The notes: generated by a model not told the origin, from the letters alone. Positions 1 through 64,000 are shown, counted from the first letter of the stretch. The stretch: 64,000 nt of DNA from Rebecca billardiae RCC1528 (GCA_965240325.2 OZ251223.1:3782001-3846000); one strand, 5' to 3'. A program made the numbers and translations.

Positions 1-107
1 TCCGACCGGCGCCGCGCGCGCCGGATGCTGAGCCTGGCGCGCGGCGCCGCGGGGAATGACGCGGGGACCGTGGCGCTCGAAGCTGCCGGGCGACGCCAGC
101 TGACCTC

Positions 108-146
<39 letters not shown>

Positions 147-3100
147 TGTCGACGATGACTGCCACACCGGTGGAGGGCAGGACCGCCGCGCGCGCCGCCG
201 CCTCGCGACCATGCCGGCGCTCGCAGGTGCACCGGCCTGGCTGCGCCGCTCGGAGGATCGGCCGGACGGGCTTGGCGGCGACGGTGAGCGCCGCCGCCTC
301 GACCATCGCCGCCGCCGGCTCAGCGGTGATGACGACGACGACGACGACGACGGTGGCTTTGACATGTGCACCGATGCGGAAGCGACGATCGCATGTGACG
401 CGTGTGACTCGCCAGCGTCGCCCCCGCCGCCTCCAAGCCCACCGCCGCCGCCACCGCCCGTGCGCCCGCCACCGTCTCCCCCCTCGCCGCCGCCGCCGCC
501 ACCATCGCCGGCGCCGCCGCCACCAAGCCCGCCACCGAGCCCGCCGCCGCCACCGCCGCCGAGCCCGCCGCCGCCCCAACCGCCGGCGCAACCGCCACCG
601 AGCTCGCCGCCACCGAGCTTGCCGCCGCCACCGCCGCCGAGCCCGCCGCCGCCCCAACCGCCGGCGCAACCGCCACCCAGCGCGCCGCCACCGAGCCCGC
701 CGCCCAGCCCTCCACCGCCGAGCCCGCCGCCGCCACCGCCGCCATCGCCGCCGCCGTCGCCGCCGCCGTCGCCGCCGCCGCCCAGCTCACCACCGCCACC
801 ACCGCCGTCGCCGCCACCCAGCCCGCCCCCAAGCCCGCCACCGCCGAGCCCGCCGCCGCCGCCGCCGCCATCGCCGCCGCCGTCGCCACCGCCGCCCAGC
901 TCGCCACCGCCGCCACCACCGTCGCCGCCGCCAAGCCCGCCCCCGTCTCCGCCACCGCCCAGCCCGCCGCCGCCACCACCGCCATCGCCGCCGCCTTCGC
1001 CACCGCCGCCCAGCTCGCCACCGCCGCCACCGCCGTCGCCTCCGCCGAGCCCGCCGCCCAGCCCGCCGCCGCCCAGCCCGCCACCGCCGCCGCCGCCATC
1101 GCCGCCGCCCTCGCCACCGCCGCCCAGCTCGCCACCGCCGCCACCGCCGTCGCCTCCGCCGAGCCCGCCGCCCAGCCCGCCGCCGCCATCCCCGCCGCCG
1201 CCACCGCCGCCGTCGCCGCCGCCGTCGCCGCCGCCACCCAGCTCGCCACCGCCGCCACCGCCGTCGCCTCCGCCGAGCCCGCCGCCCAGCCCGCCACCGC
1301 CCAGCCCGCCGCCGCCGCCGCCGCCATCGCCGCCGCCATCGCCACCGCCGCCCAGCTCGCCGCCTCCGCCACCGCCGTCGCCACCACCGAGCCCGCCGCC
1401 GAGCCCTCCACCGCCGAGCCCGCCACCGCCACCGCCGCCATCTCCGCCGCCCTCGCCGCCCCCACCCAGCTCGCCACCGCCGCCACCACCGTCGCCGCCA
1501 CCAAGCCCGCCTCCGTCTCCGCCACCGCCCAGCCCGCCGCCGCCGCCGCCGCCATCGCCGCCGCCGTCGCCACCGCCGCCCAGCTCGCCACCGCCGCCAC
1601 CGCCGTCGCCTCCGCCGAGCCCGCCGCCCAGCCCGCCACCGCCCAGCCCGCCGCCGCCGCCGCCGCCATCGCCGCCGCCATCGCCACCGCCGCCCAGCTC
1701 ACCACCGCCGCCACCGCCGTCGCCGCCTCCGAGCCCGCCTCCGTCTCCGCCACCGCCGAGCCCGCCGCCGCCACCGCCGCCATCGCCGCCGCCGTCGCCA
1801 CCACCGCCCAGCTCGCCGCCTCCGCCACCGCCGTCGCCACCACCGAGCCCGCCGCCCAGCCCTCCACCGCCGAGCCCGCCGCCGCCACCGCCGCCATCTC
1901 CGCCGCCCTCGCCGCCCCCACCCAGCTCGCCACCGCCGCCACCACCGTCGCCGCCACCAAGCCCGCCTCCGTCTCCGCCACCGCCCAGCCCGCCGCCGCC
2001 GCCGCCGCCATCGCCGCCGCCGTCGCCACCGCCGCCCAGCTCGCCACCGCCGCCACCGCCATCGCCTCCGCCGAGCCCGCCTCCGTCTCCGCCACCGCCG
2101 AGCCCGCCGCCGCCACCACCGCCATCGCCGCCGCCGTCGCCACCGCCGCCCAGCTCGCCACCGCCGCCACCGCCGTCGCCGCCTCCGAGCCCGCCTCCGT
2201 CTCCGCCACCGCCGAGCCCGCCGCCGCCACCACCGCCATCGCCGCCGCCGTCGCCACCACCGCCCAGCTCGCCGCCTCCGCCACCGCCGTCGCCTCCGCC
2301 GAGCCCGCCTCCGTCTCCGCCACCGCCGAGCCCGCCGCCGCCACCACCGCCATCGCCGCCGCCGTCGCCACCGCCTCCCAGCTCGCCGCCGCCGCCACCG
2401 CCGTCGCCTCCGCCGAGCCCGCCGCCCAGCCCTCCACCGCCGAGCCCGCCACCGCCACCGCCGCCATCTCCGCCGCCCTCGCCGCCCCCACCCAGCTCGC
2501 CACCGCCGCCACCACCGTCGCCGCCACCAAGCCCGCCTCCGTCTCCGCCACCGCCCAGCCCGCCGCCGCCGCCGCCGCCATCGCCGCCGCCATCGCCACC
2601 GCCGCCCAGCTCACCACCGCCGCCACCGCCGTCGCCGCCTCCGAGCCCGCCTCCGTCTCCGCCACCGCCGAGCCCGCCGCCGCCACCGCCGCCATCGCCG
2701 CCGCCGTCGCCACCACCGCCCAGCTCGCCGCCTCCGCCACCGCCGTCGCCACCACCGAGCCCGCCGCCCAGCCCTCCACCGCCGAGCCCGCCGCCGCCAC
2801 CGCCGCCATCTCCGCCGCCCTCGCCGCCCCCACCCAGCTCGCCACCGCCGCCACCACCGTCGCCGCCACCAAGCCCGCCTCCGTCTCCGCCACCGCCCAG
2901 CCCGCCGCCGCCGCCGCCGCCATCGCCGCCGCCGTCGCCACCGCCGCCCAGCTCGCCACCGCCGCCACCGCCGTCGCCTCCGCCGAGCCCGCCTCCGTCT
3001 CCGCCACCGCCGAGCCCGCCGCCGCCACCACCGCCATCGCCGCCGCCGTCGCCACCGCCGCCCAGCTCGCCGCCGCCGCCACCGCCGTCGCCGCCTCCGA

Positions 3101-6100
3101 GCCCGCCTCCGTCTCCGCCACCGCCGAGCCCGCCGCCGCCACCACCGCCATCGCCGCCGCCGTCGCCACCACCGCCCAGCTCGCCGCCTCCGCCACCGCC
3201 GTCGCCTCCGCCGAGCCCGCCTCCGTCTCCGCCACCGCCGAGCCCGCCGCCGCCACCACCGCCATCGCCGCCGCCGTCGCCACCGCCTCCCAGCTCGCCG
3301 CCGCCGCCACCGCCGTCGCCTCCGCCGAGCCCGCCGCCCAGCCCTCCACCGCCGAGCCCGCCACCGCCACCGCCGCCATCTCCCCCGCCCTCGCCGCCCC
3401 CACCCAGCTCGCCACCGCCGCCACCACCGTCGCCGCCACCAAGCCCGCCTCCGTCTCCGCCACCGCCCAGCCCGCCGCCGCCGCCGCCGCCATCGCCGCC
3501 GCCGTCGCCACCGCCGCCCAGCTCACCACCGCCGCCACCGCCGTCGCCGCCACCGAGCCCGCCTCCGTCTCCGCCACCGCCCAGCCCGCCGCCGCCACCA
3601 CCGCCATCGCCGCCGCCGTCGCCACCGCCACCCAGCTCGCCACCGCCGCCACCGCCGTCGCCACCGCCGAGCCCGCCTCCGTCTCCGCCACCGCCGAGCC
3701 CGCCGCCGCCACCACCGCCATCGCCGCCGCCGTCGCCACCGCCGCCCAGCTCACCACCGCCGCCACCGCCGTCGCCTCCGCCGAGCCCGCCGCCCAGCCC
3801 GCCGCCGCCATTCCCGCCGCCGCCGCCGCCGCCATCGCCGCCACCGTCGCCACCACCGCCCAGCTCACCACCGCCGCCACCGCCGTCGCCTCCGCCGAGC
3901 CCGCCGCCAAGCCCACCACCGCCGAGCCCGCCGCCGCCGCCGCCGCCATCGCCGCCGCCATCGCCACCGCCGCCCAGCTCGCCGCCTCCGCCACCGCCGT
4001 CGCCACCACCGAGCCCGCCGCCCAGCCCTCCACCGCCGAGCCCGCCACCGCCACCGCCGCCATCGCCGCCGCCCTCGCCGCCCCCACCCAGCTCGCCACC
4101 GCCGCCACCACCGTCGCCGCCACCAAGCCCGCCTCCGTCTCCGCCACCGCCCAGCCCGCCGCCGCCGCCGCCGCCATCGCCGCCGCCGTCGCCACCGCCG
4201 CCCAGCTCACCACCGCCGCCACCGCCGTCGCCTCCGCCGAGCCCGCCGCCGAGCCCGCCTCCGCCGAGCCCGCCACCGCCACCACCGCCATCGCCGCCGC
4301 CGTCGCCGCCCCCACCCAGCTCGCCACCGCCGCCACCGCCGTCGCCACCGCCGAGCCCGCCTCCGTCTCCGCCACCGCCCAGCCCGCCTCCGCCGCCGCC
4401 GCCATCGCCGCCGCCGTCGCCACCGCCGCCCAGCTCACCACCGCCGCCACCGCCGTCGCCTCCGCCGAGCCCGCCGCCGAGCCCGCCTCCGCCGAGCCCG
4501 CCACCGCCACCACCGCCATCGCCGCCGCCGTCGCCACCGCCACCCAGCTCGCCACCGCCGCCACCGCCGTCGCCACCGCCGAGCCCGCCTCCGTCTCCGC
4601 CACCGCCCAGCCCGCCTCCGCCGCCGCCGCCATCGCCGCCGCCGTCGCCGCCGCCGCCCAGCTCGCCGCCGCCGCCACCGCCGTCGCCTCCGCCGAGCCC
4701 GCCGCCGTCTCCGCCACCGCCGAGCCCGCCGCCACCGCCGCCGCCGTCGCCACCGCCATCTCCACCGCCGAGTCCGCCACCACCGAGCCCTCCTCCGCCG
4801 CCTCCACCGTCACCGCCGCCTTCTCCCCCTCCAAGCCCGCCACCACCGAGCCCGCCGCCGCCACCGCCGCCGTCGCCGCCGCCGTCGCCACCGCCGCCCA
4901 GCTCGCCACCGCCGCCACCGCCGTCGCCTCCGCCGAGCCCGCCGCCCAGCCCACCGCCACCATCCCCGCCGCCGCCCCCGCCGCCATCGCCGCCGCCGTC
5001 GCCGCCGCCGCCCAGCTCGCCACCACCGCCACCACCATCGCCGCCGCCGAGCCCGCCGCCGTCTCCGCCACCGCCATCTCCGCCGCCGCCACCGCCGCCA
5101 TCGCCGCCGCCGTCGCCACCACCGCCCAGCTCGCCACCACCGCCACCACCATCGCCGCCGCCCAGCCCGCCGCCGTCTCCGCCACCGCCATCTCCGCCGC
5201 CGCCACCGCCGCCATCGCCGCCGCCGTCGCCACCACCGCCCAGCTCGCCGCCTCCGCCACCGCCATCGCCGCCGCCGAGCCCGCCTCCGTCCCCGCCACC
5301 GCCGAGCCCGCCGCCCCCTCCGCCGCCATCGCCGCCGCCGTCGCCACCACCGCCCAGCTCGCCGCCGCCGCCACCGCCGTCGCCGCCGCCGAGCCCTCCG
5401 CCCAGCCCGCCGCCGCCATCCCCGCCGCCGCCGCCGCCGCCATCCCCGCCGCCGTCGCCACCACCGCCCAGCTCGCCGCCGCCGCCACCGCCGTCGCCGC
5501 CGCCGAGCCCTCCGCCCAGCCCGCCGCCGCCATCCCCGCCGCCGCCGCCGCCGCCATCGCCGCCGCCGTCGCCGCCGCCGCCCAGCTCGCCACCACCGCC
5601 ACCGCCGTCGCCGCCGCCGAGCCCTCCGCCCAGCCCGCCGCCGCCATCCCCGCCGCCGCCGCCGCCGCCATCGCCTCCGCCGTCGCCACCGCCACCCAGC
5701 TCGCCACCGCCGCCACCGCCGTCGCCACCGCCGAGCCCGCCTCCGTCTCCGCCACCGCCCAGCCCGCCTCCGCCGCCGCCGCCATCGCCGCCGCCGTCGC
5801 CGCCGCCGCCCAGCTCGCCGCCGCCGCCACCGCCGTCGCCTCCGCCGAGCCCGCCGCCGTCTCCGCCACCGCCGAGCCCGCCGCCACCGCCGCCGCCGTC
5901 GCCACCGCCATCTCCACCGCCGAGTCCGCCACCACCGAGCCCTCCTCCGCCGCCTCCACCGTCACCGCCGCCTTCTCCCCCTCCAAGCCCGCCACCACCG
6001 AGCCCGCCGCCGCCACCGCCGCCGTCGCCGCCGCCGTCGCCACCGCCGCCCAGCTCGCCACCGCCGCCACCGCCGTCGCCTCCGCCGAGCCCGCCGCCCA

Positions 6101-9100
6101 GCCCACCGCCACCATCCCCGCCGCCGCCCCCGCCGCCATCGCCGCCGCCGTCGCCGCCGCCGCCCAGCTCGCCACCACCGCCACCACCATCGCCGCCGCC
6201 GAGCCCGCCGCCGTCTCCGCCACCGCCATCTCCGCCGCCGCCACCGCCGCCATCGCCGCCGCCGTCGCCACCACCGCCCAGCTCGCCACCACCGCCACCA
6301 CCATCGCCGCCGCCCAGCCCGCCGCCGTCTCCGCCACCGCCATCTCCGCCGCCGCCACCGCCGCCATCGCCGCCGCCGTCGCCACCACCGCCCAGCTCGC
6401 CGCCTCCGCCACCGCCATCGCCGCCGCCGAGCCCGCCTCCGTCCCCGCCACCGCCGAGCCCGCCGCCCCCTCCGCCGCCGTCGCCGCCGCCGTCGCCACC
6501 GCCGCCCAGCTCGCCACCGCCGCCACCGCCGTCGCCTCCGCCGAGCCCGCCGCCCAGCCCACCGCCACCATCCCCGCCGCCGCCCCCGCCGCCATCGCCG
6601 CCGCCGTCGCCGCCGCCGCCCAGCTCGCCACCACCGCCACCACCATCGCCGCCGCCGAGCCCGCCGCCGTCTCCGCCACCGCCATCTCCGCCGCCGCCAC
6701 CGCCGCCATCGCCGCCGCCGTCGCCACCACCGCCCAGCTCGCCACCACCGCCACCACCATCGCCGCCGCCCAGCCCGCCGCCGTCTCCGCCACCGCCATC
6801 TCCGCCGCCGCCACCGCCGCCATCGCCGCCGCCGTCGCCACCACCGCCCAGCTCGCCGCCTCCGCCACCGCCATCGCCGCCGCCGAGCCCGCCTCCGTCC
6901 CCGCCACCGCCGAGCCCGCCGCCCCCTCCGCCGCCATCGCCGCCGCCGTCGCCACCACCGCCCAGCTCGCCGCCGCCGCCACCGCCGTCGCCGCCGCCGA
7001 GCCCTCCGCCCAGCCCGCCGCCGCCATCCCCGCCGCCGCCGCCGCCGCCATCCCCGCCGCCGTCGCCACCACCGCCCAGCTCGCCGCCGCCGCCACCGCC
7101 GTCGCCGCCGCCGAGCCCTCCGCCCAGCCCGCCGCCGCCATCCCCGCCGCCGCCACCGCCGCCATCGCCGCCGCCGTCGCCGCCGCCGCCCAGCTCGCCA
7201 CCACCGCCACCGCCGTCGCCGCCGCCGAGCCCGCCGCCGAGCCCGCCACCGCCATCCCCGCCGCCGCCGCCGCCGCCATCGCCTCCGCCGTCGCCACCAC
7301 CGCCCAGCTCGCCACCGCCGCCACCACCGTCGCCACCGCCGAGCCCGCCGCCGAGCCCGCCACCGCCGAGCCCGCCGCCGCCACCGCCGCCATCGCCGCC
7401 GCCGTCGCCGCCGCCGCCCAGCTCGCCACCGCCGCCACCACCATCGCCGCCGCCGAGCCCGCCGCCGAGCCCGCCGCCGCCATCTCCGCCGCCGCCACCG
7501 CCGCCATCACCGCCGCCGTCGCCGCCACCGCCCAGCTCGCCACCGCCGCCACCGCCGTCGCCGCCGCCGAGCCCGCCGCCGTCTCCGCCACCGCCGAGCC
7601 CGCCGCCCCCTCCGCCGCCATCGCCGCCGCCGTCGCCACCACCGCCCAGCTCGCCGCCTCCGCCGCCGCCGTCGCCGCCGCCGAGCCCGCCGCCGTCTCC
7701 GCCACCGCCGAGCCCGCCGCCGCCTCCGCCGCCATCGCCGCCGCCGTCGCCACCACCGCCCAGCTCGCCGCCTCCGCCACCGCCGTCGCCGCCGCCGAGC
7801 CCTCCGCCCAGCCCGCCGCCGCCATCCCCGCCGCCGCCGCCGCCGCCATCGCCGCCGCCGTCGCCACCACCGCCCAGCTCGCCGCCTCCGCCACCGCCGT
7901 CGCCGCCGCCGAGCCCTCCGCCCAGCCCGCCGCCGCCATCCCCGCCGCCGCCGCCGCCGCCATCGCCGCCGCCGTCGCCACCACCGCCCAGCTCACCACC
8001 GCCGCCACCGCCCTCGCCGCCGCCGAGTCCGCCGCCCAGCCCGCCGCCGCCATCTCCGCCGCCGCCACCGCCGCCATCGCCGCCGCCGTCGCCACCACCG
8101 CCCAGCTCACCACCGCCGCCACCGCCGTCGCCGACGCCGAGCCCGCCGCCGTCTCCGCCACCGCCGAGCCCGCCGCCGCCTCCGCCGCCATCGCCGCCGC
8201 CGTCGCCACCACCGCCCAGCTCGCCGCCTCCGCCACCGCCGTCGCCGCCGCCGAGCCCTCCGCCCAGCCCGCCGCCGCCATCCCCGCCGCCGCCCCCGCC
8301 GCCATCGCCGCCGCCGTCGCCACCACCGCCCAGCTCGCCGCCTCCGCCACCGCCATCGCCGCCGCCGAGCCCGCCGCCGTCTCCGCCACCGCCATCTCCG
8401 CCGCCGCCACCGCCGCCATCGCCGCCGCCGTCGCCACCACCGCCCAGCTCGCCGCCTCCGCCACCGCCATCGCCGCCGCCGAGCCCGCCTCCGTCCCCGC
8501 CACCGCCGAGCCCGCCGCCCCCTCCGCCGCCATCGCCGCCGCCGTCGCCACCACCGCCCAGCTCGCCGCCTCCGCCACCGCCGTCGCCGCCGCCGAGCCC
8601 TCCGCCCAGCCCGCCGCCGCCATCCCCGCCGCCGCCGCCGCCGCCATCGCCGCCGCCGTCGCCACCACCGCCCAGCTCGCCGCCTCCGCCACCGCCATCG
8701 CCGCCGCCGAGCCCGCCGCCGTCTCCGCCACCGCCATCTCCGCCGCCGCCCCCGCCGCCATCGCCGCCGCCGTCGCCACCACCGCCCGGCTCGCCGCCTC
8801 CGCCACCGCCATCGCCGCCGCCGAGCCCGCCTCCGTCCCCGCCACCGCCGAGCCCGCCGCCCCCTCCGCCGCCATCGCCGCCGCCGTCGCCACCACCGCC
8901 CAGCTCGCCGCCGCCGCCACCGCCGTCGCCGCCGCCGAGCCCTCCGCCCAGCCCTCCGCCGCCATCCCCGCCGCCGCCGCCGCCGCCATCGCCGCCGCCG
9001 TCGCCGCCGCCGCCCAGCTCGCCACCGCCGCCACCACCATCGCCGCCGCCGAGCCCGCCGCCGAGCCCGCCGCCGCCATCTCCGCCGCCACCACCGCCGC

Positions 9101-12100
9101 CATCGCCACCGCCGTCGCCACCACCGCCCAGCTCGCCACCGCCGCCACCGCCGTCGCCGCCGCCGAGCCCGCCGCCGAGCCCGCCACCGCCGAGCTCGCC
9201 GCCGCCTCCGCCGCCATCGCCGCCGCCATCGCCTCCGCCACCGTTGCCGCCGCCGAGCCCGCCGCCGCCGAGCCCACCACCGCCGCCGCCGCCCTCCCCA
9301 CCACCGCCGCCCCCGCAGTTTTCGAGCTGCACGCCCATCACGCACCCGCGGCTCGACTGGCTCGCTGCGACCATCCCGTTTGACGACAGCAGAAGCGGGG
9401 CTCCGTGCCCGCAGCAGAACTGCATGGCGGAGAACAACTTCATGATCTGGAACAACATCCTCTCGCACAACTGCGAGCTGCTCGCCCTCCGCCTCACCGC
9501 GCTCAACGAGTACATCCCGCACAACACGAGGAAGAACGGCAAGTTTCCGATCATCGACGGCAGCATCGACAACTCGCCGTTCGGCTCGCTCAACCAGCAG
9601 TTCTTTGACCGGAACGATCCGAGCAACGCGGATCGCGTGCGCACCAACTACGAGCTCCAGGTCGGCCGCATGGGCACCGACGCGAGCGGCGTGTTCGACG
9701 GCACCTTCACGCCCGTGTACGACGTGCCGACCATCTCGCTCACCATCTTCGACGTCGACAACCTCCGGGGGCGCGCGGGCGACCCTGTGCAGACGACCGA
9801 GATTCTGTGCTTCCCGACGGACATGCTGCGCGACGGGCCCAACCCGGCGTACCCGGGCCTCGTCAGCGAGGACACGCTGAAGCGCGTCGCCGTGCGGCCC
9901 GACGGCGTGCCGGACGAGGTGGCGTACCCCCAGATCTCCGACTGCGAAGTGGGCGAGCTGTATGTGACGTCCAAGGAGCCGGAGGACGCGCCCAACCCGG
10001 AGGACGAGCAGTACCTCCTCACGTCCGTGCAGAAGAGGACGGCCATCACCCTCGTCTGGCACAACGCCAGCGGCATCGAGCGGATCCACTTTTCGATGCA
10101 CACGCCGTGCACCAAGGTAAGCGCGCGCGCCGCCGCGCCGCCGTCGCGCGCCTGACCGACGGCCGCGTCGCGACACTCACCACACCCGCCCCCCTACCCG
10201 CGCCGCGCGCACGCTCGTCGAGCGCAGGCCAACTGCGGCACTCTCGGAGGGTGAGCGCTCGCGCGTGCCGAGGCCGCGCGCGACACCAACCCTTGCGCAA
10301 CTCACCTCTCCGCGCGCCGCTCGCTCTCGCCGCTCGCGCAGGCGCAACATCTTCTTCGCGGGGGAGAGCACGGTCACGCAGTGCCCGATTGACAGCTTCT
10401 TCAACGAGACCGAGCTCGAGTCCTTCCTCGAGCCGCCCGTCAACGAGAGCACCTACGACAAGCTGATCGAGCAGGGGAAGGAGGCATGCTCGGCCGCGGT
10501 CTGGCAGAACGTCACGGAATGGTGGGCCGTCGCGGGGCTGGTGACCAACATCTCGTTCAACGACTTCTTCCACGTGACGCAGGCGGAGTCGGGGTGGTAC
10601 GACCGCGTGGTGGAGGGCGCGTGGCAGCTGCTCGAGGTGATGCAGCAGGCCGCACGCAGCGAGAACGCCAATGGCGACGCCTGGTGGCAGCTCTCGCGCA
10701 CCGCGGTCGCGGCCGTGCTCAACGCGGCGCACCCGGGCTTCGACTACCCGCTGACCAAGTGCCAGGTGATCACGATGGTGGACAACGTGATGCGTCTGCC
10801 GTCCGAGGCGTACCAGGCGGACGTGGAGAAGGTGAACGTCGTGCTCGACGCGCTCCACACCAAGCTGCCCTGCCCGCCGCCGAGTCCGCCGCCGCCGCCG
10901 CCGCCTTCGCCGCCGCCGAGCCCGCCGCCCAGCCCGCCGCCGCCATCACCGCCGCCGCCACCGCCGCCATCGCCGCCGCCGTCGCCACCACCGCCCAGCT
11001 CGCCACCGCCGCCACCGCCGTCGCCGCCGCCGAGCCCGCCGCCGAGCCCGCCGCCGCCATCTCCGCCGCCGCCGCCGCCGCCATCGCCACCGCCGTCGCC
11101 ACCACCGCCCAGCTCGCCACCGCCGCCACCGCCGTCGCCGCCGCCGAGCCCTCCGCCCAGCCCGCCGCCGCCATCACCGCCGCCGCCCCCGCCGCCATCG
11201 CCGCCGCCGTCGCCACCACCGCCCAGCTCGCCACCGCCGCCACCGCCGTCGCCGCCGCCGAGCCCTCCGCCCAGCCCGCCGCCGCCATCACCGCCGCCGC
11301 CCCCGCCGCCATCGCCACCGCCGTCGCCACCACCGCCCAGCTCGCCACCGCCGCCACCGCCGTCGCCGCCGCCGAGCCCGCCGCCGAGCCCGCCGCCGCC
11401 ATCTCCGCCGCCGCCGCCGCCGCCATCGCCACCGCCGTCGCCACCACCGCCCAGCTCGCCACCGCCGCCACCGCCGTCGCCGCCGCCGAGCCCGCCGCCC
11501 AGCCCGCCGCCGCCATCACCGCCGCCGCCACCGCCGCCATCGCCACCGCCGTCGCCACCACCGCCCAGCTCACCACCGCCGCCACCGCCGTCGCCGCCGC
11601 CGAGCCCGCCGCCCAGCCCGCCGCCGCCATCTCCGCCGCCGCCACCGCCGCCATCGCCACCGCCGTCGCCACCACCGCCCAGCTCACCACCGCCGCCACC
11701 GCCGTCGCCGCCTCCGAGCCCGCCTCCGTCTCCGCCACCGCCGAGCCCGCCGCCGCCCCCGCCGCCATCGCCACCGCCGTCGCCACCACCGCCCAGCTCG
11801 CCACCGCCGCCACCGCCGTCGCCGCCGCCGAGCCCTCCGCCCAGCCCGCCGCCGCCATCACCGCCGCCGCCCCCGCCGCCATCGCCACCGCCGTCGCCAC
11901 CACCGCCCAGCTCGCCACCGCCGCCACCGCCGTCGCCGCCGCCGAGCCCGCCGCCGAGCCCGCCGCCGCCATCTCCGCCGCCGCCGCCGCCGCCATCGCC
12001 GCCGCCGTCGCCACCACCGCCCAGCTCGCCACCGCCGCCACCGCCGTCGCCGCCGCCAAGCCCGCCGCCGAGCCCGCCGCCGCCATCTCCGCCGCCGCCG

Positions 12101-15100
12101 CCGCCGCCATCGCCACCGCCGTCGCCACCACCGCCCAGCTCGCCACCGCCGCCACCGCCGTCGCCGCCGCCGAGCCCTCCGCCGAGCCCGCCGCCGCCAT
12201 CTCCGCCGCCGCCGCCGCCGCCATCGCCACCGCCGTCGCCACCACCGCCCAGCTCACCACCGCCGCCACCGCCGTCGCCGCCTCCGAGCCCGCCTCCGTC
12301 TCCGCCACCGCCGAGCCCGCCGCCGCCGCCGCCGCCGTCGCCGCCGCCGTCGCCTCCGCCACCCAGCTCGCCACCGCCGCCACCGCCGTCGCCGCCTCCG
12401 AGCCCGCCTCCGTCTCCGCCACCGCCGAGCCCGCCGCCGCCGCCGCCGCCGTCGCCGCCTCCATCGCCTCCGCCACCCAGCTCGCCACCGCCGCCACCGC
12501 CCTCGCCGCCGCCGAGCCCTCCGCCGAGCCCGCCGCCGCCATCACCGCCGCCGCCACCGCCGCCATCGCCGCCGCCGTCGCCACCACCGCCCAGCTCGCC
12601 GCCCCCGCCACCACCGTCGCCGCCGCCGAGCCCGCCTCCGTCTCCGCCACCGCCGAGCCCGCCACCGCCGCCGCCGCCATCGCCGCCGCCGTCGCCTCCG
12701 CCACCCAGCTCGCCGCCGCCGCCCCCGCCGTCGCCGCCGCCAAGCCCGCCCCCAAGCCCGCCACCACCGAGCCCGCCGCCGCCGCCGCCGCCATCGCCAC
12801 CGCCGTCGCCACCACCGCCCAGCTCGCCACCGCCGCCACCGCCGTCGCCGCCGCCAAGCCCGCCGCCGAGCCCGCCGCCGCCATCTCCGCCGCCGCCGCC
12901 GCCGCCATCGCCACCGCCGTCGCCACCACCGCCCAGCTCGCCACCGCCGCCACCGCCGTCGCCGCCGCCGAGCCCTCCGCCGAGCCCGCCGCCGCCATCT
13001 CCGCCGCCGCCGCCGCCGCCATCGCCACCGCCGTCGCCACCACCGCCCAGCTCACCACCGCCGCCACCGCCGTCGCCGCCTCCGAGCCCGCCTCCGTCTC
13101 CGCCACCGCCGAGCCCGCCGCCGCCGCCGCCGCCGTCGCCGCCGCCGTCGCCTCCGCCACCCAGCTCGCCACCGCCGCCACCGCCGTCGCCGCCTCCGAG
13201 CCCGCCTCCGTCTCCGCCACCGCCGAGCCCGCCGCCGCCGCCGCCGCCGTCGCCGCCTCCATCGCCTCCGCCACCCAGCTCGCCACCGCCGCCACCGCCC
13301 TCGCCGCCGCCGAGCCCTCCGCCGAGCCCGCCGCCGCCATCTCCGCCGCCGCCGCCGCCGCCATCGCCACCGCCGTCGCCACCACCGCCCAGCTCACCAC
13401 CGCCGCCACCGCCGTCGCCGCCTCCGAGCCCGCCTCCGTCTCCGCCACCGCCGAGCCCGCCGCCGCCGCCGCCGCCGTCGCCGCCGCCGTCGCCTCCGCC
13501 ACCCAGCTCGCCACCGCCGCCACCGCCGTCGCCGCCTCCGAGCCCGCCTCCGTCTCCGCCACCGCCGAGCCCGCCGCCGCCGCCGCCGCCGTCGCCGCCT
13601 CCATCGCCTCCGCCACCCAGCTCGCCACCGCCGCCACCGCCCTCGCCGCCGCCGAGCCCTCCGCCGAGCCCGCCGCCGCCATCACCGCCGCCGCCACCGC
13701 CGCCATCGCCGCCGCCGTCGCCACCACCGCCCAGCTCGCCGCCCCCGCCACCACCGTCGCCGCCGCCGAGCCCGCCTCCGTCTCCGCCACCGCCGAGCCC
13801 GCCACCGCCGCCGCCGCCATCGCCGCCGCCGTCGCCTCCGCCACCCAGCTCGCCGCCGCCGCCCCCGCCGTCGCCGCCGCCAAGCCCGCCCCCAAGCCCG
13901 CCACCACCGAGCCCGCCGCCGCCGCCGCCGCCATCGCCACCGCCGTCGCCACCACCGCCCAGCTCGCCACCGCCGCCACCGCCGTCGCCGCCGCCGAGCC
14001 CTCCGCCGAGCCCTCCGCCGCCATCACCGCCGCCGCCACCGCCGCCATCGCCGCCGCCGTCGCCACCACCGCCCAGCTCGCCGCCGCCGCCACCGCCATC
14101 GCCGCCGCCGAGCCCGCCTCCGTCTCCGCCACCGCCCAGCCCGCCGCCGCCCCCGCCGCCATCCCCGCCGCCGTCTCCACCGCCAAGTCCACCACCACCG
14201 AGCCCTCCTCCGCCGCCTCCACCGTCACCGCCGCCTTCTCCCCCTCCAAGCCCGCCACCGCCGAGCCCACCGCCGCCACCGCCGCCATCTCCACCACCGT
14301 CGCCACCACCGCCCAGCTCGCCACCGCCGCCACCGCCGTCGCCGCCGCCGAGCCCTCCGCCGAGCCCTCCGCCGCCATCACCGCCGCCGCCACCGCCGCC
14401 ATCGCCGCCGCCGTCGCCACCACCGCCCAGCTCGCCGCCGCCGCCACCGCCCTCGCCGCCGCCGAGCCCGCCTCCGTCTCCGCCACCGCCGAGCCCGCCG
14501 CCGCCCCCGCCGCCATCGCCGCCGCCGTCGCCACCACCGCCCAGCTCGCCACCGCCGCCACCGCCGTCGCCACCTCCGAGCCCGCCGCCGAGCCCGCCGC
14601 CGCCATCTCCGCCGCCGCCGCCGCCGCCATCGCCACCGCCGTCGCCACCACCGCCCAGCTCGCCACCGCCGCCACCGCCGTCGCCGCCGCCGAGCCCGCC
14701 GCCGAGCCCGCCGCCGCCATCACCGCCGCCGCCACCGCCGCCATCGCCACCGCCGTCGCCACCACCGCCCAGCTCACCACCGCCGCCACCGCCGTCGCCG
14801 CCGCCGAGCCCGCCGCCCAGCCCGCCGCCGCCATCACCGCCGCCGCCACCGCCGCCATCGCCACCGCCGTCGCCACCACCGCCCAGCTCACCACCGCCGC
14901 CACCGCCGTCGCCGCCGCCGAGCCCGCCGCCCAGCCCGCCGCCGCCATCTCCGCCGCCGCCACCGCCGCCATCGCCACCGCCGTCGCCACCACCGCCCAG
15001 CTCACCACCGCCGCCACCGCCGTCGCCGCCTCCGAGCCCGCCTCCGTCTCCGCCACCGCCGAGCCCGCCGCCGCCCCCGCCGCCATCGCCACCGCCGTCG

Positions 15101-18100
15101 CCACCACCGCCCAGCTCGCCGCCGCCGCCACCGCCCTCGCCGCCGCCGAGCCCGCCTCCGTCTCCGCCACCGCCGAGCCCGCCGCCGCCCCCGCCGCCAT
15201 CGCCACCGCCGTCGCCACCACCGCCCAGCTCGCCACCGCCGCCACCGCCGTCGCCGCCTCCGAGCCCGCCGCCGAGCCCGCCGCCGCCATCTCCGCCGCC
15301 GCCGCCGCCGCCATCGCCGCCGCCGTCGCCTCCGCCACCCAGCTCGCCGCCGCCGCCCCCGCCGTCGCCGCCGCCAAGCCCGCCCCCAAGCCCGCCTCCG
15401 CCGAGCCCGCCGCCGCCGCCGCCGCCATCGCCACCGCCGTCGCCTCCGCCACCCAGCTCGCCACCGCCGCCACCGCCGTCGCCGCCTCCGAGCCCGCCTC
15501 CGTCTCCGCCACCGCCGAGCCCGCCGCCGCCGCCGCCGCCGTCGCCGCCTCCATCGCCTCCGCCACCCAGCTCGCCACCGCCGCCACCGCCCTCGCCGCC
15601 GCCGAGCCCTCCGCCGAGCCCGCCGCCGCCATCACCGCCGCCACCACCGCCGCCATCGCCGCCGCCGTCGCCACCACCGCCCAGCTCGCCGCCCCCGCCA
15701 CCACCGTCGCCGCCGCCGAGCCCGCCTCCGTCTCCGCCTCCGCCGAGCCCGCCGCCGCCCCCGCCGCCATCGCCGCCGCCATCGCCACCACCGAGTCCAC
15801 CACCACCGAGCCCTCCTCCGCCGCCTCCACCGTCACCGCCGCCTTCTCCCCCTCCAAGCCCGCCACCGCCGAGCCCACCGCCGCCACCGCCGCCATCTCC
15901 ACCACCGTCGCCACCACCGCCCAGCTCGCCACCGCCGCCACCGCCCTCGCCGCCGCCGAGCCCTCCGCCGAGCCCGCCGCCGCCATCACCGCCGCCGCCA
16001 CCGCCGCCATCGCCGCCGCCGTCGCCACCACCGCCCAGCTCGCCGCCCCCGCCACCACCGTCGCCGCCGCCGAGCCCGCCTCCGTCTCCGCCACCGCCGA
16101 GCCCGCCACCGCCGCCGCCGCCATCCCCGCCGCCATCGCCACCACCGAGTCCACCACCACCGAGCCCTCCTCCGCCGCCTCCACCGTCACCGCCGCCTTC
16201 TCCCCCTCCAAGCCCGCCACCACCGAGCCCGCCGCCGCCACCGCCGCCATCTCCACCACCGTCGCCACCACCGCCCAGCTCGCCACCGCCGCCACCGCCG
16301 TCGCCGCCGCCGAGCCCTCCGCCGAGCCCGCCGCCGCCATCACCGCCACCGCCACCGCCGCCATCGCCGCCTCCGTCGCCACCACCGCCCAGCTCGCCGC
16401 CGCCGCCACCGCCGTCGCCGCCGCCGAGCCCGCCTCCGTCTCCGCCACCGCCGAGCCCGCCACCGCCGCCGCCGCCATCCCCGCCGCCGCCACCGCCGCC
16501 ATCGCCGCCTCCGTCGCCACCACCGCCCAGCTCACCACCGCCGCCACCGCCGTCGCCGCCTCCGAGCCCGCCTCCGTCTCCGCCACCGCCGAGCCCGCCG
16601 CCGCCCCCGCCGCCATCGCCACCGCCGTCGCCACCACCGCCCAGCTCGCCGCCGCCGCCACCGCCCTCGCCGCCGCCGAGCCCGCCTCCGTCTCCGCCAC
16701 CGCCGAGCCCGCCGCCGCCCCCGCCGCCATCGCCACCGCCGTCGCCACCACCGCCCAGCTCGCCACCGCCGCCACCGCCGTCGCCGCCTCCGAGCCCGCC
16801 GCCGAGCCCGCCGCCGCCATCTCCGCCGCCGCCGCCGCCGCCATCGCCGCCGCCGTCGCCTCCGCCACCCAGCTCGCCGCCGCCGCCCCCGCCGTCGCCG
16901 CCGCCAAGCCCGCCCCCAAGCCCGCCTCCGCCGAGCCCGCCGCCGCCGCCGCCGCCATCGCCACCGCCGTCGCCTCCGCCACCCAGCTCGCCACCGCCGC
17001 CACCGCCGTCGCCGCCTCCGAGCCCGCCTCCGTCTCCGCCACCGCCGAGCCCGCCGCCGCCGCCGCCGCCGTCGCCGCCTCCATCGCCTCCGCCACCCAG
17101 CTCGCCACCGCCGCCACCGCCCTCGCCGCCGCCGAGCCCTCCGCCGAGCCCGCCGCCGCCATCACCGCCGCCACCACCGCCGCCATCGCCGCCGCCGTCG
17201 CCACCACCGCCCAGCTCGCCGCCCCCGCCACCACCGTCGCCGCCGCCGAGCCCGCCTCCGTCTCCGCCTCCGCCGAGCCCGCCGCCGCCCCCGCCGCCAT
17301 CGCCGCCGCCATCGCCACCACCGAGTCCACCACCACCGAGCCCTCCTCCGCCGCCTCCACCGTCACCGCCGCCTTCTCCCCCTCCAAGCCCGCCACCGCC
17401 GAGCCCACCGCCGCCACCGCCGCCATCTCCACCACCGTCGCCACCACCGCCCAGCTCGCCACCGCCGCCACCGCCCTCGCCGCCGCCGAGCCCTCCGCCG
17501 AGCCCGCCGCCGCCATCACCGCCGCCGCCACCGCCGCCATCGCCGCCGCCGTCGCCACCACCGCCCAGCTCGCCGCCCCCGCCACCACCGTCGCCGCCGC
17601 CGAGCCCGCCTCCGTCTCCGCCACCGCCGAGCCCGCCACCGCCGCCGCCGCCATCCCCGCCGCCATCGCCACCACCGAGTCCACCACCACCGAGCCCTCC
17701 TCCGCCGCCTCCACCGTCACCGCCGCCTTCTCCCCCTCCAAGCCCGCCACCACCGAGCCCGCCGCCGCCACCGCCGCCATCTCCACCACCGTCGCCACCA
17801 CCGCCCAGCTCGCCACCGCCGCCACCGCCGTCGCCGCCGCCGAGCCCTCCGCCGAGCCCGCCGCCGCCATCACCGCCACCGCCACCGCCGCCATCGCCGC
17901 CTCCGTCGCCACCACCGCCCAGCTCGCCGCCGCCGCCACCGCCGTCGCCGCCGCCGAGCCCGCCTCCGTCTCCGCCACCGCCGAGCCCGCCACCGCCGCC
18001 GCCGCCATCCCCGCCGCCATCGCCACCACCGAGTCCACCACCACCGAGCCCTCCTCCGCCGCCTCCACCGTCACCGCCGCCTTCTCCCCCTCCAAGCCCG

Positions 18101-18916
18101 CCACCACCGAGCCCGCCGCCGCCACCGCCGCCATCTCCACCACCGTCGCCACCACCGCCCAGCTCGCCACCGCCGCCACCGCCCTCGCCGCCGCCGAGCC
18201 CTCCGCCGAGCCCGCCGCCGCCATCACCGCCGCCGCCACCGCCGCCATCGCCGCCGCCGTCGCCACCACCGCCCAGCTCGCCGCCCCCGCCACCACCGTC
18301 GCCGCCGCCGAGCCCGCCTCCGTCTCCGCCACCGCCGAGCCCGCCACCGCCGCCGCCGCCATCCCCGCCGCCATCGCCACCACCGAGTCCACCACCACCG
18401 AGCCCTCCTCCGCCGCCTCCACCGTCACCGCCGCCTTCTCCCCCTCCAAGCCCGCCACCACCGAGCCCGCCGCCGCCACCGCCGCCATCTCCACCACCGT
18501 CGCCACCACCGCCCAGCTCGCCACCGCCGCCACCGCCGTCGCCGCCGCCGAGCCCTCCGCCGAGCCCGCCGCCGCCATCACCGCCACCGCCACCGCCGCC
18601 ATCGCCGCCTCCGTCGCCACCACCGCCCAGCTCGCCGCCGCCGCCACCGCCGTCGCCGCCGCCGAGCCCGCCTCCGTCTCCGCCACCGCCGAGCCCGCCA
18701 CCGCCGCCGCCGCCATCCCCGCCGCCGTCTCCACCGCCGAGTCCACCACCACCGAGCCCTCCTCCGCCGCCTCCACCGTCACCGCCGCCTTCTCCGCCTC
18801 CAAGCCCGCCACCACCGAGCCCGCCGCCGCCACCGCCACCATCGCCGCCGCCGTCGCCACCACCGCCCAGCTCGCCACCGCCGCCACCGCCGTCGCCGCC
18901 GCCGAGCCCGCCGCCG

Positions 18917-18949
<33 letters not shown>

Positions 18950-19807
18950 CCGCCATCGCCGCCGCCGTCGCCTCCGCCACCCAGCTCGCCGCCGCCGCCA
19001 CCGCCGTCGCCGCCGCCGAGCCCGCCCCCAAGCCCGCCACCGCCGAGCCCGCCGCCGCCACCACCACCATCGCCGCCTCCATCGCCTCCGCCACCCAGCT
19101 CGCCACCGCCGCCACCGCCGTCGCCGCCTCCGAGCCCGCCTCCGTCTCCGCCACCGCCGAGCCCGCCGCCGCCGCCGCCGCCGTCGCCGCCGCCGTCTCC
19201 ACCGCCGAGTCCACCACCACCGAGCCCACCACCGCCACCGCCGCCTTCGCCGCCACCTATGCCCCCGCCGAGCCCACCGCCGCCGAGCCCTCCGCCGCCC
19301 CCGCCGCCCTCGCCGCCACCTATGCCACCGCCAAGCCCGCCGCCGCCGAGCCCTCCGCCACCCCCGCCGCCCTCGCCACCACCGATGCCACCGCCAAGCC
19401 CTCCGCCGCCGAGCCCTCCGCCGCCCCCGCCGCCCTCGCCGCCGCCGAGCCCGCCACCCGCGCCACCCGCGCCACCCCCGCCATGCAACGGCAACGGGGC
19501 AGTTCAGGCGACTGCGTACTCGGGCGGTCCTCCGACGGGCTACTCGTGCGTGCCGGACGACAAGGCGCCTCCCCGGCCGCGCGTGTCGAGTGTGCCTGAC
19601 GTGGTGGGTGCGCGTGACGAGGACGAGTGCGCTGCCGCGCTGTACAGCGCGTGCTCGGTGTTCAGCTTCTGGGCGGACACGGGCGAGTGCTACTGCTGCC
19701 CGGGCACGTTCACGCTCTACCCGCGCCCGTTTGCATCGCTGTGGGAGTCGGAGTGGGTCTGCCCGCCACCGCCTGCACCGCCGAGCCCGCCGCCGAGCCC
19801 GCCGCCG

Positions 19808-19840
<33 letters not shown>

Positions 19841-21460
19841 CCACCGATGCCACCGCCAAGCCCGCCGCCGCCGAGCCCTCCGCCGCCCCCGCCGCCCTCG
19901 CCACCACCTATGCCGCCTCCAAGCCCTCCACCGCCCAGCCCACCGCCGCCACCACCGCCTTCGCCGCCACCGATGCCACCGCCGAGCCCGCCGCCGCCCA
20001 GCCCTCCGCCGCCCCCGCCGCCCTCGCCACCACCTATGCCGCCTCCAAGCCCTCCACCACCCAGCCCACCGCCGCCACCACCGCCTTCGCCGCCACCGAG
20101 CCCGCCTCCGTCTCCGCCACCGCCGAGCCCGCCGCCACCCCCGCCGCCCTCGCCACCACCGATGCCACCTCCAAGCCCGCCGCCGCCCAGCCCTCCGCCG
20201 CCCCCGCCGCCCTCGCCACCACCGATGCCACCGCCAAGCCCGCCGCCGCCGAGCCCACCGCCGCCACCACCGCCTTCGCCGCCACCTATGCCCCCGCCGA
20301 GCCCGCCGCCGCCGAGCCCTCCGCCTCCCCCGCCGCCCTCGCCACCACCTATGCCGCCTCCAAGCCCTCCACCGCCCAGCCCTCCGCCGCCACCACCGCC
20401 TTCGCCGCCACCGATGCCACCGCCAAGCCCGCCACCGCCCAGCCCACCGCCGCCACCGCCGCCATCACCGCCACCGATGCCACCGCCAAGCCCGCCGCCG
20501 CCGAGCCCACCGCCGCCACCACCGCCTTCGCCGCCACCGATGCCCCCGCCGAGCCCGCCGCCGCCGAGCCCGCCGCCGCCCCCGCCGCCCTCGCCACCAC
20601 CGACGCCACCGCCAAGCCCTCCACCGCCCAGCCCACCGCCGCCACCACCGCCTTCGCCGCCACCTAAGCCCCCGCCGAGCCCGCCGCCGCCGAGCCCTCC
20701 GCCTCCCCCGCCGCCCTCGCCACCACCTATGCCGCCTCCAAGCCCTCCACCACCCAGCCCACCGCCGCCACCACCGCCTTCGCCGCCACCTAAGCCCCCG
20801 CCGAGCCCGCCGCCGCCGAGCCCTCCGCCTCCCCCGCCGCCCTCGCCACCACCTATGCCGCCTCCAAGCCCTCCACCACCCAGCCCACCGCCGCCACCAC
20901 CGCCTTCGCCGCCGCCGATGCCACCGCCCTCGCCCCCACCGCCCGCGGATGGCGGCGGCGGCCCTGGCGGCCCTGCGCCGCCACCCTCGCCGCCGCCCTC
21001 GCCACCGCCCTCGCCGCCGCCGCCTCCGTCACCGCCGCCGAGCCCGCCGCCGCCACCCCCGCCATGCAACGGCAACGGGGCAGTTCAGGCGACTGCGTAC
21101 TCGGGCGGTCCTCCGACGGGCTACTCGTGCGTGCCGGACGACAAGGCGCCTCCCCGGCCGCGCGTGTCGAGTGTGCCTGACGTGGTGGGTGCGCGTGACG
21201 AGGACGAGTGCGCTGCCGCGCTGTACAGCGCGTGCTCGGTGTTCAGCTTCTGGGCGGACACGGGCGAGTGCTACTGCTGCCCGGGCACGTTCACGCTCTA
21301 CCCGCGCGCGTTTGCATCGCTGTGGGAGTCGGAGTGGGTCTGCCCGCCGCCTCCGTCACCACCGCCCTCGCCCCCACCGCCCGCGGATGGCGGTGGCGGC
21401 CCTGGCGGCCCTGCACCGCCGCCGTCGCCGCCACCGTCGCCGCCGCCGGCGCCGCCGCCG

Positions 21461-21493
<33 letters not shown>

Positions 21494-24400
21494 CCACCCT
21501 CGCCGCCACCCTCGCCGCCACCCTCGCCACCGCCCTCGCCGCCGCCCTCGCCGCCGCCCTCGCCGCCGCCGAGCCCGCCGCCGCCGTCGGCCGTCGGCAG
21601 CGGCGCTGCCGAGCCCGCCCCGCCGCCCTCGCCGCCTCCGCCCGGCGACTGGATCGCGGAGGCGGTGGAGGCGCTGCTCGACCTGGGCGTGCTGCCGGAC
21701 GAGACGACCGACGCCTCCAGCGCGAGCCTCGGCGGCGTGGACGGCGGCCCCGGCGGCCTGGACGAGGCGTACGGCGAGGCGACCTACCGCGCCGACCGGA
21801 TCAACGAGGCGGTGGAGGACTTCATCTCGAGCCGGCTGGGCACGCTCGCGCCGGGCGAGACGTTCTCCACGACGGTGGACACGCAGCACGGCACCGCGGG
21901 CGTCACGCTGCGGGAGGTCGACCCGTCGACGTTTGGGCTGAGCGACCTGGTGGTCGTCTCGCCCGTGGTGCCCGTCGCCGACGACACCGCCGCCGCCACG
22001 TTCACGATCCCCGTGTCCACGCTCGAATTCATGCTGGGCCGCGGCATGCTCAACATCTCCAACTTCTCCGACATCCGCGAGATGCATATCTCGGTCGTGC
22101 TGTGGGAGAACAACTTCCGCGCGTTCGCGCCGCTCGAGGGGTACGCGCTCACGGACACGCTCACGAGCGTGGTCGTGTGGCTCAACGGCGCGCCGCTCAA
22201 GGTGGACTTCACGCAGTTCACGCAGCCGGGCGAGGCGCCGCCGGTCGTGCTGATCGAGCTGCCCGTCGACCCGGCCGAGCTGCCGCGCGACAACCAGGAC
22301 GGCTTCAGCTGCCGCTTCTGGGGCGGCGCGGCGTGGGACAGCGCGGGCTGCGTGGACGTGGGCGACCCCTTCGACGGCACCGTGCAGTGCGAGTGCACGC
22401 ACCTCACAGACTTCATCGCCGTGTACGAGGCGACGGCCGCGCTCACGGAGGACCCGTCGGTCGCGTCCACCGACCCGCCGCTCGAGGTGAACCAGATCAC
22501 GCTGGCGGAGGTCAACTTCTCGTACACGGCGCTGGTGATCCTGTTTGCGCTGCTGCTCACGTACCTCTCGCTCTACTACTGCGCGCACAGGCACGACCGG
22601 CACATCGAGCGCGAGCCGTTCGTGCCGCTGTGGAAGCGCAAGGAGGACGCCGGGCTGTGCTACGCGCTCGGCGCCGCGCTGATCGCGCGCTCGACCGTCT
22701 CGTGGTGGCTCGCGCGGCTGCCGGGCGAGCTGGACACGTCGCGGCAGCGCGTGACGGTGCTGTACAACACGCTGCTCGCCGAGCTGCTCCTCGTCGCGGT
22801 GTTCATCGGGCAGGACAACTCGCTCGCGCACCAGGTGCTCATGCTCGCCGCGGTCTCGATCGCGGCGGGCGTGCCCTTCGAGTTCGCCATCCACTTCCTC
22901 TTCCGCTGGGCGAACCGGCGCCGCCCGCTGCACCGGCTCAAGCGGCGGCTGATCAAAAAGTACAGCCGCGAGCTCAAGCACGAGACGCTGTGGCGCCGCT
23001 TCTGCGGCTGCTGCCGCTGCGCGCTGCCGTTCCGGCTGGCGGTCACGAAGCGCGAGGAGACGCCCTTCACGGCGGTCGGGCCGCCGCCGCCGCCGCCGCC
23101 AGCCGCGTCGCCGCCACCGAGCCCGCCGCCGCCGTCTCGTGCGCAGGGCACGCGCCTCGGCTCGCTCGTCGAGCGAGCGCGCGCGCAGCAGGCGGGCGCC
23201 GAGGTGGGCGCCGACGACCGGTCGGATTCGGATGACGAGGGCCCGACGTCCACCGCGCCCACCGCCGTGCGCGCCGCGCGCGGGCGCCGCGCGTCGGACC
23301 TCGGCCTGCCGGAGGACTGGCGCGACCTGATCGAAGAGCTGATCGCCGACGAGGACGACGAGAGTGAGACGTCGTCGGCCGTGCTGCCGCGCGGGCTGTC
23401 GTCGCGCAGCAACACGGCCTCCGAGGTCTCGGCGCCGTCGTACGGCGGCGCCGACGTGAAGGCCCTCGGCGCGCTGACCGATGACGGCAGCAGCGTGCCG
23501 CTCGCGCTGCTCACCAACGCGCACAAGCTGCTGTACGTCTGCCCGTCCAAGGTGGGCATCGCGCCGCGCAACGGCGAGCAGCTCGGCGACCTCGGCTCGC
23601 GCGACTCGATCCGGATGCCGGCCAAGGCGCTCATGTCCGTGCACACGCGCCGCGGCGAGATGGTCGGCTTCTTCGTGCACGTGGGCGTGGCGGACGCGAC
23701 CGAGGTGGCGCGGCAGCGCTTCCTCGAGCAGCGCGCCGCGATGGCGCGCCGCCGCCGCGGCCTCGTCAACCAGATCATGGGCACCGTCATGCCCGTGCGA
23801 CGCGCGCGGCAGGCGCACGTGGGCCACGGCGACGACGAGGGCGCGACGACGGAGCTCGGCCACACCTCGCACGCGGAGTACCGGCCGGCGCACGTACCCG
23901 ACCTGCGCTTCGTGCAGGCGCACCTCGTGTACCAGGCGGCCGACGCGCCCGCCAGCCAGGTGGCCACGCGCTACTACCACCTCAAGCCAAAGGCGGCCGC
24001 GCGGCTCGCCAAGAAGCGCAGCGCGATGGTGCACGTCGTGCCCTTCGGCTCGCCCTTTGTCGACGGCCGGCGCGTCGTCACCGACGACCTCTTCTGCGAG
24101 CCCGACGTGGCGCGTGCGCAGCTGCTCGCCTCGTACGAGAAGAAGCGGCACGAGCCCGTGATGCCCGCGACGCGCGCCCCGGCAGCGCCGCCAGTCGCGG
24201 CGCCCGCGACCGCCGCTCCCGGCGCTGCCGATGACGAGGTGGACTCGACGACGGCCGAGATCTGGGGCCACGCGCCTCGCGCCGCGCGCGCTGCGCCGCC
24301 GGCGGCTGCGCCGCCCTCGCCCACGCGCCGCCGCCTGCCCGGGCTGTTGTCGGACGTGTCCGAGGTCGAGGCGTACGCGCGCATCGACGAGAAGTCGCTC

Positions 24401-24739
24401 AAGGACGCAAAGCTGTGGTGGTCGATGCCGCGGCGGTGGAAGGTGCTGCTCGCGTGGAGCATGCACGCCATCCTCGGCATCGGCATGTGCGCAGTGATCA
24501 TCCTCTACTCGCTCACAAACCCCATCCTCAGGGACGTCGCCACGTGGTCGGGCCCGCTCGCCTCTACGCTTGTGCAGGCGCAGCTGATCAAGCTGGTCGT
24601 GATGGAGCCGGCCGTGGCGTTCGCGTCGCCCATCGCCAAGTTTGCGCTCCGGTGCCTGCCCGAGGAGGTGCAGGACATGATCACCGAGTACGTCATTGCA
24701 CCCATCACCCGGCTCTTCAATCTGTGCACATTCCAGTGA
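1..24739 (+). CDS. Giant (>8,170 aa) extensin-like Ser-Pro-rich cell-surface protein with GAIN/GPS domain and polycystin-1-like TM1-5. Exons <1/25-10116, 10228-10250, 10342-24739; probably 5'-partial.
   Basis: The frame is open from base 1. Splice sites AAG|GTAAGC (10117), GCGCAG|(10227), GG|GTGAGC (10251) and GCGCAG|(10341) join ORF 25..10155 to ORF 10265..24739 in frame (..PCTK-ANCGTLGG-RNIFFAGES). GPS motif CRFWGGAAWDSAGC..VQCECTHL|TDF at 22310-22414 is followed by five hydrophobic segments resembling PKD1 TM1-5. Confidence 0.85.
420..9315 (+). repeat. Coding tandem array 1: 114-bp unit encoding SSPPPPPPSPPPSPPPSPPPPSPPPPPPPSPPPSPPPP (38 aa), about 70+ copies
   Basis: The marker CCCAGCTC recurs at 781, 895, 1009... 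(period 114). Variation is almost entirely synonymous. Confidence 0.95.
10874..19483 (+). repeat. Coding tandem array 2: same 38-aa/114-bp unit, about 70 copies, with 354-bp higher-order repeats
   Basis: Same unit as array 1. The marker CCTTCTCCCCCTCCAAGC occurs at 15842, 16196, 17372, 17726, 18080 and 18434. Confidence 0.95.
19484..19762 (+). repeat. Cys-rich 93-aa domain, copy 1 (PAN/apple-like, tentative)
   Basis: CNGNG...DECAAALYSACSVFSFWADTGECYCC...WVC. Near-identical to 21065-21343. Confidence 0.8.
19763..21064 (+). repeat. Coding tandem array 3: 63-bp unit (M/T/K/S)PPPSPPPPSPPPPPPPSPPP
   Basis: A 21-aa period is visible in the ORF translation. Confidence 0.9.
21065..21343 (+). repeat. 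Cys-rich 93-aa domain, copy 2
   Basis: 279-bp duplicate of 19484-19762 at offset 1581. The only difference I can see is C19727/G21308 (Pro/Ala). Confidence 0.85.
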
Positions 24740-24864
24740 TGAGATCCCCATCGTGATGACAGCATGAATACTCAGAATAGTAGCTACTGCATGAACATCG
24801 TATCATGATCATCATTCATCCGACGCTCTACTTCGACGTTCTTTCTGACCATCACTTATAATAA

Positions 24865-24865
<1 letters not shown>

Positions 24866-24929
<64 letters not shown>
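24866..24929. repeat. (TA)n microsatellite
   Basis: Direct observation. Confidence 0.98.
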
Positions 24930-24930
<1 letters not shown>

Positions 24931-24931
<1 letters not shown>

Positions 24932-26227
24932 GACCGCGTTCCGCGGTCCTTTTCTGCATAGAATCAACGCAGTTGGGGGCCCGCGGTGGCCGTGCAATCG
25001 CGGCTCTCCGCCGTAGTGGGAGTTCGCCAGTTGAAGTCGGTTCTGAGATGACTGAATAAGCTATATTAGTCCGACCGTCGCCCTGCCTGCGCGACCGCGA
25101 GACTCATTCACACTTCACACAATCACAGCAGCGGACCTGAGACCGCACCCGGCACCGGTCGTCAAATCGGACGTCCGTCTGACAACTAGCTGCCAAATGT
25201 CCAACTGGCTGATCAGCTCGGATCCGACCCGTCCGCGATCGTGCCATCGGCATCGGAATTACTACTAGTAGCTGCCAAACTGTGTCCAACTCTGGCTGAT
25301 CAGCTCGGATCCGACCCGTCCGCGATCGTGCCGAGTGAGTCGTGCCGCGGAGCTCGGAGTACTGAAGGAGTCGGGTGTGACAGCAGGGTGCTTTAGCGCT
25401 GCGGCCCGTGCCAGCCAACGACCAGACGTACTCTGGCCACTTGACCCGTTGCACGGGTGAGTGACCGTACGCCCTGCCTAGTGCCTACCGCGCGCGCCGC
25501 GCGACCGGCGACTCGGGGTGATGGAGAGCGGATGGCGACAGCAGCAGCAGTCCTCATGAAGACGATGAAACTGGCGGCACGGGTGCACGAGGTGGCAGGC
25601 GAAAGCGCGCCGACGAGACCGCATTTGACACACCTGAGCCGCACGCGCGTGCCGTCGCCGAGCTGCGAGCGCTGCAAACGCGCAACCGTACCGCGCGCGC
25701 CACGACGGCGCGGCACTAGCTGATGCAGGCCGTACTGCCGGCACTGCTTCTGCGATCATGCGCCACGGTCGCAGCTGACTGCGTGAGCAGCAAGCGGGAG
25801 GCGGGTCCGGAGGCACGTGCAGGCGCCGTCCCGCACTATCCGCCATCGCCCATCGTGACCGATCGTGCCGGGGCACGTCACCTCCGACGATCCGGATGTG
25901 GCCCAGTCCGGACGTCACGCGATCCGGGAAGACGAGTACGATTCGCTCGTAACGAACCGTTACACTAATGTCACGTCCAGCTGACGTCCAGATCGCACTT
26001 TACTTAAGGGAATCAGCTGGGCGCGGTTTTTTTTTGGCCTGATAGACCTCTCAATGCGATCTCAAAAACTCGAAACTCGGTCTCCGCCAGCCCTAAAAAT
26101 CGCCCCCCGTCCCTTTTTTTTCGCCGCCCCCCGTCCCTTTTTTCTTGATCAAAGATCTTTTTGAAACGTGGTTCGGGCCCGCTGGTGCGGGCTCCACGCT
26201 GCGCGCTCCGCCCTGCACCGCGGGCCA
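24931..26227 (+). mobile_element. Putative non-autonomous element, copy A (ends shared with 33094-35037)
   Basis: The left ~65 bp (TGACCGCGTTCCGCGGTCCTTTTC..GGCCCGCGGTGGC.GTGCA) and right ~190 bp (GATAGACCTCTC..CACCGCGGGCCA) match copy B. No transposase ORF. Confidence 0.55.
25187..25332 (+). repeat. ~60-bp direct duplication (25187-25245 / 25269-25332) inside element A
   Basis: CTGGCTGATCAGCTCGGATCCGACCCGTCCGCGATCGTGCC occurs twice. Confidence 0.9.
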
Positions 26228-26521
26228 TTAGCTATATGAACGGCGCGGATGACGATTGACGCGGCGGCATAAATAAATCAAGCAGCGTGATGATGACGAT
26301 GATAAAGCGACCGCGCGCGTCCGTGGCAACACTGTGACTTAGATGCAGCCGTGCCCGTGGCCGTGATCGCGCGTGTTCCGTCGTGTGTCTCGTGTGAGAC
26401 GTGTCGTCCGTCGATGCTGTTGATGATGATCGCCGGATCGGCGGATCGCGAGCCGTCATCCGGTCGCGCATCAGTTCCATCATCGCTGTTCAACGTGCCA
26501 TGAGACGCGAGCGCCGCGACA

Positions 26522-27334
26522 TCACTTCTGCGCGCCGAGCGACATCTTGCGCAGCATGGGTTCAAGCATCCGTCCCGCCCCCGCACGGCTCATGATGCGC
26601 GTCTGCATGCCCACGATAAAACTGTTCTTGAATCCGGCGACCACGCTGGGCTTGCGGCCAAGCGCCTGGAACGCGATGCGCACGACCTCGTCGGGGCTCA
26701 TGATCGTCATGCCCCCCTTGATGAGATCGGCCTTCATATCCGCGATCATGGGCGTGTCCACCGGTCCGGGCGAGAGCACTGTCACGTCCACATTCTTGTC
26801 CTTCATCTCGACGTGGAGGCTCTCACCAAGCACGAGGATGTACGCCTTGGTGGCGTGGTACTGCGCCATGAATGGGCCGGCCGTGTACCCACTAAGGCTG
26901 CTGATCAGCACGATGGCGCCCCTGTGCCGCGACGCCATGCGACCGCCAAAGTGCCGAGCGAGCTTGGAGGGAGCAGACACATTCAGAAAGTCCATGCGGT
27001 CCGCTGTAGCGGGATCCTGGTCGACGAAGTAGCCCTTGGACTCAACGGCAGCGCAGGGCACGAGGAGGCCGATTTCCAGGTCTTCGGTGCCCGCAATAAT
27101 CGCGTCCACGCCCACCTGCGTCGACGTGTCTGCCTCGACGATGCGCACATCCACCGCATGCGTGGCGCGGATGCTCTGTGCCGTGCTCTCGAGGTTCGCC
27201 GCGCGGCGCGCAACAATCACCACGTTCATACCCGCCGCCGCGCAGTACCGCGCGAATGCTTCCCCGATGCCTGACGATGCACCGATCACGAGGGCCCAGC
27301 CGCCGTACTTGTCCGTCAGGGAAGGATTCGGCAT
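26522..27334 (-). CDS. Short-chain dehydrogenase/reductase (classical SDR), intronless, 270 aa
   Basis: KYGGWALVIGASSGIG Rossmann motif, VARR basic motif (NADP type), catalytic Ser in ISS and YHATK. ATG at 27334. Confidence 0.92.
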   Translation of the reverse strand: MPNPSLTDKYGGWALVIGASSGIGEAFARYCAAAGMNVVIVARRAANLESTAQSIRATHAVDVRIVEADTSTQVGVDAIIAGTEDLEIGLLVPCAAVESKGYFVDQDPATADRMDFLNVSAPSKLARHFGGRMASRHRGAIVLISSLSGYTAGPFMAQYHATKAYILVLGESLHVEMKDKNVDVTVLSPGPVDTPMIADMKADLIKGGMTIMSPDEVVRIAFQALGRKPSVVAGFKNSFIVGMQTRIMSRAGAGRMLEPMLRKMSLGAQK

Positions 27335-28127
27335 GGCGCTTGCAGTGGCGGGGACCAGCACGCGAGCGGCGAGTGTCGGCGTCGAGTGTCGGCAACGAGC
27401 GCGCGGCGGCGTCGAGTCCTCCGCTTGAAAGTTGAAACGGATAACATTTTCAATTTGGCTGATTTAGGCCTTGGCTGCGGCGGCAGGGGAGCCGCTGCGG
27501 CGTAGCTCATGAACAGCGCAGGCAGGTGTTTGGCGCGGCTGCACTCTCGAGGTGGCTGGGATACAACATCCAGGTGCAGCACCCTCCCCGTGTGGTGTCA
27601 GAGTGCGCTCTCGAGCGCGTGCCTCCGAGCGCGGGGCGGCCGCTTGCTGCAATGGCCGCCTCGATGAGGTGCGGCAACGCGCCCGCCTCACCTACTGTCA
27701 CCTGCCTGCGGCGCCGGTCTGTTTTGTGGCAGTGTCTTTGTGCAGTGTTGGATACTTGGATCCGGCGTCAATCACGCCTTCACCAAGTGTGCATGCACTG
27801 TGCATAGCCATACGGTTGGCGGCATACGGGCGTATACACGGGCACGGCGGCACCGGGCGTATATATATATATATATATGCATGCATGCACGCCGCCTGCA
27901 TGCACGCCGCCACGCGGCCTGACGCGCCCTCACGAGTACGGGCTACGGCGCGGCCTCGCGGGCCTCGGCCGGGGCCGCCCGGGGCTCGTCAGCGCTTCCG
28001 ATATATATACCAGGCGGCTTGACAGTTGATGCGGCACGATCGAGTTAGAGTGCGGGATGTCACGGCCACGGCGCACGGGCGCCTGTAGCGATTCAGCCGC
28101 CTCAATTATCGTCCAGCATTGAGCGCG

Positions 28128-29780
28128 CTAGCGCTGCTCGTGACTCCGCAGCCCGATGGGGTTCTGTCCACGAACGATCGCGGCATGCACCGCAGTGCTC
28201 ACCGCTGTGGAAACTGTCGCCGCCGAGCGCAGCAGCTGGTGTCCGGATAGCCACGGCGACAGGTCGGGGCTCACAAGGGCATGTGCGCGACGCACATCTT
28301 CATGCACAAGCGCGGAGGCTCCGGCCCACACCGCGAGGTGCGCGCGCTCACGGCCGAGGGCGATGGTCGGCCGGACACTTGGAACGTTTGACAGAAGCTG
28401 CGCTGTCCGCAGCTCGGAGGTGAGTCGCGCGTCGATGCCGCGGATGCGCGCGCCGCGTCCATGCAGCACGATTGCACGGTACACTGGGGCCCTATCCTCC
28501 TCGTCAACGAGCTGGATCACGCGCGAGACGAGCTGCAGGACGCTCGCCGAGTCATGCAGGCCAGCGCCAGCACCGCGGGGCCCCTGCTCGCCGGCAGTGC
28601 CGCGCGCCGCCGCGCCAGAAGCGAGCGCCCCGTCGGGCCCAGCGCCGAACCAGTGCTCGAAGCACGCGAAGCGCTCGGCAGCAATGGCGAGCTTGCCATA
28701 CCCGCGCAGCTGTATGTCGATCCTTCCGATCTCCAGCTCGTCTGGCTGCACCGGGCGCCGAGCCGGTGCGATGGCGCGCACGTAACCGAGCTCGTGCAGA
28801 CGGCCGCCCAGCTCATCGGCAACTGCCTCAGCGGAGTCGTGCTGCCCGCTGGCGAGGCCAAGCGCGGCCACGCTCGAGCAGAGCTCGTCAAGCGCCGTGG
28901 TGGTGCCGACGGAGACGACCACCTGCCCGCCCACGGCTGAGAGGCCGCCCGCGCTCGGGGTGCCCCCCGAGGACGCGCTTGGGAGAGCGCCAGATGTCGT
29001 GCACGCTCGCCCAAAATGTGGCTGGGCCGCTCGGCCACCCCCGCGGGCGACCACGTGGCGACCGCCACGCAAAGCCGCCGCGCTGGCGTACTCGTCACCG
29101 ATGAAGAGCGAGATGCCGGTCCCCACGCCGGCGGCATGCATCGCCGCCACGTCCGCATCCACAAAGCGCACCCTCGCAACAGCGTGCTTGAAGAGCACGA
29201 GCGCAAGCCCGCTCACGTCCGCAACCGAGTCGCGCCGCGAGACGACCACACACATGTCCGCCTGGTCGGCAGGGACGCCGATCGTGTCGAGCATGTTCAC
29301 AATGGTGTCGGCACTGGCCTCGACGTCCTGCAGCCGCCCGTCGGCGCGCAAGCGTGCTGGCGAGCGGTCGGAAAGCGCACTGGGCTCGCTGTCGCCCGCA
29401 AAGCCGATGCGCACACGCCTCGACTCGATCTCCACAACGATGGCCGTCTCCGAGCGCACTGCCCGGACATAAGCGTCCCGCCATCTGACGGGCCAGTCGC
29501 GAAGGTGTTTGAACGCTCGACGGACCTCCATGAGCACCTCATCACTGCGGCGCGATGTGCACGCCTCGGCCATACGCCGGTGAGCGTCGTGAGACCACGC
29601 ACGACGCGCAAAGAGCTGCTTCCACAGGTCGTCGGCGCTGGCGACGGCAAGCGCAGCCTTCGAGGCACGCGCAAAGGCCAGCAGGGCGCCCACGGGCAGG
29701 AACGACAACGCATGCGCAACGCATTCCGGAGGCAGCTGGAGCAGCGTCCTCACCTCGAGAGCATTTTCGTCATCCGCCAT
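28128..29780 (-). CDS. F-box plus divergent actin-fold protein (plant ARP8-like architecture)
   Basis: F-box LLQLPPECVAHALSFLPV..LWKQL. Actin-like motifs IGFAGDSEP, AMHAAGVGTGISLFIGD, ERFACFEHWF, IVLHGRGARIRGIDARLTSEL, AVWAGASAL. Confidence 0.8.
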   Translation of the reverse strand: MADDENALEVRTLLQLPPECVAHALSFLPVGALLAFARASKAALAVASADDLWKQLFARRAWSHDAHRRMAEACTSRRSDEVLMEVRRAFKHLRDWPVRWRDAYVRAVRSETAIVVEIESRRVRIGFAGDSEPSALSDRSPARLRADGRLQDVEASADTIVNMLDTIGVPADQADMCVVVSRRDSVADVSGLALVLFKHAVARVRFVDADVAAMHAAGVGTGISLFIGDEYASAAALRGGRHVVARGGGRAAQPHFGRACTTSGALPSASSGGTPSAGGLSAVGGQVVVSVGTTTALDELCSSVAALGLASGQHDSAEAVADELGGRLHELGYVRAIAPARRPVQPDELEIGRIDIQLRGYGKLAIAAERFACFEHWFGAGPDGALASGAAARGTAGEQGPRGAGAGLHDSASVLQLVSRVIQLVDEEDRAPVYRAIVLHGRGARIRGIDARLTSELRTAQLLSNVPSVRPTIALGRERAHLAVWAGASALVHEDVRRAHALVSPDLSPWLSGHQLLRSAATVSTAVSTAVHAAIVRGQNPIGLRSHEQR

Positions 29781-29966
29781 GCTGACGCGAGGTCGCCGGG
29801 CGGCTCTACCTTGGTACGGGCCCGGAATTCGGCGGACTCCCAGACTTGCCGGACAAGTCCCGGGCGACTCCCCCAGCCCGGCCGTCGTCGGTGCCCACCG
29901 CACTACCGCAGCGGTGAACGTTCACGGGAACACTCACCGCCGACGCCGAGGGCGTCTCCGCCGGCC

Positions 29967-32928
29967 ATGGCCAAGACCGAGGACTCCAAGCCCATCGGCC
30001 GAGCAGGCGCGATGTCGGACTCTGCGCCGGGCATGCTGGTGGCCATGAGCGCGCTGGTCGTCGTGTGCATGGCCGTGATCGCCACGCACCGCAGCCTGCT
30101 CGTCGACCTGCTCCGGAGCAATCAGCTCGTCCAAGCGTTCGTCGCGTCGACCGTGTTTGGCGTCTTGTCATACAGCCTGGTGACGATCGGGAACATCTGC
30201 GTGTCGTACGTGCGAGCGGCCACACTCTGCTCGGTCACCATCACAAACAAGGACGAGTGCTTTGACAAGATCGTCGATTACATCGGCCAGCAGGGCATCA
30301 CGATGTCGGGTGCGCTGATGGCGCAGACCAAGAAGCACAAGGAGACCTTCAAGTCATGGAGGGAGGAGTTCTTCATGGGCACGCGCCGGGCGCCCGAGAT
30401 CGAGTACCGGCCGGCGAACAACAACGATGTCCACGTATTCACGTACAAGGGCCGGCGCATGATCATGGCGCGCTCGAAGGGCGAGACCGTGATTGCGGGC
30501 TGGGAGCGGCAGCCTTTGGAGATGGAGACGCTCACGCTGTCCACGTGGGGCGGCGACTCGTCGGCGATCCGCGGGCTGATCGATGACGCGATCAACCAGG
30601 CGTTCCAGGAGATCTCGGAGGACCTGAACGTGTACGTCCTCTCGTCCAACTGGTTTGGCACGTGGGAGCGCGCGATGACCAAGAAGCCGCGGCCGATCAG
30701 CTCGGTCATCCTCGACGAGGACCTCGCCGACGGGCTGCTGAGCGACGCGCGCGACTTCCGCGCCTCCGCCGAGTGGTACGAGAGCGTGGGCATCCCGTAC
30801 CGCCGCGGGTACTTGCTGTACGGGCCGCCGGGCTGCGGCAAGACGTCGTTTGTGCAGGCGCTCGCGGGCGCGCTCAAGCTCGACCTGTGCATGCTCACGC
30901 TCTCAAACAAGTCGCTCGACGACACCTCGCTCGCAGAGAACCTGCGCGAGGCGCCGGCCAACTCGATCGTGCTGCTGGAGGACGTGGATGCTGTCTTCGT
31001 AGAGCGCTCCACCTCGACCGAGTCGCACAACGCGGGCGTGACCTTCTCAGGCCTGCTCAACGCCATCGACGGCGTGGCCTCTCAGGAGGGCCGGCTCTTC
31101 TTCATGTGCGCTCACGCGCGCTCACACGCGCCCTCACGCGCGCCCTCACGCGAGGCGCCCGCACGCTCAGCTGCCCGCACACCCCGCCGCTCCCGCGCGC
31201 GCGCGCGCAGGACGACCAACCACATCGACAAGCTCGACCCCGCGCTGATCCGGCCCGGCCGGTGCGACGTCAAGGTGGAGCTGCGGCGCGCGTCGCGCTC
31301 GCAGGCGGCGCAGCTCTTCGAGCGGTTCTTCCCGGGCGAGCACGAGCGCGCGAGCGTGTTCGCGGCGCAGCTGCCGCAGAACGAGCTGTCGATGGCGCAG
31401 CTCCAAGGTGCGTCCCGCCGCGCGCCGCGCGACGCCCTGCCCGCGCGCCGCGCCCAGCGCTGACGCGCGCGCGCTGCTGGCGTGCGCAGGCTACCTGCTC
31501 GAGCACAAGGGGGACCCCAGCCGCGCGCTCAAGCACGTGCCCCGGCTGCTCCGCGTGAACAAGCCGGCCGACGTGGACCGCATGACGACGTACGAGCACC
31601 TCCGCCGCGTGGGGCTCGAGCGGTGGGCGTGCGAGTTTGAGTACCAGGGGTACGAGATGGCGGCAGGGCTCAAGGGGCTCGGCCTGGACGTGGTGAAGGG
31701 CTGGTCGCTCGAGCTGCGGCTGGACGACGCGAGCGCGCGGCGGCTCGAGCTGCTGCTGTCCGAGGACAAGGCGCTGATGGAGGACTACCAGCTCGCCGAC
31801 CTCGCCACCGTGAAGGACATGTTCATGGGCACGTTTGGTGTCTCCGCAGACGGCGCGGACGGCGCCGATGCCAGCGCGCGCTCGCGCGCCGCGTCGCTCG
31901 TCGTCTCGGTCCCGCCGTCGCCGCGGGCCACACCGCAGGCCTCGTCGGAGGGGATGAAGCGGGGTGCGATCGACTCGGCCGAGGCGAGCTACATCTCGCA
32001 GCTGGCCGACGAGCTGTGCGCGCGCGTGCAGCGTGACGGCAAGGGCGCGGCGTCGCGCTGGCAGCTGCGCCGCCACCTTAGCCGCTTCGGAGACGACGCT
32101 CAGCTGTGCGTGGGCACGGCGCACATGCTGGTCGCGCCGCGCGCGCTGGGCGCGGAGACGCTTCTCGACGACGCGCCCACGTTCGCCCTCCTCCGGCGCG
32201 CGTGCCTCGAGGAGCACGCGCACGCGCTCGAGGACGGCGGCTTCGGCTGCGTGCGCGAGCTGACGGGCCGGCTGACGGAGACGGTGCTCAAGGACGAGCT
32301 GGGCATCAAGGGCGCGGCGCAGGCGAGTCTGCTCGCCATCGTGGGCACGGACGGCGGGCTTCCGCACGTGCGCCGGCGGTGCACGCTCGCGGACCGCCGC
32401 CGCGTGCGCGAGGCCTTCATGCGCGCGTTCACGCCGCCGGGCCGGGCCGTCGAGGCCCAGACGAGCGATCTGGCCACCAAGCTCGCCGCCACGCTCTCGG
32501 ACGAGGCCGGCGAAGGGCTGGTCTCGATCGCGCAGCTCGAGGCGCACCTGAGCCGGCACAAGGCGACAGGCGGGGAGGCGTGCGTGAGCGCGGCTCGCGC
32601 CGAGCTGCTCGACGCGCCGCGCCCCGAGCGGCCGCCCGCCGCCGAGCCGGAAGCGCCGACCGAGTGGGTGCACGGCTGGCTCACGCAGGCTGGCCTCGGG
32701 GAGCTCTCGAGCAAGTTCATCGATGCTAAGCTCTGCGAGCGGACGGACCTGCTCGCTGAGCCTGCGCTCCAGCTGAGTGACCTGAAGGAGATTGGCATCG
32801 ACAAGCCTGGCGATCAGAGGCGCATGCTCGCGCTGCTCAAAGAGCTGCGTGCTGGCAGCAAGGGCGGGCTTTCATCCATCGCGAACGGGACGGCGATCTC
32901 TCCGATCAAGATGCCCCAGTGGAATTGA
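29967..32928 (+). CDS. BCS1: BCS1-like AAA ATPase with C-terminal SAM-domain repeats. Exons 29967-31105, 31211-31407, 31490-32928.
   Basis: N-terminal TM segments, BCS1_N-like METLTLST, GIPYRRGYLLYGPPGCGKTS (Walker A), LLEDVD (Walker B), VTFSGLLNAIDG. Splicing restores FFM-TTN and SMAQLQG-YLL. Confidence 0.88.
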
Positions 32929-33266
32929 CGACTGACAAGTCGTAGCTCGCCAGCTCGGCTAACCCCAATCGATCGATGCATGCATGGCCAGCACAGTCGG
33001 AGCACTCTCGTCCTCGATGATACCCGCGCGCTACTTGTCACTCATCAGCAGCAGTCGTAGTATATATATATACTTATTACTACATCAGATCTATGACCGC
33101 GTTCCGCGGTCCTTTTCCGTAGAACGAACGTAGTTCGGGGCCCGCGGTGGCGGTGCACCCTCCGTCGCGCAGTCGTCTATTGAGTTATTGAGTTAATTGT
33201 GATTCGGACACGGACCAGTTGGCAGAGTGGCAGCCAATGCCCGTAGTGGCCGTACAACTACTGTTA

Positions 33267-33384
33267 AACGAATTTTCCGGCGGCGCTACCATCGGCGACG
33301 GCTTCATGGGCGGTGACAGTTGGCGGGCGTCAATCTCGCCTGCCTGAGCTGTGTGCGTCTCTTATTCTTAGTAATAAACTGTAG
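33267..33384 (+). repeat. ~120-bp dispersed repeat, inverted copy at 43351-43474
   Basis: TTTTCCGGCGGCGCTACCATCGGCGACGGCTTCAT..GGCGGGCGTCAATCTCGCCTGCC..GCGTCTCTTATTCTTAGT is the reverse complement of the sequence at 43351-43474. Confidence 0.9.
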
Positions 33385-33488
33385 TATAGACTCTGACAGC
33401 GGCGCGCCGCCGCCTCGGCCGCGCCGGGCGGGCCCAGTCCGGCAGCCGCCGCCGCCGCGGCGCCGATATTGTGTACAGGCGGATGCGA

Positions 33489-33790
33489 CGAGGCGTGATC
33501 GACGCATGAGCGCGACTCCACGTGCACGCCAGGCCACGCGGAGCTGACAGCCAGGGAGCACGGTGCGGGGCCGCGGATTCGTTCGGGCCGCTGCGCCTGC
33601 TGCTGACCGCGCTGTCCGGTCACCGCGCGCAGGCAGCGGCCACGGGATAGATGATTTGCACTGGTCCGAGTAGGGTTCGACCAGCGCCTGCGCGACGGCC
33701 GACAGGCGGGCGCGAGGCGTGATCGACGCATGAGCGCAACTCTACGTGCACGCCAGGCCACGCGGAGCTGACAGCCAGGGAGCACGGTGC
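33489..33790 (+). repeat. 78-bp direct repeat (33489-33566 / 33713-33790)
   Basis: CGAGGCGTGATCGACGCATGAGCGC..GGGAGCACGGTGC occurs twice with 2 mismatches. Confidence 0.92.
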
Positions 33791-34489
33791 CGCGGTGCGA
33801 GGCGAGGCCGCGGATTTGAGCCGAGCAGCCACAGCACCGGTGCCTTCGCGCGCGCCGCGCGTGGACCGGGTGACACACCTCGGTCAGGCTCGGCACGCGT
33901 CGCAGAGGCACGGCCAGCTCTGGGAGCGTCGCGCACCACCGTCGCCCGCGCTGCTCGTCCTCCTATGTCCGTCCGTCCAGCGCTAGACAGACTTGCCGGC
34001 GCGGGCTGATGACCCAGCCATTTCAACTTTCATGCAAGCATGCCGCTCTGCGCATCGATGGGACACGCGTGCGGAGGCGCGTGGCGGCGCACTCGAGGTG
34101 AGCAGGGCGCGAGGGGAAGACTGACGTCCGCGGGACCCCGCCACCACTGCCCGCTGCCCAGGCGCCGTGTGTCACGGCAGCGTACAGACAGTACCGTCGC
34201 CTGCTCGGTTAGTCCGTCTTCCGTGGGAGACCCCGGGAAGGCATGACGAGGGGGGCGCGTGGTGAAGTCGGAGACTCGACGGCCGTCGGGGCCCACCACA
34301 GCCGCGCGCTCCAGACGCCACTCGCCGCGCGCACCTCGTGACTGGCGTGAGCGGGCGACTGGCGGGCGAGTTCGGCCTCGTCCCTCGGGCGGGCTCGTGG
34401 CAACTTCGTCGCCCGCCCCGCCGCGGCCGCCTCAGGGCGATATTTAATAATACAAACGGGTGACACGCGCGCCTGAATGTCGATGATTC

Positions 34490-34727
34490 TCGATAGGATC
34501 CTGTAGCAGTCCATGAAGCATATATATATATGGATACGAAGCGCTGTAAATGTTCACCAGTGAATATACCACCCCGGCGACGAAGCTTTTTGCTGTCGAT
34601 GGTAATTAATTCATCGACGATCACCTGTCGGTTCGATGGGATCCCGTAGCAGTCCATGAACCATAATGGATACGAAGCGCTGTAAATGTTCTCCAACGAA
34701 TATACGACCCCGCGACGAAGATTTTGC
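34490..34727 (+). repeat. ~100-bp degenerate direct repeat (34490-34593 / 34633-34727)
   Basis: GTAGCAGTCCATGAA..ATGGATACGAAGCGCTGTAAATGTTC..GAATATAC..GCGACGAAG occurs twice. Confidence 0.88.
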
Positions 34728-36024
34728 CGCTAACGATGTGTAAAAATAGCCTCAAAGAAGCTGACGCTTGTATTGGACTTGTAACCGTCCTACTTCACAC
34801 AAGTGAACTCTCACGCCCGGCCGTCCACGATTGATTAGGGAAATCTCTGTGGGCGCGGTCATTTCGACCGGGATAGACCTCTCTATGCGATCTCAAAAAT
34901 CGAAATTCGGTCTCCGCCAGCCCTAAAAATCGGCCCCCGTCCCTTTTTCTTGCTGATGATCAAAGATCTTTTTGAAACGTGGTTCGGGCCCGCACTGCGG
35001 GCTCCACGCTGCGCGCTCCGCCCCGCACCGCGGGCCATAATTTAAGAATCTAGCACGCGGCATTCCGAAGTACGTACTTGTCCGAGCTACGACGACTACG
35101 GTAATTATAGCGCGCCTGATGAGTGATGCTTCAGCTGAGTAGTTAGCACTGCGCTGTTATGACGAGAGTCTATATATATAGCATCAGCACTACTGCTGCT
35201 ACTGACTTAGCTAGCGACGCTGATGATGTATTATCGTCAGTAGGATGACTATTGAAGACGCGTGTTACAGCCCGGAGCCGCCGCAGGCTCTACTCACTAC
35301 TCGACACTAAGCTACTGCCGCCATAGCGCGCAGTGTGAGTGACAGTGTCGTCGCGTCAACAAATAATAATATATATAGCTTAACTTGCGCAGACGGCAGA
35401 GCAGTCTGTAGTCTGTCGCCTGAGCCCGTCGCCGCGAGCTCGTCGTCATATGCTAGTTACTTCAAGACACTAAGACAGTACTGCTTCCGACTTCGATACT
35501 AGTCGCGTGCTCCGCCGGCGGCGCCCGGTTACGAGTCAAAGACGTCCGATCAGTCCCAGGAGCAAGCGCGGGGCTGCATGAGCCGTGAGGCGGGCGTATG
35601 TAATGAACCACGATCGGGCACTGCGGGCGTCACTGCCGACGACGAATCAGGAGACCTGCGCCGTCCTACCTGTGTCGTTAAATCATAGAATGAGTCTATA
35701 CAGATGATGGACCGTGTGCCGATCCCCGTCCCGCCTCCCAGTCCCGGACCCGGGACCGTGGTCCGTGCAACGTACTCTCTGAAGTCTCTGATTCTGCGCC
35801 TTATTACAGTACTGGGTGGACTGCTCGTCGAACGAAATATCGCGCGTCATTGTTGGCGGGTACCATCGTCCCTACGATGCTATCAGCACAGATATCTGCT
35901 GATCACTGACAATAATACCCGCGGCGGCCCGTCACGCGGCCCGACGAAAGACGTTACCATATCATTCGTCTGCTGCCGCCGCGCGTCACGGTCGTAGCCT
36001 GGCAACAGCTCATGCGCCTCATAA

Positions 36025-38140
36025 CTAGAAGTGGATGGGCTTGTCGTATGCCGCCATAGCCGCCTCCTTGAAAGCCTCGCTCATCGTCGGGTGCGCGTGG
36101 CACGTGCGCGCAATGTCCTCCGCGCTTGCGCCGTACTCGAGGCCCAGCACGCCCTCGGCAATCATCTCACCCGCGTTGGACGCAACGATGTGCACGCCAA
36201 GGATCTTGTTCGTCTCCGCCTCGGTCACGAACTTGACGACCCCGTCCGTGTCGGCGTTGGCACGCGCGCGCGAGTTGGCCATGAAGGGGAACTTACCGAC
36301 GTTGTACTTGATCCCAGCCGCCTTGGCCTCCTCCTCCGTGATGCCAACCGCCGCCACCTCTGGGTGTGTGTAGATCACGTTGGGGATGGCGTTGTAGTTG
36401 ACGTGGCCGTGCTTGCCCGCGATCGTCTCGGCCACGGCGATGCCCTCCTCCTCGGCCTTGTGCGCGAGCATGGGCCCCTTGATCGCGTCGCCGATCGCCC
36501 AGATGCCCGGCACGTTCGTCTTGAGCTCGTCGTCCACGTCGACCATGCCGCGCGGGCCCATCTTGACGCCCACGTCCTCCAGCCCGAGGCCCTCGGTGTA
36601 CGGGATCCGGCCGATCGAGACGAGCACGACGTCGGCGCTGAGCGTCTCCTGGTCGCCCGTCTTGTTCGACTCGACGGTGAGCTTGCACCCGTCCGCGGCG
36701 GCCTCGCCCTTCACCACCTTGGTGTTGAGCTTGAACTTCATGCCCTGCTTCTTGAGCGAGCGCTGCAGCGTCTTGGCGATCTCGTCATCGAGGCCCGGCG
36801 TGATGCGGTCGAGGAACTCGACGACGGTGACCTCCGCGCCGAGGCGGCGCCACACAGAGCCGAGCTCAAGGCCGATCACGCCCGCGCCAATCACGATCAT
36901 CGACTTGGGCACCTTGCTCAGGGCGAGCGCGCCCGTCGAGTCGACGATCGGGCCGGAGTTGTCCACGGGCACCGGCGGCAGGGGCGCCGGCACCGAGCCG
37001 GTCGCGATCACGATGTTCTTGGCCTGCGCGCACGGGCGCAGTCGTGCGCGGCGTGGCACAGCGCAGCGCGACGCCGAGTCAGAGCGGCGCACGTGAGCCG
37101 CCATGGCCGTCTCCCCGTCCCCGCAGCACCGGCGATCGCCCTCGGCGCTGCTGCCATCCCCGCCCGCCTCGCCGCCGCAAGTGCGCGTCTCAGCCCCGTG
37201 GCGCGCTGGGCTGTGCGGAGACGCGTGGCGCGCGCGCAGCGCTGATGGGAGCAGCGCAGACGCCCGCCAAGTCCCGCCACTCTGGCACCGACATGAAGCG
37301 AGTGACAGCAATCTACACGCCGGGGCGCAGCTGCACCGCTCTTGGCTAAAGCGGTGCGTGCGCGCGCATCATCCCCCTCGCCCACAGCGCTCGAGTGACA
37401 CAGCAGCGCGCCAGGCGCGCACCTTCAGCGTGCCAGCGTCCTTGCCCTCCATGTCGGTCACCTGCACCGTGTTGGGCGAGGTGATCTTGCCCTTGCCCTT
37501 CACGTAATCCACCTTCGCCTTCTTGAAGAGGCCCTCGATGCCTGCGCGCGTGCGCGCCACATGGTGCAGCGGCGCCGCCTCAGCCTGGGCCCACGTGCAC
37601 AGAGGTATGTGCGCAGGGCGCGTGTGCCGCACCCGACGTGAGCCCGGTGACGACCTTGGTCTTGTGCTCCATCAGCTTATCGAGCTCCATGCGCACGTTG
37701 TCCGCCTTGATGCCATGCGGCCCGAAGCCGGTCGCCGCCTCCTCATAGATGTGCGACGAGTGCAGCAGCGCCTTCGAAGGGATGCAGCCGACGTTCAGGC
37801 AGGTGCCGCCCAGCGAGCCGCGCATCTCGACGCACGCAACCTGCGCGGCGGCGGGAGGGTGTGCAACGGGGTGGATCATGCGCGCGTGCCCCAGCCTGGT
37901 TGCGGCGCATGCTGCCAGCGATGGCAAGATGCCCGGCGCTCGCGCGCGGCCATGCCGCCAACGCACCGAAAGGCCCATCTGCCCGGCCTTGATTGCTGCT
38001 GGGTAGCCACCCGGCCCGCCGCCAACGACCACCATGTCATACTCCTTGTCAGACACGGTGCTTAGGCGCCGCCGGAGCGCCGGCACGAGCGTGCGCACGC
38101 GCGCCTGCCGAGAGGCCAGTCTCACAGCCAACGCCACCAT
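36025..38140 (-). CDS. DLD: Dihydrolipoamide dehydrogenase (E3), mitochondrial. Exons 38140-37967, 37840-37633, 37541-37423, 37023-36025.
   Basis: Arg-rich presequence, [20 protein letters not shown] redox disulfide, [16 protein letters not shown]. All three introns are GTGCG..GCGCAG and phase-consistent. Confidence 0.97.
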
Positions 38141-38611
38141 CGTCGCCTTCCCCGCAATTCGGGCCGTGCGAAGCTTGCAACTCGGCCTCGCCTTGCTTTG
38201 ACGGCCAGCACGACGAATCTTCAGGCGTTGATGCGGCCAGTCACGCCGCGACCGACACAGCAGTCTGACTACATTCTGACTCTGATCATTATTGAGTCTT
38301 CTGCCACTGACAATGCTCACTGTTAAAAAGCACTCAGTGTCAACATGAACAGTCAGACCTTAGGACCATTGACATTGACCTGACTGTTACCTGAGGCGTC
38401 TGCCCTGAAGTCTGCGATTAAGACGAACGGAACCGTCACCGGTGACGGCGTCCGCACTCCGTGCAGTCCTGACTGAGCCCACATCCACGATCCAGTGGCA
38501 GCAGCCGGAGCAGGCTATGGGTGCGCAGTCGGCAGTGCCGCCGTGCGGTCTGCGGCGTCGCGCTCGTCGCCAGCACAGTGAGCACGCGTGCCTTGCGACG
38601 CTTTGCCAGTG

Positions 38612-39671
38612 TCAGACGAGGCCGTGATGGGCCAGCAGCGAGCGGAACTGCACGAAGAGGTCCTCGTTCTCCGGGCCGAAGATCCGGTGTGCCTGCTCGA
38701 GCGTCGTGTCCCGGCTCTGCGTGTGGTCGTTGAGCGACTTGATCGATCCGAGGAAGGCGTTGAACTGCTCGTACGACAGCCGAGATCGCGCGATGCGGAA
38801 GAACTCCTTACCATCGACGTAGGTGCCCGACGCGGTTGGTGACGTGCGCAAGCGCGAGCCACCGGACGGGGAGTAGTGCGTGCGCGCCGTGGAGGGTGCA
38901 CCGCCCCACGCGCCCGCGCCCTGTGTGGTGTAGTAGCTCGCGCCCAGCGCTGAGCCCGAGTACGACGGCGTCGGCGAGGAGCGCGTGAAGGGCTCGCGCG
39001 GGACTCCGAGGTGGGCTGGGGGCGGCGAGGAGTGGAGCATGCTCGGGACAGATCGCGTGTCTGCTCCGTTCAGCGGCGCAGCCGGCGCAGAGTCGTCGCG
39101 GATCGACGCAATGATCGTCGACTTGAAACTGGGACCGGCGGGGCGGGGAGGGGAAGACAGCGCGCGCGCGTGGCCGCTTGGGTGAAGGGGCTGGCCGAAT
39201 CGGGGGCGTCGCGCGCGCATAGTTTTAAACAACAACCGTGCCGCCCGTGCCCGCGCACCTGTCGAGCTTCGTCACGTCCTTCTGCAGCGTGCGGATGGTG
39301 AGTTCAAGCTGCTGCTTCTCGCTCTCGAGCATGGACACCTGCGACTGCAGGCTGGCGTTCTCGCGCTGCAGCTCGTTGTTGCGCTGGTCGGCGGAGCGAA
39401 GCATGGCCGACTCGCGTTGTAGATCGTTGTATCGCTGCTCAAGTGCCACCATCGAGCGCTGCGACTCGTGGCCACGTTGCTCGATCGCGCGCAGCTCCAC
39501 CTCGAGCTCCCGCGCTCGCCTCTCAGCGGCTGCACGCTGCTCCTGCTCCTTCTCCGCCCAGGCGCGGAGGGAGTCCAGCTCGGATTCAAGAGCACGCGTT
39601 CGGTCGACATATGCCGACTCGATCATACGCAGCCCCGTGCGGAGCTGATCGTCAGTCGCCGCGGCGGCCAT
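38612..39671 (-). CDS. Coiled-coil protein with At4g15545-like C-terminal domain. Exons 39671-39259, 39128-38612.
   Basis: Heptad-rich N half. Splicing gives KLDSFKSTII. C-terminus VDGKEFFRIARSRLSYEQFNAFL..IFGPENEDLF resembles this conserved uncharacterised family. Confidence 0.82.
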
Positions 39672-39832
39672 GACGCCGATGTCGAAGCGATCGAACGCGC
39701 GGTCGTCGGCACTCGTTCGAAAATAACTCGGCACGAGTGCACGACGGAATTCCAAAATTGGTGCCGCCGCTCGGCCGACGACGGCCGTCTTGCTCATATT
39801 ATCAGGCTTCCTTCCGGCCGTCAAGGTCCGCC

Positions 39833-40807
39833 ATGGCGCCGACGACCAAGCGCCTGCTCACCGGCGCCGCGACGACGGCCGTCGGCCTCGCAGCCCTCCT
39901 CCTCGCCGCCGTCGCGCTCCGCGCCCGCCTCGCCGCCCCCACGGCCGCGCAGCGGGCGCAGACCGACGCGCCCTCCGAAGCGCTGGAGTCGGTCGGCGGC
40001 GGCTTCCCGAAAGTCAAAATTAGCGAGAAGGAGTGTGCCAGCTGGTGCGACGCGAACGGCGGCGTCACGGGCTACGTCAACTACATAGACGAGCCGATAC
40101 ACATCCACAAAGCCGAGCGCAGCGATCACCTCGAGGCCGTCCTCGGCGGCGGCGGCATCGCGACCGCCGACGGCGGCGGCCCCGATGATGCGGGCCTCCT
40201 TGGCTCCGCAGTCGGGAGAAAGTTCGGCTTGTGCGCCACGGAACTCTACGCGCTCGCGCTAGCGGAAGAAGACGCGGGGCTAGTCGTGGGCGCGTGCTGC
40301 TGCGCCAACGCGAACGTCGAGCCCGGGTCGATGCCGATGCCCACGCGCGTGACCTGCGACATGTGGTGCAGAGCTGGCGGCCGCGGGCGCGGGGTCATGC
40401 TCGGCACCGCGCCCTTCTGCGAGGCCACGTGCCACGAGACCTGCCACGGCGGCCTGCCGCACGGCGGCACCTGCGCCGGCTCCAAGAAGCACCAACGCGA
40501 CGGCGCCTTCGGCTCGTACGAGCTCAGCGACCACGGCCTCCACTGCACCACGGGGAGCAAGATCTGCTGCTGCGCGCTGCACCGCCCAGAGGGGCCGCCG
40601 CTCGCGCCGGACCCCTGGCCCTACATCACGTGCGAGAAGTTCTGCCGCAGCGCGGGCTATCGCGGGCAAACTTTCATCTCCGGAACGTCGCCGTCGTGCG
40701 AGGGCGTGTGCCGCCCGCACGCCAAGGAATGCGTCGTCGCAAACGAGCAATTCGAGGACCTGGGCGCGGGGTGCGCGAGCGGCGAGAAGATTTGCAACTG
40801 CTACTAA
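39833..40807 (+). CDS. Cys-rich protein with N-terminal signal anchor and GTAPFC-type repeats
   Basis: Hydrophobic AVGLAALLLAAVAL. Two repeats TCxxxC..GT(A/S)PxCExxC..GxxCxxGxKIC. Followed by an AT-rich 3' region. Confidence 0.78.
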   Translation: MAPTTKRLLTGAATTAVGLAALLLAAVALRARLAAPTAAQRAQTDAPSEALESVGGGFPKVKISEKECASWCDANGGVTGYVNYIDEPIHIHKAERSDHLEAVLGGGGIATADGGGPDDAGLLGSAVGRKFGLCATELYALALAEEDAGLVVGACCCANANVEPGSMPMPTRVTCDMWCRAGGRGRGVMLGTAPFCEATCHETCHGGLPHGGTCAGSKKHQRDGAFGSYELSDHGLHCTTGSKICCCALHRPEGPPLAPDPWPYITCEKFCRSAGYRGQTFISGTSPSCEGVCRPHAKECVVANEQFEDLGAGCASGEKICNCY

Positions 40808-41220
40808 TTCACTACAGGCCTAGGGCGCGCACTCGCCATCCGTATTATTGTATAGCAGCGCTATTAGTACGACTACGACTGCTGCTGCTACTACAACGAA
40901 TAACACTTTATAAATATGAACTTTTTGATTGATGCGCGGCGGGCGCGGCGGCGCTAACGTATTATAATAAATAATAATATATTATTAAATATAAAGACGC
41001 CGACGACGATTTTGGTCAGCAGCATCTGTCAATTCGACTCCGCCCGCGGTCCCTCTGAGTCTGTGGATGCAGTCGCGGAGTCAGAGTGCGCCGCAAGCGG
41101 CCGCCGGGCCGTAGTGTCAACATCGCCATCGGCCGGACGGGACGGCAGGAGTCTCAGGTGCGACGCGCGCCTTACACTGAGCTGGCAAGCGCGACTGGGA
41201 GGATGGTCACCAACTTGTCG

Positions 41221-43123
41221 TCAGAACCGTGTGCCCATCTTGCCCATCTCGCTGCGGATCTCACGGAGCGTAGCCTTGGCCTCTTCCACGTCCTGCGCAC
41301 CGGGTCGTGCGCCAACAGGGTGGGCGGCGCGCGCTCCTCAGCCATGTCCGTTTTCTGGCTGACGCACGCACTGCAGGCGCACATGTGTGATGAGGGGCCG
41401 CGCGCACCTGCGAGCCACCGCAATCCAGCAGGCGAGTGCACAGCTTCTGCGCTCGCTCGAGCTCGCCGTTCCGCTTGCAGACCATGGCGAGGAACTTGAG
41501 CGCCTCGATCGTGTCCGGGCCGCTGTCCAGCTGCTGCGCATCGCGCCGCGCGAGGTTGCGCGCGTAGTAACTCGCCGCTTGCGCGTCGTTGCCAGACTCG
41601 TGGTGCAGCCGGGCGAGCTCCTGCAGCGCGATGCCCTCGCGGTCGTTGTTCGACTCGGCGCGCTCGTAACACCGCATCGCCTGCGGGGTGGGCCCCACGG
41701 CGCGTGGGCAGCATCGCGAGGGGCACGGGCGCGCGTGTCAGAGGCGCGTGCGCCCGGGCGCGCGCGAGCGCCAAACGGCGCGCTCCGCGAGAGCGCGCAC
41801 CTCCGCCTTGCGGTTGAGGAGCTTGTAGCAGCCGGCGAGGGCGCTCCACATGCGCGCGTCGTACGGGCGGAGCGCGGTCGCCTTGCGGTAGTAGAACAGC
41901 GCATAAAACGGCATCTGCAAGATCTCGTACGTCTGGCCGAGCGCGTACCACGCGCGGTAGTCGCGCGCGTTGATGTCGACCGCCTGCCTGTACGCGTGGA
42001 TCGCAGCGCCGGTGTTCTTGAGCTCGACGTGCTCGTGGCCCATCAGCGTCCACGCCGAGAGGTAGTTGCGGTCGAGCCGCAGCGCGCGCTGGAAGTAGAG
42101 CACCGCCTTCTCGTGCTCCGCCTTGAGCGAGTAGTAGTTGCCGATGATGCAGCACGTCTCCGGCCTGTACTTGTCAATCATCACCGCGTTGTGCGCCACG
42201 TACGACAGCGCGCGCTTCGACTCCTTCACGTACAGGATGTTCGAGTAGGTGTCGACGTGGTCGAGGCGGTACGGGTCGGCCTTGAGCAGCTCCTCGAAGC
42301 ACGCCTGCGCCTCGTCGAACTCGCGCATCTGGTAGTGCGCCGTCGCGAGCTGCGCGCGCACGTACGTGGAGGAGCCAAACATCTCGCCCAGCCGGTCGTA
42401 CAGCGTGGCCGCCTCGCCGTTCTGCTGCAGCTCGAGGCACATGTGCGCGTAGAAGAAGTGGGCCATCCAGTGGTCGGGCAGCGCGAGCTTGGCCACGGCG
42501 TCGCGGTCGGGGCACGCCTCCGCCAGGTCGAGCCACGCCACCCACAGCGTGGGCACCGCGTGCACCGCCGCGCACAGGAGGTGCAGCGACTGCGGCACGC
42601 GCTGCAGCTGCTTGAGCACGAGCCCGTACAGGTAGAGGCCGTAGCCGTCGAGCTCGCTGCGCTCGTGCAGCTCGCGCAGCTCGGCGTCGATCGCCTTGAG
42701 CTGCTGGTTGATCACGTGCACGGGGCACCCGTCCGCCGGGTTCGCCGACTCCTCGAGCAGCTCGTCGTCTTTTCGTCGCTCGCCCGCGAGGAAGAGCGCG
42801 TACAGCCGCAGGAAGCGCGCCTTGTGCCCGGGCACGTCCTCCAGCGTGTGCGACGCGCGCATGTACTCGCGCGACTGGAAGTACGCTTGCGCAAGCATGA
42901 GCGCGTCGCTCAGCCCCTCCGTGTCGTCTGCATCCATCGGCGTCGGCACGTTTGCAGCACGCGCGCCTCCGCCCGCGCTTCTGCCAGCCTCCCCAGCAGG
43001 GCCGGTACCCAGGCCGACGAGCTGCTCCGCGGCCCACTTGCTGCTACTGTACAGCCCACGATCCGCAAGCTCGCGGACGGCAACGCGCAGCTCCATGCGA
43101 ATCTCATCGCGCGTTGCAGCCAT
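41221..43123 (-). CDS. CDC23: Anaphase-promoting complex subunit 8 (CDC23/APC8). Exons 43123-41801, 41680-41408, 41292-41221.
   Basis: RGLYSSSKWAAEQL, DPYRLDHVDTYSNILYV, KYRPETCCIIGNYYSL, AWTLMGHE, TPR repeats. Phase-0 introns. Confidence 0.96.
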
Positions 43124-43350
43124 CGTGCTGCGCGCGGCCGCGCGTGACGATCGGCTGCACGGTTCGTGCTCGACACCGGCGATCGCTCTTCTTGCCGCCC
43201 GACGGGCCCGACCCAGCGTGCGGTGCCCATCTTAACATTTTACATTTTCCTATTTTCACGGCTTGCTGCAAGCTGTAGCAGCAGATCGAGCAGCAGAGAC
43301 AAACACCAGGATCAGCGCTCCTCGCCGTCGTCCCCCCCCCGCCCCCTCGA

Positions 43351-43474
43351 CTACAGTTCACTAAGAATAAGAGACGCACGCACAGCTCGGGCAGGCGAGA
43401 TTGACGCCCGCCAGGCTGTCACCACAGAGCCTATGAAGCCGTCGCCGATGGTAGCGCCGCCGGAAAAATTCGTT
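43351..43474 (-). repeat. Inverted copy of the 33267-33384 dispersed repeat, upstream of APC8
   Basis: Reverse-complement match seen by eye. Confidence 0.9.
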
Positions 43475-43990
43475 CAGCCGTCCGGCCTGCGAGGCCTGGA
43501 TGAGGGCTGCGGCCGCCTCGCGGCGCGCCAGCGCCCGTCGTCCTCGCCCCACCGTCGTCCACAGTAGCGTATATCGTATAGTCTCAGTAGTACTTTAATT
43601 AGTTTTAATTTTGCGCGGTTTTTGCCGGTCGTCAGCAGCCCTTTTGGGCTTTTCCCGCGGGAGCGAGTATGCTGGCGTAACACTGTTAATCATCAGTGAA
43701 CCGCGCAGCCGTAAGTGAGCGTAAGTCCGCGGCGGAACGTGAGCACTCATGACTCAGGCGGTGAGGACTGCCATTGGCATCAGTGCGACGAACCTTCGCG
43801 CGAATCGGTGGTCACTGGCCCGCTCAGCTCAGTTACTGCGTAACGGTGCGCGCATGAGCCCCTGACTTTGCATGCGCGCATGCAACGCTGACATGTAGTC
43901 ACTGACGACGCCCGTGCGCATCTCCTCGTCGACGAGCGTCAGCGTCACCGAGTCGACGCTCCGAGTCTCCAACCTCGGAGCCGCGGACTC

Positions 43991-45523
43991 TCAGCGCGAC
44001 GTCCTCGGCGACCTCTGCGACTGCGAAGGACTTTGGCCGCCGCGCGGCGAGCTGCCACCGCTCCCCGCCCGTGCGCCGCGGCCGTCCGTGTACGGCGGCG
44101 TTGCCGCGTCGAGCGCCCCGCGCAGGCTCTGCATGTCGTCGAGGGCGGCCATACCGTCGGAGAGGGCGGCGCTGCGCGCATGCTGGCGCGGGGGCGACCG
44201 CGACGCCGGATGCCCCGGCGGCTTCCGCAGGTTGATCGGGTCGCCGACGCTTGCCTCGAGCTCTTCGTGCTCGGCGCCGGCGGCGTGGTGCGTGCCGCGC
44301 GGGTTGCGGGGAGGGGTGGGCGGCCGATCTGTGTAGCTGTTGTGCCAGCCGTAATGCGTCGCCGGCGACGGCCGCAGCAGCTTTGGGATCACCGTGAGCG
44401 AGCGGTCGACGACGAGGATCGCGCCCGCGTTCTCGTACGTGTTGCAGTAGCGCGACGCGCTGAAGACGGTGACGAGCCGGCCGCTGGCGAACTTCTCGAA
44501 GCCGTCCATGACGCACTCGTGCGCGCGTACAATCAGGTGGATCGCGTTGTTCTTGCAGAACTCGGCGACCCGCGCGGCGTCGAAGGTCACGCACTCGCCG
44601 GGCTGCGGCGGCCGGTCGGTCGAGTCGATGCCGAGCCGCTGCTGGTTGAGCTGCACGCCCTCGATCGAGTCGTGCGCGGCGGGGTCGGACCAGAGGAGAT
44701 CCATCATGAGCGCGCCCTCGCCGCGCTCGATGGGGCGCTCGATGCGCGCCACCTGGTCGAGCGACTGAATCGTCAGCCCGAGGCCCCCGTGCACGCAGAA
44801 GATCTTGCCCGCAATCGTCGCGGCGAGAGGGAGCCACGCAAAGACCGCGTTGAAGCAGCGCCAGACAGCGTCGCCGGCCGGGCCGAGCCGCTCGATGCAC
44901 TCGTCGCGGAAGCCGTACTTCTCGTTGATCTCGGGGGCCTCGTGGTTCCCGCGGATCAGGAAGACGCGGTCGGGGTACTCGATCTTGAGCGCGAGCACGA
45001 GGCAGATGGTCTCGAGCTGGTACGCGCCGCGGTCCACAAAGTCGCCCAGGAAGAGGTAGTCGACCAGGTCGAGGTCGCCGACGTGGCTGGGCGCGCCAAA
45101 CTCGGCGAAGAGACGCATCAGATCGGGGTACTGCCCGTGGATGTCGCCGAAGATCTTGATGGGCACGGACAGCTCGAGCAGCGTCGGCTCGTCGCGCAGC
45201 ACTGCCTCGGCGTGCTCGCACAGCTCGACCAGCTCGTGCGGCGAGAAGTCGAACGCGCGCTCGGCCGGCGGCTTCCATGTGGTGGGCTTGAGTAACGTCG
45301 AGATGACCTGCGTCGCGATCGCCGTGTGCATGCTCGTCCCCCGGGAGAAGTGCGGGTCGCGCCGCTCGATGCGAGATTCGGCGTCCCCAAAGCGCTCCAC
45401 GCTCATCTGCCGCAGCGTTTGCCTGCCAGCGGGGCCCGAGTCGAGCTCCCCCACGATGGCTCGTCGCGCGAAGCCGGCGCGTGGCCCCGCCTCGGGCGAA
45501 ATGTCCGAACTTCGCTCCGCCAT
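43991..45523 (-). CDS. PPP-family Ser/Thr phosphatase of the PPKL (BSU1/BSL) type, lacking the Kelch domain
   Basis: PPP motifs GDIHG, GDFVDRG, RGNHE, HGG. PPKL-like signatures RQMSVERF, DLMRLFAEFGAPS..GD, RAHECVMDGFEKFASG, VIPKL, RPPTPPR. Start ATG uncertain. Confidence 0.9.
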   Translation of the reverse strand: MAERSSDISPEAGPRAGFARRAIVGELDSGPAGRQTLRQMSVERFGDAESRIERRDPHFSRGTSMHTAIATQVISTLLKPTTWKPPAERAFDFSPHELVELCEHAEAVLRDEPTLLELSVPIKIFGDIHGQYPDLMRLFAEFGAPSHVGDLDLVDYLFLGDFVDRGAYQLETICLVLALKIEYPDRVFLIRGNHEAPEINEKYGFRDECIERLGPAGDAVWRCFNAVFAWLPLAATIAGKIFCVHGGLGLTIQSLDQVARIERPIERGEGALMMDLLWSDPAAHDSIEGVQLNQQRLGIDSTDRPPQPGECVTFDAARVAEFCKNNAIHLIVRAHECVMDGFEKFASGRLVTVFSASRYCNTYENAGAILVVDRSLTVIPKLLRPSPATHYGWHNSYTDRPPTPPRNPRGTHHAAGAEHEELEASVGDPINLRKPPGHPASRSPPRQHARSAALSDGMAALDDMQSLRGALDAATPPYTDGRGARAGSGGSSPRGGQSPSQSQRSPRTSR

Positions 45524-46030
45524 TGCACGGACACCGTCGCGAATGCCCGGCCCCTTGTCCGCGTCTCTTGCGAGAGAAGGCCAAGGTGTGCGTGCAGCCC
45601 TGCTGCTTCCCCGCTCGGCGCTCTCGATGCAGCACGGTGAGTGAGTCCGGATGCGCGGGCTGCTCGGCGGTCGTCCGGCCCGCCCCCGGTCGCGTGAGTT
45701 CATGAACACTGCTGATCAAGAGCAAAGGGAGACGCGTGCAAGACTTGATGACGACTTACTACCCCCATAGTAGTAACTACTGTGTATGAGTGTTCAGTCA
45801 TCGGGTGTGCCACACGTGGCCGCACCCATTGACCAACCCGGCTCAGGCCTGACCCATGGCAGCGCTCTGTCGAATCACACGCACTCGAGAGACCTCGCGG
45901 ATCAGATCGTCACGACGACGTCAACGACTACCGATGCGTGATGATGCTGATGTGGCAATGACGTGCGACCGCGCCCCTGTGACTTGGATCAGACGATCAG
46001 CACGACGGCTGGTTGGTCGCGAGGCGTCGC

Positions 46031-47573
46031 TTACCTCTCGCTGATGGAGTTGAAGACCTCCATGTTTCGCTTGTGCTTCTCAACCCACACGAGGAAGCGC
46101 GCCACCTGCGCGCGCACGGCGAGCGCATGGAGGAAGGGCGAGCGCGGCGGCTGAGTGGCTGCGGCCGCCCGGGTGTGCCGCGCGACCACCGCGCGCACGG
46201 CGCACCTGTTGCGGCGTGAGCACTCCCCTCATGTTGTCCATGACTTGCTGCGAAGCGGAGATGTTGTGCAGCACTTGCTCGCGCGACTGCTGCACGAGAG
46301 TGAGGCAGTGCATCAGCGAGGTCTGCATCTCCTGACACCGCTGCGCGTGTGTGGGCGCGCGACAGGCCCGCGCGCGCGCGGGCACGGTGTCAGTGGGTGC
46401 GAGCTGCCGAGCAGTGGAGCGCGCATGGGGCGCGTGCCACGCACCTGCCTGCACGCCTCGAGCTTCTCCACCTGCGCGGGTGTCAGCTGCAGCTCGTCCA
46501 CGATCTGGTTGAGCAGATCGAGCCCCGCGTCCATCGACGAGTCCCCGTCCGCGTGCTGCCCGCCATCAGCCCCACGCGCGGCGCCGGCCGCGTTGCCCTC
46601 AGACATCCCCACGTCAGCGCCGAGCGCACCGTCCTCGTGCTTCACCCCGTCGGCGTTGCCGTCCTCGGCCTGCCCGCGCCGTGCCTGCAGCGCGTCCCAG
46701 AAGGCCATCTTGTACTGCGCGCGCATTGGGTGCGTGCGCGCGGCGCGGAGCGTTGCGTGAGCGCGGGACGCGCGAGAGCGCGCCGTGCAGCCGCGTGTGG
46801 CGTGTGCGCTCGGCGCGCACCTGGGGCCCCGTGTCGAGCAGGTCGAGGATCTCGTCGAAGTGGAAGTTGATGGACTGCTGGCGCTGGCGCTGCGTCTGCA
46901 CGAACTGCTCGACGAGGTTGTTCACGTCGGACGTGAGCCGATCTATCGACTGGCGCTGCAGGAGGTCGGACATCTCCTGCACCTTCACGTCCATGTTGGT
47001 CTGCGACTGGGACGCCCCGTCAGGCGGCGCGCCCTCGGCCGGCGCGGCGCCGTGCTGCTGCTGGTGCTGCTGGGCGAGCTGCTGCTGCAGGGCGCGGACC
47101 TGGCTGCGCAGCTCGGACACCTCGAGCTCGAGCGTGGCGACGTAGTGCTTCTTGCGCACGCGCGCCACGCGCGCGCTCTCCGCCTTGCGCTGGAGCCTGT
47201 GCTGGTTTTTTGACGGCTCGGCCAAGCCGCCACCGCCGCCGCCGCCGCCCGCCCCGCCCGCTGCCGGCACTGGCAGCATGCCCATCGGCGGCAGCAGCCG
47301 CGAGAAGGGCCCTAGCCCAAGCGGGAGCAAGGGCGGGTGCGCGCCGGCGGCGGCACCAAACATACCCGCGTTCGCCGCGCACTGCGACATCAGCGTCGAG
47401 TTGATCAGCTGCTGCTGCTGCAGCGCGTCCAGCCCCTGCGGCTGCGGCAGAAGCGGCATGTTGAACGCGGCCGAGGGTATGCTGGGGTGCGGCTGGATGG
47501 GCGGCGCGCTGGTCGACGGAGCGCTTTGCAATCCCGGGCGCTGCTGATGCGGCTGCGGCTGTTTCGGCTGGGC

Positions 47574-47607
<34 letters not shown>

Positions 47608-47951
47608 GCCGGCGGCTGCTCTTGTCGGTGCTGCCACTGCTGCTGCTCCGCCGCTGCCGCTGCCTGCGCTGCCGCTGCCTGCGCAGCCATAGCCTGCTGG
47701 AAGGCGGGCGAATGCGTCGCCATCTGCGCCTGCTGCGTGCCGAGCATGTCGCCCATGTTGGACCCTCCCGCGCTGCTCCCGAGAGGCCAACTGACATCCG
47801 TATCGTCGGTGTCGGCCACCGACTCTGCGCCAGCCCCGTCTTTGGGCGTGCGAGCCACCACGTCTTCACCGACGGCCCAGAGGAAGCTGGCAAGCATCTC
47901 ATTGCCTGCCAGCTGCAGCTTGTGCGCGTCCTCGGCTGAGCCGCCATCCAT
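46031..47951 (-). CDS. bZIP transcription factor with Q-rich N-terminus and C-terminal helical domain. Exons 47951-46821, 46714-46445, 46340-46206, 46105-46031.
   Basis: RLQRKAESARVARVRKKHYVATLELEVSELRSQVRAL. Three phase-0 GTGCG..GCGCAG introns give LTPQQ-VARFLVWVEK. The last exon could instead splice at GTAAGC (46034). Confidence 0.82.
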
Positions 47952-48241
47952 GCTCGCGGAGGCGGGCGTCGGTCTTGGACCGGGACGCGTGCGCGACCAA
48001 CGCTGAGGAATCCAATCCTGCCGCCGTCGGGCGGCGGCGGCGGTGCGGCGCTGGGCGGTCGCGAAGCGGGCGAACACTCAACTGGTGAACTGGTTCCGCA
48101 TGAGATACATAGCTCCCACTCGCGATTCAAGTCCTGCGAAGGCGCGAGAACCCTTTGCTTGGAAGACCACCGACCGGGCGGGCGACAAAGCCCAGCCCGG
48201 ACTCCGCGCGCATCGTTGGGGCATCCCGCGCGAGCCGCGCC

Positions 48242-49033
48242 ATGCTCGCATGCGCGGCGCTGCTGCTCGTGCCGGCAGCGACGGGTGGCGGTGTGCCCGC
48301 CCACCACCGACTGCACCGCCTGGCTGCACGCCCCCCACCCCTCATGAGCTCCCCGGGGGACGCAGACGCAACGGGCGGTGACGATGATGATGTCGCGGCC
48401 TTCGATCGCGCGAGCGTTGCCAATGCCGCGACGCTGTGGAAGCAGCGCGAGGGGCGCTCGCAGGTGTTCGGCGCGTGGCTCGACGACGAGATTGTCAATA
48501 ATCGCGGCGACGACTCGAACGACGCCTTCGGCCTCGGCATCGCGCTGCTGCGGCGCGGCCGGTACACAGAGTCGCGCGATGCGTTTGCGCTAGCCATCCA
48601 GGAGGCTGGCGGCGAGGGGACGTCGAAGGGCGGGCAGATGTGCGTGTGGCTCGCCCAAGCGATGTCCGCCGCGGGCGACAACAAGGGCGCCGTTTCGATG
48701 CTCGACCGCGTCGAGCAGGGCCACCCCAACCCGCAGGTGCGCAAAGCCGCCGGCGAGATCAAATACATCCTGGCCGCGCCTGAGCTCCAGCTGGACGAGG
48801 ACAACTTTGTGCAGATTCCGGACAAGATCCGGGAAGCGGAGCGCCTCGACAGGCACCGAGGTGAATATGCGCAGATGGAAAAGCCACCCGAGCGGTACTC
48901 CCTTGAATGGTACCTCATGCAGAACGCCACCACGACTTCTTCCGACGATGGCGACAAGCAGGCCGTCGCTGTTGCCGCGGCCACCATGGCCGCCCTCGTG
49001 GCGTGGTTGGGCGCCCTCGCCGTCTCAGGATAA
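48242..49033 (+). CDS. TPR-like protein, probably plastid-targeted, with C-terminal TM helix
   Basis: Signal peptide MLACAALLLVPAATG plus a transit-like stretch. GIALLRRGRY..GGQMCVWLAQA..HP..RKAA..KYILAAPEL resembles a cyanobacterial/plant TPR family. Confidence 0.75.
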   Translation: MLACAALLLVPAATGGGVPAHHRLHRLAARPPPLMSSPGDADATGGDDDDVAAFDRASVANAATLWKQREGRSQVFGAWLDDEIVNNRGDDSNDAFGLGIALLRRGRYTESRDAFALAIQEAGGEGTSKGGQMCVWLAQAMSAAGDNKGAVSMLDRVEQGHPNPQVRKAAGEIKYILAAPELQLDEDNFVQIPDKIREAERLDRHRGEYAQMEKPPERYSLEWYLMQNATTTSSDDGDKQAVAVAAATMAALVAWLGALAVSG

Positions 49034-49424
49034 CACCGTTGCATCGAACCGCAGCCCCACCAGCACTTCGTCCAAGCACATCAGCTCCTAGATTGACATC
49101 GGATCACGCAGTCGCAGGCGCTGCAGTCCACCACGCGTGTTCGGGCAGACACGGAGACACCGACCAGAACGTCGTTGGATCGTCCGTTCATCGCGAATCA
49201 TCGATATGGCGCGTGGCTGCTGTTTTGACACTCCAACGCGTAGTCATTATCGAAGCGACGACGGTCACTCGGTCACGGGTCAGGTTGCGGCGGAGCGCAT
49301 TCTGGCCAGTTATTAAATAATATATATCGGACCATTATATATATATATATTGAATCATCCGAGCTAACGACGGTAACCGTAACGCGCTAGCTAGCTCAAA
49401 ACAGTTCACAAGTACTAATAAGAT

Positions 49425-49439
49425 ATGTATGTATGTATG

Positions 49440-49517
<78 letters not shown>

Positions 49518-49601
49518 TACATACATACATACATACATACATACATACATACATACATACATACATACATACATACATACATACATACATACATACATAA
49601 G

Positions 49602-49651
<50 letters not shown>
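49425..49651. repeat. Compound microsatellite (TGTA)n-(CA)n-(TACA)n-(TA)n
   Basis: Direct observation. Confidence 0.98.
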
Positions 49652-49653
<2 letters not shown>

Positions 49654-50783
49654 AGTTCAACGATAGCCCGAATGGCGAATTAGCCAGCTGTGCCAGCAGC
49701 CAGGGGCAGGGCGCTGCTCAGTAAGCTCAGTTCGTCTGGCATAAATTATTATTCTATTACTACGAATCAATTGTCCGAGTCTCATCATCGCGCGTCAGAC
49801 ATGCATAAAGCCAATGGCATAAAGGGTCTGCAACCCGTGACTATAACTGTCAGGCAGCGCCATCGTGCCGACGTGCCTACGGCCGACGTGCGCGAATTTG
49901 TGCGACGGCGGCAGCGACGAGGTCGCGGTCCCCGGCCGCTCCGACGCGCTCTTGACATCCGCGTGGGCCGTGCGGATGTCATCAAGAACCCATCCTACTC
50001 TTCGACGGTGCCGACCTCGCCGCTAGCGGCGTGACTCCGGGCGTCGCACAAATTTGATGATTGGTACCTTAGGTTGATGGCCCGCGGCCCGCATGCCAGG
50101 TCCGCGCGGCGCTCTGTGGGCAAGCGAGCCAAGGGGCGCAGCGAGTCCGGTGCGGCTGTCGTACGGGTCGATCGCGAGAGCCGAGTCACAGCCGCGCGTG
50201 CCGCGCCGCTGGCGCCGGGTCGCCCGGGGGAGAAGGCGCCGCTGCAGCGCTCCTTCTGCCATCACGCGATCCGCCGGCAGGAAGACCTGACTTGCGCCCA
50301 GTTTTGACAAAAACGATGAATCTTCAACTCCGCGCGCTCTGGGTAAACCAGACAGTTATAGTGGCGGGGCGGCCCTTTATATTCAATTATTATTCGCGCG
50401 CATAGTGGTAACATCTAGACACTTAGTCGATCAAGTCTGCTGAACTGTCAACTGATCGTTCAGACATTAAATGATTAATTCAATACATACGGATACGCGG
50501 GACGATGAAATTCTCCATATTATAATCAATTAACGACGTGGCATGCACTTCCGACTTCGGGACTTGCATTTTGCAACTCGCGGTCGGCCGCAGGCGTCAG
50601 GCTGAGTCGGCAGCAGACACATAGAATGCGTCCGCGGACATCGGCGCGACACTGATAGATAGCATCATTGTACTGTAAGTGATGCAGATATCGATCGCAC
50701 TTATTCCTGCATGGAGTGTGGAAATTAAGGGGCCACTGTTCTGTCTGTTGATGTGCATTGGCTGTCGGGACCGATGCAGCACG

Positions 50784-51875
50784 CTAACTTGTAAGTGCCT
50801 GCACGAAGTCGAGCCCGCGCTTCGCCTCTCGCGTTGCGGCGTCCGTGCTCGCACCTCCAATCGACGTTGCCGCCCATTGCGTGTCTGCTGTGGCCGGCGG
50901 CGCGCGCACGTCTGGCTCAAGCCCGCGCTTGTTGATCGAGACGCCGTTCGGGGTGAGGTAGCGCGCGACGGTGATCTCGACGGCGCTCCCGTCTTGGAGG
51001 CGCTGCACGGTCTGCACGAGGCCCTTGCCGTAGGTCGGCTCGCCAACGAGCCCGGCGCGCCCGTTCTCACGCAGCGCAGCGGCGAGGACCTCCGCAGCCG
51101 AGGCGGTGTTGCGGTCGACAAGCACGCGGATGGGCATCTCGGCCGGGAAGAAGCCGTCCTCCACGCACTCAAACTCCTCCGGCGCGCCAACGCGACGCTG
51201 GACACTGACGACCCGATCCCCTGCGGGAAGGAGGTACCCTGCAATCGCCACCGCGGTCTCGAAGCTGCCGCCGAGGTTGCCGCGCAGGTCGATCACCAGC
51301 TGGTCAGCGCCGGCTGCCGACTGCAGCGCGTCGCGCACCCGGCGAGGCGTGGAGCCACCCATGCGGCCGATGCGCACGAGGGCAATGCGCCGGCCTGCGA
51401 GAGTGGTATCAACGAGGGCGACGCCATCCGCGCTCTCGTCACCGCCCGCGCTGCGGTACCGCCGGTTCGTCTCCTCGAGCTGCGCAGGTGAGAGGTAGCG
51501 CGTCCACCTGTCATCCAGCAGCCCGACCATCTTGCGAATCGCCTCGCGCGCGTCATCCACGGAGCGGTAGTTCCCCTCTCGCACGTACTGCTTGCGCACG
51601 TCCTCCCACTGGGCCGTCTTGAGCGCGGCGGCATCGACGTAAGCCTGCTTCACCGCTCCCCATGCCTCGGCAACCAGCATCTGCTCATCAGAGAGCTCGA
51701 CGGCCGCCGTTGCCGGAGAGGGCCGGGTGGCGAACGGCGCGGCGAGCGCTACCGAGAGCGCCGATCGTCGAGAGATCTGCACGCCTCGCGCGAGCGCGTC
51801 GGCGTCGGCTAGCATCCACACGCAGAAGCACAGGACCCCAATGCTGCGCATGGCGGCGGAGGACGCCGACCCCAT
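50784..51875 (-). CDS. ctpA: C-terminal processing peptidase (S41, CtpA-like), thylakoid-lumen targeted, PDZ domain absent
   Basis: DLRGNLGG, TASAAE (catalytic Ser), TYGKGLVQ (catalytic Lys). Signal peptide followed by a twin-arginine SRRSAL..PATA lumen signal. Start at 51875 or 51851. Confidence 0.88.
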   Translation of the reverse strand: MGSASSAAMRSIGVLCFCVWMLADADALARGVQISRRSALSVALAAPFATRPSPATAAVELSDEQMLVAEAWGAVKQAYVDAAALKTAQWEDVRKQYVREGNYRSVDDAREAIRKMVGLLDDRWTRYLSPAQLEETNRRYRSAGGDESADGVALVDTTLAGRRIALVRIGRMGGSTPRRVRDALQSAAGADQLVIDLRGNLGGSFETAVAIAGYLLPAGDRVVSVQRRVGAPEEFECVEDGFFPAEMPIRVLVDRNTASAAEVLAAALRENGRAGLVGEPTYGKGLVQTVQRLQDGSAVEITVARYLTPNGVSINKRGLEPDVRAPPATADTQWAATSIGGASTDAATREAKRGLDFVQALTS

Positions 51876-52170
51876 TGCTTATTCGTCTGTGTCGTCGGAC
51901 CTCGAATCTTCTGATCATTGATGGTCGGGAGTGCTGGGTCGCCCGCCCGCGCGGGCGCTGCAAACGCTCGGCCAAGCAAGTGCGCGCGCGTTCGGGGCCG
52001 ATGCAAGGCGGGCCAAACGCACGCAGCGTCCGGAGTGGTCGTGGACCCCCAAGACCCAGCTGGCAAGCGCCGCCAGCTCCTCGGTCAGCTCGTGCGTCCT
52101 GTGCAAGCGGGGGGGGGGCTCCCAGCTGTCGCTCGACGGCTCGATCCGTCCGATTTCGTATCATAGCAAG

Positions 52171-53289
52171 ATGTGGGCTGGCGCCTTGACACGAGGGATC
52201 GTGCTCCTGGCCTGCTGGACGCGCGCTCTCGGTGGCGTGGGCCATCGTGCACCCGCGCGCATCTCCCCTCGGGCTCGCATGCACATGATGCTCGACGAGC
52301 GCACGATCATCAGCCGTCGGCAGCTCGACCGTCTGGATTGGAACCCCGAGGGCCACTCGTTCTGGGACTGGGAAGTGCCCGGCCACGGCCCTGCGCGGAT
52401 CCACTATGTCGCATCGGGGCCCTCGGACGGCAAGCCGCTCGTGCTCGTGCACGGCTTTGGCGCGAACTACTACCACTGGCGGCACAACGTGCCCGCGCTG
52501 TCGAAGCGGTATCGCGTGTACGCGGTCGACCTCCTCGGCTTCGGCCTCTCGGATAAGCCCATCGTCTTGTACTCCGGCCAGCTCTGGGCGCAGCAGCTCT
52601 CCGCGTTCATCCGCGAGGTCGTCCGGCCGGTGGGCAAGGCTGCCATCGCTGGGAACTCACTCGGTGGGTATGCGTCGCTCGCCACGGCAGTTGAAGCGCC
52701 CGAGCTCGTGTCGGGCGTCGCGCTGCTCAATGCCGCCGGCCGCTTCTCCGACGGCACGGAGCCGAGCGCGCGCGAGGCTGGCGAGGGGGCCGAGACAGAG
52801 GCCGAAGCTGGGCCCGGCTACATCAGCGCGCTGACCACGGCGGTGCAGGAGCAGATCCAGAAGGCGTTCACGCGCCTTGTACTGGGCGTGAGCTTCCAGG
52901 TGACCAAGCAGCCGGCGCGCGTGCGCCAGGTCCTCGAGCAGGTGTACGCGAGTGACCCGTCCAACGTGGACGACGAGCTCGTGCAGTCGATCCTGCACGC
53001 CGCCAAGGACAAGAACGCGCAGGAGGTCTTCTGCCGGATCGTCTCGCGCAACGCGCTGCCGACCGTCACGATCGACGACCTCCTCAGTCGCCTGGACCCG
53101 GAGGCCCGCGTGCTTCTCCTCTGGGGTGAGAAGGACCCCTGGATCCGGCCGGCTGTCGCTGACCGCATCCAGGAGCTGCGGCCGTGTGCGCAGCGCGTGT
53201 CGCTGGACGCTGGCCACTGTCCGCACGACGAGGCGCCGGAGGAGGTGAATCGCGCGCTGGAGGAGTGGGTGGAGAGCCTCCTCTTGTGA
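52171..53289 (+). CDS. Alpha/beta hydrolase, pheophytinase-like family, probably plastid-targeted
   Basis: LVHGFG, DLLGFG, GNSLGG nucleophile elbow, WGEKDPW, GHCPHDE. N-terminal signal peptide. Confidence 0.9.
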   Translation: MWAGALTRGIVLLACWTRALGGVGHRAPARISPRARMHMMLDERTIISRRQLDRLDWNPEGHSFWDWEVPGHGPARIHYVASGPSDGKPLVLVHGFGANYYHWRHNVPALSKRYRVYAVDLLGFGLSDKPIVLYSGQLWAQQLSAFIREVVRPVGKAAIAGNSLGGYASLATAVEAPELVSGVALLNAAGRFSDGTEPSAREAGEGAETEAEAGPGYISALTTAVQEQIQKAFTRLVLGVSFQVTKQPARVRQVLEQVYASDPSNVDDELVQSILHAAKDKNAQEVFCRIVSRNALPTVTIDDLLSRLDPEARVLLLWGEKDPWIRPAVADRIQELRPCAQRVSLDAGHCPHDEAPEEVNRALEEWVESLLL

Positions 53290-54114
53290 CGCCGCAGTGA
53301 TGTGCACGCCGGCCGCGACCGACGCACGTGCCGCGTCACTATCCCTGGCTGCTGCTTGTCGGCTGCTGAACCGCCAATGCCCAGCTTACTTCTGTCGTGA
53401 TGAATATATATATATATGATGTTGGTCGGTGCACGCGACGCGCCACCCGCGTGCGAGCCGCCGCCGCCGGCGACGCAGGACGAGCTTGGCTGGAGCCATC
53501 TCGCACGCCGCGCCTGGCGAAGCAGGCGGCAGAGGCCGGCGCCGGAAACCGATCTCCTGGCGGGCGGCAGAACAACCCGGGACCGAGACTGTTTGTCCGG
53601 GAGCAGCGCCCTACTTTGAGGCGATGGTCTGGTAGAGGGCGATGTGGCTGATGAGCGGCGCTGGCGCCCGGCGTTCTTGTCGTCCTCTTAGACAATCAGT
53701 TATTGTACCAATAACCCCACATATATCGACTACTACTACTGCTATATATATATATATATAAGCCACGCGGGTGCCACCCCGAGTCTCAGTGCCCGGGGCC
53801 GGGTGCGCCGCCGTAACTAGTAATGCTGTTATTGCTGAGCGGTGCTGACTGATGACAGTGATGACTGACGACGGATGCGGAGACCGGAGTCAGCCTTAAT
53901 GTCCACCTTCGCGGTTATTATATATATATATATATTAATTGATACGGTACATATCTGTCTTACATCAGCATAACTTGCTGACAATGCACCCCGTATCATA
54001 ATTCGGATGTGGTCGTCGTCACGACCACGAGGAGCCGGGTGACGTGCCTCTGACCGAGTCAGTGGTCCAGCGGCTGCTCAGGGAGCGATCTGGCTGTGCG
54101 AATCGGGGAGACCC

Positions 54115-54190
54115 GAACTGGTGTCAGCCGTGCACACAGGCGGCCAAGTAGCCGCCCATTCGCGTGCAGGCGTCATGATCGCAGCCGTTC
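54115..54190 (-). promoter_or_regulatory. Type II eukaryotic SECIS element (core 54176-54123)
   Basis: The minus strand reads ATGAC-GCCTGCACGCG-AA-TGGGCGGC-TACTTG-GCCGCCT-GTGTGCACGGC-TGAC. This gives the AUGA/GA quartet, an 11-nt helix II arm, unpaired AA and an apical mini-stem. Confidence 0.8.
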
Positions 54191-54241
54191 GCCTCAAGCG
54201 AGCGCGGAGGTGGTGGGCGAGTCCGAGACTCGACGGCGAGG

Positions 54242-55388
54242 TCAGCGACGCTTGCCCTCTGCGTCGTGCCACTGGCTGAATTCCACCCAGCTGTCCTTGA
54301 CCCCGAAGAGCTGGATGTTCTGCAGCCGCTGCTGGTGGTGCAGGTGGCAGCCGTAGGCCGGGCGCTTCTCAGCGGCGCCGCCCTCGGGTGAGGAGCCGGC
54401 GCACGGCGAGCAAGACAGCCACGGGTTGTACGGCTTCGTGCACGGGTCTGGTGGCGCTGCGCGACCGACAGGGAAGCCGCAGTAATAGCCCTGCGCGATG
54501 CGTCGCATGCCCGGGCGGTGTGCGGGCCGAGGGCGCGTGAGCGCAGCTGCGCATGGCGCGCGCTGGCGTGGTGACGTGCCGCGCGTGGGCCACGCCCCGA
54601 ACCGGATCGTGCACCCAACGCCGCCGCCGCCACCACCACCACCACCACCACCACCACCACCCTGCGCGGCCGTGGCGGCAGCGTCGCACCTGCGGGCATT
54701 CCTTGACGCTCGAGCTCGTCACCACGGGTCAGTCGGACGGGATCAGCCCGTCGTCGTACTTGTGCTGCCAGGCCATCAGCCGCGCGGGCTGCACGGCCCG
54801 CAGCGGCATGCCATCTGCCGAGCGAACGAGCGTCACGCACCCGGCCTCGCGCGCGAGATGCCGCGCCACAGCATCCGAGCCCCGCAGCCGCGTGCCACAC
54901 GGGCAAATGACCGTGCGCAGTGCTGGGTCACCACGGCGGTGGCGAGCGTCGAAGCGCCAGCCGCGCGGGAGCTGGCTGGTCGCTGACTTGCTTGCGCCCA
55001 ACGCCGCCTTCAGAACCATCATCACGGCCGCCGGATCCATTGGCTGCGCCAGCGGCACCGTCGGCTGAGTCGGCGTCTCAACGACACGCTCGCGCTGGGA
55101 AGCCGCCGCCGGCTTGTGCGCCTTGCGGGCAGATGAAGCAGGGAGCGGCGGTGAGACGCGAGGAGCACGCGACGAGGAGGCCGATCGAGCCGAATCCGAC
55201 GTCGTTCGCGCGGTCTCGTCCGATTCCGCCGACCGTGACGAGGGCGAGGCAGGAACCTGTGCTGCCACCTTTTGCGCGCGCTTTCTCTTATTGCCAGCCC
55301 CGGCGGGCTCCACGTCGAGCGGAATGCGCCAATATGCGGCGCGAACAGCGGCACTAGCAGCACGCGGCTGACGCCCGGTGCTCACCAT
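54242..55388 (-). CDS. Candidate selenoprotein: MBD-like domain plus Sec/Cys-rich C-terminal domain. Exons 55388 (or 55442)-54690 and 54490-54242; TGA=Sec at 54731-54729.
   Basis: LPRGWRFDARHRRG..ICPCGTRLRG..VARHL (MBD-like). The frame stays open past the TGA (D-U-PVVTSSSVKECPQ) to a GTGCGA donor and splices in phase 0 to GYYCGFP... A SECIS lies in the 3' UTR. Confidence 0.72.
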
Positions 55389-55634
55389 CTTGGCGAGCAG
55401 CCGGCGTGAGCGCGGCACGGTCCCCACCACGTCCCGCGCCATTTGCCCGGCAGATGCCCTGCCGAAGCAGCTGGGGCGAAGGACGGCGGCAACGGAGCAG
55501 CAGCTGTCGAGCACCTCCGATGCACACGGCTTCCGGTGCCCGCACGAAGCCTTCCGATGACGAGGTGCGCGTCGTCAGCTTATTGCATTTCGTCAAGTCT
55601 CGCCGAAACAGCAGAGCAGAAAGAACCGTTAGCC

Positions 55635-56288
55635 ATGGCGGCCACCGAGGATGAGCCGCCCTACGACTTCGCCTTCTCGATCGGTGTCTTCGGCGACGTG
55701 GGCACAGGAAAGAGCCTGCTCGTGGCCTGTACGCAGCCAGCATCCACGCCCACCATGGCGCCAGATGCCGACGAGCACTTTGGCCTCAGCAGCACAGTGC
55801 ACACATACGAGTCACGCGGTGCAACCTATCGCGTGCAGCTCTGGGACGTCCCTGGGGCACCGCGTTACGTCGCCAGTGCCGAGCGCTACGCTTCGCTCAC
55901 GGCGGGATTTGCACTTGTGTTTGATCTGAGTCGGCGGCCTACCTTCGATCGGCTGGGCCAGTGGCTCGTCGCAATGGGCGAGGATGGGCGCTCCCTGCCC
56001 AAGGTGTTGATCGGCAACAAGGCTGACCTACCGGCAGGTGCGGGGCACGTTCGGAGCGCAGAGGCGCACGAGTTCGCGCGCAGAAACGGGATGGCCTACT
56101 TTGAGACAAGTGCCATCGAGAACCAAGGGGTGTCGGAGGCCTTCTCCGCCCTCATGGCCTCCATCATTGGTCGGATCCCCAACCCCCCGGAGCCCAGCCT
56201 GCTCGTTGACCAGCGCGTGCAGATCGGCCGCAAGCTCGCTGAGAATAAGGCGTTTCGCGCAGCCCTCTTCGACGTACCCGCGCCCTAG
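55635..56288 (+). CDS. Divergent Rab-like small GTPase without a prenylation motif
   Basis: GDVGTGKS (G1), WDVPG (G3), GNKADL (G4), ETSA (G5). Ends DVPAP with no Cys. Confidence 0.88.
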   Translation: MAATEDEPPYDFAFSIGVFGDVGTGKSLLVACTQPASTPTMAPDADEHFGLSSTVHTYESRGATYRVQLWDVPGAPRYVASAERYASLTAGFALVFDLSRRPTFDRLGQWLVAMGEDGRSLPKVLIGNKADLPAGAGHVRSAEAHEFARRNGMAYFETSAIENQGVSEAFSALMASIIGRIPNPPEPSLLVDQRVQIGRKLAENKAFRAALFDVPAP

Positions 56289-57091
56289 CTGCCTATTAGC
56301 ACTGGCCACGCCTTTGCATTGGGAGACTCAACGGGATCCTGACGATAGGACCACGCGATCGCAGCGTGAGGCACTCCAGGTCCTGCCTGCGCATCGCGGG
56401 CCGCGCCGCCGGCGCCTCGTCTTCTGAATCCTCGTTCACGAGGACAGCACGTGTATCCGTGTGCGCGCTCGCTGCCGATGGCGGCTCCCCGCGTCGAGGG
56501 CGTTTGGCTGGAGCCGCATCCAAGGGCGTATATCGTCACGGTCCCACCCGATGCTGACGCTGAGGTGGCGCGCTTGCCGAAGGCAGCAGCATTGGCTGAT
56601 GCCTTCTGCCTTTGGCCACCTCTGCGCGACCGCGCGTGACTCACGCTGCCGGCGCGCGGGCGGGCGCGGCGTCGCTTGGTGGGCCCACCTGCCCTGGGTT
56701 TTGTCGTCGTTCGTTCTCAGCGACGGTTCATGTTGGGTCTTGAGATGCCAATTATTATTGATGGATATCGGGGCATATATTGCGAATCGCGGCAGCTTCG
56801 CAATGCCGATTTATGCCGCCCCATTCCGCTCCGCGAGCAGACCGAGTCCGAGGATATCGGCGCGCGGGCTGACGTCCGACGGCCATGCGGCAGCGCAAGT
56901 GATTATACTGATTATATTATAGCAGCTGCTAATAAAGCAGTCAGATGGCATCACCATCGCGTATAGCTGATAGCAGCTTAGTTCTATATATATATACACC
57001 GTCATCGTCCTCAGCGGTCGTAAGCACCGTAACGGTCAGGAACCTCAGCATAATCAAGCTGCAGCCATCGACTCGGGCGGCCACTGCGCGA

Positions 57092-58508
57092 TCAGATGAA
57101 GACGCCCTGCACATTGAGCTCTTCGACCATGGGCGTGACGAGCGTCGACGTGGTGAAGTAGAAGATCATGCCAAGTGCAATTGAGATGGGCAGCGCGGGC
57201 AACGCCTTCTGGTAGATTGCGAGGAGCAGGAGAGTCATCCCCTGGCCAGCAAGTATGGCGATGAAACACATGACGACTGTGGTCACGTCATGAAGCACCG
57301 CCCTGCCGATCAGTACCGAGTAGAAAACGAAGTCGCCGAGCCCGAGCTTCACGTCGTCAGCTGGAGGGCGTGGTGGGTTGGGGGATGGGCGTGCGCGCGA
57401 GGTGAGCTCTTGGCGCCCGGACCGGACGTTCGGGGGGGGGGGGGGCACGCACCTTCATAAACCAGGCCGGGGATCGGCTCGTTCCGTCGCTGCGACTCCT
57501 CGACTAGACCCTTGAGCGGACCACGCGGGGTGAGCACGGCGATGAGGTCCCACACGCTCACAGCCGCAAGGATCGACCACGTCGTCCACTCGGGCAGCTT
57601 GGTGAGCGACCAGGCCAGCAGCACGCTCACGATCACGAGGTAGACCTGCCGGATGATGGGCGGCGCCGGCCAGAACACGACGCGCATACCGACCGCGGCA
57701 AAGTTCCAGAGGAAGAAGGTGGACGTGCCGTAGTCCATCGGTGCGTCGAAGCGAAGGATGATCATGCTGGCGGGGCCACACGACGCGGGCAGCGCACGCG
57801 GCGGGTTGAGTGCGGTGCGCAGCACAGGCACTGGTCTAGCACAGGGGCGTGCATGCTCGGGCGCGGCGCGTGCGCGCACTATGCAACCAGCCCGCCAAAG
57901 GTGGCGAGGAGCATGCCCACAGACGTGATCAGCCACGCGTAGATGAGCTTCGTGCAGTGGAATTTGTACAGCAGGAAGAGCAGCGTGGTCACGCCGACGA
58001 TGAGGGCGATGAAGATGAGCGCATTCTCCAGCGAGCCTGCGAGCTTTGTGCCCGTGGAGTCCTCCTCGTGCTCCTCGTAGACCATCATGTTGCTGAAGGC
58101 GCCCGCTGAGACGGGCGACGAGTTCAGAACGCCCACGAGAGCGACCACCAACGCCATCGTCGCTGACACGGGCTTGAGCAGAGAGTCCACCTGCGCAAAC
58201 AGGTCCGCCTCGACGCCATCGTCGTCTTCGTCATCGTCGTCAGCCCCATCGCCCCGAGCGCCGGGGCGCAAGTAGGTGGCGCTATCCTGCCCATCGCTCT
58301 CCACCGGATCACTCGCGTTCGGCGCCCCCTCCTCGTAGCCACCGCCAGTCCCAGTGTTTCCGGGTGCCGCGACTGAGATGGCCGACCCGCTCGTGCCGCA
58401 CGCACACTCGGCTGCCGCTCCGCCCGCGCCAGCCCCGCGGCTGCCTGTCGCCCCAAGCTCGAGAAGCCGGCGGTGTTCGAGCTCTTCCATCGTCGTGCTC
58501 ATGTCCAT
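57092..58508 (-). CDS. PSEN: Presenilin (gamma-secretase catalytic subunit). Exons 58508-57880, 57766-57453, 57360-57092.
   Basis: LPEWTTW, VWDLIAVLTPRGPL (Asp1), KLGLGDFVFYSVL (Asp2), KALPALPISI. Splice phases are consistent. Confidence 0.96.
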
Positions 58509-58986
58509 CCGTCGGGCCCTGCCGTCGCTCGCGATGTCAGCTGACCTCGTCAAACAAGGTGGCTGTGCGAGCCGACGACGCCCATCGTCGTTCCGATAAA
58601 GCGTCGTCGAAAAAGGATCCCAGCTGCGGAAAATGTTTTATTTCCGATGTTGTGACGACTTTTTCGCGGCGGGAAAAAGGCAACAACAAAAGCCAGCAGA
58701 CGTTTCGGACACACGACGTTTGGCGAGCAACGCGCGCGGGCGCGCATCCCGGCGCGATTTGTAGATTCACTGTGCAAACGGCCGCGCCTGCTGTCATTGG
58801 TTCAAGGCTTGCTCATCCACGCCGTCAGGTGAGCGTGGTCCTGGACTGGGGGCAAGAGATTCCTTCTCTCCACTTCTCCAGTCGTTGCGCGAACACTCGC
58901 CTCGCGCGCGGAGCGTGGCCCTCGGGGGAATCGCGTAGCTCGCCGCCGCGAGCACGTACCGTGGGCGACTCGCAGTCGAATCGTTG

Positions 58987-60130
58987 ATGGCAGACGTGAG
59001 CGCCACGCCGCACACGCGGGAAGCGCTGCACGCGCCGCCTATGAAGCGCGCGGCCACCCGGACGCCGCGTGTTGGGATCAGCAACATCATTGCGGTGTGG
59101 CTTTGGCTGGGGTGGGTGGCCAACTACCTCTTCATCTTCGTGGGACTCGGCGTTTCTCACGCGCTCGGCTGGCGCGTGTGCCGCTCCGTGCTGCTGGGCT
59201 TCCTGGGCGTGCTGTTCCTCCTCCCGGCGAACGCGGGCGTCTCCTTCTTGGCGCCGACGTTTGGCGCATGGATCATGAAGCGTGCTTCTGAGTACTTCGG
59301 CATGCAGCTCGTCTTCGAGGAGAAGGCGGCCATCCGTGACGCGCAGTCGCCAATGATCTTCGCGATCGAGCCGCATGACGTGCTTCCGGTCTCGATGGGC
59401 AGCTTCCACCCCAGCCTGGACTTGGTGCCTGGGCACACGTGTGCTGGGCTGACCACGTCGGCTGTCTTCTCGGTCCCGGGCTTGCGCAACATCTACTCCA
59501 TCCTGCACGCGCACCCCGTGGATCGCAGCACGTTCAGCTCGCTGCTTTCAGCGGGCAAGTCGGTCTGCTTCTGCCCGGGCGGTGTGCAGGAGGTGTTCCA
59601 CCTCGCACACGAGAAGGAGGTGGTGCTCTTCCTCAAGTCGCGGCTCGGGTTTGCGCAGATCGCGCTGCAGCACCGCACACCGGTGCGTGCGTCGCCGCGC
59701 GCCGGACATACCCGGCGCCCGCGCGTGCCTTCGTGGACCACTCACGACGTGTCGCGCGCGCCCGCCGCGCGCTCGCGCCGTTCGATTGCAGGCGGTACCT
59801 TGCTTCACCTTTGGGCTGGGAGGGACATACTCGCACCGTTTCGCCCGCGGCAAACTCGCCGAGCAAGTGGCACGCATGATCGGATTCCTGCCCGGTGTGT
59901 TCTGGGGCCTCTTCGGCGTGCCATACGGGCCTCCGAGGCCGAGGGCGCTCACTACAGTGATCGGCAAGCCCGTCGAGCTTCCGCCGCTCTCTGACCAGGA
60001 CGACGGCGCGCTGCCATCACGCACAGAAGTCGCTGCGTACCACGCCCGATTTGTGGAGGCCATGCAGCAGCTCTACCATGAGCACAAGGCGGCGTACGGG
60101 ATGGCAGACATCAGCCTTCGCATCATCTAG
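58987..60130 (+). CDS. DGAT2: Diacylglycerol acyltransferase type 2. Exons 58987-59682, 59792-60130.
   Basis: YF motif, EPHDVLP, PGGVQEV, RLGFAQIAL..P-AVPCFTFG, VIGKP. GTGCGT..TTGCAG intron. Confidence 0.92.
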
Positions 60131-61179
60131 TCGTGTGCCCCACTGGGCGGTGTCTCGCTTTGTGTACGGCGGTACGCGACTGTCGCGAGGCGAAGGAACG
60201 GGTCGCGCCTCGCGGTGCAGTGCGCCATGAGACGTGCCAGCATATTCTGCTACTACTTACTAGTATGATAGGAGCAGCAGTACAGTAGTGGACCCATGCA
60301 TGCTGAGTATAGCTAATGCGTCGTTTGTGCCAGGCGAGCTTCAGCTCCGATGAGTTACTCTCAGAAGTGTGACTAAGATCGTCTGACTCACACTACTTTT
60401 ACTAAATGTCTATATGTGGTGTTATTGGTACAATAACTGAGTGTGTACGAGCTGCGTGACGGCGGGGCTCGCCGTGTGGCCTCTCACTCTGTTGCACCCA
60501 GCTCGCAGAATTCGTCATGAACCTTCTACGGGTACACGGCTGGCTGCTGCATCACCTGGAGTGAGATGGCTTCTCGGGCGCTTCCGAGCCATTCCACTTC
60601 TTCGCAAGGCGAGCTGCTCTAAGGCGGCTCTTGTCGCCCCCCTCGGAGCCCCAAAGGGCATTCGGCGGGTATCATCGGCGCGCACCTCGCTCCTCGATCG
60701 CGCGAGGTAGGACTCGGCAGCGCACAACAGCTGCGCGCCAGACACCTCTCGCCTCGACCTCCAGCAGAGGATGCCCAACTCGTCTCAGCAAGCCGCTCGG
60801 CTGCGCACCTACCGCCGCACGCCCGAGCCGCGCATTGCCACGACCAGCAGCTGCTTTGTTTGGCCCGCCCTTCCCGCCCATGTCTGTCTGTCTGTCTGGC
60901 TTGCCGGTCCTGCCAGCCAGAGGCCTGTTCATCAGTGGGCGCGCGGACAGCGCCATGCGGGTCCAGACCACAGTGAGTGCCTCAACGAGGATCACCGAGC
61001 CGGCCACTCCCACTGCGGACACGCGCCACTCGTCTGATCAACGATCCCATTATGATACATACATTGACCACGACCAGCAGCTCACACTGCTCGTGGTGCT
61101 GCTCGGTACCACGTGGGCACAGCCTCATCAATCATCATCGGCGGGGCCCTGGCGTCGAGCTGCGTGTACACTGCCATAT

Positions 61180-61280
61180 AGAGAGAGAGAGAGACTACTA
61201 CGCGGAGCTCTATATTGATAGAGAGAGCCAGCATCGAGCGCAGCTAGAGAGAGCGCGCGCGCGCGCGCGCGCGCGCGCGC
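61180..61280. repeat. (GA)n and (GC)n dinucleotide tracts
   Basis: (GC) x ~14 at about 61253-61280. Confidence 0.9.
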
Positions 61281-61286
61281 ACATCC

Positions 61287-62255
61287 TCAAAAAAATCGCG
61301 CTCGTTGGGCGGGTTTGCGGCCGTGCGATGAACTGCCGCCACTCGCATTTCGACGCACTCCACGCTCGACGCTCACGTGTGCATCAGCGTGCGCCTGCAG
61401 TGGGCCGTACAGCTCGGATCGCATTTCCATCCGGGCCTTGTACTCTCCCGTGATCGATTTGAGCAGCTTGGCCACCTGGCTGTACACGAATGGTGCGATC
61501 ACTGTCAGGATGAGGTCGACCAACCATGTGGGGATCTTGAGCTGCTTCACATCGATGGCGACCACGAACGCGCACTCGCACCGGTCGGCAACGGCGGCTT
61601 CACCAGCAGCGCTAGCGCGTCCTGAGTCGCGTGCTCCAGCGCCCGCAGAGGACATGGGCGTGATAGTGAAGCCAGACGCGCCGAACAGCAGGTGCTCGAA
61701 TTTGGACAGCTCGCGGGGCATGGCTGCAAGCGACTCTGGGGTCGAGGCAAATCCGCAGTACCACAGCCCATGGGTGTCGAGCAGGTCAACTCCCTCGGCG
61801 TCGAACATGCAGCTGCGGTTGGCGAATGGTGGGGGCAAGTACAGCTCGCCGCCACCCCGAAGGGACATGAGCGAAGGTTCGGTGACGATGATGGCCTGTG
61901 GGACGTACTTGTTCCAGCGCGGCACAAGGTCCCATTCGCGAAGAATGGCGAGCAATGCTGTCGGTTGCGAGTCGAACGTGGCCAGCGCCTTGAAGTGGTG
62001 CACGCTGCCTTCGCAGTAGTACCACAGCTGCATGCCTCCCTCTGACCCCTTGGGCTTGCCCCACTTCGCGCTCGCGAATCGCGCGAGCCCGGCCTCGGCA
62101 TCAGCCATCTGCTGCTTGAGGTCGCCCATGCGAGCCGGCGTGAGCGTCTTGGCGAGTCGTGGCTCAGTGAGCACATCCGCGACACGACCGCGCTTGATCA
62201 TCTCCTCGGCATGGCCTGCCTCGGCCTTGTTCGGCCGCTGCGTCGCGCGTAGCAT
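61287..62255 (-). CDS. START/SRPBCC-like lipid-binding domain protein
   Basis: LLAILREWDLVPRWN, LPPPFANR and a C-terminal IPTWLVD helix follow the START-fold pattern. Confidence 0.7.
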   Translation of the reverse strand: MLRATQRPNKAEAGHAEEMIKRGRVADVLTEPRLAKTLTPARMGDLKQQMADAEAGLARFASAKWGKPKGSEGGMQLWYYCEGSVHHFKALATFDSQPTALLAILREWDLVPRWNKYVPQAIIVTEPSLMSLRGGGELYLPPPFANRSCMFDAEGVDLLDTHGLWYCGFASTPESLAAMPRELSKFEHLLFGASGFTITPMSSAGAGARDSGRASAAGEAAVADRCECAFVVAIDVKQLKIPTWLVDLILTVIAPFVYSQVAKLLKSITGEYKARMEMRSELYGPLQAHADAHVSVERGVRRNASGGSSSHGRKPAQRARFF

Positions 62256-62442
62256 CGTCACGGGGCCATGTACTCCCGCGGGGCCTCGACGACGCCGCGC
62301 CCTGCCGCGCTCCGGCGGCGCTGCATTTTTGCATGAGAGTTCCGCGATGATTTTTCAGTTTTCACGCGCAGTCCGGCTTGCTCAGGCGGAAGTCAGAGCA
62401 GCCGCTCTGCACAGGCTTGGGCAGGTCCACCGTTGCGAACTC

Positions 62443-63288
62443 ATGGTCCGCTCGCCCGCGCGGTCTTTGCTCCCGCTCGTACTACTGGCGTTGTCGCGCG
62501 TCACGCCTGGCATGGCGCTGAAGCGCGCGTTTGGCATGGCGCTCGCCGTGAGTGACGACGACGGTGCTCGCACGTCCAAGCGCGCGAGCTCCGCTTCGAC
62601 TCTCCTGCGCAGTGTCCCGGTGCCCAGCGGCTGGCACGTCATCGGCGGATCGCTGCTCGTCCGCGATCACCACGGCGCTGACGCTCACACACGTGATGGC
62701 ATGGCCGTCGCGGCGTTTGACTTTGATGGCTGCCTCGTGCCCTCGCCATTTGGTGGTGCCGGGAAGCGCGATGACTTCGCGAATGTGCCCAGCGTCCTGC
62801 GCCAGCTGCACGCCGACGGGTACCGACTTGCTGTCGTGACCAACGAAAGCATGGACCGGTTCCAGAAAGCTGAAGCCATAGCCAAGTGCATGCAGAAGAA
62901 GTGCGAGCGCCTCGACACGTTCGTGCAAGAGGTGGACGTTCCGATGCTCCTTCTGTGCGCCACAGCCAAGGATGAGTACCGCAAGCCCAGCACGAAGGCA
63001 TGGGGCGCGCTTGCGAGCCACGACGGCGCCGAGCCCGACATGAAGTGCAGCTTCTTCGTCGGGGACGCCGCTGGGCGGAAGGCTGCCACGGGGCGCAAGC
63101 GGGACTTCTCCGATTCAGATCTCAGGTTTGCAGAGGCGCTCGGCCTCACTTTCTTCACAGAGACGGACTTTTTCAAGGATGGCAAGCGGCCCTCGAGATC
63201 GCCGCCGCAGGCGCCGCCGCCGAAAACGAGTCACATCCCCGGGCAGGCTGAGGCGCCTCCATCTGTCGATCTGACTGGTGACGACTGA
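62443..63288 (+). CDS. DNA 3'-phosphatase (PNKP phosphatase domain, HAD family), no kinase domain
   Basis: AAFDFDGCL, VTNE, YRKP, FFVGDAAGR, DFSDSD. Start at 62443 or 62512. Confidence 0.88.
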   Translation: MVRSPARSLLPLVLLALSRVTPGMALKRAFGMALAVSDDDGARTSKRASSASTLLRSVPVPSGWHVIGGSLLVRDHHGADAHTRDGMAVAAFDFDGCLVPSPFGGAGKRDDFANVPSVLRQLHADGYRLAVVTNESMDRFQKAEAIAKCMQKKCERLDTFVQEVDVPMLLLCATAKDEYRKPSTKAWGALASHDGAEPDMKCSFFVGDAAGRKAATGRKRDFSDSDLRFAEALGLTFFTETDFFKDGKRPSRSPPQAPPPKTSHIPGQAEAPPSVDLTGDD

Positions 63289-63419
63289 GTCTGTCAGCAT
63301 GAGTTTCCTGACGCCGGCCTGCTGTCGTTGTCTGACCCGAGCCCGGCGACTGACGAGCACTACTACATATACTGCTACTGTCGTAGCAGTAGTGTCTATC
63401 ACTGTCTAAGACTCAGCGC

Positions 63420-63421
<2 letters not shown>

Positions 63422-63478
<57 letters not shown>
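63422..63478. repeat. (TA)n microsatellite
   Basis: Direct observation. Confidence 0.98.
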
Positions 63479-63482
<4 letters not shown>

Positions 63483-63774
63483 CTACACTAACACTGACTG
63501 CAGACGACCGCAGTGCAGAGTGCTGTCGCGTGTCTGTCGTGAAGTCGTGAATTAACACTGCTACTACGACATGTAATACTACATGATGACGCGGTCACGC
63601 GCATCACGGGCATCGGCCCGAGTGAGGGCCGAGTGACGCCGCCGGTGTCACGGCCTCACGGTACGGTGCGGCCGAACTACTTATACTACCGAACGCGCGT
63701 CATCCTCTGCTAGCTTTATTAAAGTTATATACAGTATAGCAACACTGCTGATGAGTCGACAACGAGTGCTGTCA

Positions 63775-64000
63775 TCATACGAAGGCCTGCTTGATGCCGC
63801 CGCGACCGCCAGCACGCCCGCGGCCAGGGTCCTGCTGATGACTCCGGTCGCTGCCGGAGCCTGCAACACCATTGCTGCCGTCGCCCCCGCCGGCGGCGGC
63901 GGCAGAGATGGCCGAGCCGAGCGTGCCGCGCTCGGCCAGCAGCGAGGCCGCCTTCTGCGTCACCAGCTCGGGCATGTCACTCTGCGCGAGCGCTTGCAGG
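63775..64000 (-). CDS. Probable 3' end of a gene extending beyond the window (unknown product)
   Basis: GC-rich frame open to the window edge, followed by an AT-rich 3' region. Confidence 0.45.
   Translation of the reverse strand, partial: LQALAQSDMPELVTQKAASLLAERGTLGSAISAAAAGGGDGSNGVAGSGSDRSHQQDPGRGRAGGRGGIKQAFV

Follow-up and report, generated by a model that had tools for sequence, protein, structure and literature searches.

A giant pavlovophyte membrane protein combining Ser-Pro arrays, a GAIN domain and the five-helix half of polycystin-1

Introduction

Members of the polycystin-1/REJ family, including human PKD1, sea-urchin suREJ and Ectocarpus Esi0130_0068 (PMC4700764), have a GAIN domain whose GPS motif carries the H-L|T site just before the first transmembrane (TM) helix, and polycystin-1 (PC1) has a huge modular ectodomain. 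Adhesion GPCRs also contain the GAIN fold, followed after the cleavage site by a T-x-F-hydrophobic stalk, and in them a large N-terminal fragment with an adhesive function sits on a signaling base, which in their case is a secretin-like 7TM domain. To our knowledge, the TM1-TM5 half of PC1 is always fused in animals to PLAT and a channel-like half, and its role is obscure for this reason; we know of no autonomous signaling function of this bundle.

Polycystin-type anchors and proline-rich rods meet in the Chlamydomonas mastigoneme. Its core protein, MST3 (Mstax), is a giant single-copy protein with long polyproline stretches, whose polyproline-II helices reach hundreds of nanometres, form the axis of the ~0.8-μm flagellar hair and set its length (PMC11015965). 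MST3 is anchored by part of a polycystin-type membrane protein, namely, a PKD2-like S2-S6 channel subunit that is completed by SIP and has no GAIN/GPS. Extensins and other hydroxyproline-rich glycoproteins (HRGPs) of plants and green algae carry Ser-Pro3-7 motifs in long tandem arrays.

In this study, we describe a gene in a 64,000-nucleotide stretch of the genome of Rebecca billardiae RCC1528 (hereafter the window) that shares features with each of these systems. The host belongs to the pavlovophyte haptophytes rather than to the plants or green algae, and we found no published description of such a design in the literature.

Results

Gene structure and reading frame

The plus strand of the window, on which all features of the gene lie, contains two giant ORFs at 25-10155 and 10265-24739. 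They are joined into a single reading frame (25-24739) by two short introns flanking a 23-nt micro-exon: intron 1 (10117-10227, 111 nt, gtaagc...cag, with the donor AAG|gtaagc after 10116), the micro-exon itself (10228-10250), which restores the frame between the two ORFs, and intron 2 (10251-10341, 91 nt, gtgagc...cag, with its acceptor preceding 10342). Translation of the splice model showed that the joined CDS is in frame and that its only stop is the terminal one. Counted from the ATG at 25, the product has 8,170 amino acid residues, a mass of ~801 kDa and a proline content of 63%. A contig from a relative, L002, keeps the position of intron 1 and has an identical donor, a micro-exon of 23 nt in the corresponding place and an identical next exon. 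The original prediction of one spliced frame encoding more than 8,000 residues is thus upheld.

The part of the gene within the window opens with an N-terminal low-complexity region (1-399) containing two poly-Asp/Cys units. The true N-terminus is probably located upstream of the window because the frame is open to position 1 and the ATG at 25 does not lead into a signal peptide. At the other end, the C-terminal tail (24650-24739) was read from the sequence to the stop codon at 24737-24739. The relatives stop at the same point, just past TM5, and no plus-strand domain was found in the window downstream of the stop; on sequence grounds, therefore, 24739 is the real end of the protein. The 3' neighbor is a short-chain dehydrogenase gene on the minus strand (26525-27361). 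Downstream channel or PLAT exons were ruled out, as nothing on the plus strand 3' of the stop would fit. Taken with the family comparisons and predicted folds below, the sequence shows one gene, whose product is a type-I-like membrane glycoprotein with no fewer than 8,170 residues.

Ser-Pro arrays

Three Ser-Pro arrays make up ~77% of the ectodomain. Array 1 (400-9342, 2,981 residues) consists of ~78 units of 38 residues (114 nt), a repeat that was read in both the protein and the DNA. Array 2 (10853-19483/19495, ~2,880 residues, measured at 2,881) is built from the same 38-residue unit, and array 3 (19745/19763-20959, ~400 residues, measured at 405) from a 21-residue unit containing Met. The lengths are close to the ~2,960, ~2,870 and ~430 residues predicted originally. 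The arrays contain Ser-(Pro)3-5 repeats of the extensin/HRGP type, but arrays 1 and 2 have no Tyr and array 1 has no Lys. The earlier description of extensin-like stalks consequently holds for the tandem Ser-Pro motifs and fails for the Tyr/Lys cross-linking motifs, which are missing, and a role as cross-linking extensins was ruled out. The protein also differs from extensins in being membrane-anchored rather than wall-embedded and in belonging to a haptophyte. As the host lies outside the green lineage, hydroxylation and glycosylation of the rods, that is, HRGP chemistry, would be an extrapolation by analogy with that lineage. An ExAD-like GT47 has been reported in two haptophytes (PMC5371791).

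An ORF scan showed that all of the array frames are open, so that an open frame is by itself weak evidence. Among ~154 units of 38 residues, 130 are identical as protein with a DNA identity of only ~89%, and the differences among these 130 are all synonymous, including AGC<->TCN serine switches. The arrays contain 51 and 33 distinct DNA versions of the unit, the 51 being found in array 1, where 68 units are exact as protein. Arrays 1 and 2 have no 100-mer in common, although they encode the same unit, so that an origin of array 2 by segmental duplication of array 1 was rejected. Because protein-identical units differ only synonymously and the two arrays encode one unit without a shared 100-mer, the arrays are evidently coding and under purifying selection.

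The same selection, together with 8,170 codons free of internal stops and frameshifts and a set of motifs that are all intact, makes it very improbable that the locus is an assembly artefact, with an inflated or collapsed number of array copies, or a dead gene in the form of an unexpressed recent duplicate. Exact repeats within the arrays reach 1.5 kb (803 nt at the longest in array 1 and 1,508 nt in array 2) and leave room for an error in copy number, but the 51 and 33 unit versions would allow long reads to resolve the units.

Globular domains and hinges of the ectodomain

The globular domains predicted to be spaced out by the arrays, four in number, were found as a two-part D1, two Cys-rich modules of 93 residues and the GAIN domain. 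No propeller, LRR or lectin head was found in the window. Neither the N-terminal region nor D1a, D1b, the Cys-rich modules or the cytoplasmic domain had a match in Pfam.

D1 interrupts the rod between arrays 1 and 2. D1a (9343-10116, ~258 residues) is a β-rich globular domain whose exon ends at the donor of intron 1, and D1b (10342-10852, ~170 residues) is likely helical and begins at an exon start, RNIFFAG, that is identical in L002. By ESM Atlas features, D1a falls with unnamed haptophyte clusters, giving a weak adhesin-lectin lead. Its one homologue, P0159, is 66% identical across the whole domain, and in P0159/L002, D1a comes straight after a signal peptide, without a preceding array. The placement of D1a, mid-rod here and apparently a signal-peptide-led N-terminal head in P0159, is new for this locus. 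Since the sole relative of D1 has D1a right after a signal peptide, the first rod may be a recent fusion, or a second gene start may exist.

This arrangement in P0159/L002, and the small weight that an open array frame carries, are what would speak for two separate products: a secreted Ser-Pro protein ending in D1a, made when intron 1 is retained (stop at 10153-10155), or a receptor made from an unseen first exon spliced before D1a, either of which would take the first 0.9-μm rod off the membrane protein. We consider this improbable. The selected Ser-Pro frame continues into D1a as the same frame, across a junction that contains neither a stop nor a Met or signal peptide; D1b lacks any start codon or signal peptide from which to begin by itself; and both splice sites are conserved in L002.

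Cys-rich module 1 (19484-19762) and module 2 (21065-21343) differ by one residue and belong to a duplicated block that is ~92% identical as DNA. Their ESM Atlas features matched PAN clusters at 0.92-0.93, and all 10 of the 10 best Pfam-bearing Atlas hits were in the PAN family or clan, whereas Pfam itself gave no match at E≤1. These two PAN/Apple-like modules are new for this locus. A Gly-rich hinge, ADGGGGPGGPA, occurs at the end of array 3 (20945-20977) and again (21383-21415) within a short Ser-Pro linker (21344-21643) that leads into the GAIN domain.

GAIN domain and GPS site

The GAIN domain (21644-22426) has the GPS motif at its end and was recognized by AF2, Foldseek, VIA and Pfam. The Pfam GPS model (PF01825) scored 26.9 bits, above its cut-off of 22.5, and all four Cys (4/4) and both Trp of the motif are present. 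The AF2 model had a pLDDT of 77-94 over residues 40-262; Foldseek matched it to GAIN structures with E values from 1e-6 to 6e-4, and VIA aligned residues 1/41-264 with eleven solved GAIN domains at Z 12-15.4. The matches include CD97, BAI2/3, GPR126, GPR110, GPR56, CELSR1 and GPR97. The fold that AlphaFold had been proposed to check is accordingly predicted, and the GPS site is intact at exactly the position predicted, with H-L|T at 22400-22408, ~40 residues before TM1. HLT is invariant in the relatives P0002, P0012, P0018, P0021, P0022 and P0158. Cleavage at this predicted autoproteolysis site would give the new N-terminus TDFIAVY, which has the T-x-F-hydrophobic form of the adhesion GPCR stalk. 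The presence of HL|T is not proof of cleavage, as some GAIN domains that bear the motif stay uncleaved.

Membrane base

Five hydrophobic segments follow the GAIN domain, at residues 294-316, 369-390, 397-420, 933-957 and 976-1002 of the C-terminal module. TM1 (22523-22591) is followed by a short cytoplasmic loop with WWLxRLPGE..QR, TM2 (22748-22813) and TM3 (22832-22903), and, after a long loop, TM4 (24440-24514) and TM5 (24569-24649), which contains an invariant Glu and a Pro conserved in at least 90%. The positive-inside pattern is compatible with an N-out/C-in orientation.

When the base was compared with 48,161 PDB representative chains using VIA, a single outlier was obtained, 8z6b_A, covering PC1 residues 3068-3610 (TM1-TM5), with Z 16.2, an rmsd of 3.8 Å and 20% identity over 184 aligned residues. 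The next best match had Z 6.2. The best adhesion-GPCR 7TM domain reached Z 6.2, which together with the count of five hydrophobic segments rules out a 7-TM adhesion-GPCR topology and agrees with the original prediction of five TM-like segments. PC1 and the locus have in common W..R.P...T..QR after TM1, ...FLFR in TM3 and EP in TM5; the motifs noted earlier as resembling TM2, TM3 and TM5 of PC1 all aligned, either directly or via an intermediate. That intermediate, the REJ+GPS protein P0021, matched the locus from GPS through TM3 (pairwise E 2e-15) and PC1 at TM2 and TM4-5 (E 2e-4).

The family profile of TM1-3 matched PC1 (6a70_B) at E 0.0076 and presenilin at E 0.002, so that by sequence profile this match does not rise above the noise given by other TM proteins. 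When PDB sequence profiles were searched, the C-terminal module as a whole gave dopamine-receptor noise only and TM4-5 gave nothing. Foldseek of the post-cleavage fragment found no match in the PDB (E>5); PC1 was not recovered by Foldseek alone. Sequence, comparison and predicted fold together identify the membrane part with the N-terminal five-helix bundle, TM1-TM5, of PC1.

The remainder of polycystin-1 is missing. There was no REJ match (PF02010, E≤1), and the GAIN domain is immediately preceded by the Ser-Pro linker alone. As originally predicted, there is no PLAT and no TRP-channel half: Pfam gave no PLAT match and the TM1-TM2 loop is only ~53 residues, and no TM6-TM11/TOP/pore half (PKD_channel) was found, the stop falling ~30 residues past TM5. 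The C-terminal coiled coil of polycystin-1 is also lacking, and the TM3-TM4 loop contains another conserved domain.

The anchor also separates the locus from MST3. There was no PKD_channel match for a PKD2-like S2-S6 region, and by structure the base matches TM1-5 of PC1 instead of the channel half. MST3 is a chlorophyte protein, whereas the locus is from a haptophyte, and no MST1-like sheath is known for it. The likeness to MST3 is thus convergent or modular, not orthology, and a green-algal origin as an MST3 orthologue was ruled out by both the organism and the anchor type.

Cytoplasmic loop and relatives

The TM3-TM4 loop (22904-24439) consists of a disordered part followed by a conserved α/β domain of ~200 residues (~23590-24190), which is new for this locus. 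The domain contains PDLRFVQ, shows conserved blocks across the relatives and was modeled with a pLDDT of 85-95. It had no match in Pfam, PDB sequence profiles or ESM Atlas features, and in the ESM Atlas shape search all matches had TM<0.35. The lack of a fold match for this domain or D1 does not mean a new fold.

A relative, P0001, shows 38% identity over an unbroken alignment that runs from GPS to the C-terminus. The family includes one MMETSP transcriptome sequence and one member found in Pavlovales sp. CCMP2436, and judged by these comparisons it is real. The CCMP2436 homologue is annotated as a 454-residue "hypothetical protein" adjoining an N-gap; at this locus (L003), the cytoplasmic domain and TM4-5 are recognizable behind the gap, and nothing further. 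The stand-alone base also occurs in relatives from metagenomes and in a protein of 7,067 residues that is cryptophyte-like. Some relatives carry Sec7+PH in the equivalent cytoplasmic loop according to Pfam, which makes a signaling role for the base plausible.

Such a role would set the protein apart from a purely structural coat or adhesion protein that forms a glycocalyx, holds knob-scales or sticks to surfaces, with the GAIN domain as a release point only and the base as a non-signaling anchor. The dominance of the arrays in the protein, and a base without PLAT, a channel half or any recognizable signaling domain, agree with such a coat. Nevertheless, we regard it as rather unlikely, given that a single TM helix would be sufficient to anchor it, that the five-helix bundle and the cytoplasmic domain are well conserved in relatives of only 25-38% identity, and that Sec7-PH is inserted in the loop of some of them.

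Discussion

The most likely reading, which we favor without regarding it as settled, is that the gene encodes a surface or flagellar hair made of a single molecule, in which rods stand on a self-cleaving front half of polycystin-1. From the outside inward, its ectodomain comprises an acidic tip, the 2,981-residue rod, the D1 node, the 2,881-residue rod, a PAN-like module, the 405-residue rod, a second PAN-like module and the GAIN domain. The Ser-Pro3-7 arrays would form glycosylated polyproline-II rods, as in MST3, and if extended in this conformation, arrays 1, 2 and 3 would measure ~0.92, ~0.89 and ~0.13 μm, respectively. On this view, a single molecule would stand on the cell or flagellar surface of the pavlovophyte as a filament with joints, up to ~2 μm long. 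The GAIN domain would cleave itself and keep the filament attached non-covalently. A pull, exerted by flow, by contact or by the binding of prey or a mate at D1, the PAN modules or the tip, might shed the filament or expose the TDFIAVY stalk, and the five-helix base with its cytoplasmic domain could then report the pull inside the cell. We infer the rigidity and length of the rods, the autoproteolysis and the functions proposed here.

A broader proposal is more speculative, and we offer it tentatively as a possibility that is less likely to hold than to fail. In pavlovophytes, one giant polypeptide might make up each of the fine hairs on the flagella or cell surface, with the array length as a ruler and a self-cleaving, channel-less polycystin-1 half at the foot acting as an autonomous force sensor that is coupled to an Arf-GEF in some relatives. 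The polycystin-anchored proline hair would then have been invented a second time, independently of MST3, and TM1-5 of PC1 would be an ancient stand-alone signaling module predating its fusion to the channel half.

For annotation, the locus illustrates that short-read assemblies and gene callers truncate genes of this type, as in the 454-residue CCMP2436 homologue. For the polycystin family, a stand-alone TM1-TM5 base would allow the function of this half to be studied in isolation. The protein would extend hydroxyproline-type rod proteins beyond the green lineage and could be a second and independent example of one polyproline-rod polypeptide that specifies an extracellular filament on the micrometre scale. 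Such a protein would by its nature be a "molecular ruler", jointed along its length and breaking at a defined point.

Gene model and N-terminus

Two giant open frames lie on the plus strand at 25–10155 (ORF 1) and 10265–24739 (ORF 2), and both translate into Ser-Pro arrays interrupted by a few ordinary stretches. ORF 1 ends with a classic donor (AAG|gtaagc) after 10116, and the frame of ORF 2 is restored by a 23-nt micro-exon at 10228–10250 (cag|...|gtgagc) together with an acceptor that precedes 10342. The joined CDS has 8,170 codons from the ATG at 25 and a single terminal stop, in agreement with the one spliced frame and the product of over 8,000 residues claimed in the original prediction; the predicted product is approximately 801 kDa with 63% Pro and 17% Ser. 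The same splice layout was found in L002, the contig of the homologous protein P0159, where the same TPCTK precedes the donor and a 23-nt micro-exon, which encodes xxCxxxGG, leads to an exon that opens with the same RNIFFAG; this gives independent support for the joined frame. Because the frame has no stop up to window position 1 and the sequence after the ATG at 25 does not encode a signal peptide, the true N-terminus most likely lies upstream, outside the window. Positions 1–399, ahead of array 1, encode a pair of similar units that combine Arg-rich stretches with tracts of 8 to 12 Asp and paired Cys. This region, which extends beyond the window edge, may form a Ca-binding tip.

The downstream neighbor is a minus-strand short-chain dehydrogenase (26525–27361), followed by a BCS1-type AAA ATPase and then SAM domains (29016–32925, plus), a dihydrolipoamide dehydrogenase (36028–37311, minus), an alpha/beta hydrolase (51931–53286, plus), and a PNK3P-type phosphatase (62032–63285, plus). 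The best named matches of the dihydrolipoamide dehydrogenase, at 80% identity, are from Pavlovales sp. CCMP2436 and Diacronema lutheri, which places the genome among the pavlovophyte haptophytes.

Ser-Pro arrays

The G+C content is 78 to 85% across 1–24,000, with a strong skew of C over G, and 57 to 71% in the remaining window. A density scan placed arrays 1, 2, and 3 on the plus strand at 400–9342 (2,981 residues), 10853–19495 (2,881 residues), and 19745–20959 (405 residues), close to the lengths first proposed. Tandem Repeats Finder gave a repeat period of 114 nt in both long arrays and 63 nt in array 3. The 38-residue unit is protein-identical in 130 (68 + 62) of approximately 154 units, which are encoded by 51 and 33 DNA versions, respectively, with a mean DNA identity of only 89%. 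A column-by-column comparison showed that the differences between these 130 units are all synonymous; they fall at third positions of Pro codons, except in three Ser columns where AGC alternates with TCN, a change that requires multiple base substitutions and yet retains serine. Judged from the sequence, the Ser-Pro arrays are coding sequence under selection, and the remaining open frames over them, including minus-strand ORFs of approximately 3,000 codons, are by-products of composition. Arrays 1 and 2 share no 100-mers though the encoded unit is identical, and long exact repeats occur within each (up to 803 nt in array 1 and 1,508 nt in array 2), indicating that each array homogenizes separately while the peptide is kept constant.

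Residues other than Ser and Pro make up less than 1% of the arrays; Lys is absent from array 1. The description "extensin-like" stands as far as the Ser-Pro arrays are concerned, but the host is a pavlovophyte haptophyte and not a green alga, which changes the meaning of the term, and the arrays contain no Tyr. At the rise of 0.31 nm per residue of a polyproline II (PPII) helix, arrays 1, 2, and 3 would reach 0.92, 0.89, and 0.13 μm if they adopted this conformation. Hydroxylation and arabinosylation are plausible by analogy only; an ExAD-like GT47 has been reported from two haptophytes (PMC5371791).

Ectodomain modules

D1a, the first part of the globular domain D1 between arrays 1 and 2, has 66% identity to P0159 and no Pfam match; ESM Atlas features placed it with unnamed haptophyte clusters and, weakly, with lectin-like domains of bacterial adhesins. 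In P0159, a signal peptide immediately precedes D1a, whereas here (comparison of 9316–10116 with L002 1441–2403) D1a follows the 2,981-residue array, and the junction coincides with the predicted signal-peptide cleavage point of L002 (AQ|F versus PQ|F). Thus, D1 serves as a terminal head in P0159 but is, at this locus, a node between two rods that would each be approximately 0.9 μm long as PPII. The signal peptide of P0159 is the best argument that the first rod and the membrane protein are separate products; in the translation, D1b, the second part of D1, has no start of its own, and the splice layout shared with L002 favors a single joined product. The placement of D1 hints at a fusion or an N-terminal extension in this lineage.

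Two 93-residue Cys-rich modules differ at a single residue, and their duplicated block is 92% identical in DNA. They resemble PAN/Apple domains by ESM Atlas features alone, and two identical copies of a Gly-rich hinge lie on either side of the second module.

GAIN domain and GPS

The GPS site HL|T at 22400–22408 is intact where it was originally located; all four Cys and both Trp of the motif are retained, and Pfam matches GPS above the cut-off. In the contig of the best homolog (L001:1–1320/P0001), an intron apparently lies exactly at the HL|T codons, and the gene caller broke the gene there. AlphaFold2 modeled the C-terminal 1,031 residues from a 29-row alignment, with confidence over residues 40–262, 290–455, 650–850, and 900–1030. 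Foldseek matched the first block to BAI3, BAI2, CD97, CELSR1, GPR110, and GPR56 (E 1e-6 to 6e-4), and VIA gave Z 12 to 15.4 against eleven GAIN structures over residues 1/41–264. On this model, the first block is a GAIN domain, as had been proposed.

The GAIN model (21644–22426) also matched five axonemal proteins, all components of the 96-nm repeat, from Chlamydomonas, cattle, human, Leishmania, and Trypanosoma (8glv_AE, 9fqr_Hn, 9y6s_9K, 8j07_k3, and 9e5c_5n; Foldseek E 9e-5 to 3e-3). The Chlamydomonas and bovine chains reached a VIA Z of approximately 14 over residues 1–266, equal to true GAIN domains. These modeled matches point to a GAIN-like fold in an intracellular protein of cilia.

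Polycystin-1-type membrane base

Hydropathy found the five hydrophobic segments anticipated, and their positive-inside pattern agrees with an N-out/C-in topology. For a second model, restricted to the post-cleavage fragment, structural alignment against each of the 48,161 PDB representatives gave a single outlier, 8z6b_A, polycystin-1 (PC1) of the PC1/PC2 complex (residues 3068–3610; Z 16.2, rmsd 3.8 Å, 184 aligned residues, 20% identity), with the runner-up at Z 6.2; the predicted likeness to PC1 was thereby upheld. We take the matched PC1 region to be TM1 through TM5, ending before the channel-like half, in agreement with P0021 and the profile alignments. P0021, a REJ+GPS protein, matches the locus protein from GPS through TM3 (E 2e-15) and PC1 at the TM2 motif and TM4–TM5 (E 2e-4). 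The family profile matched PC1 with E 0.0076, not better than a presenilin false positive, and the Foldseek search alone missed PC1, so the assignment rests mainly on the structural alignment. Pfam detected no REJ, PLAT, or PKD_channel domain, the TM1–TM2 loop is approximately 53 residues, and the stop lies approximately 30 residues past TM5, as in relatives; the base accordingly has neither PLAT nor a channel half, as originally stated. The cytoplasmic domain contains two conserved blocks, PAKAL..GEMVGFFV and PDLRFVQ...CEPD, modeled with pLDDT 85 to 95, and had no match in Pfam, PDB profiles, or the Atlas.

Relatives

Only 32 proteins turned up in an exhaustive HMMER scan covering 1.84 billion representatives, nearly all of them unnamed metagenome or Logan fragments. 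The best match, P0001, aligns in one stretch from GPS to the C-terminus with 38% identity, so the long TM3–TM4 loop is coding and partly conserved. Among the exceptions, P0009 is an MMETSP transcript, and at least one relative is therefore expressed; P0027, from Pavlovales sp. CCMP2436, is KAJ1621589.1, annotated as a 454-residue "hypothetical protein", and an N-gap lies just upstream of it (MU631734.1, 6636–8044). Ser-Pro runs precede the GAIN domain also in L001 and P0012. The rods of the family have probably been lost from short-read assemblies. P0037 (7,067 residues, Logan), which clusters with a protein from Rhodomonas salina, shares the GPS and channel-less five-helix base but carries it below a giant ectodomain without proline enrichment, showing that this "half-polycystin-1" base is not limited to haptophytes. 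Arf-GEF-type Sec7 domains occur within the TM3–TM4 loop, together with PH, in the metagenomic relatives P0158 and P0013, and after TM5 in a third, P0004, a hint of signaling by the family to Arf GTPases.

Proposed function

The long flagellum of pavlovophytes carries fine non-tubular hairs and knob scales, and short sea-urchin REJ proteins are among the nearest described items to the locus protein. Our literature search found no paper on Ser-Pro rods with a GAIN/PC1-half anchor or on stand-alone PC1 TM1–5 proteins. The nearest described systems include the Ectocarpus REJ+GPS male-gamete protein (PMC4700764) and MST3, the core protein of the Chlamydomonas mastigoneme. PPII helices of MST3 extend hundreds of nanometers, and one MST3 per hair sets its length of approximately 0.8 μm and links it to a polycystin-type membrane complex (PMC11015965). 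From this precedent and the flagellar hairs of pavlovophytes, we suggest that the gene product is probably a single-molecule, jointed hair or tether, in which GAIN would be the break point and the PC1-type half the foot. Of this picture, the architecture is demonstrated, and the PPII state, glycosylation, cleavage, location, and signaling are inferred. The tethered-stalk model for PC1 and adhesion GPCRs (PMC9171645, PMC11458180) suggests by analogy that pulling would either release the filament or uncover the TDFIAVY stalk.
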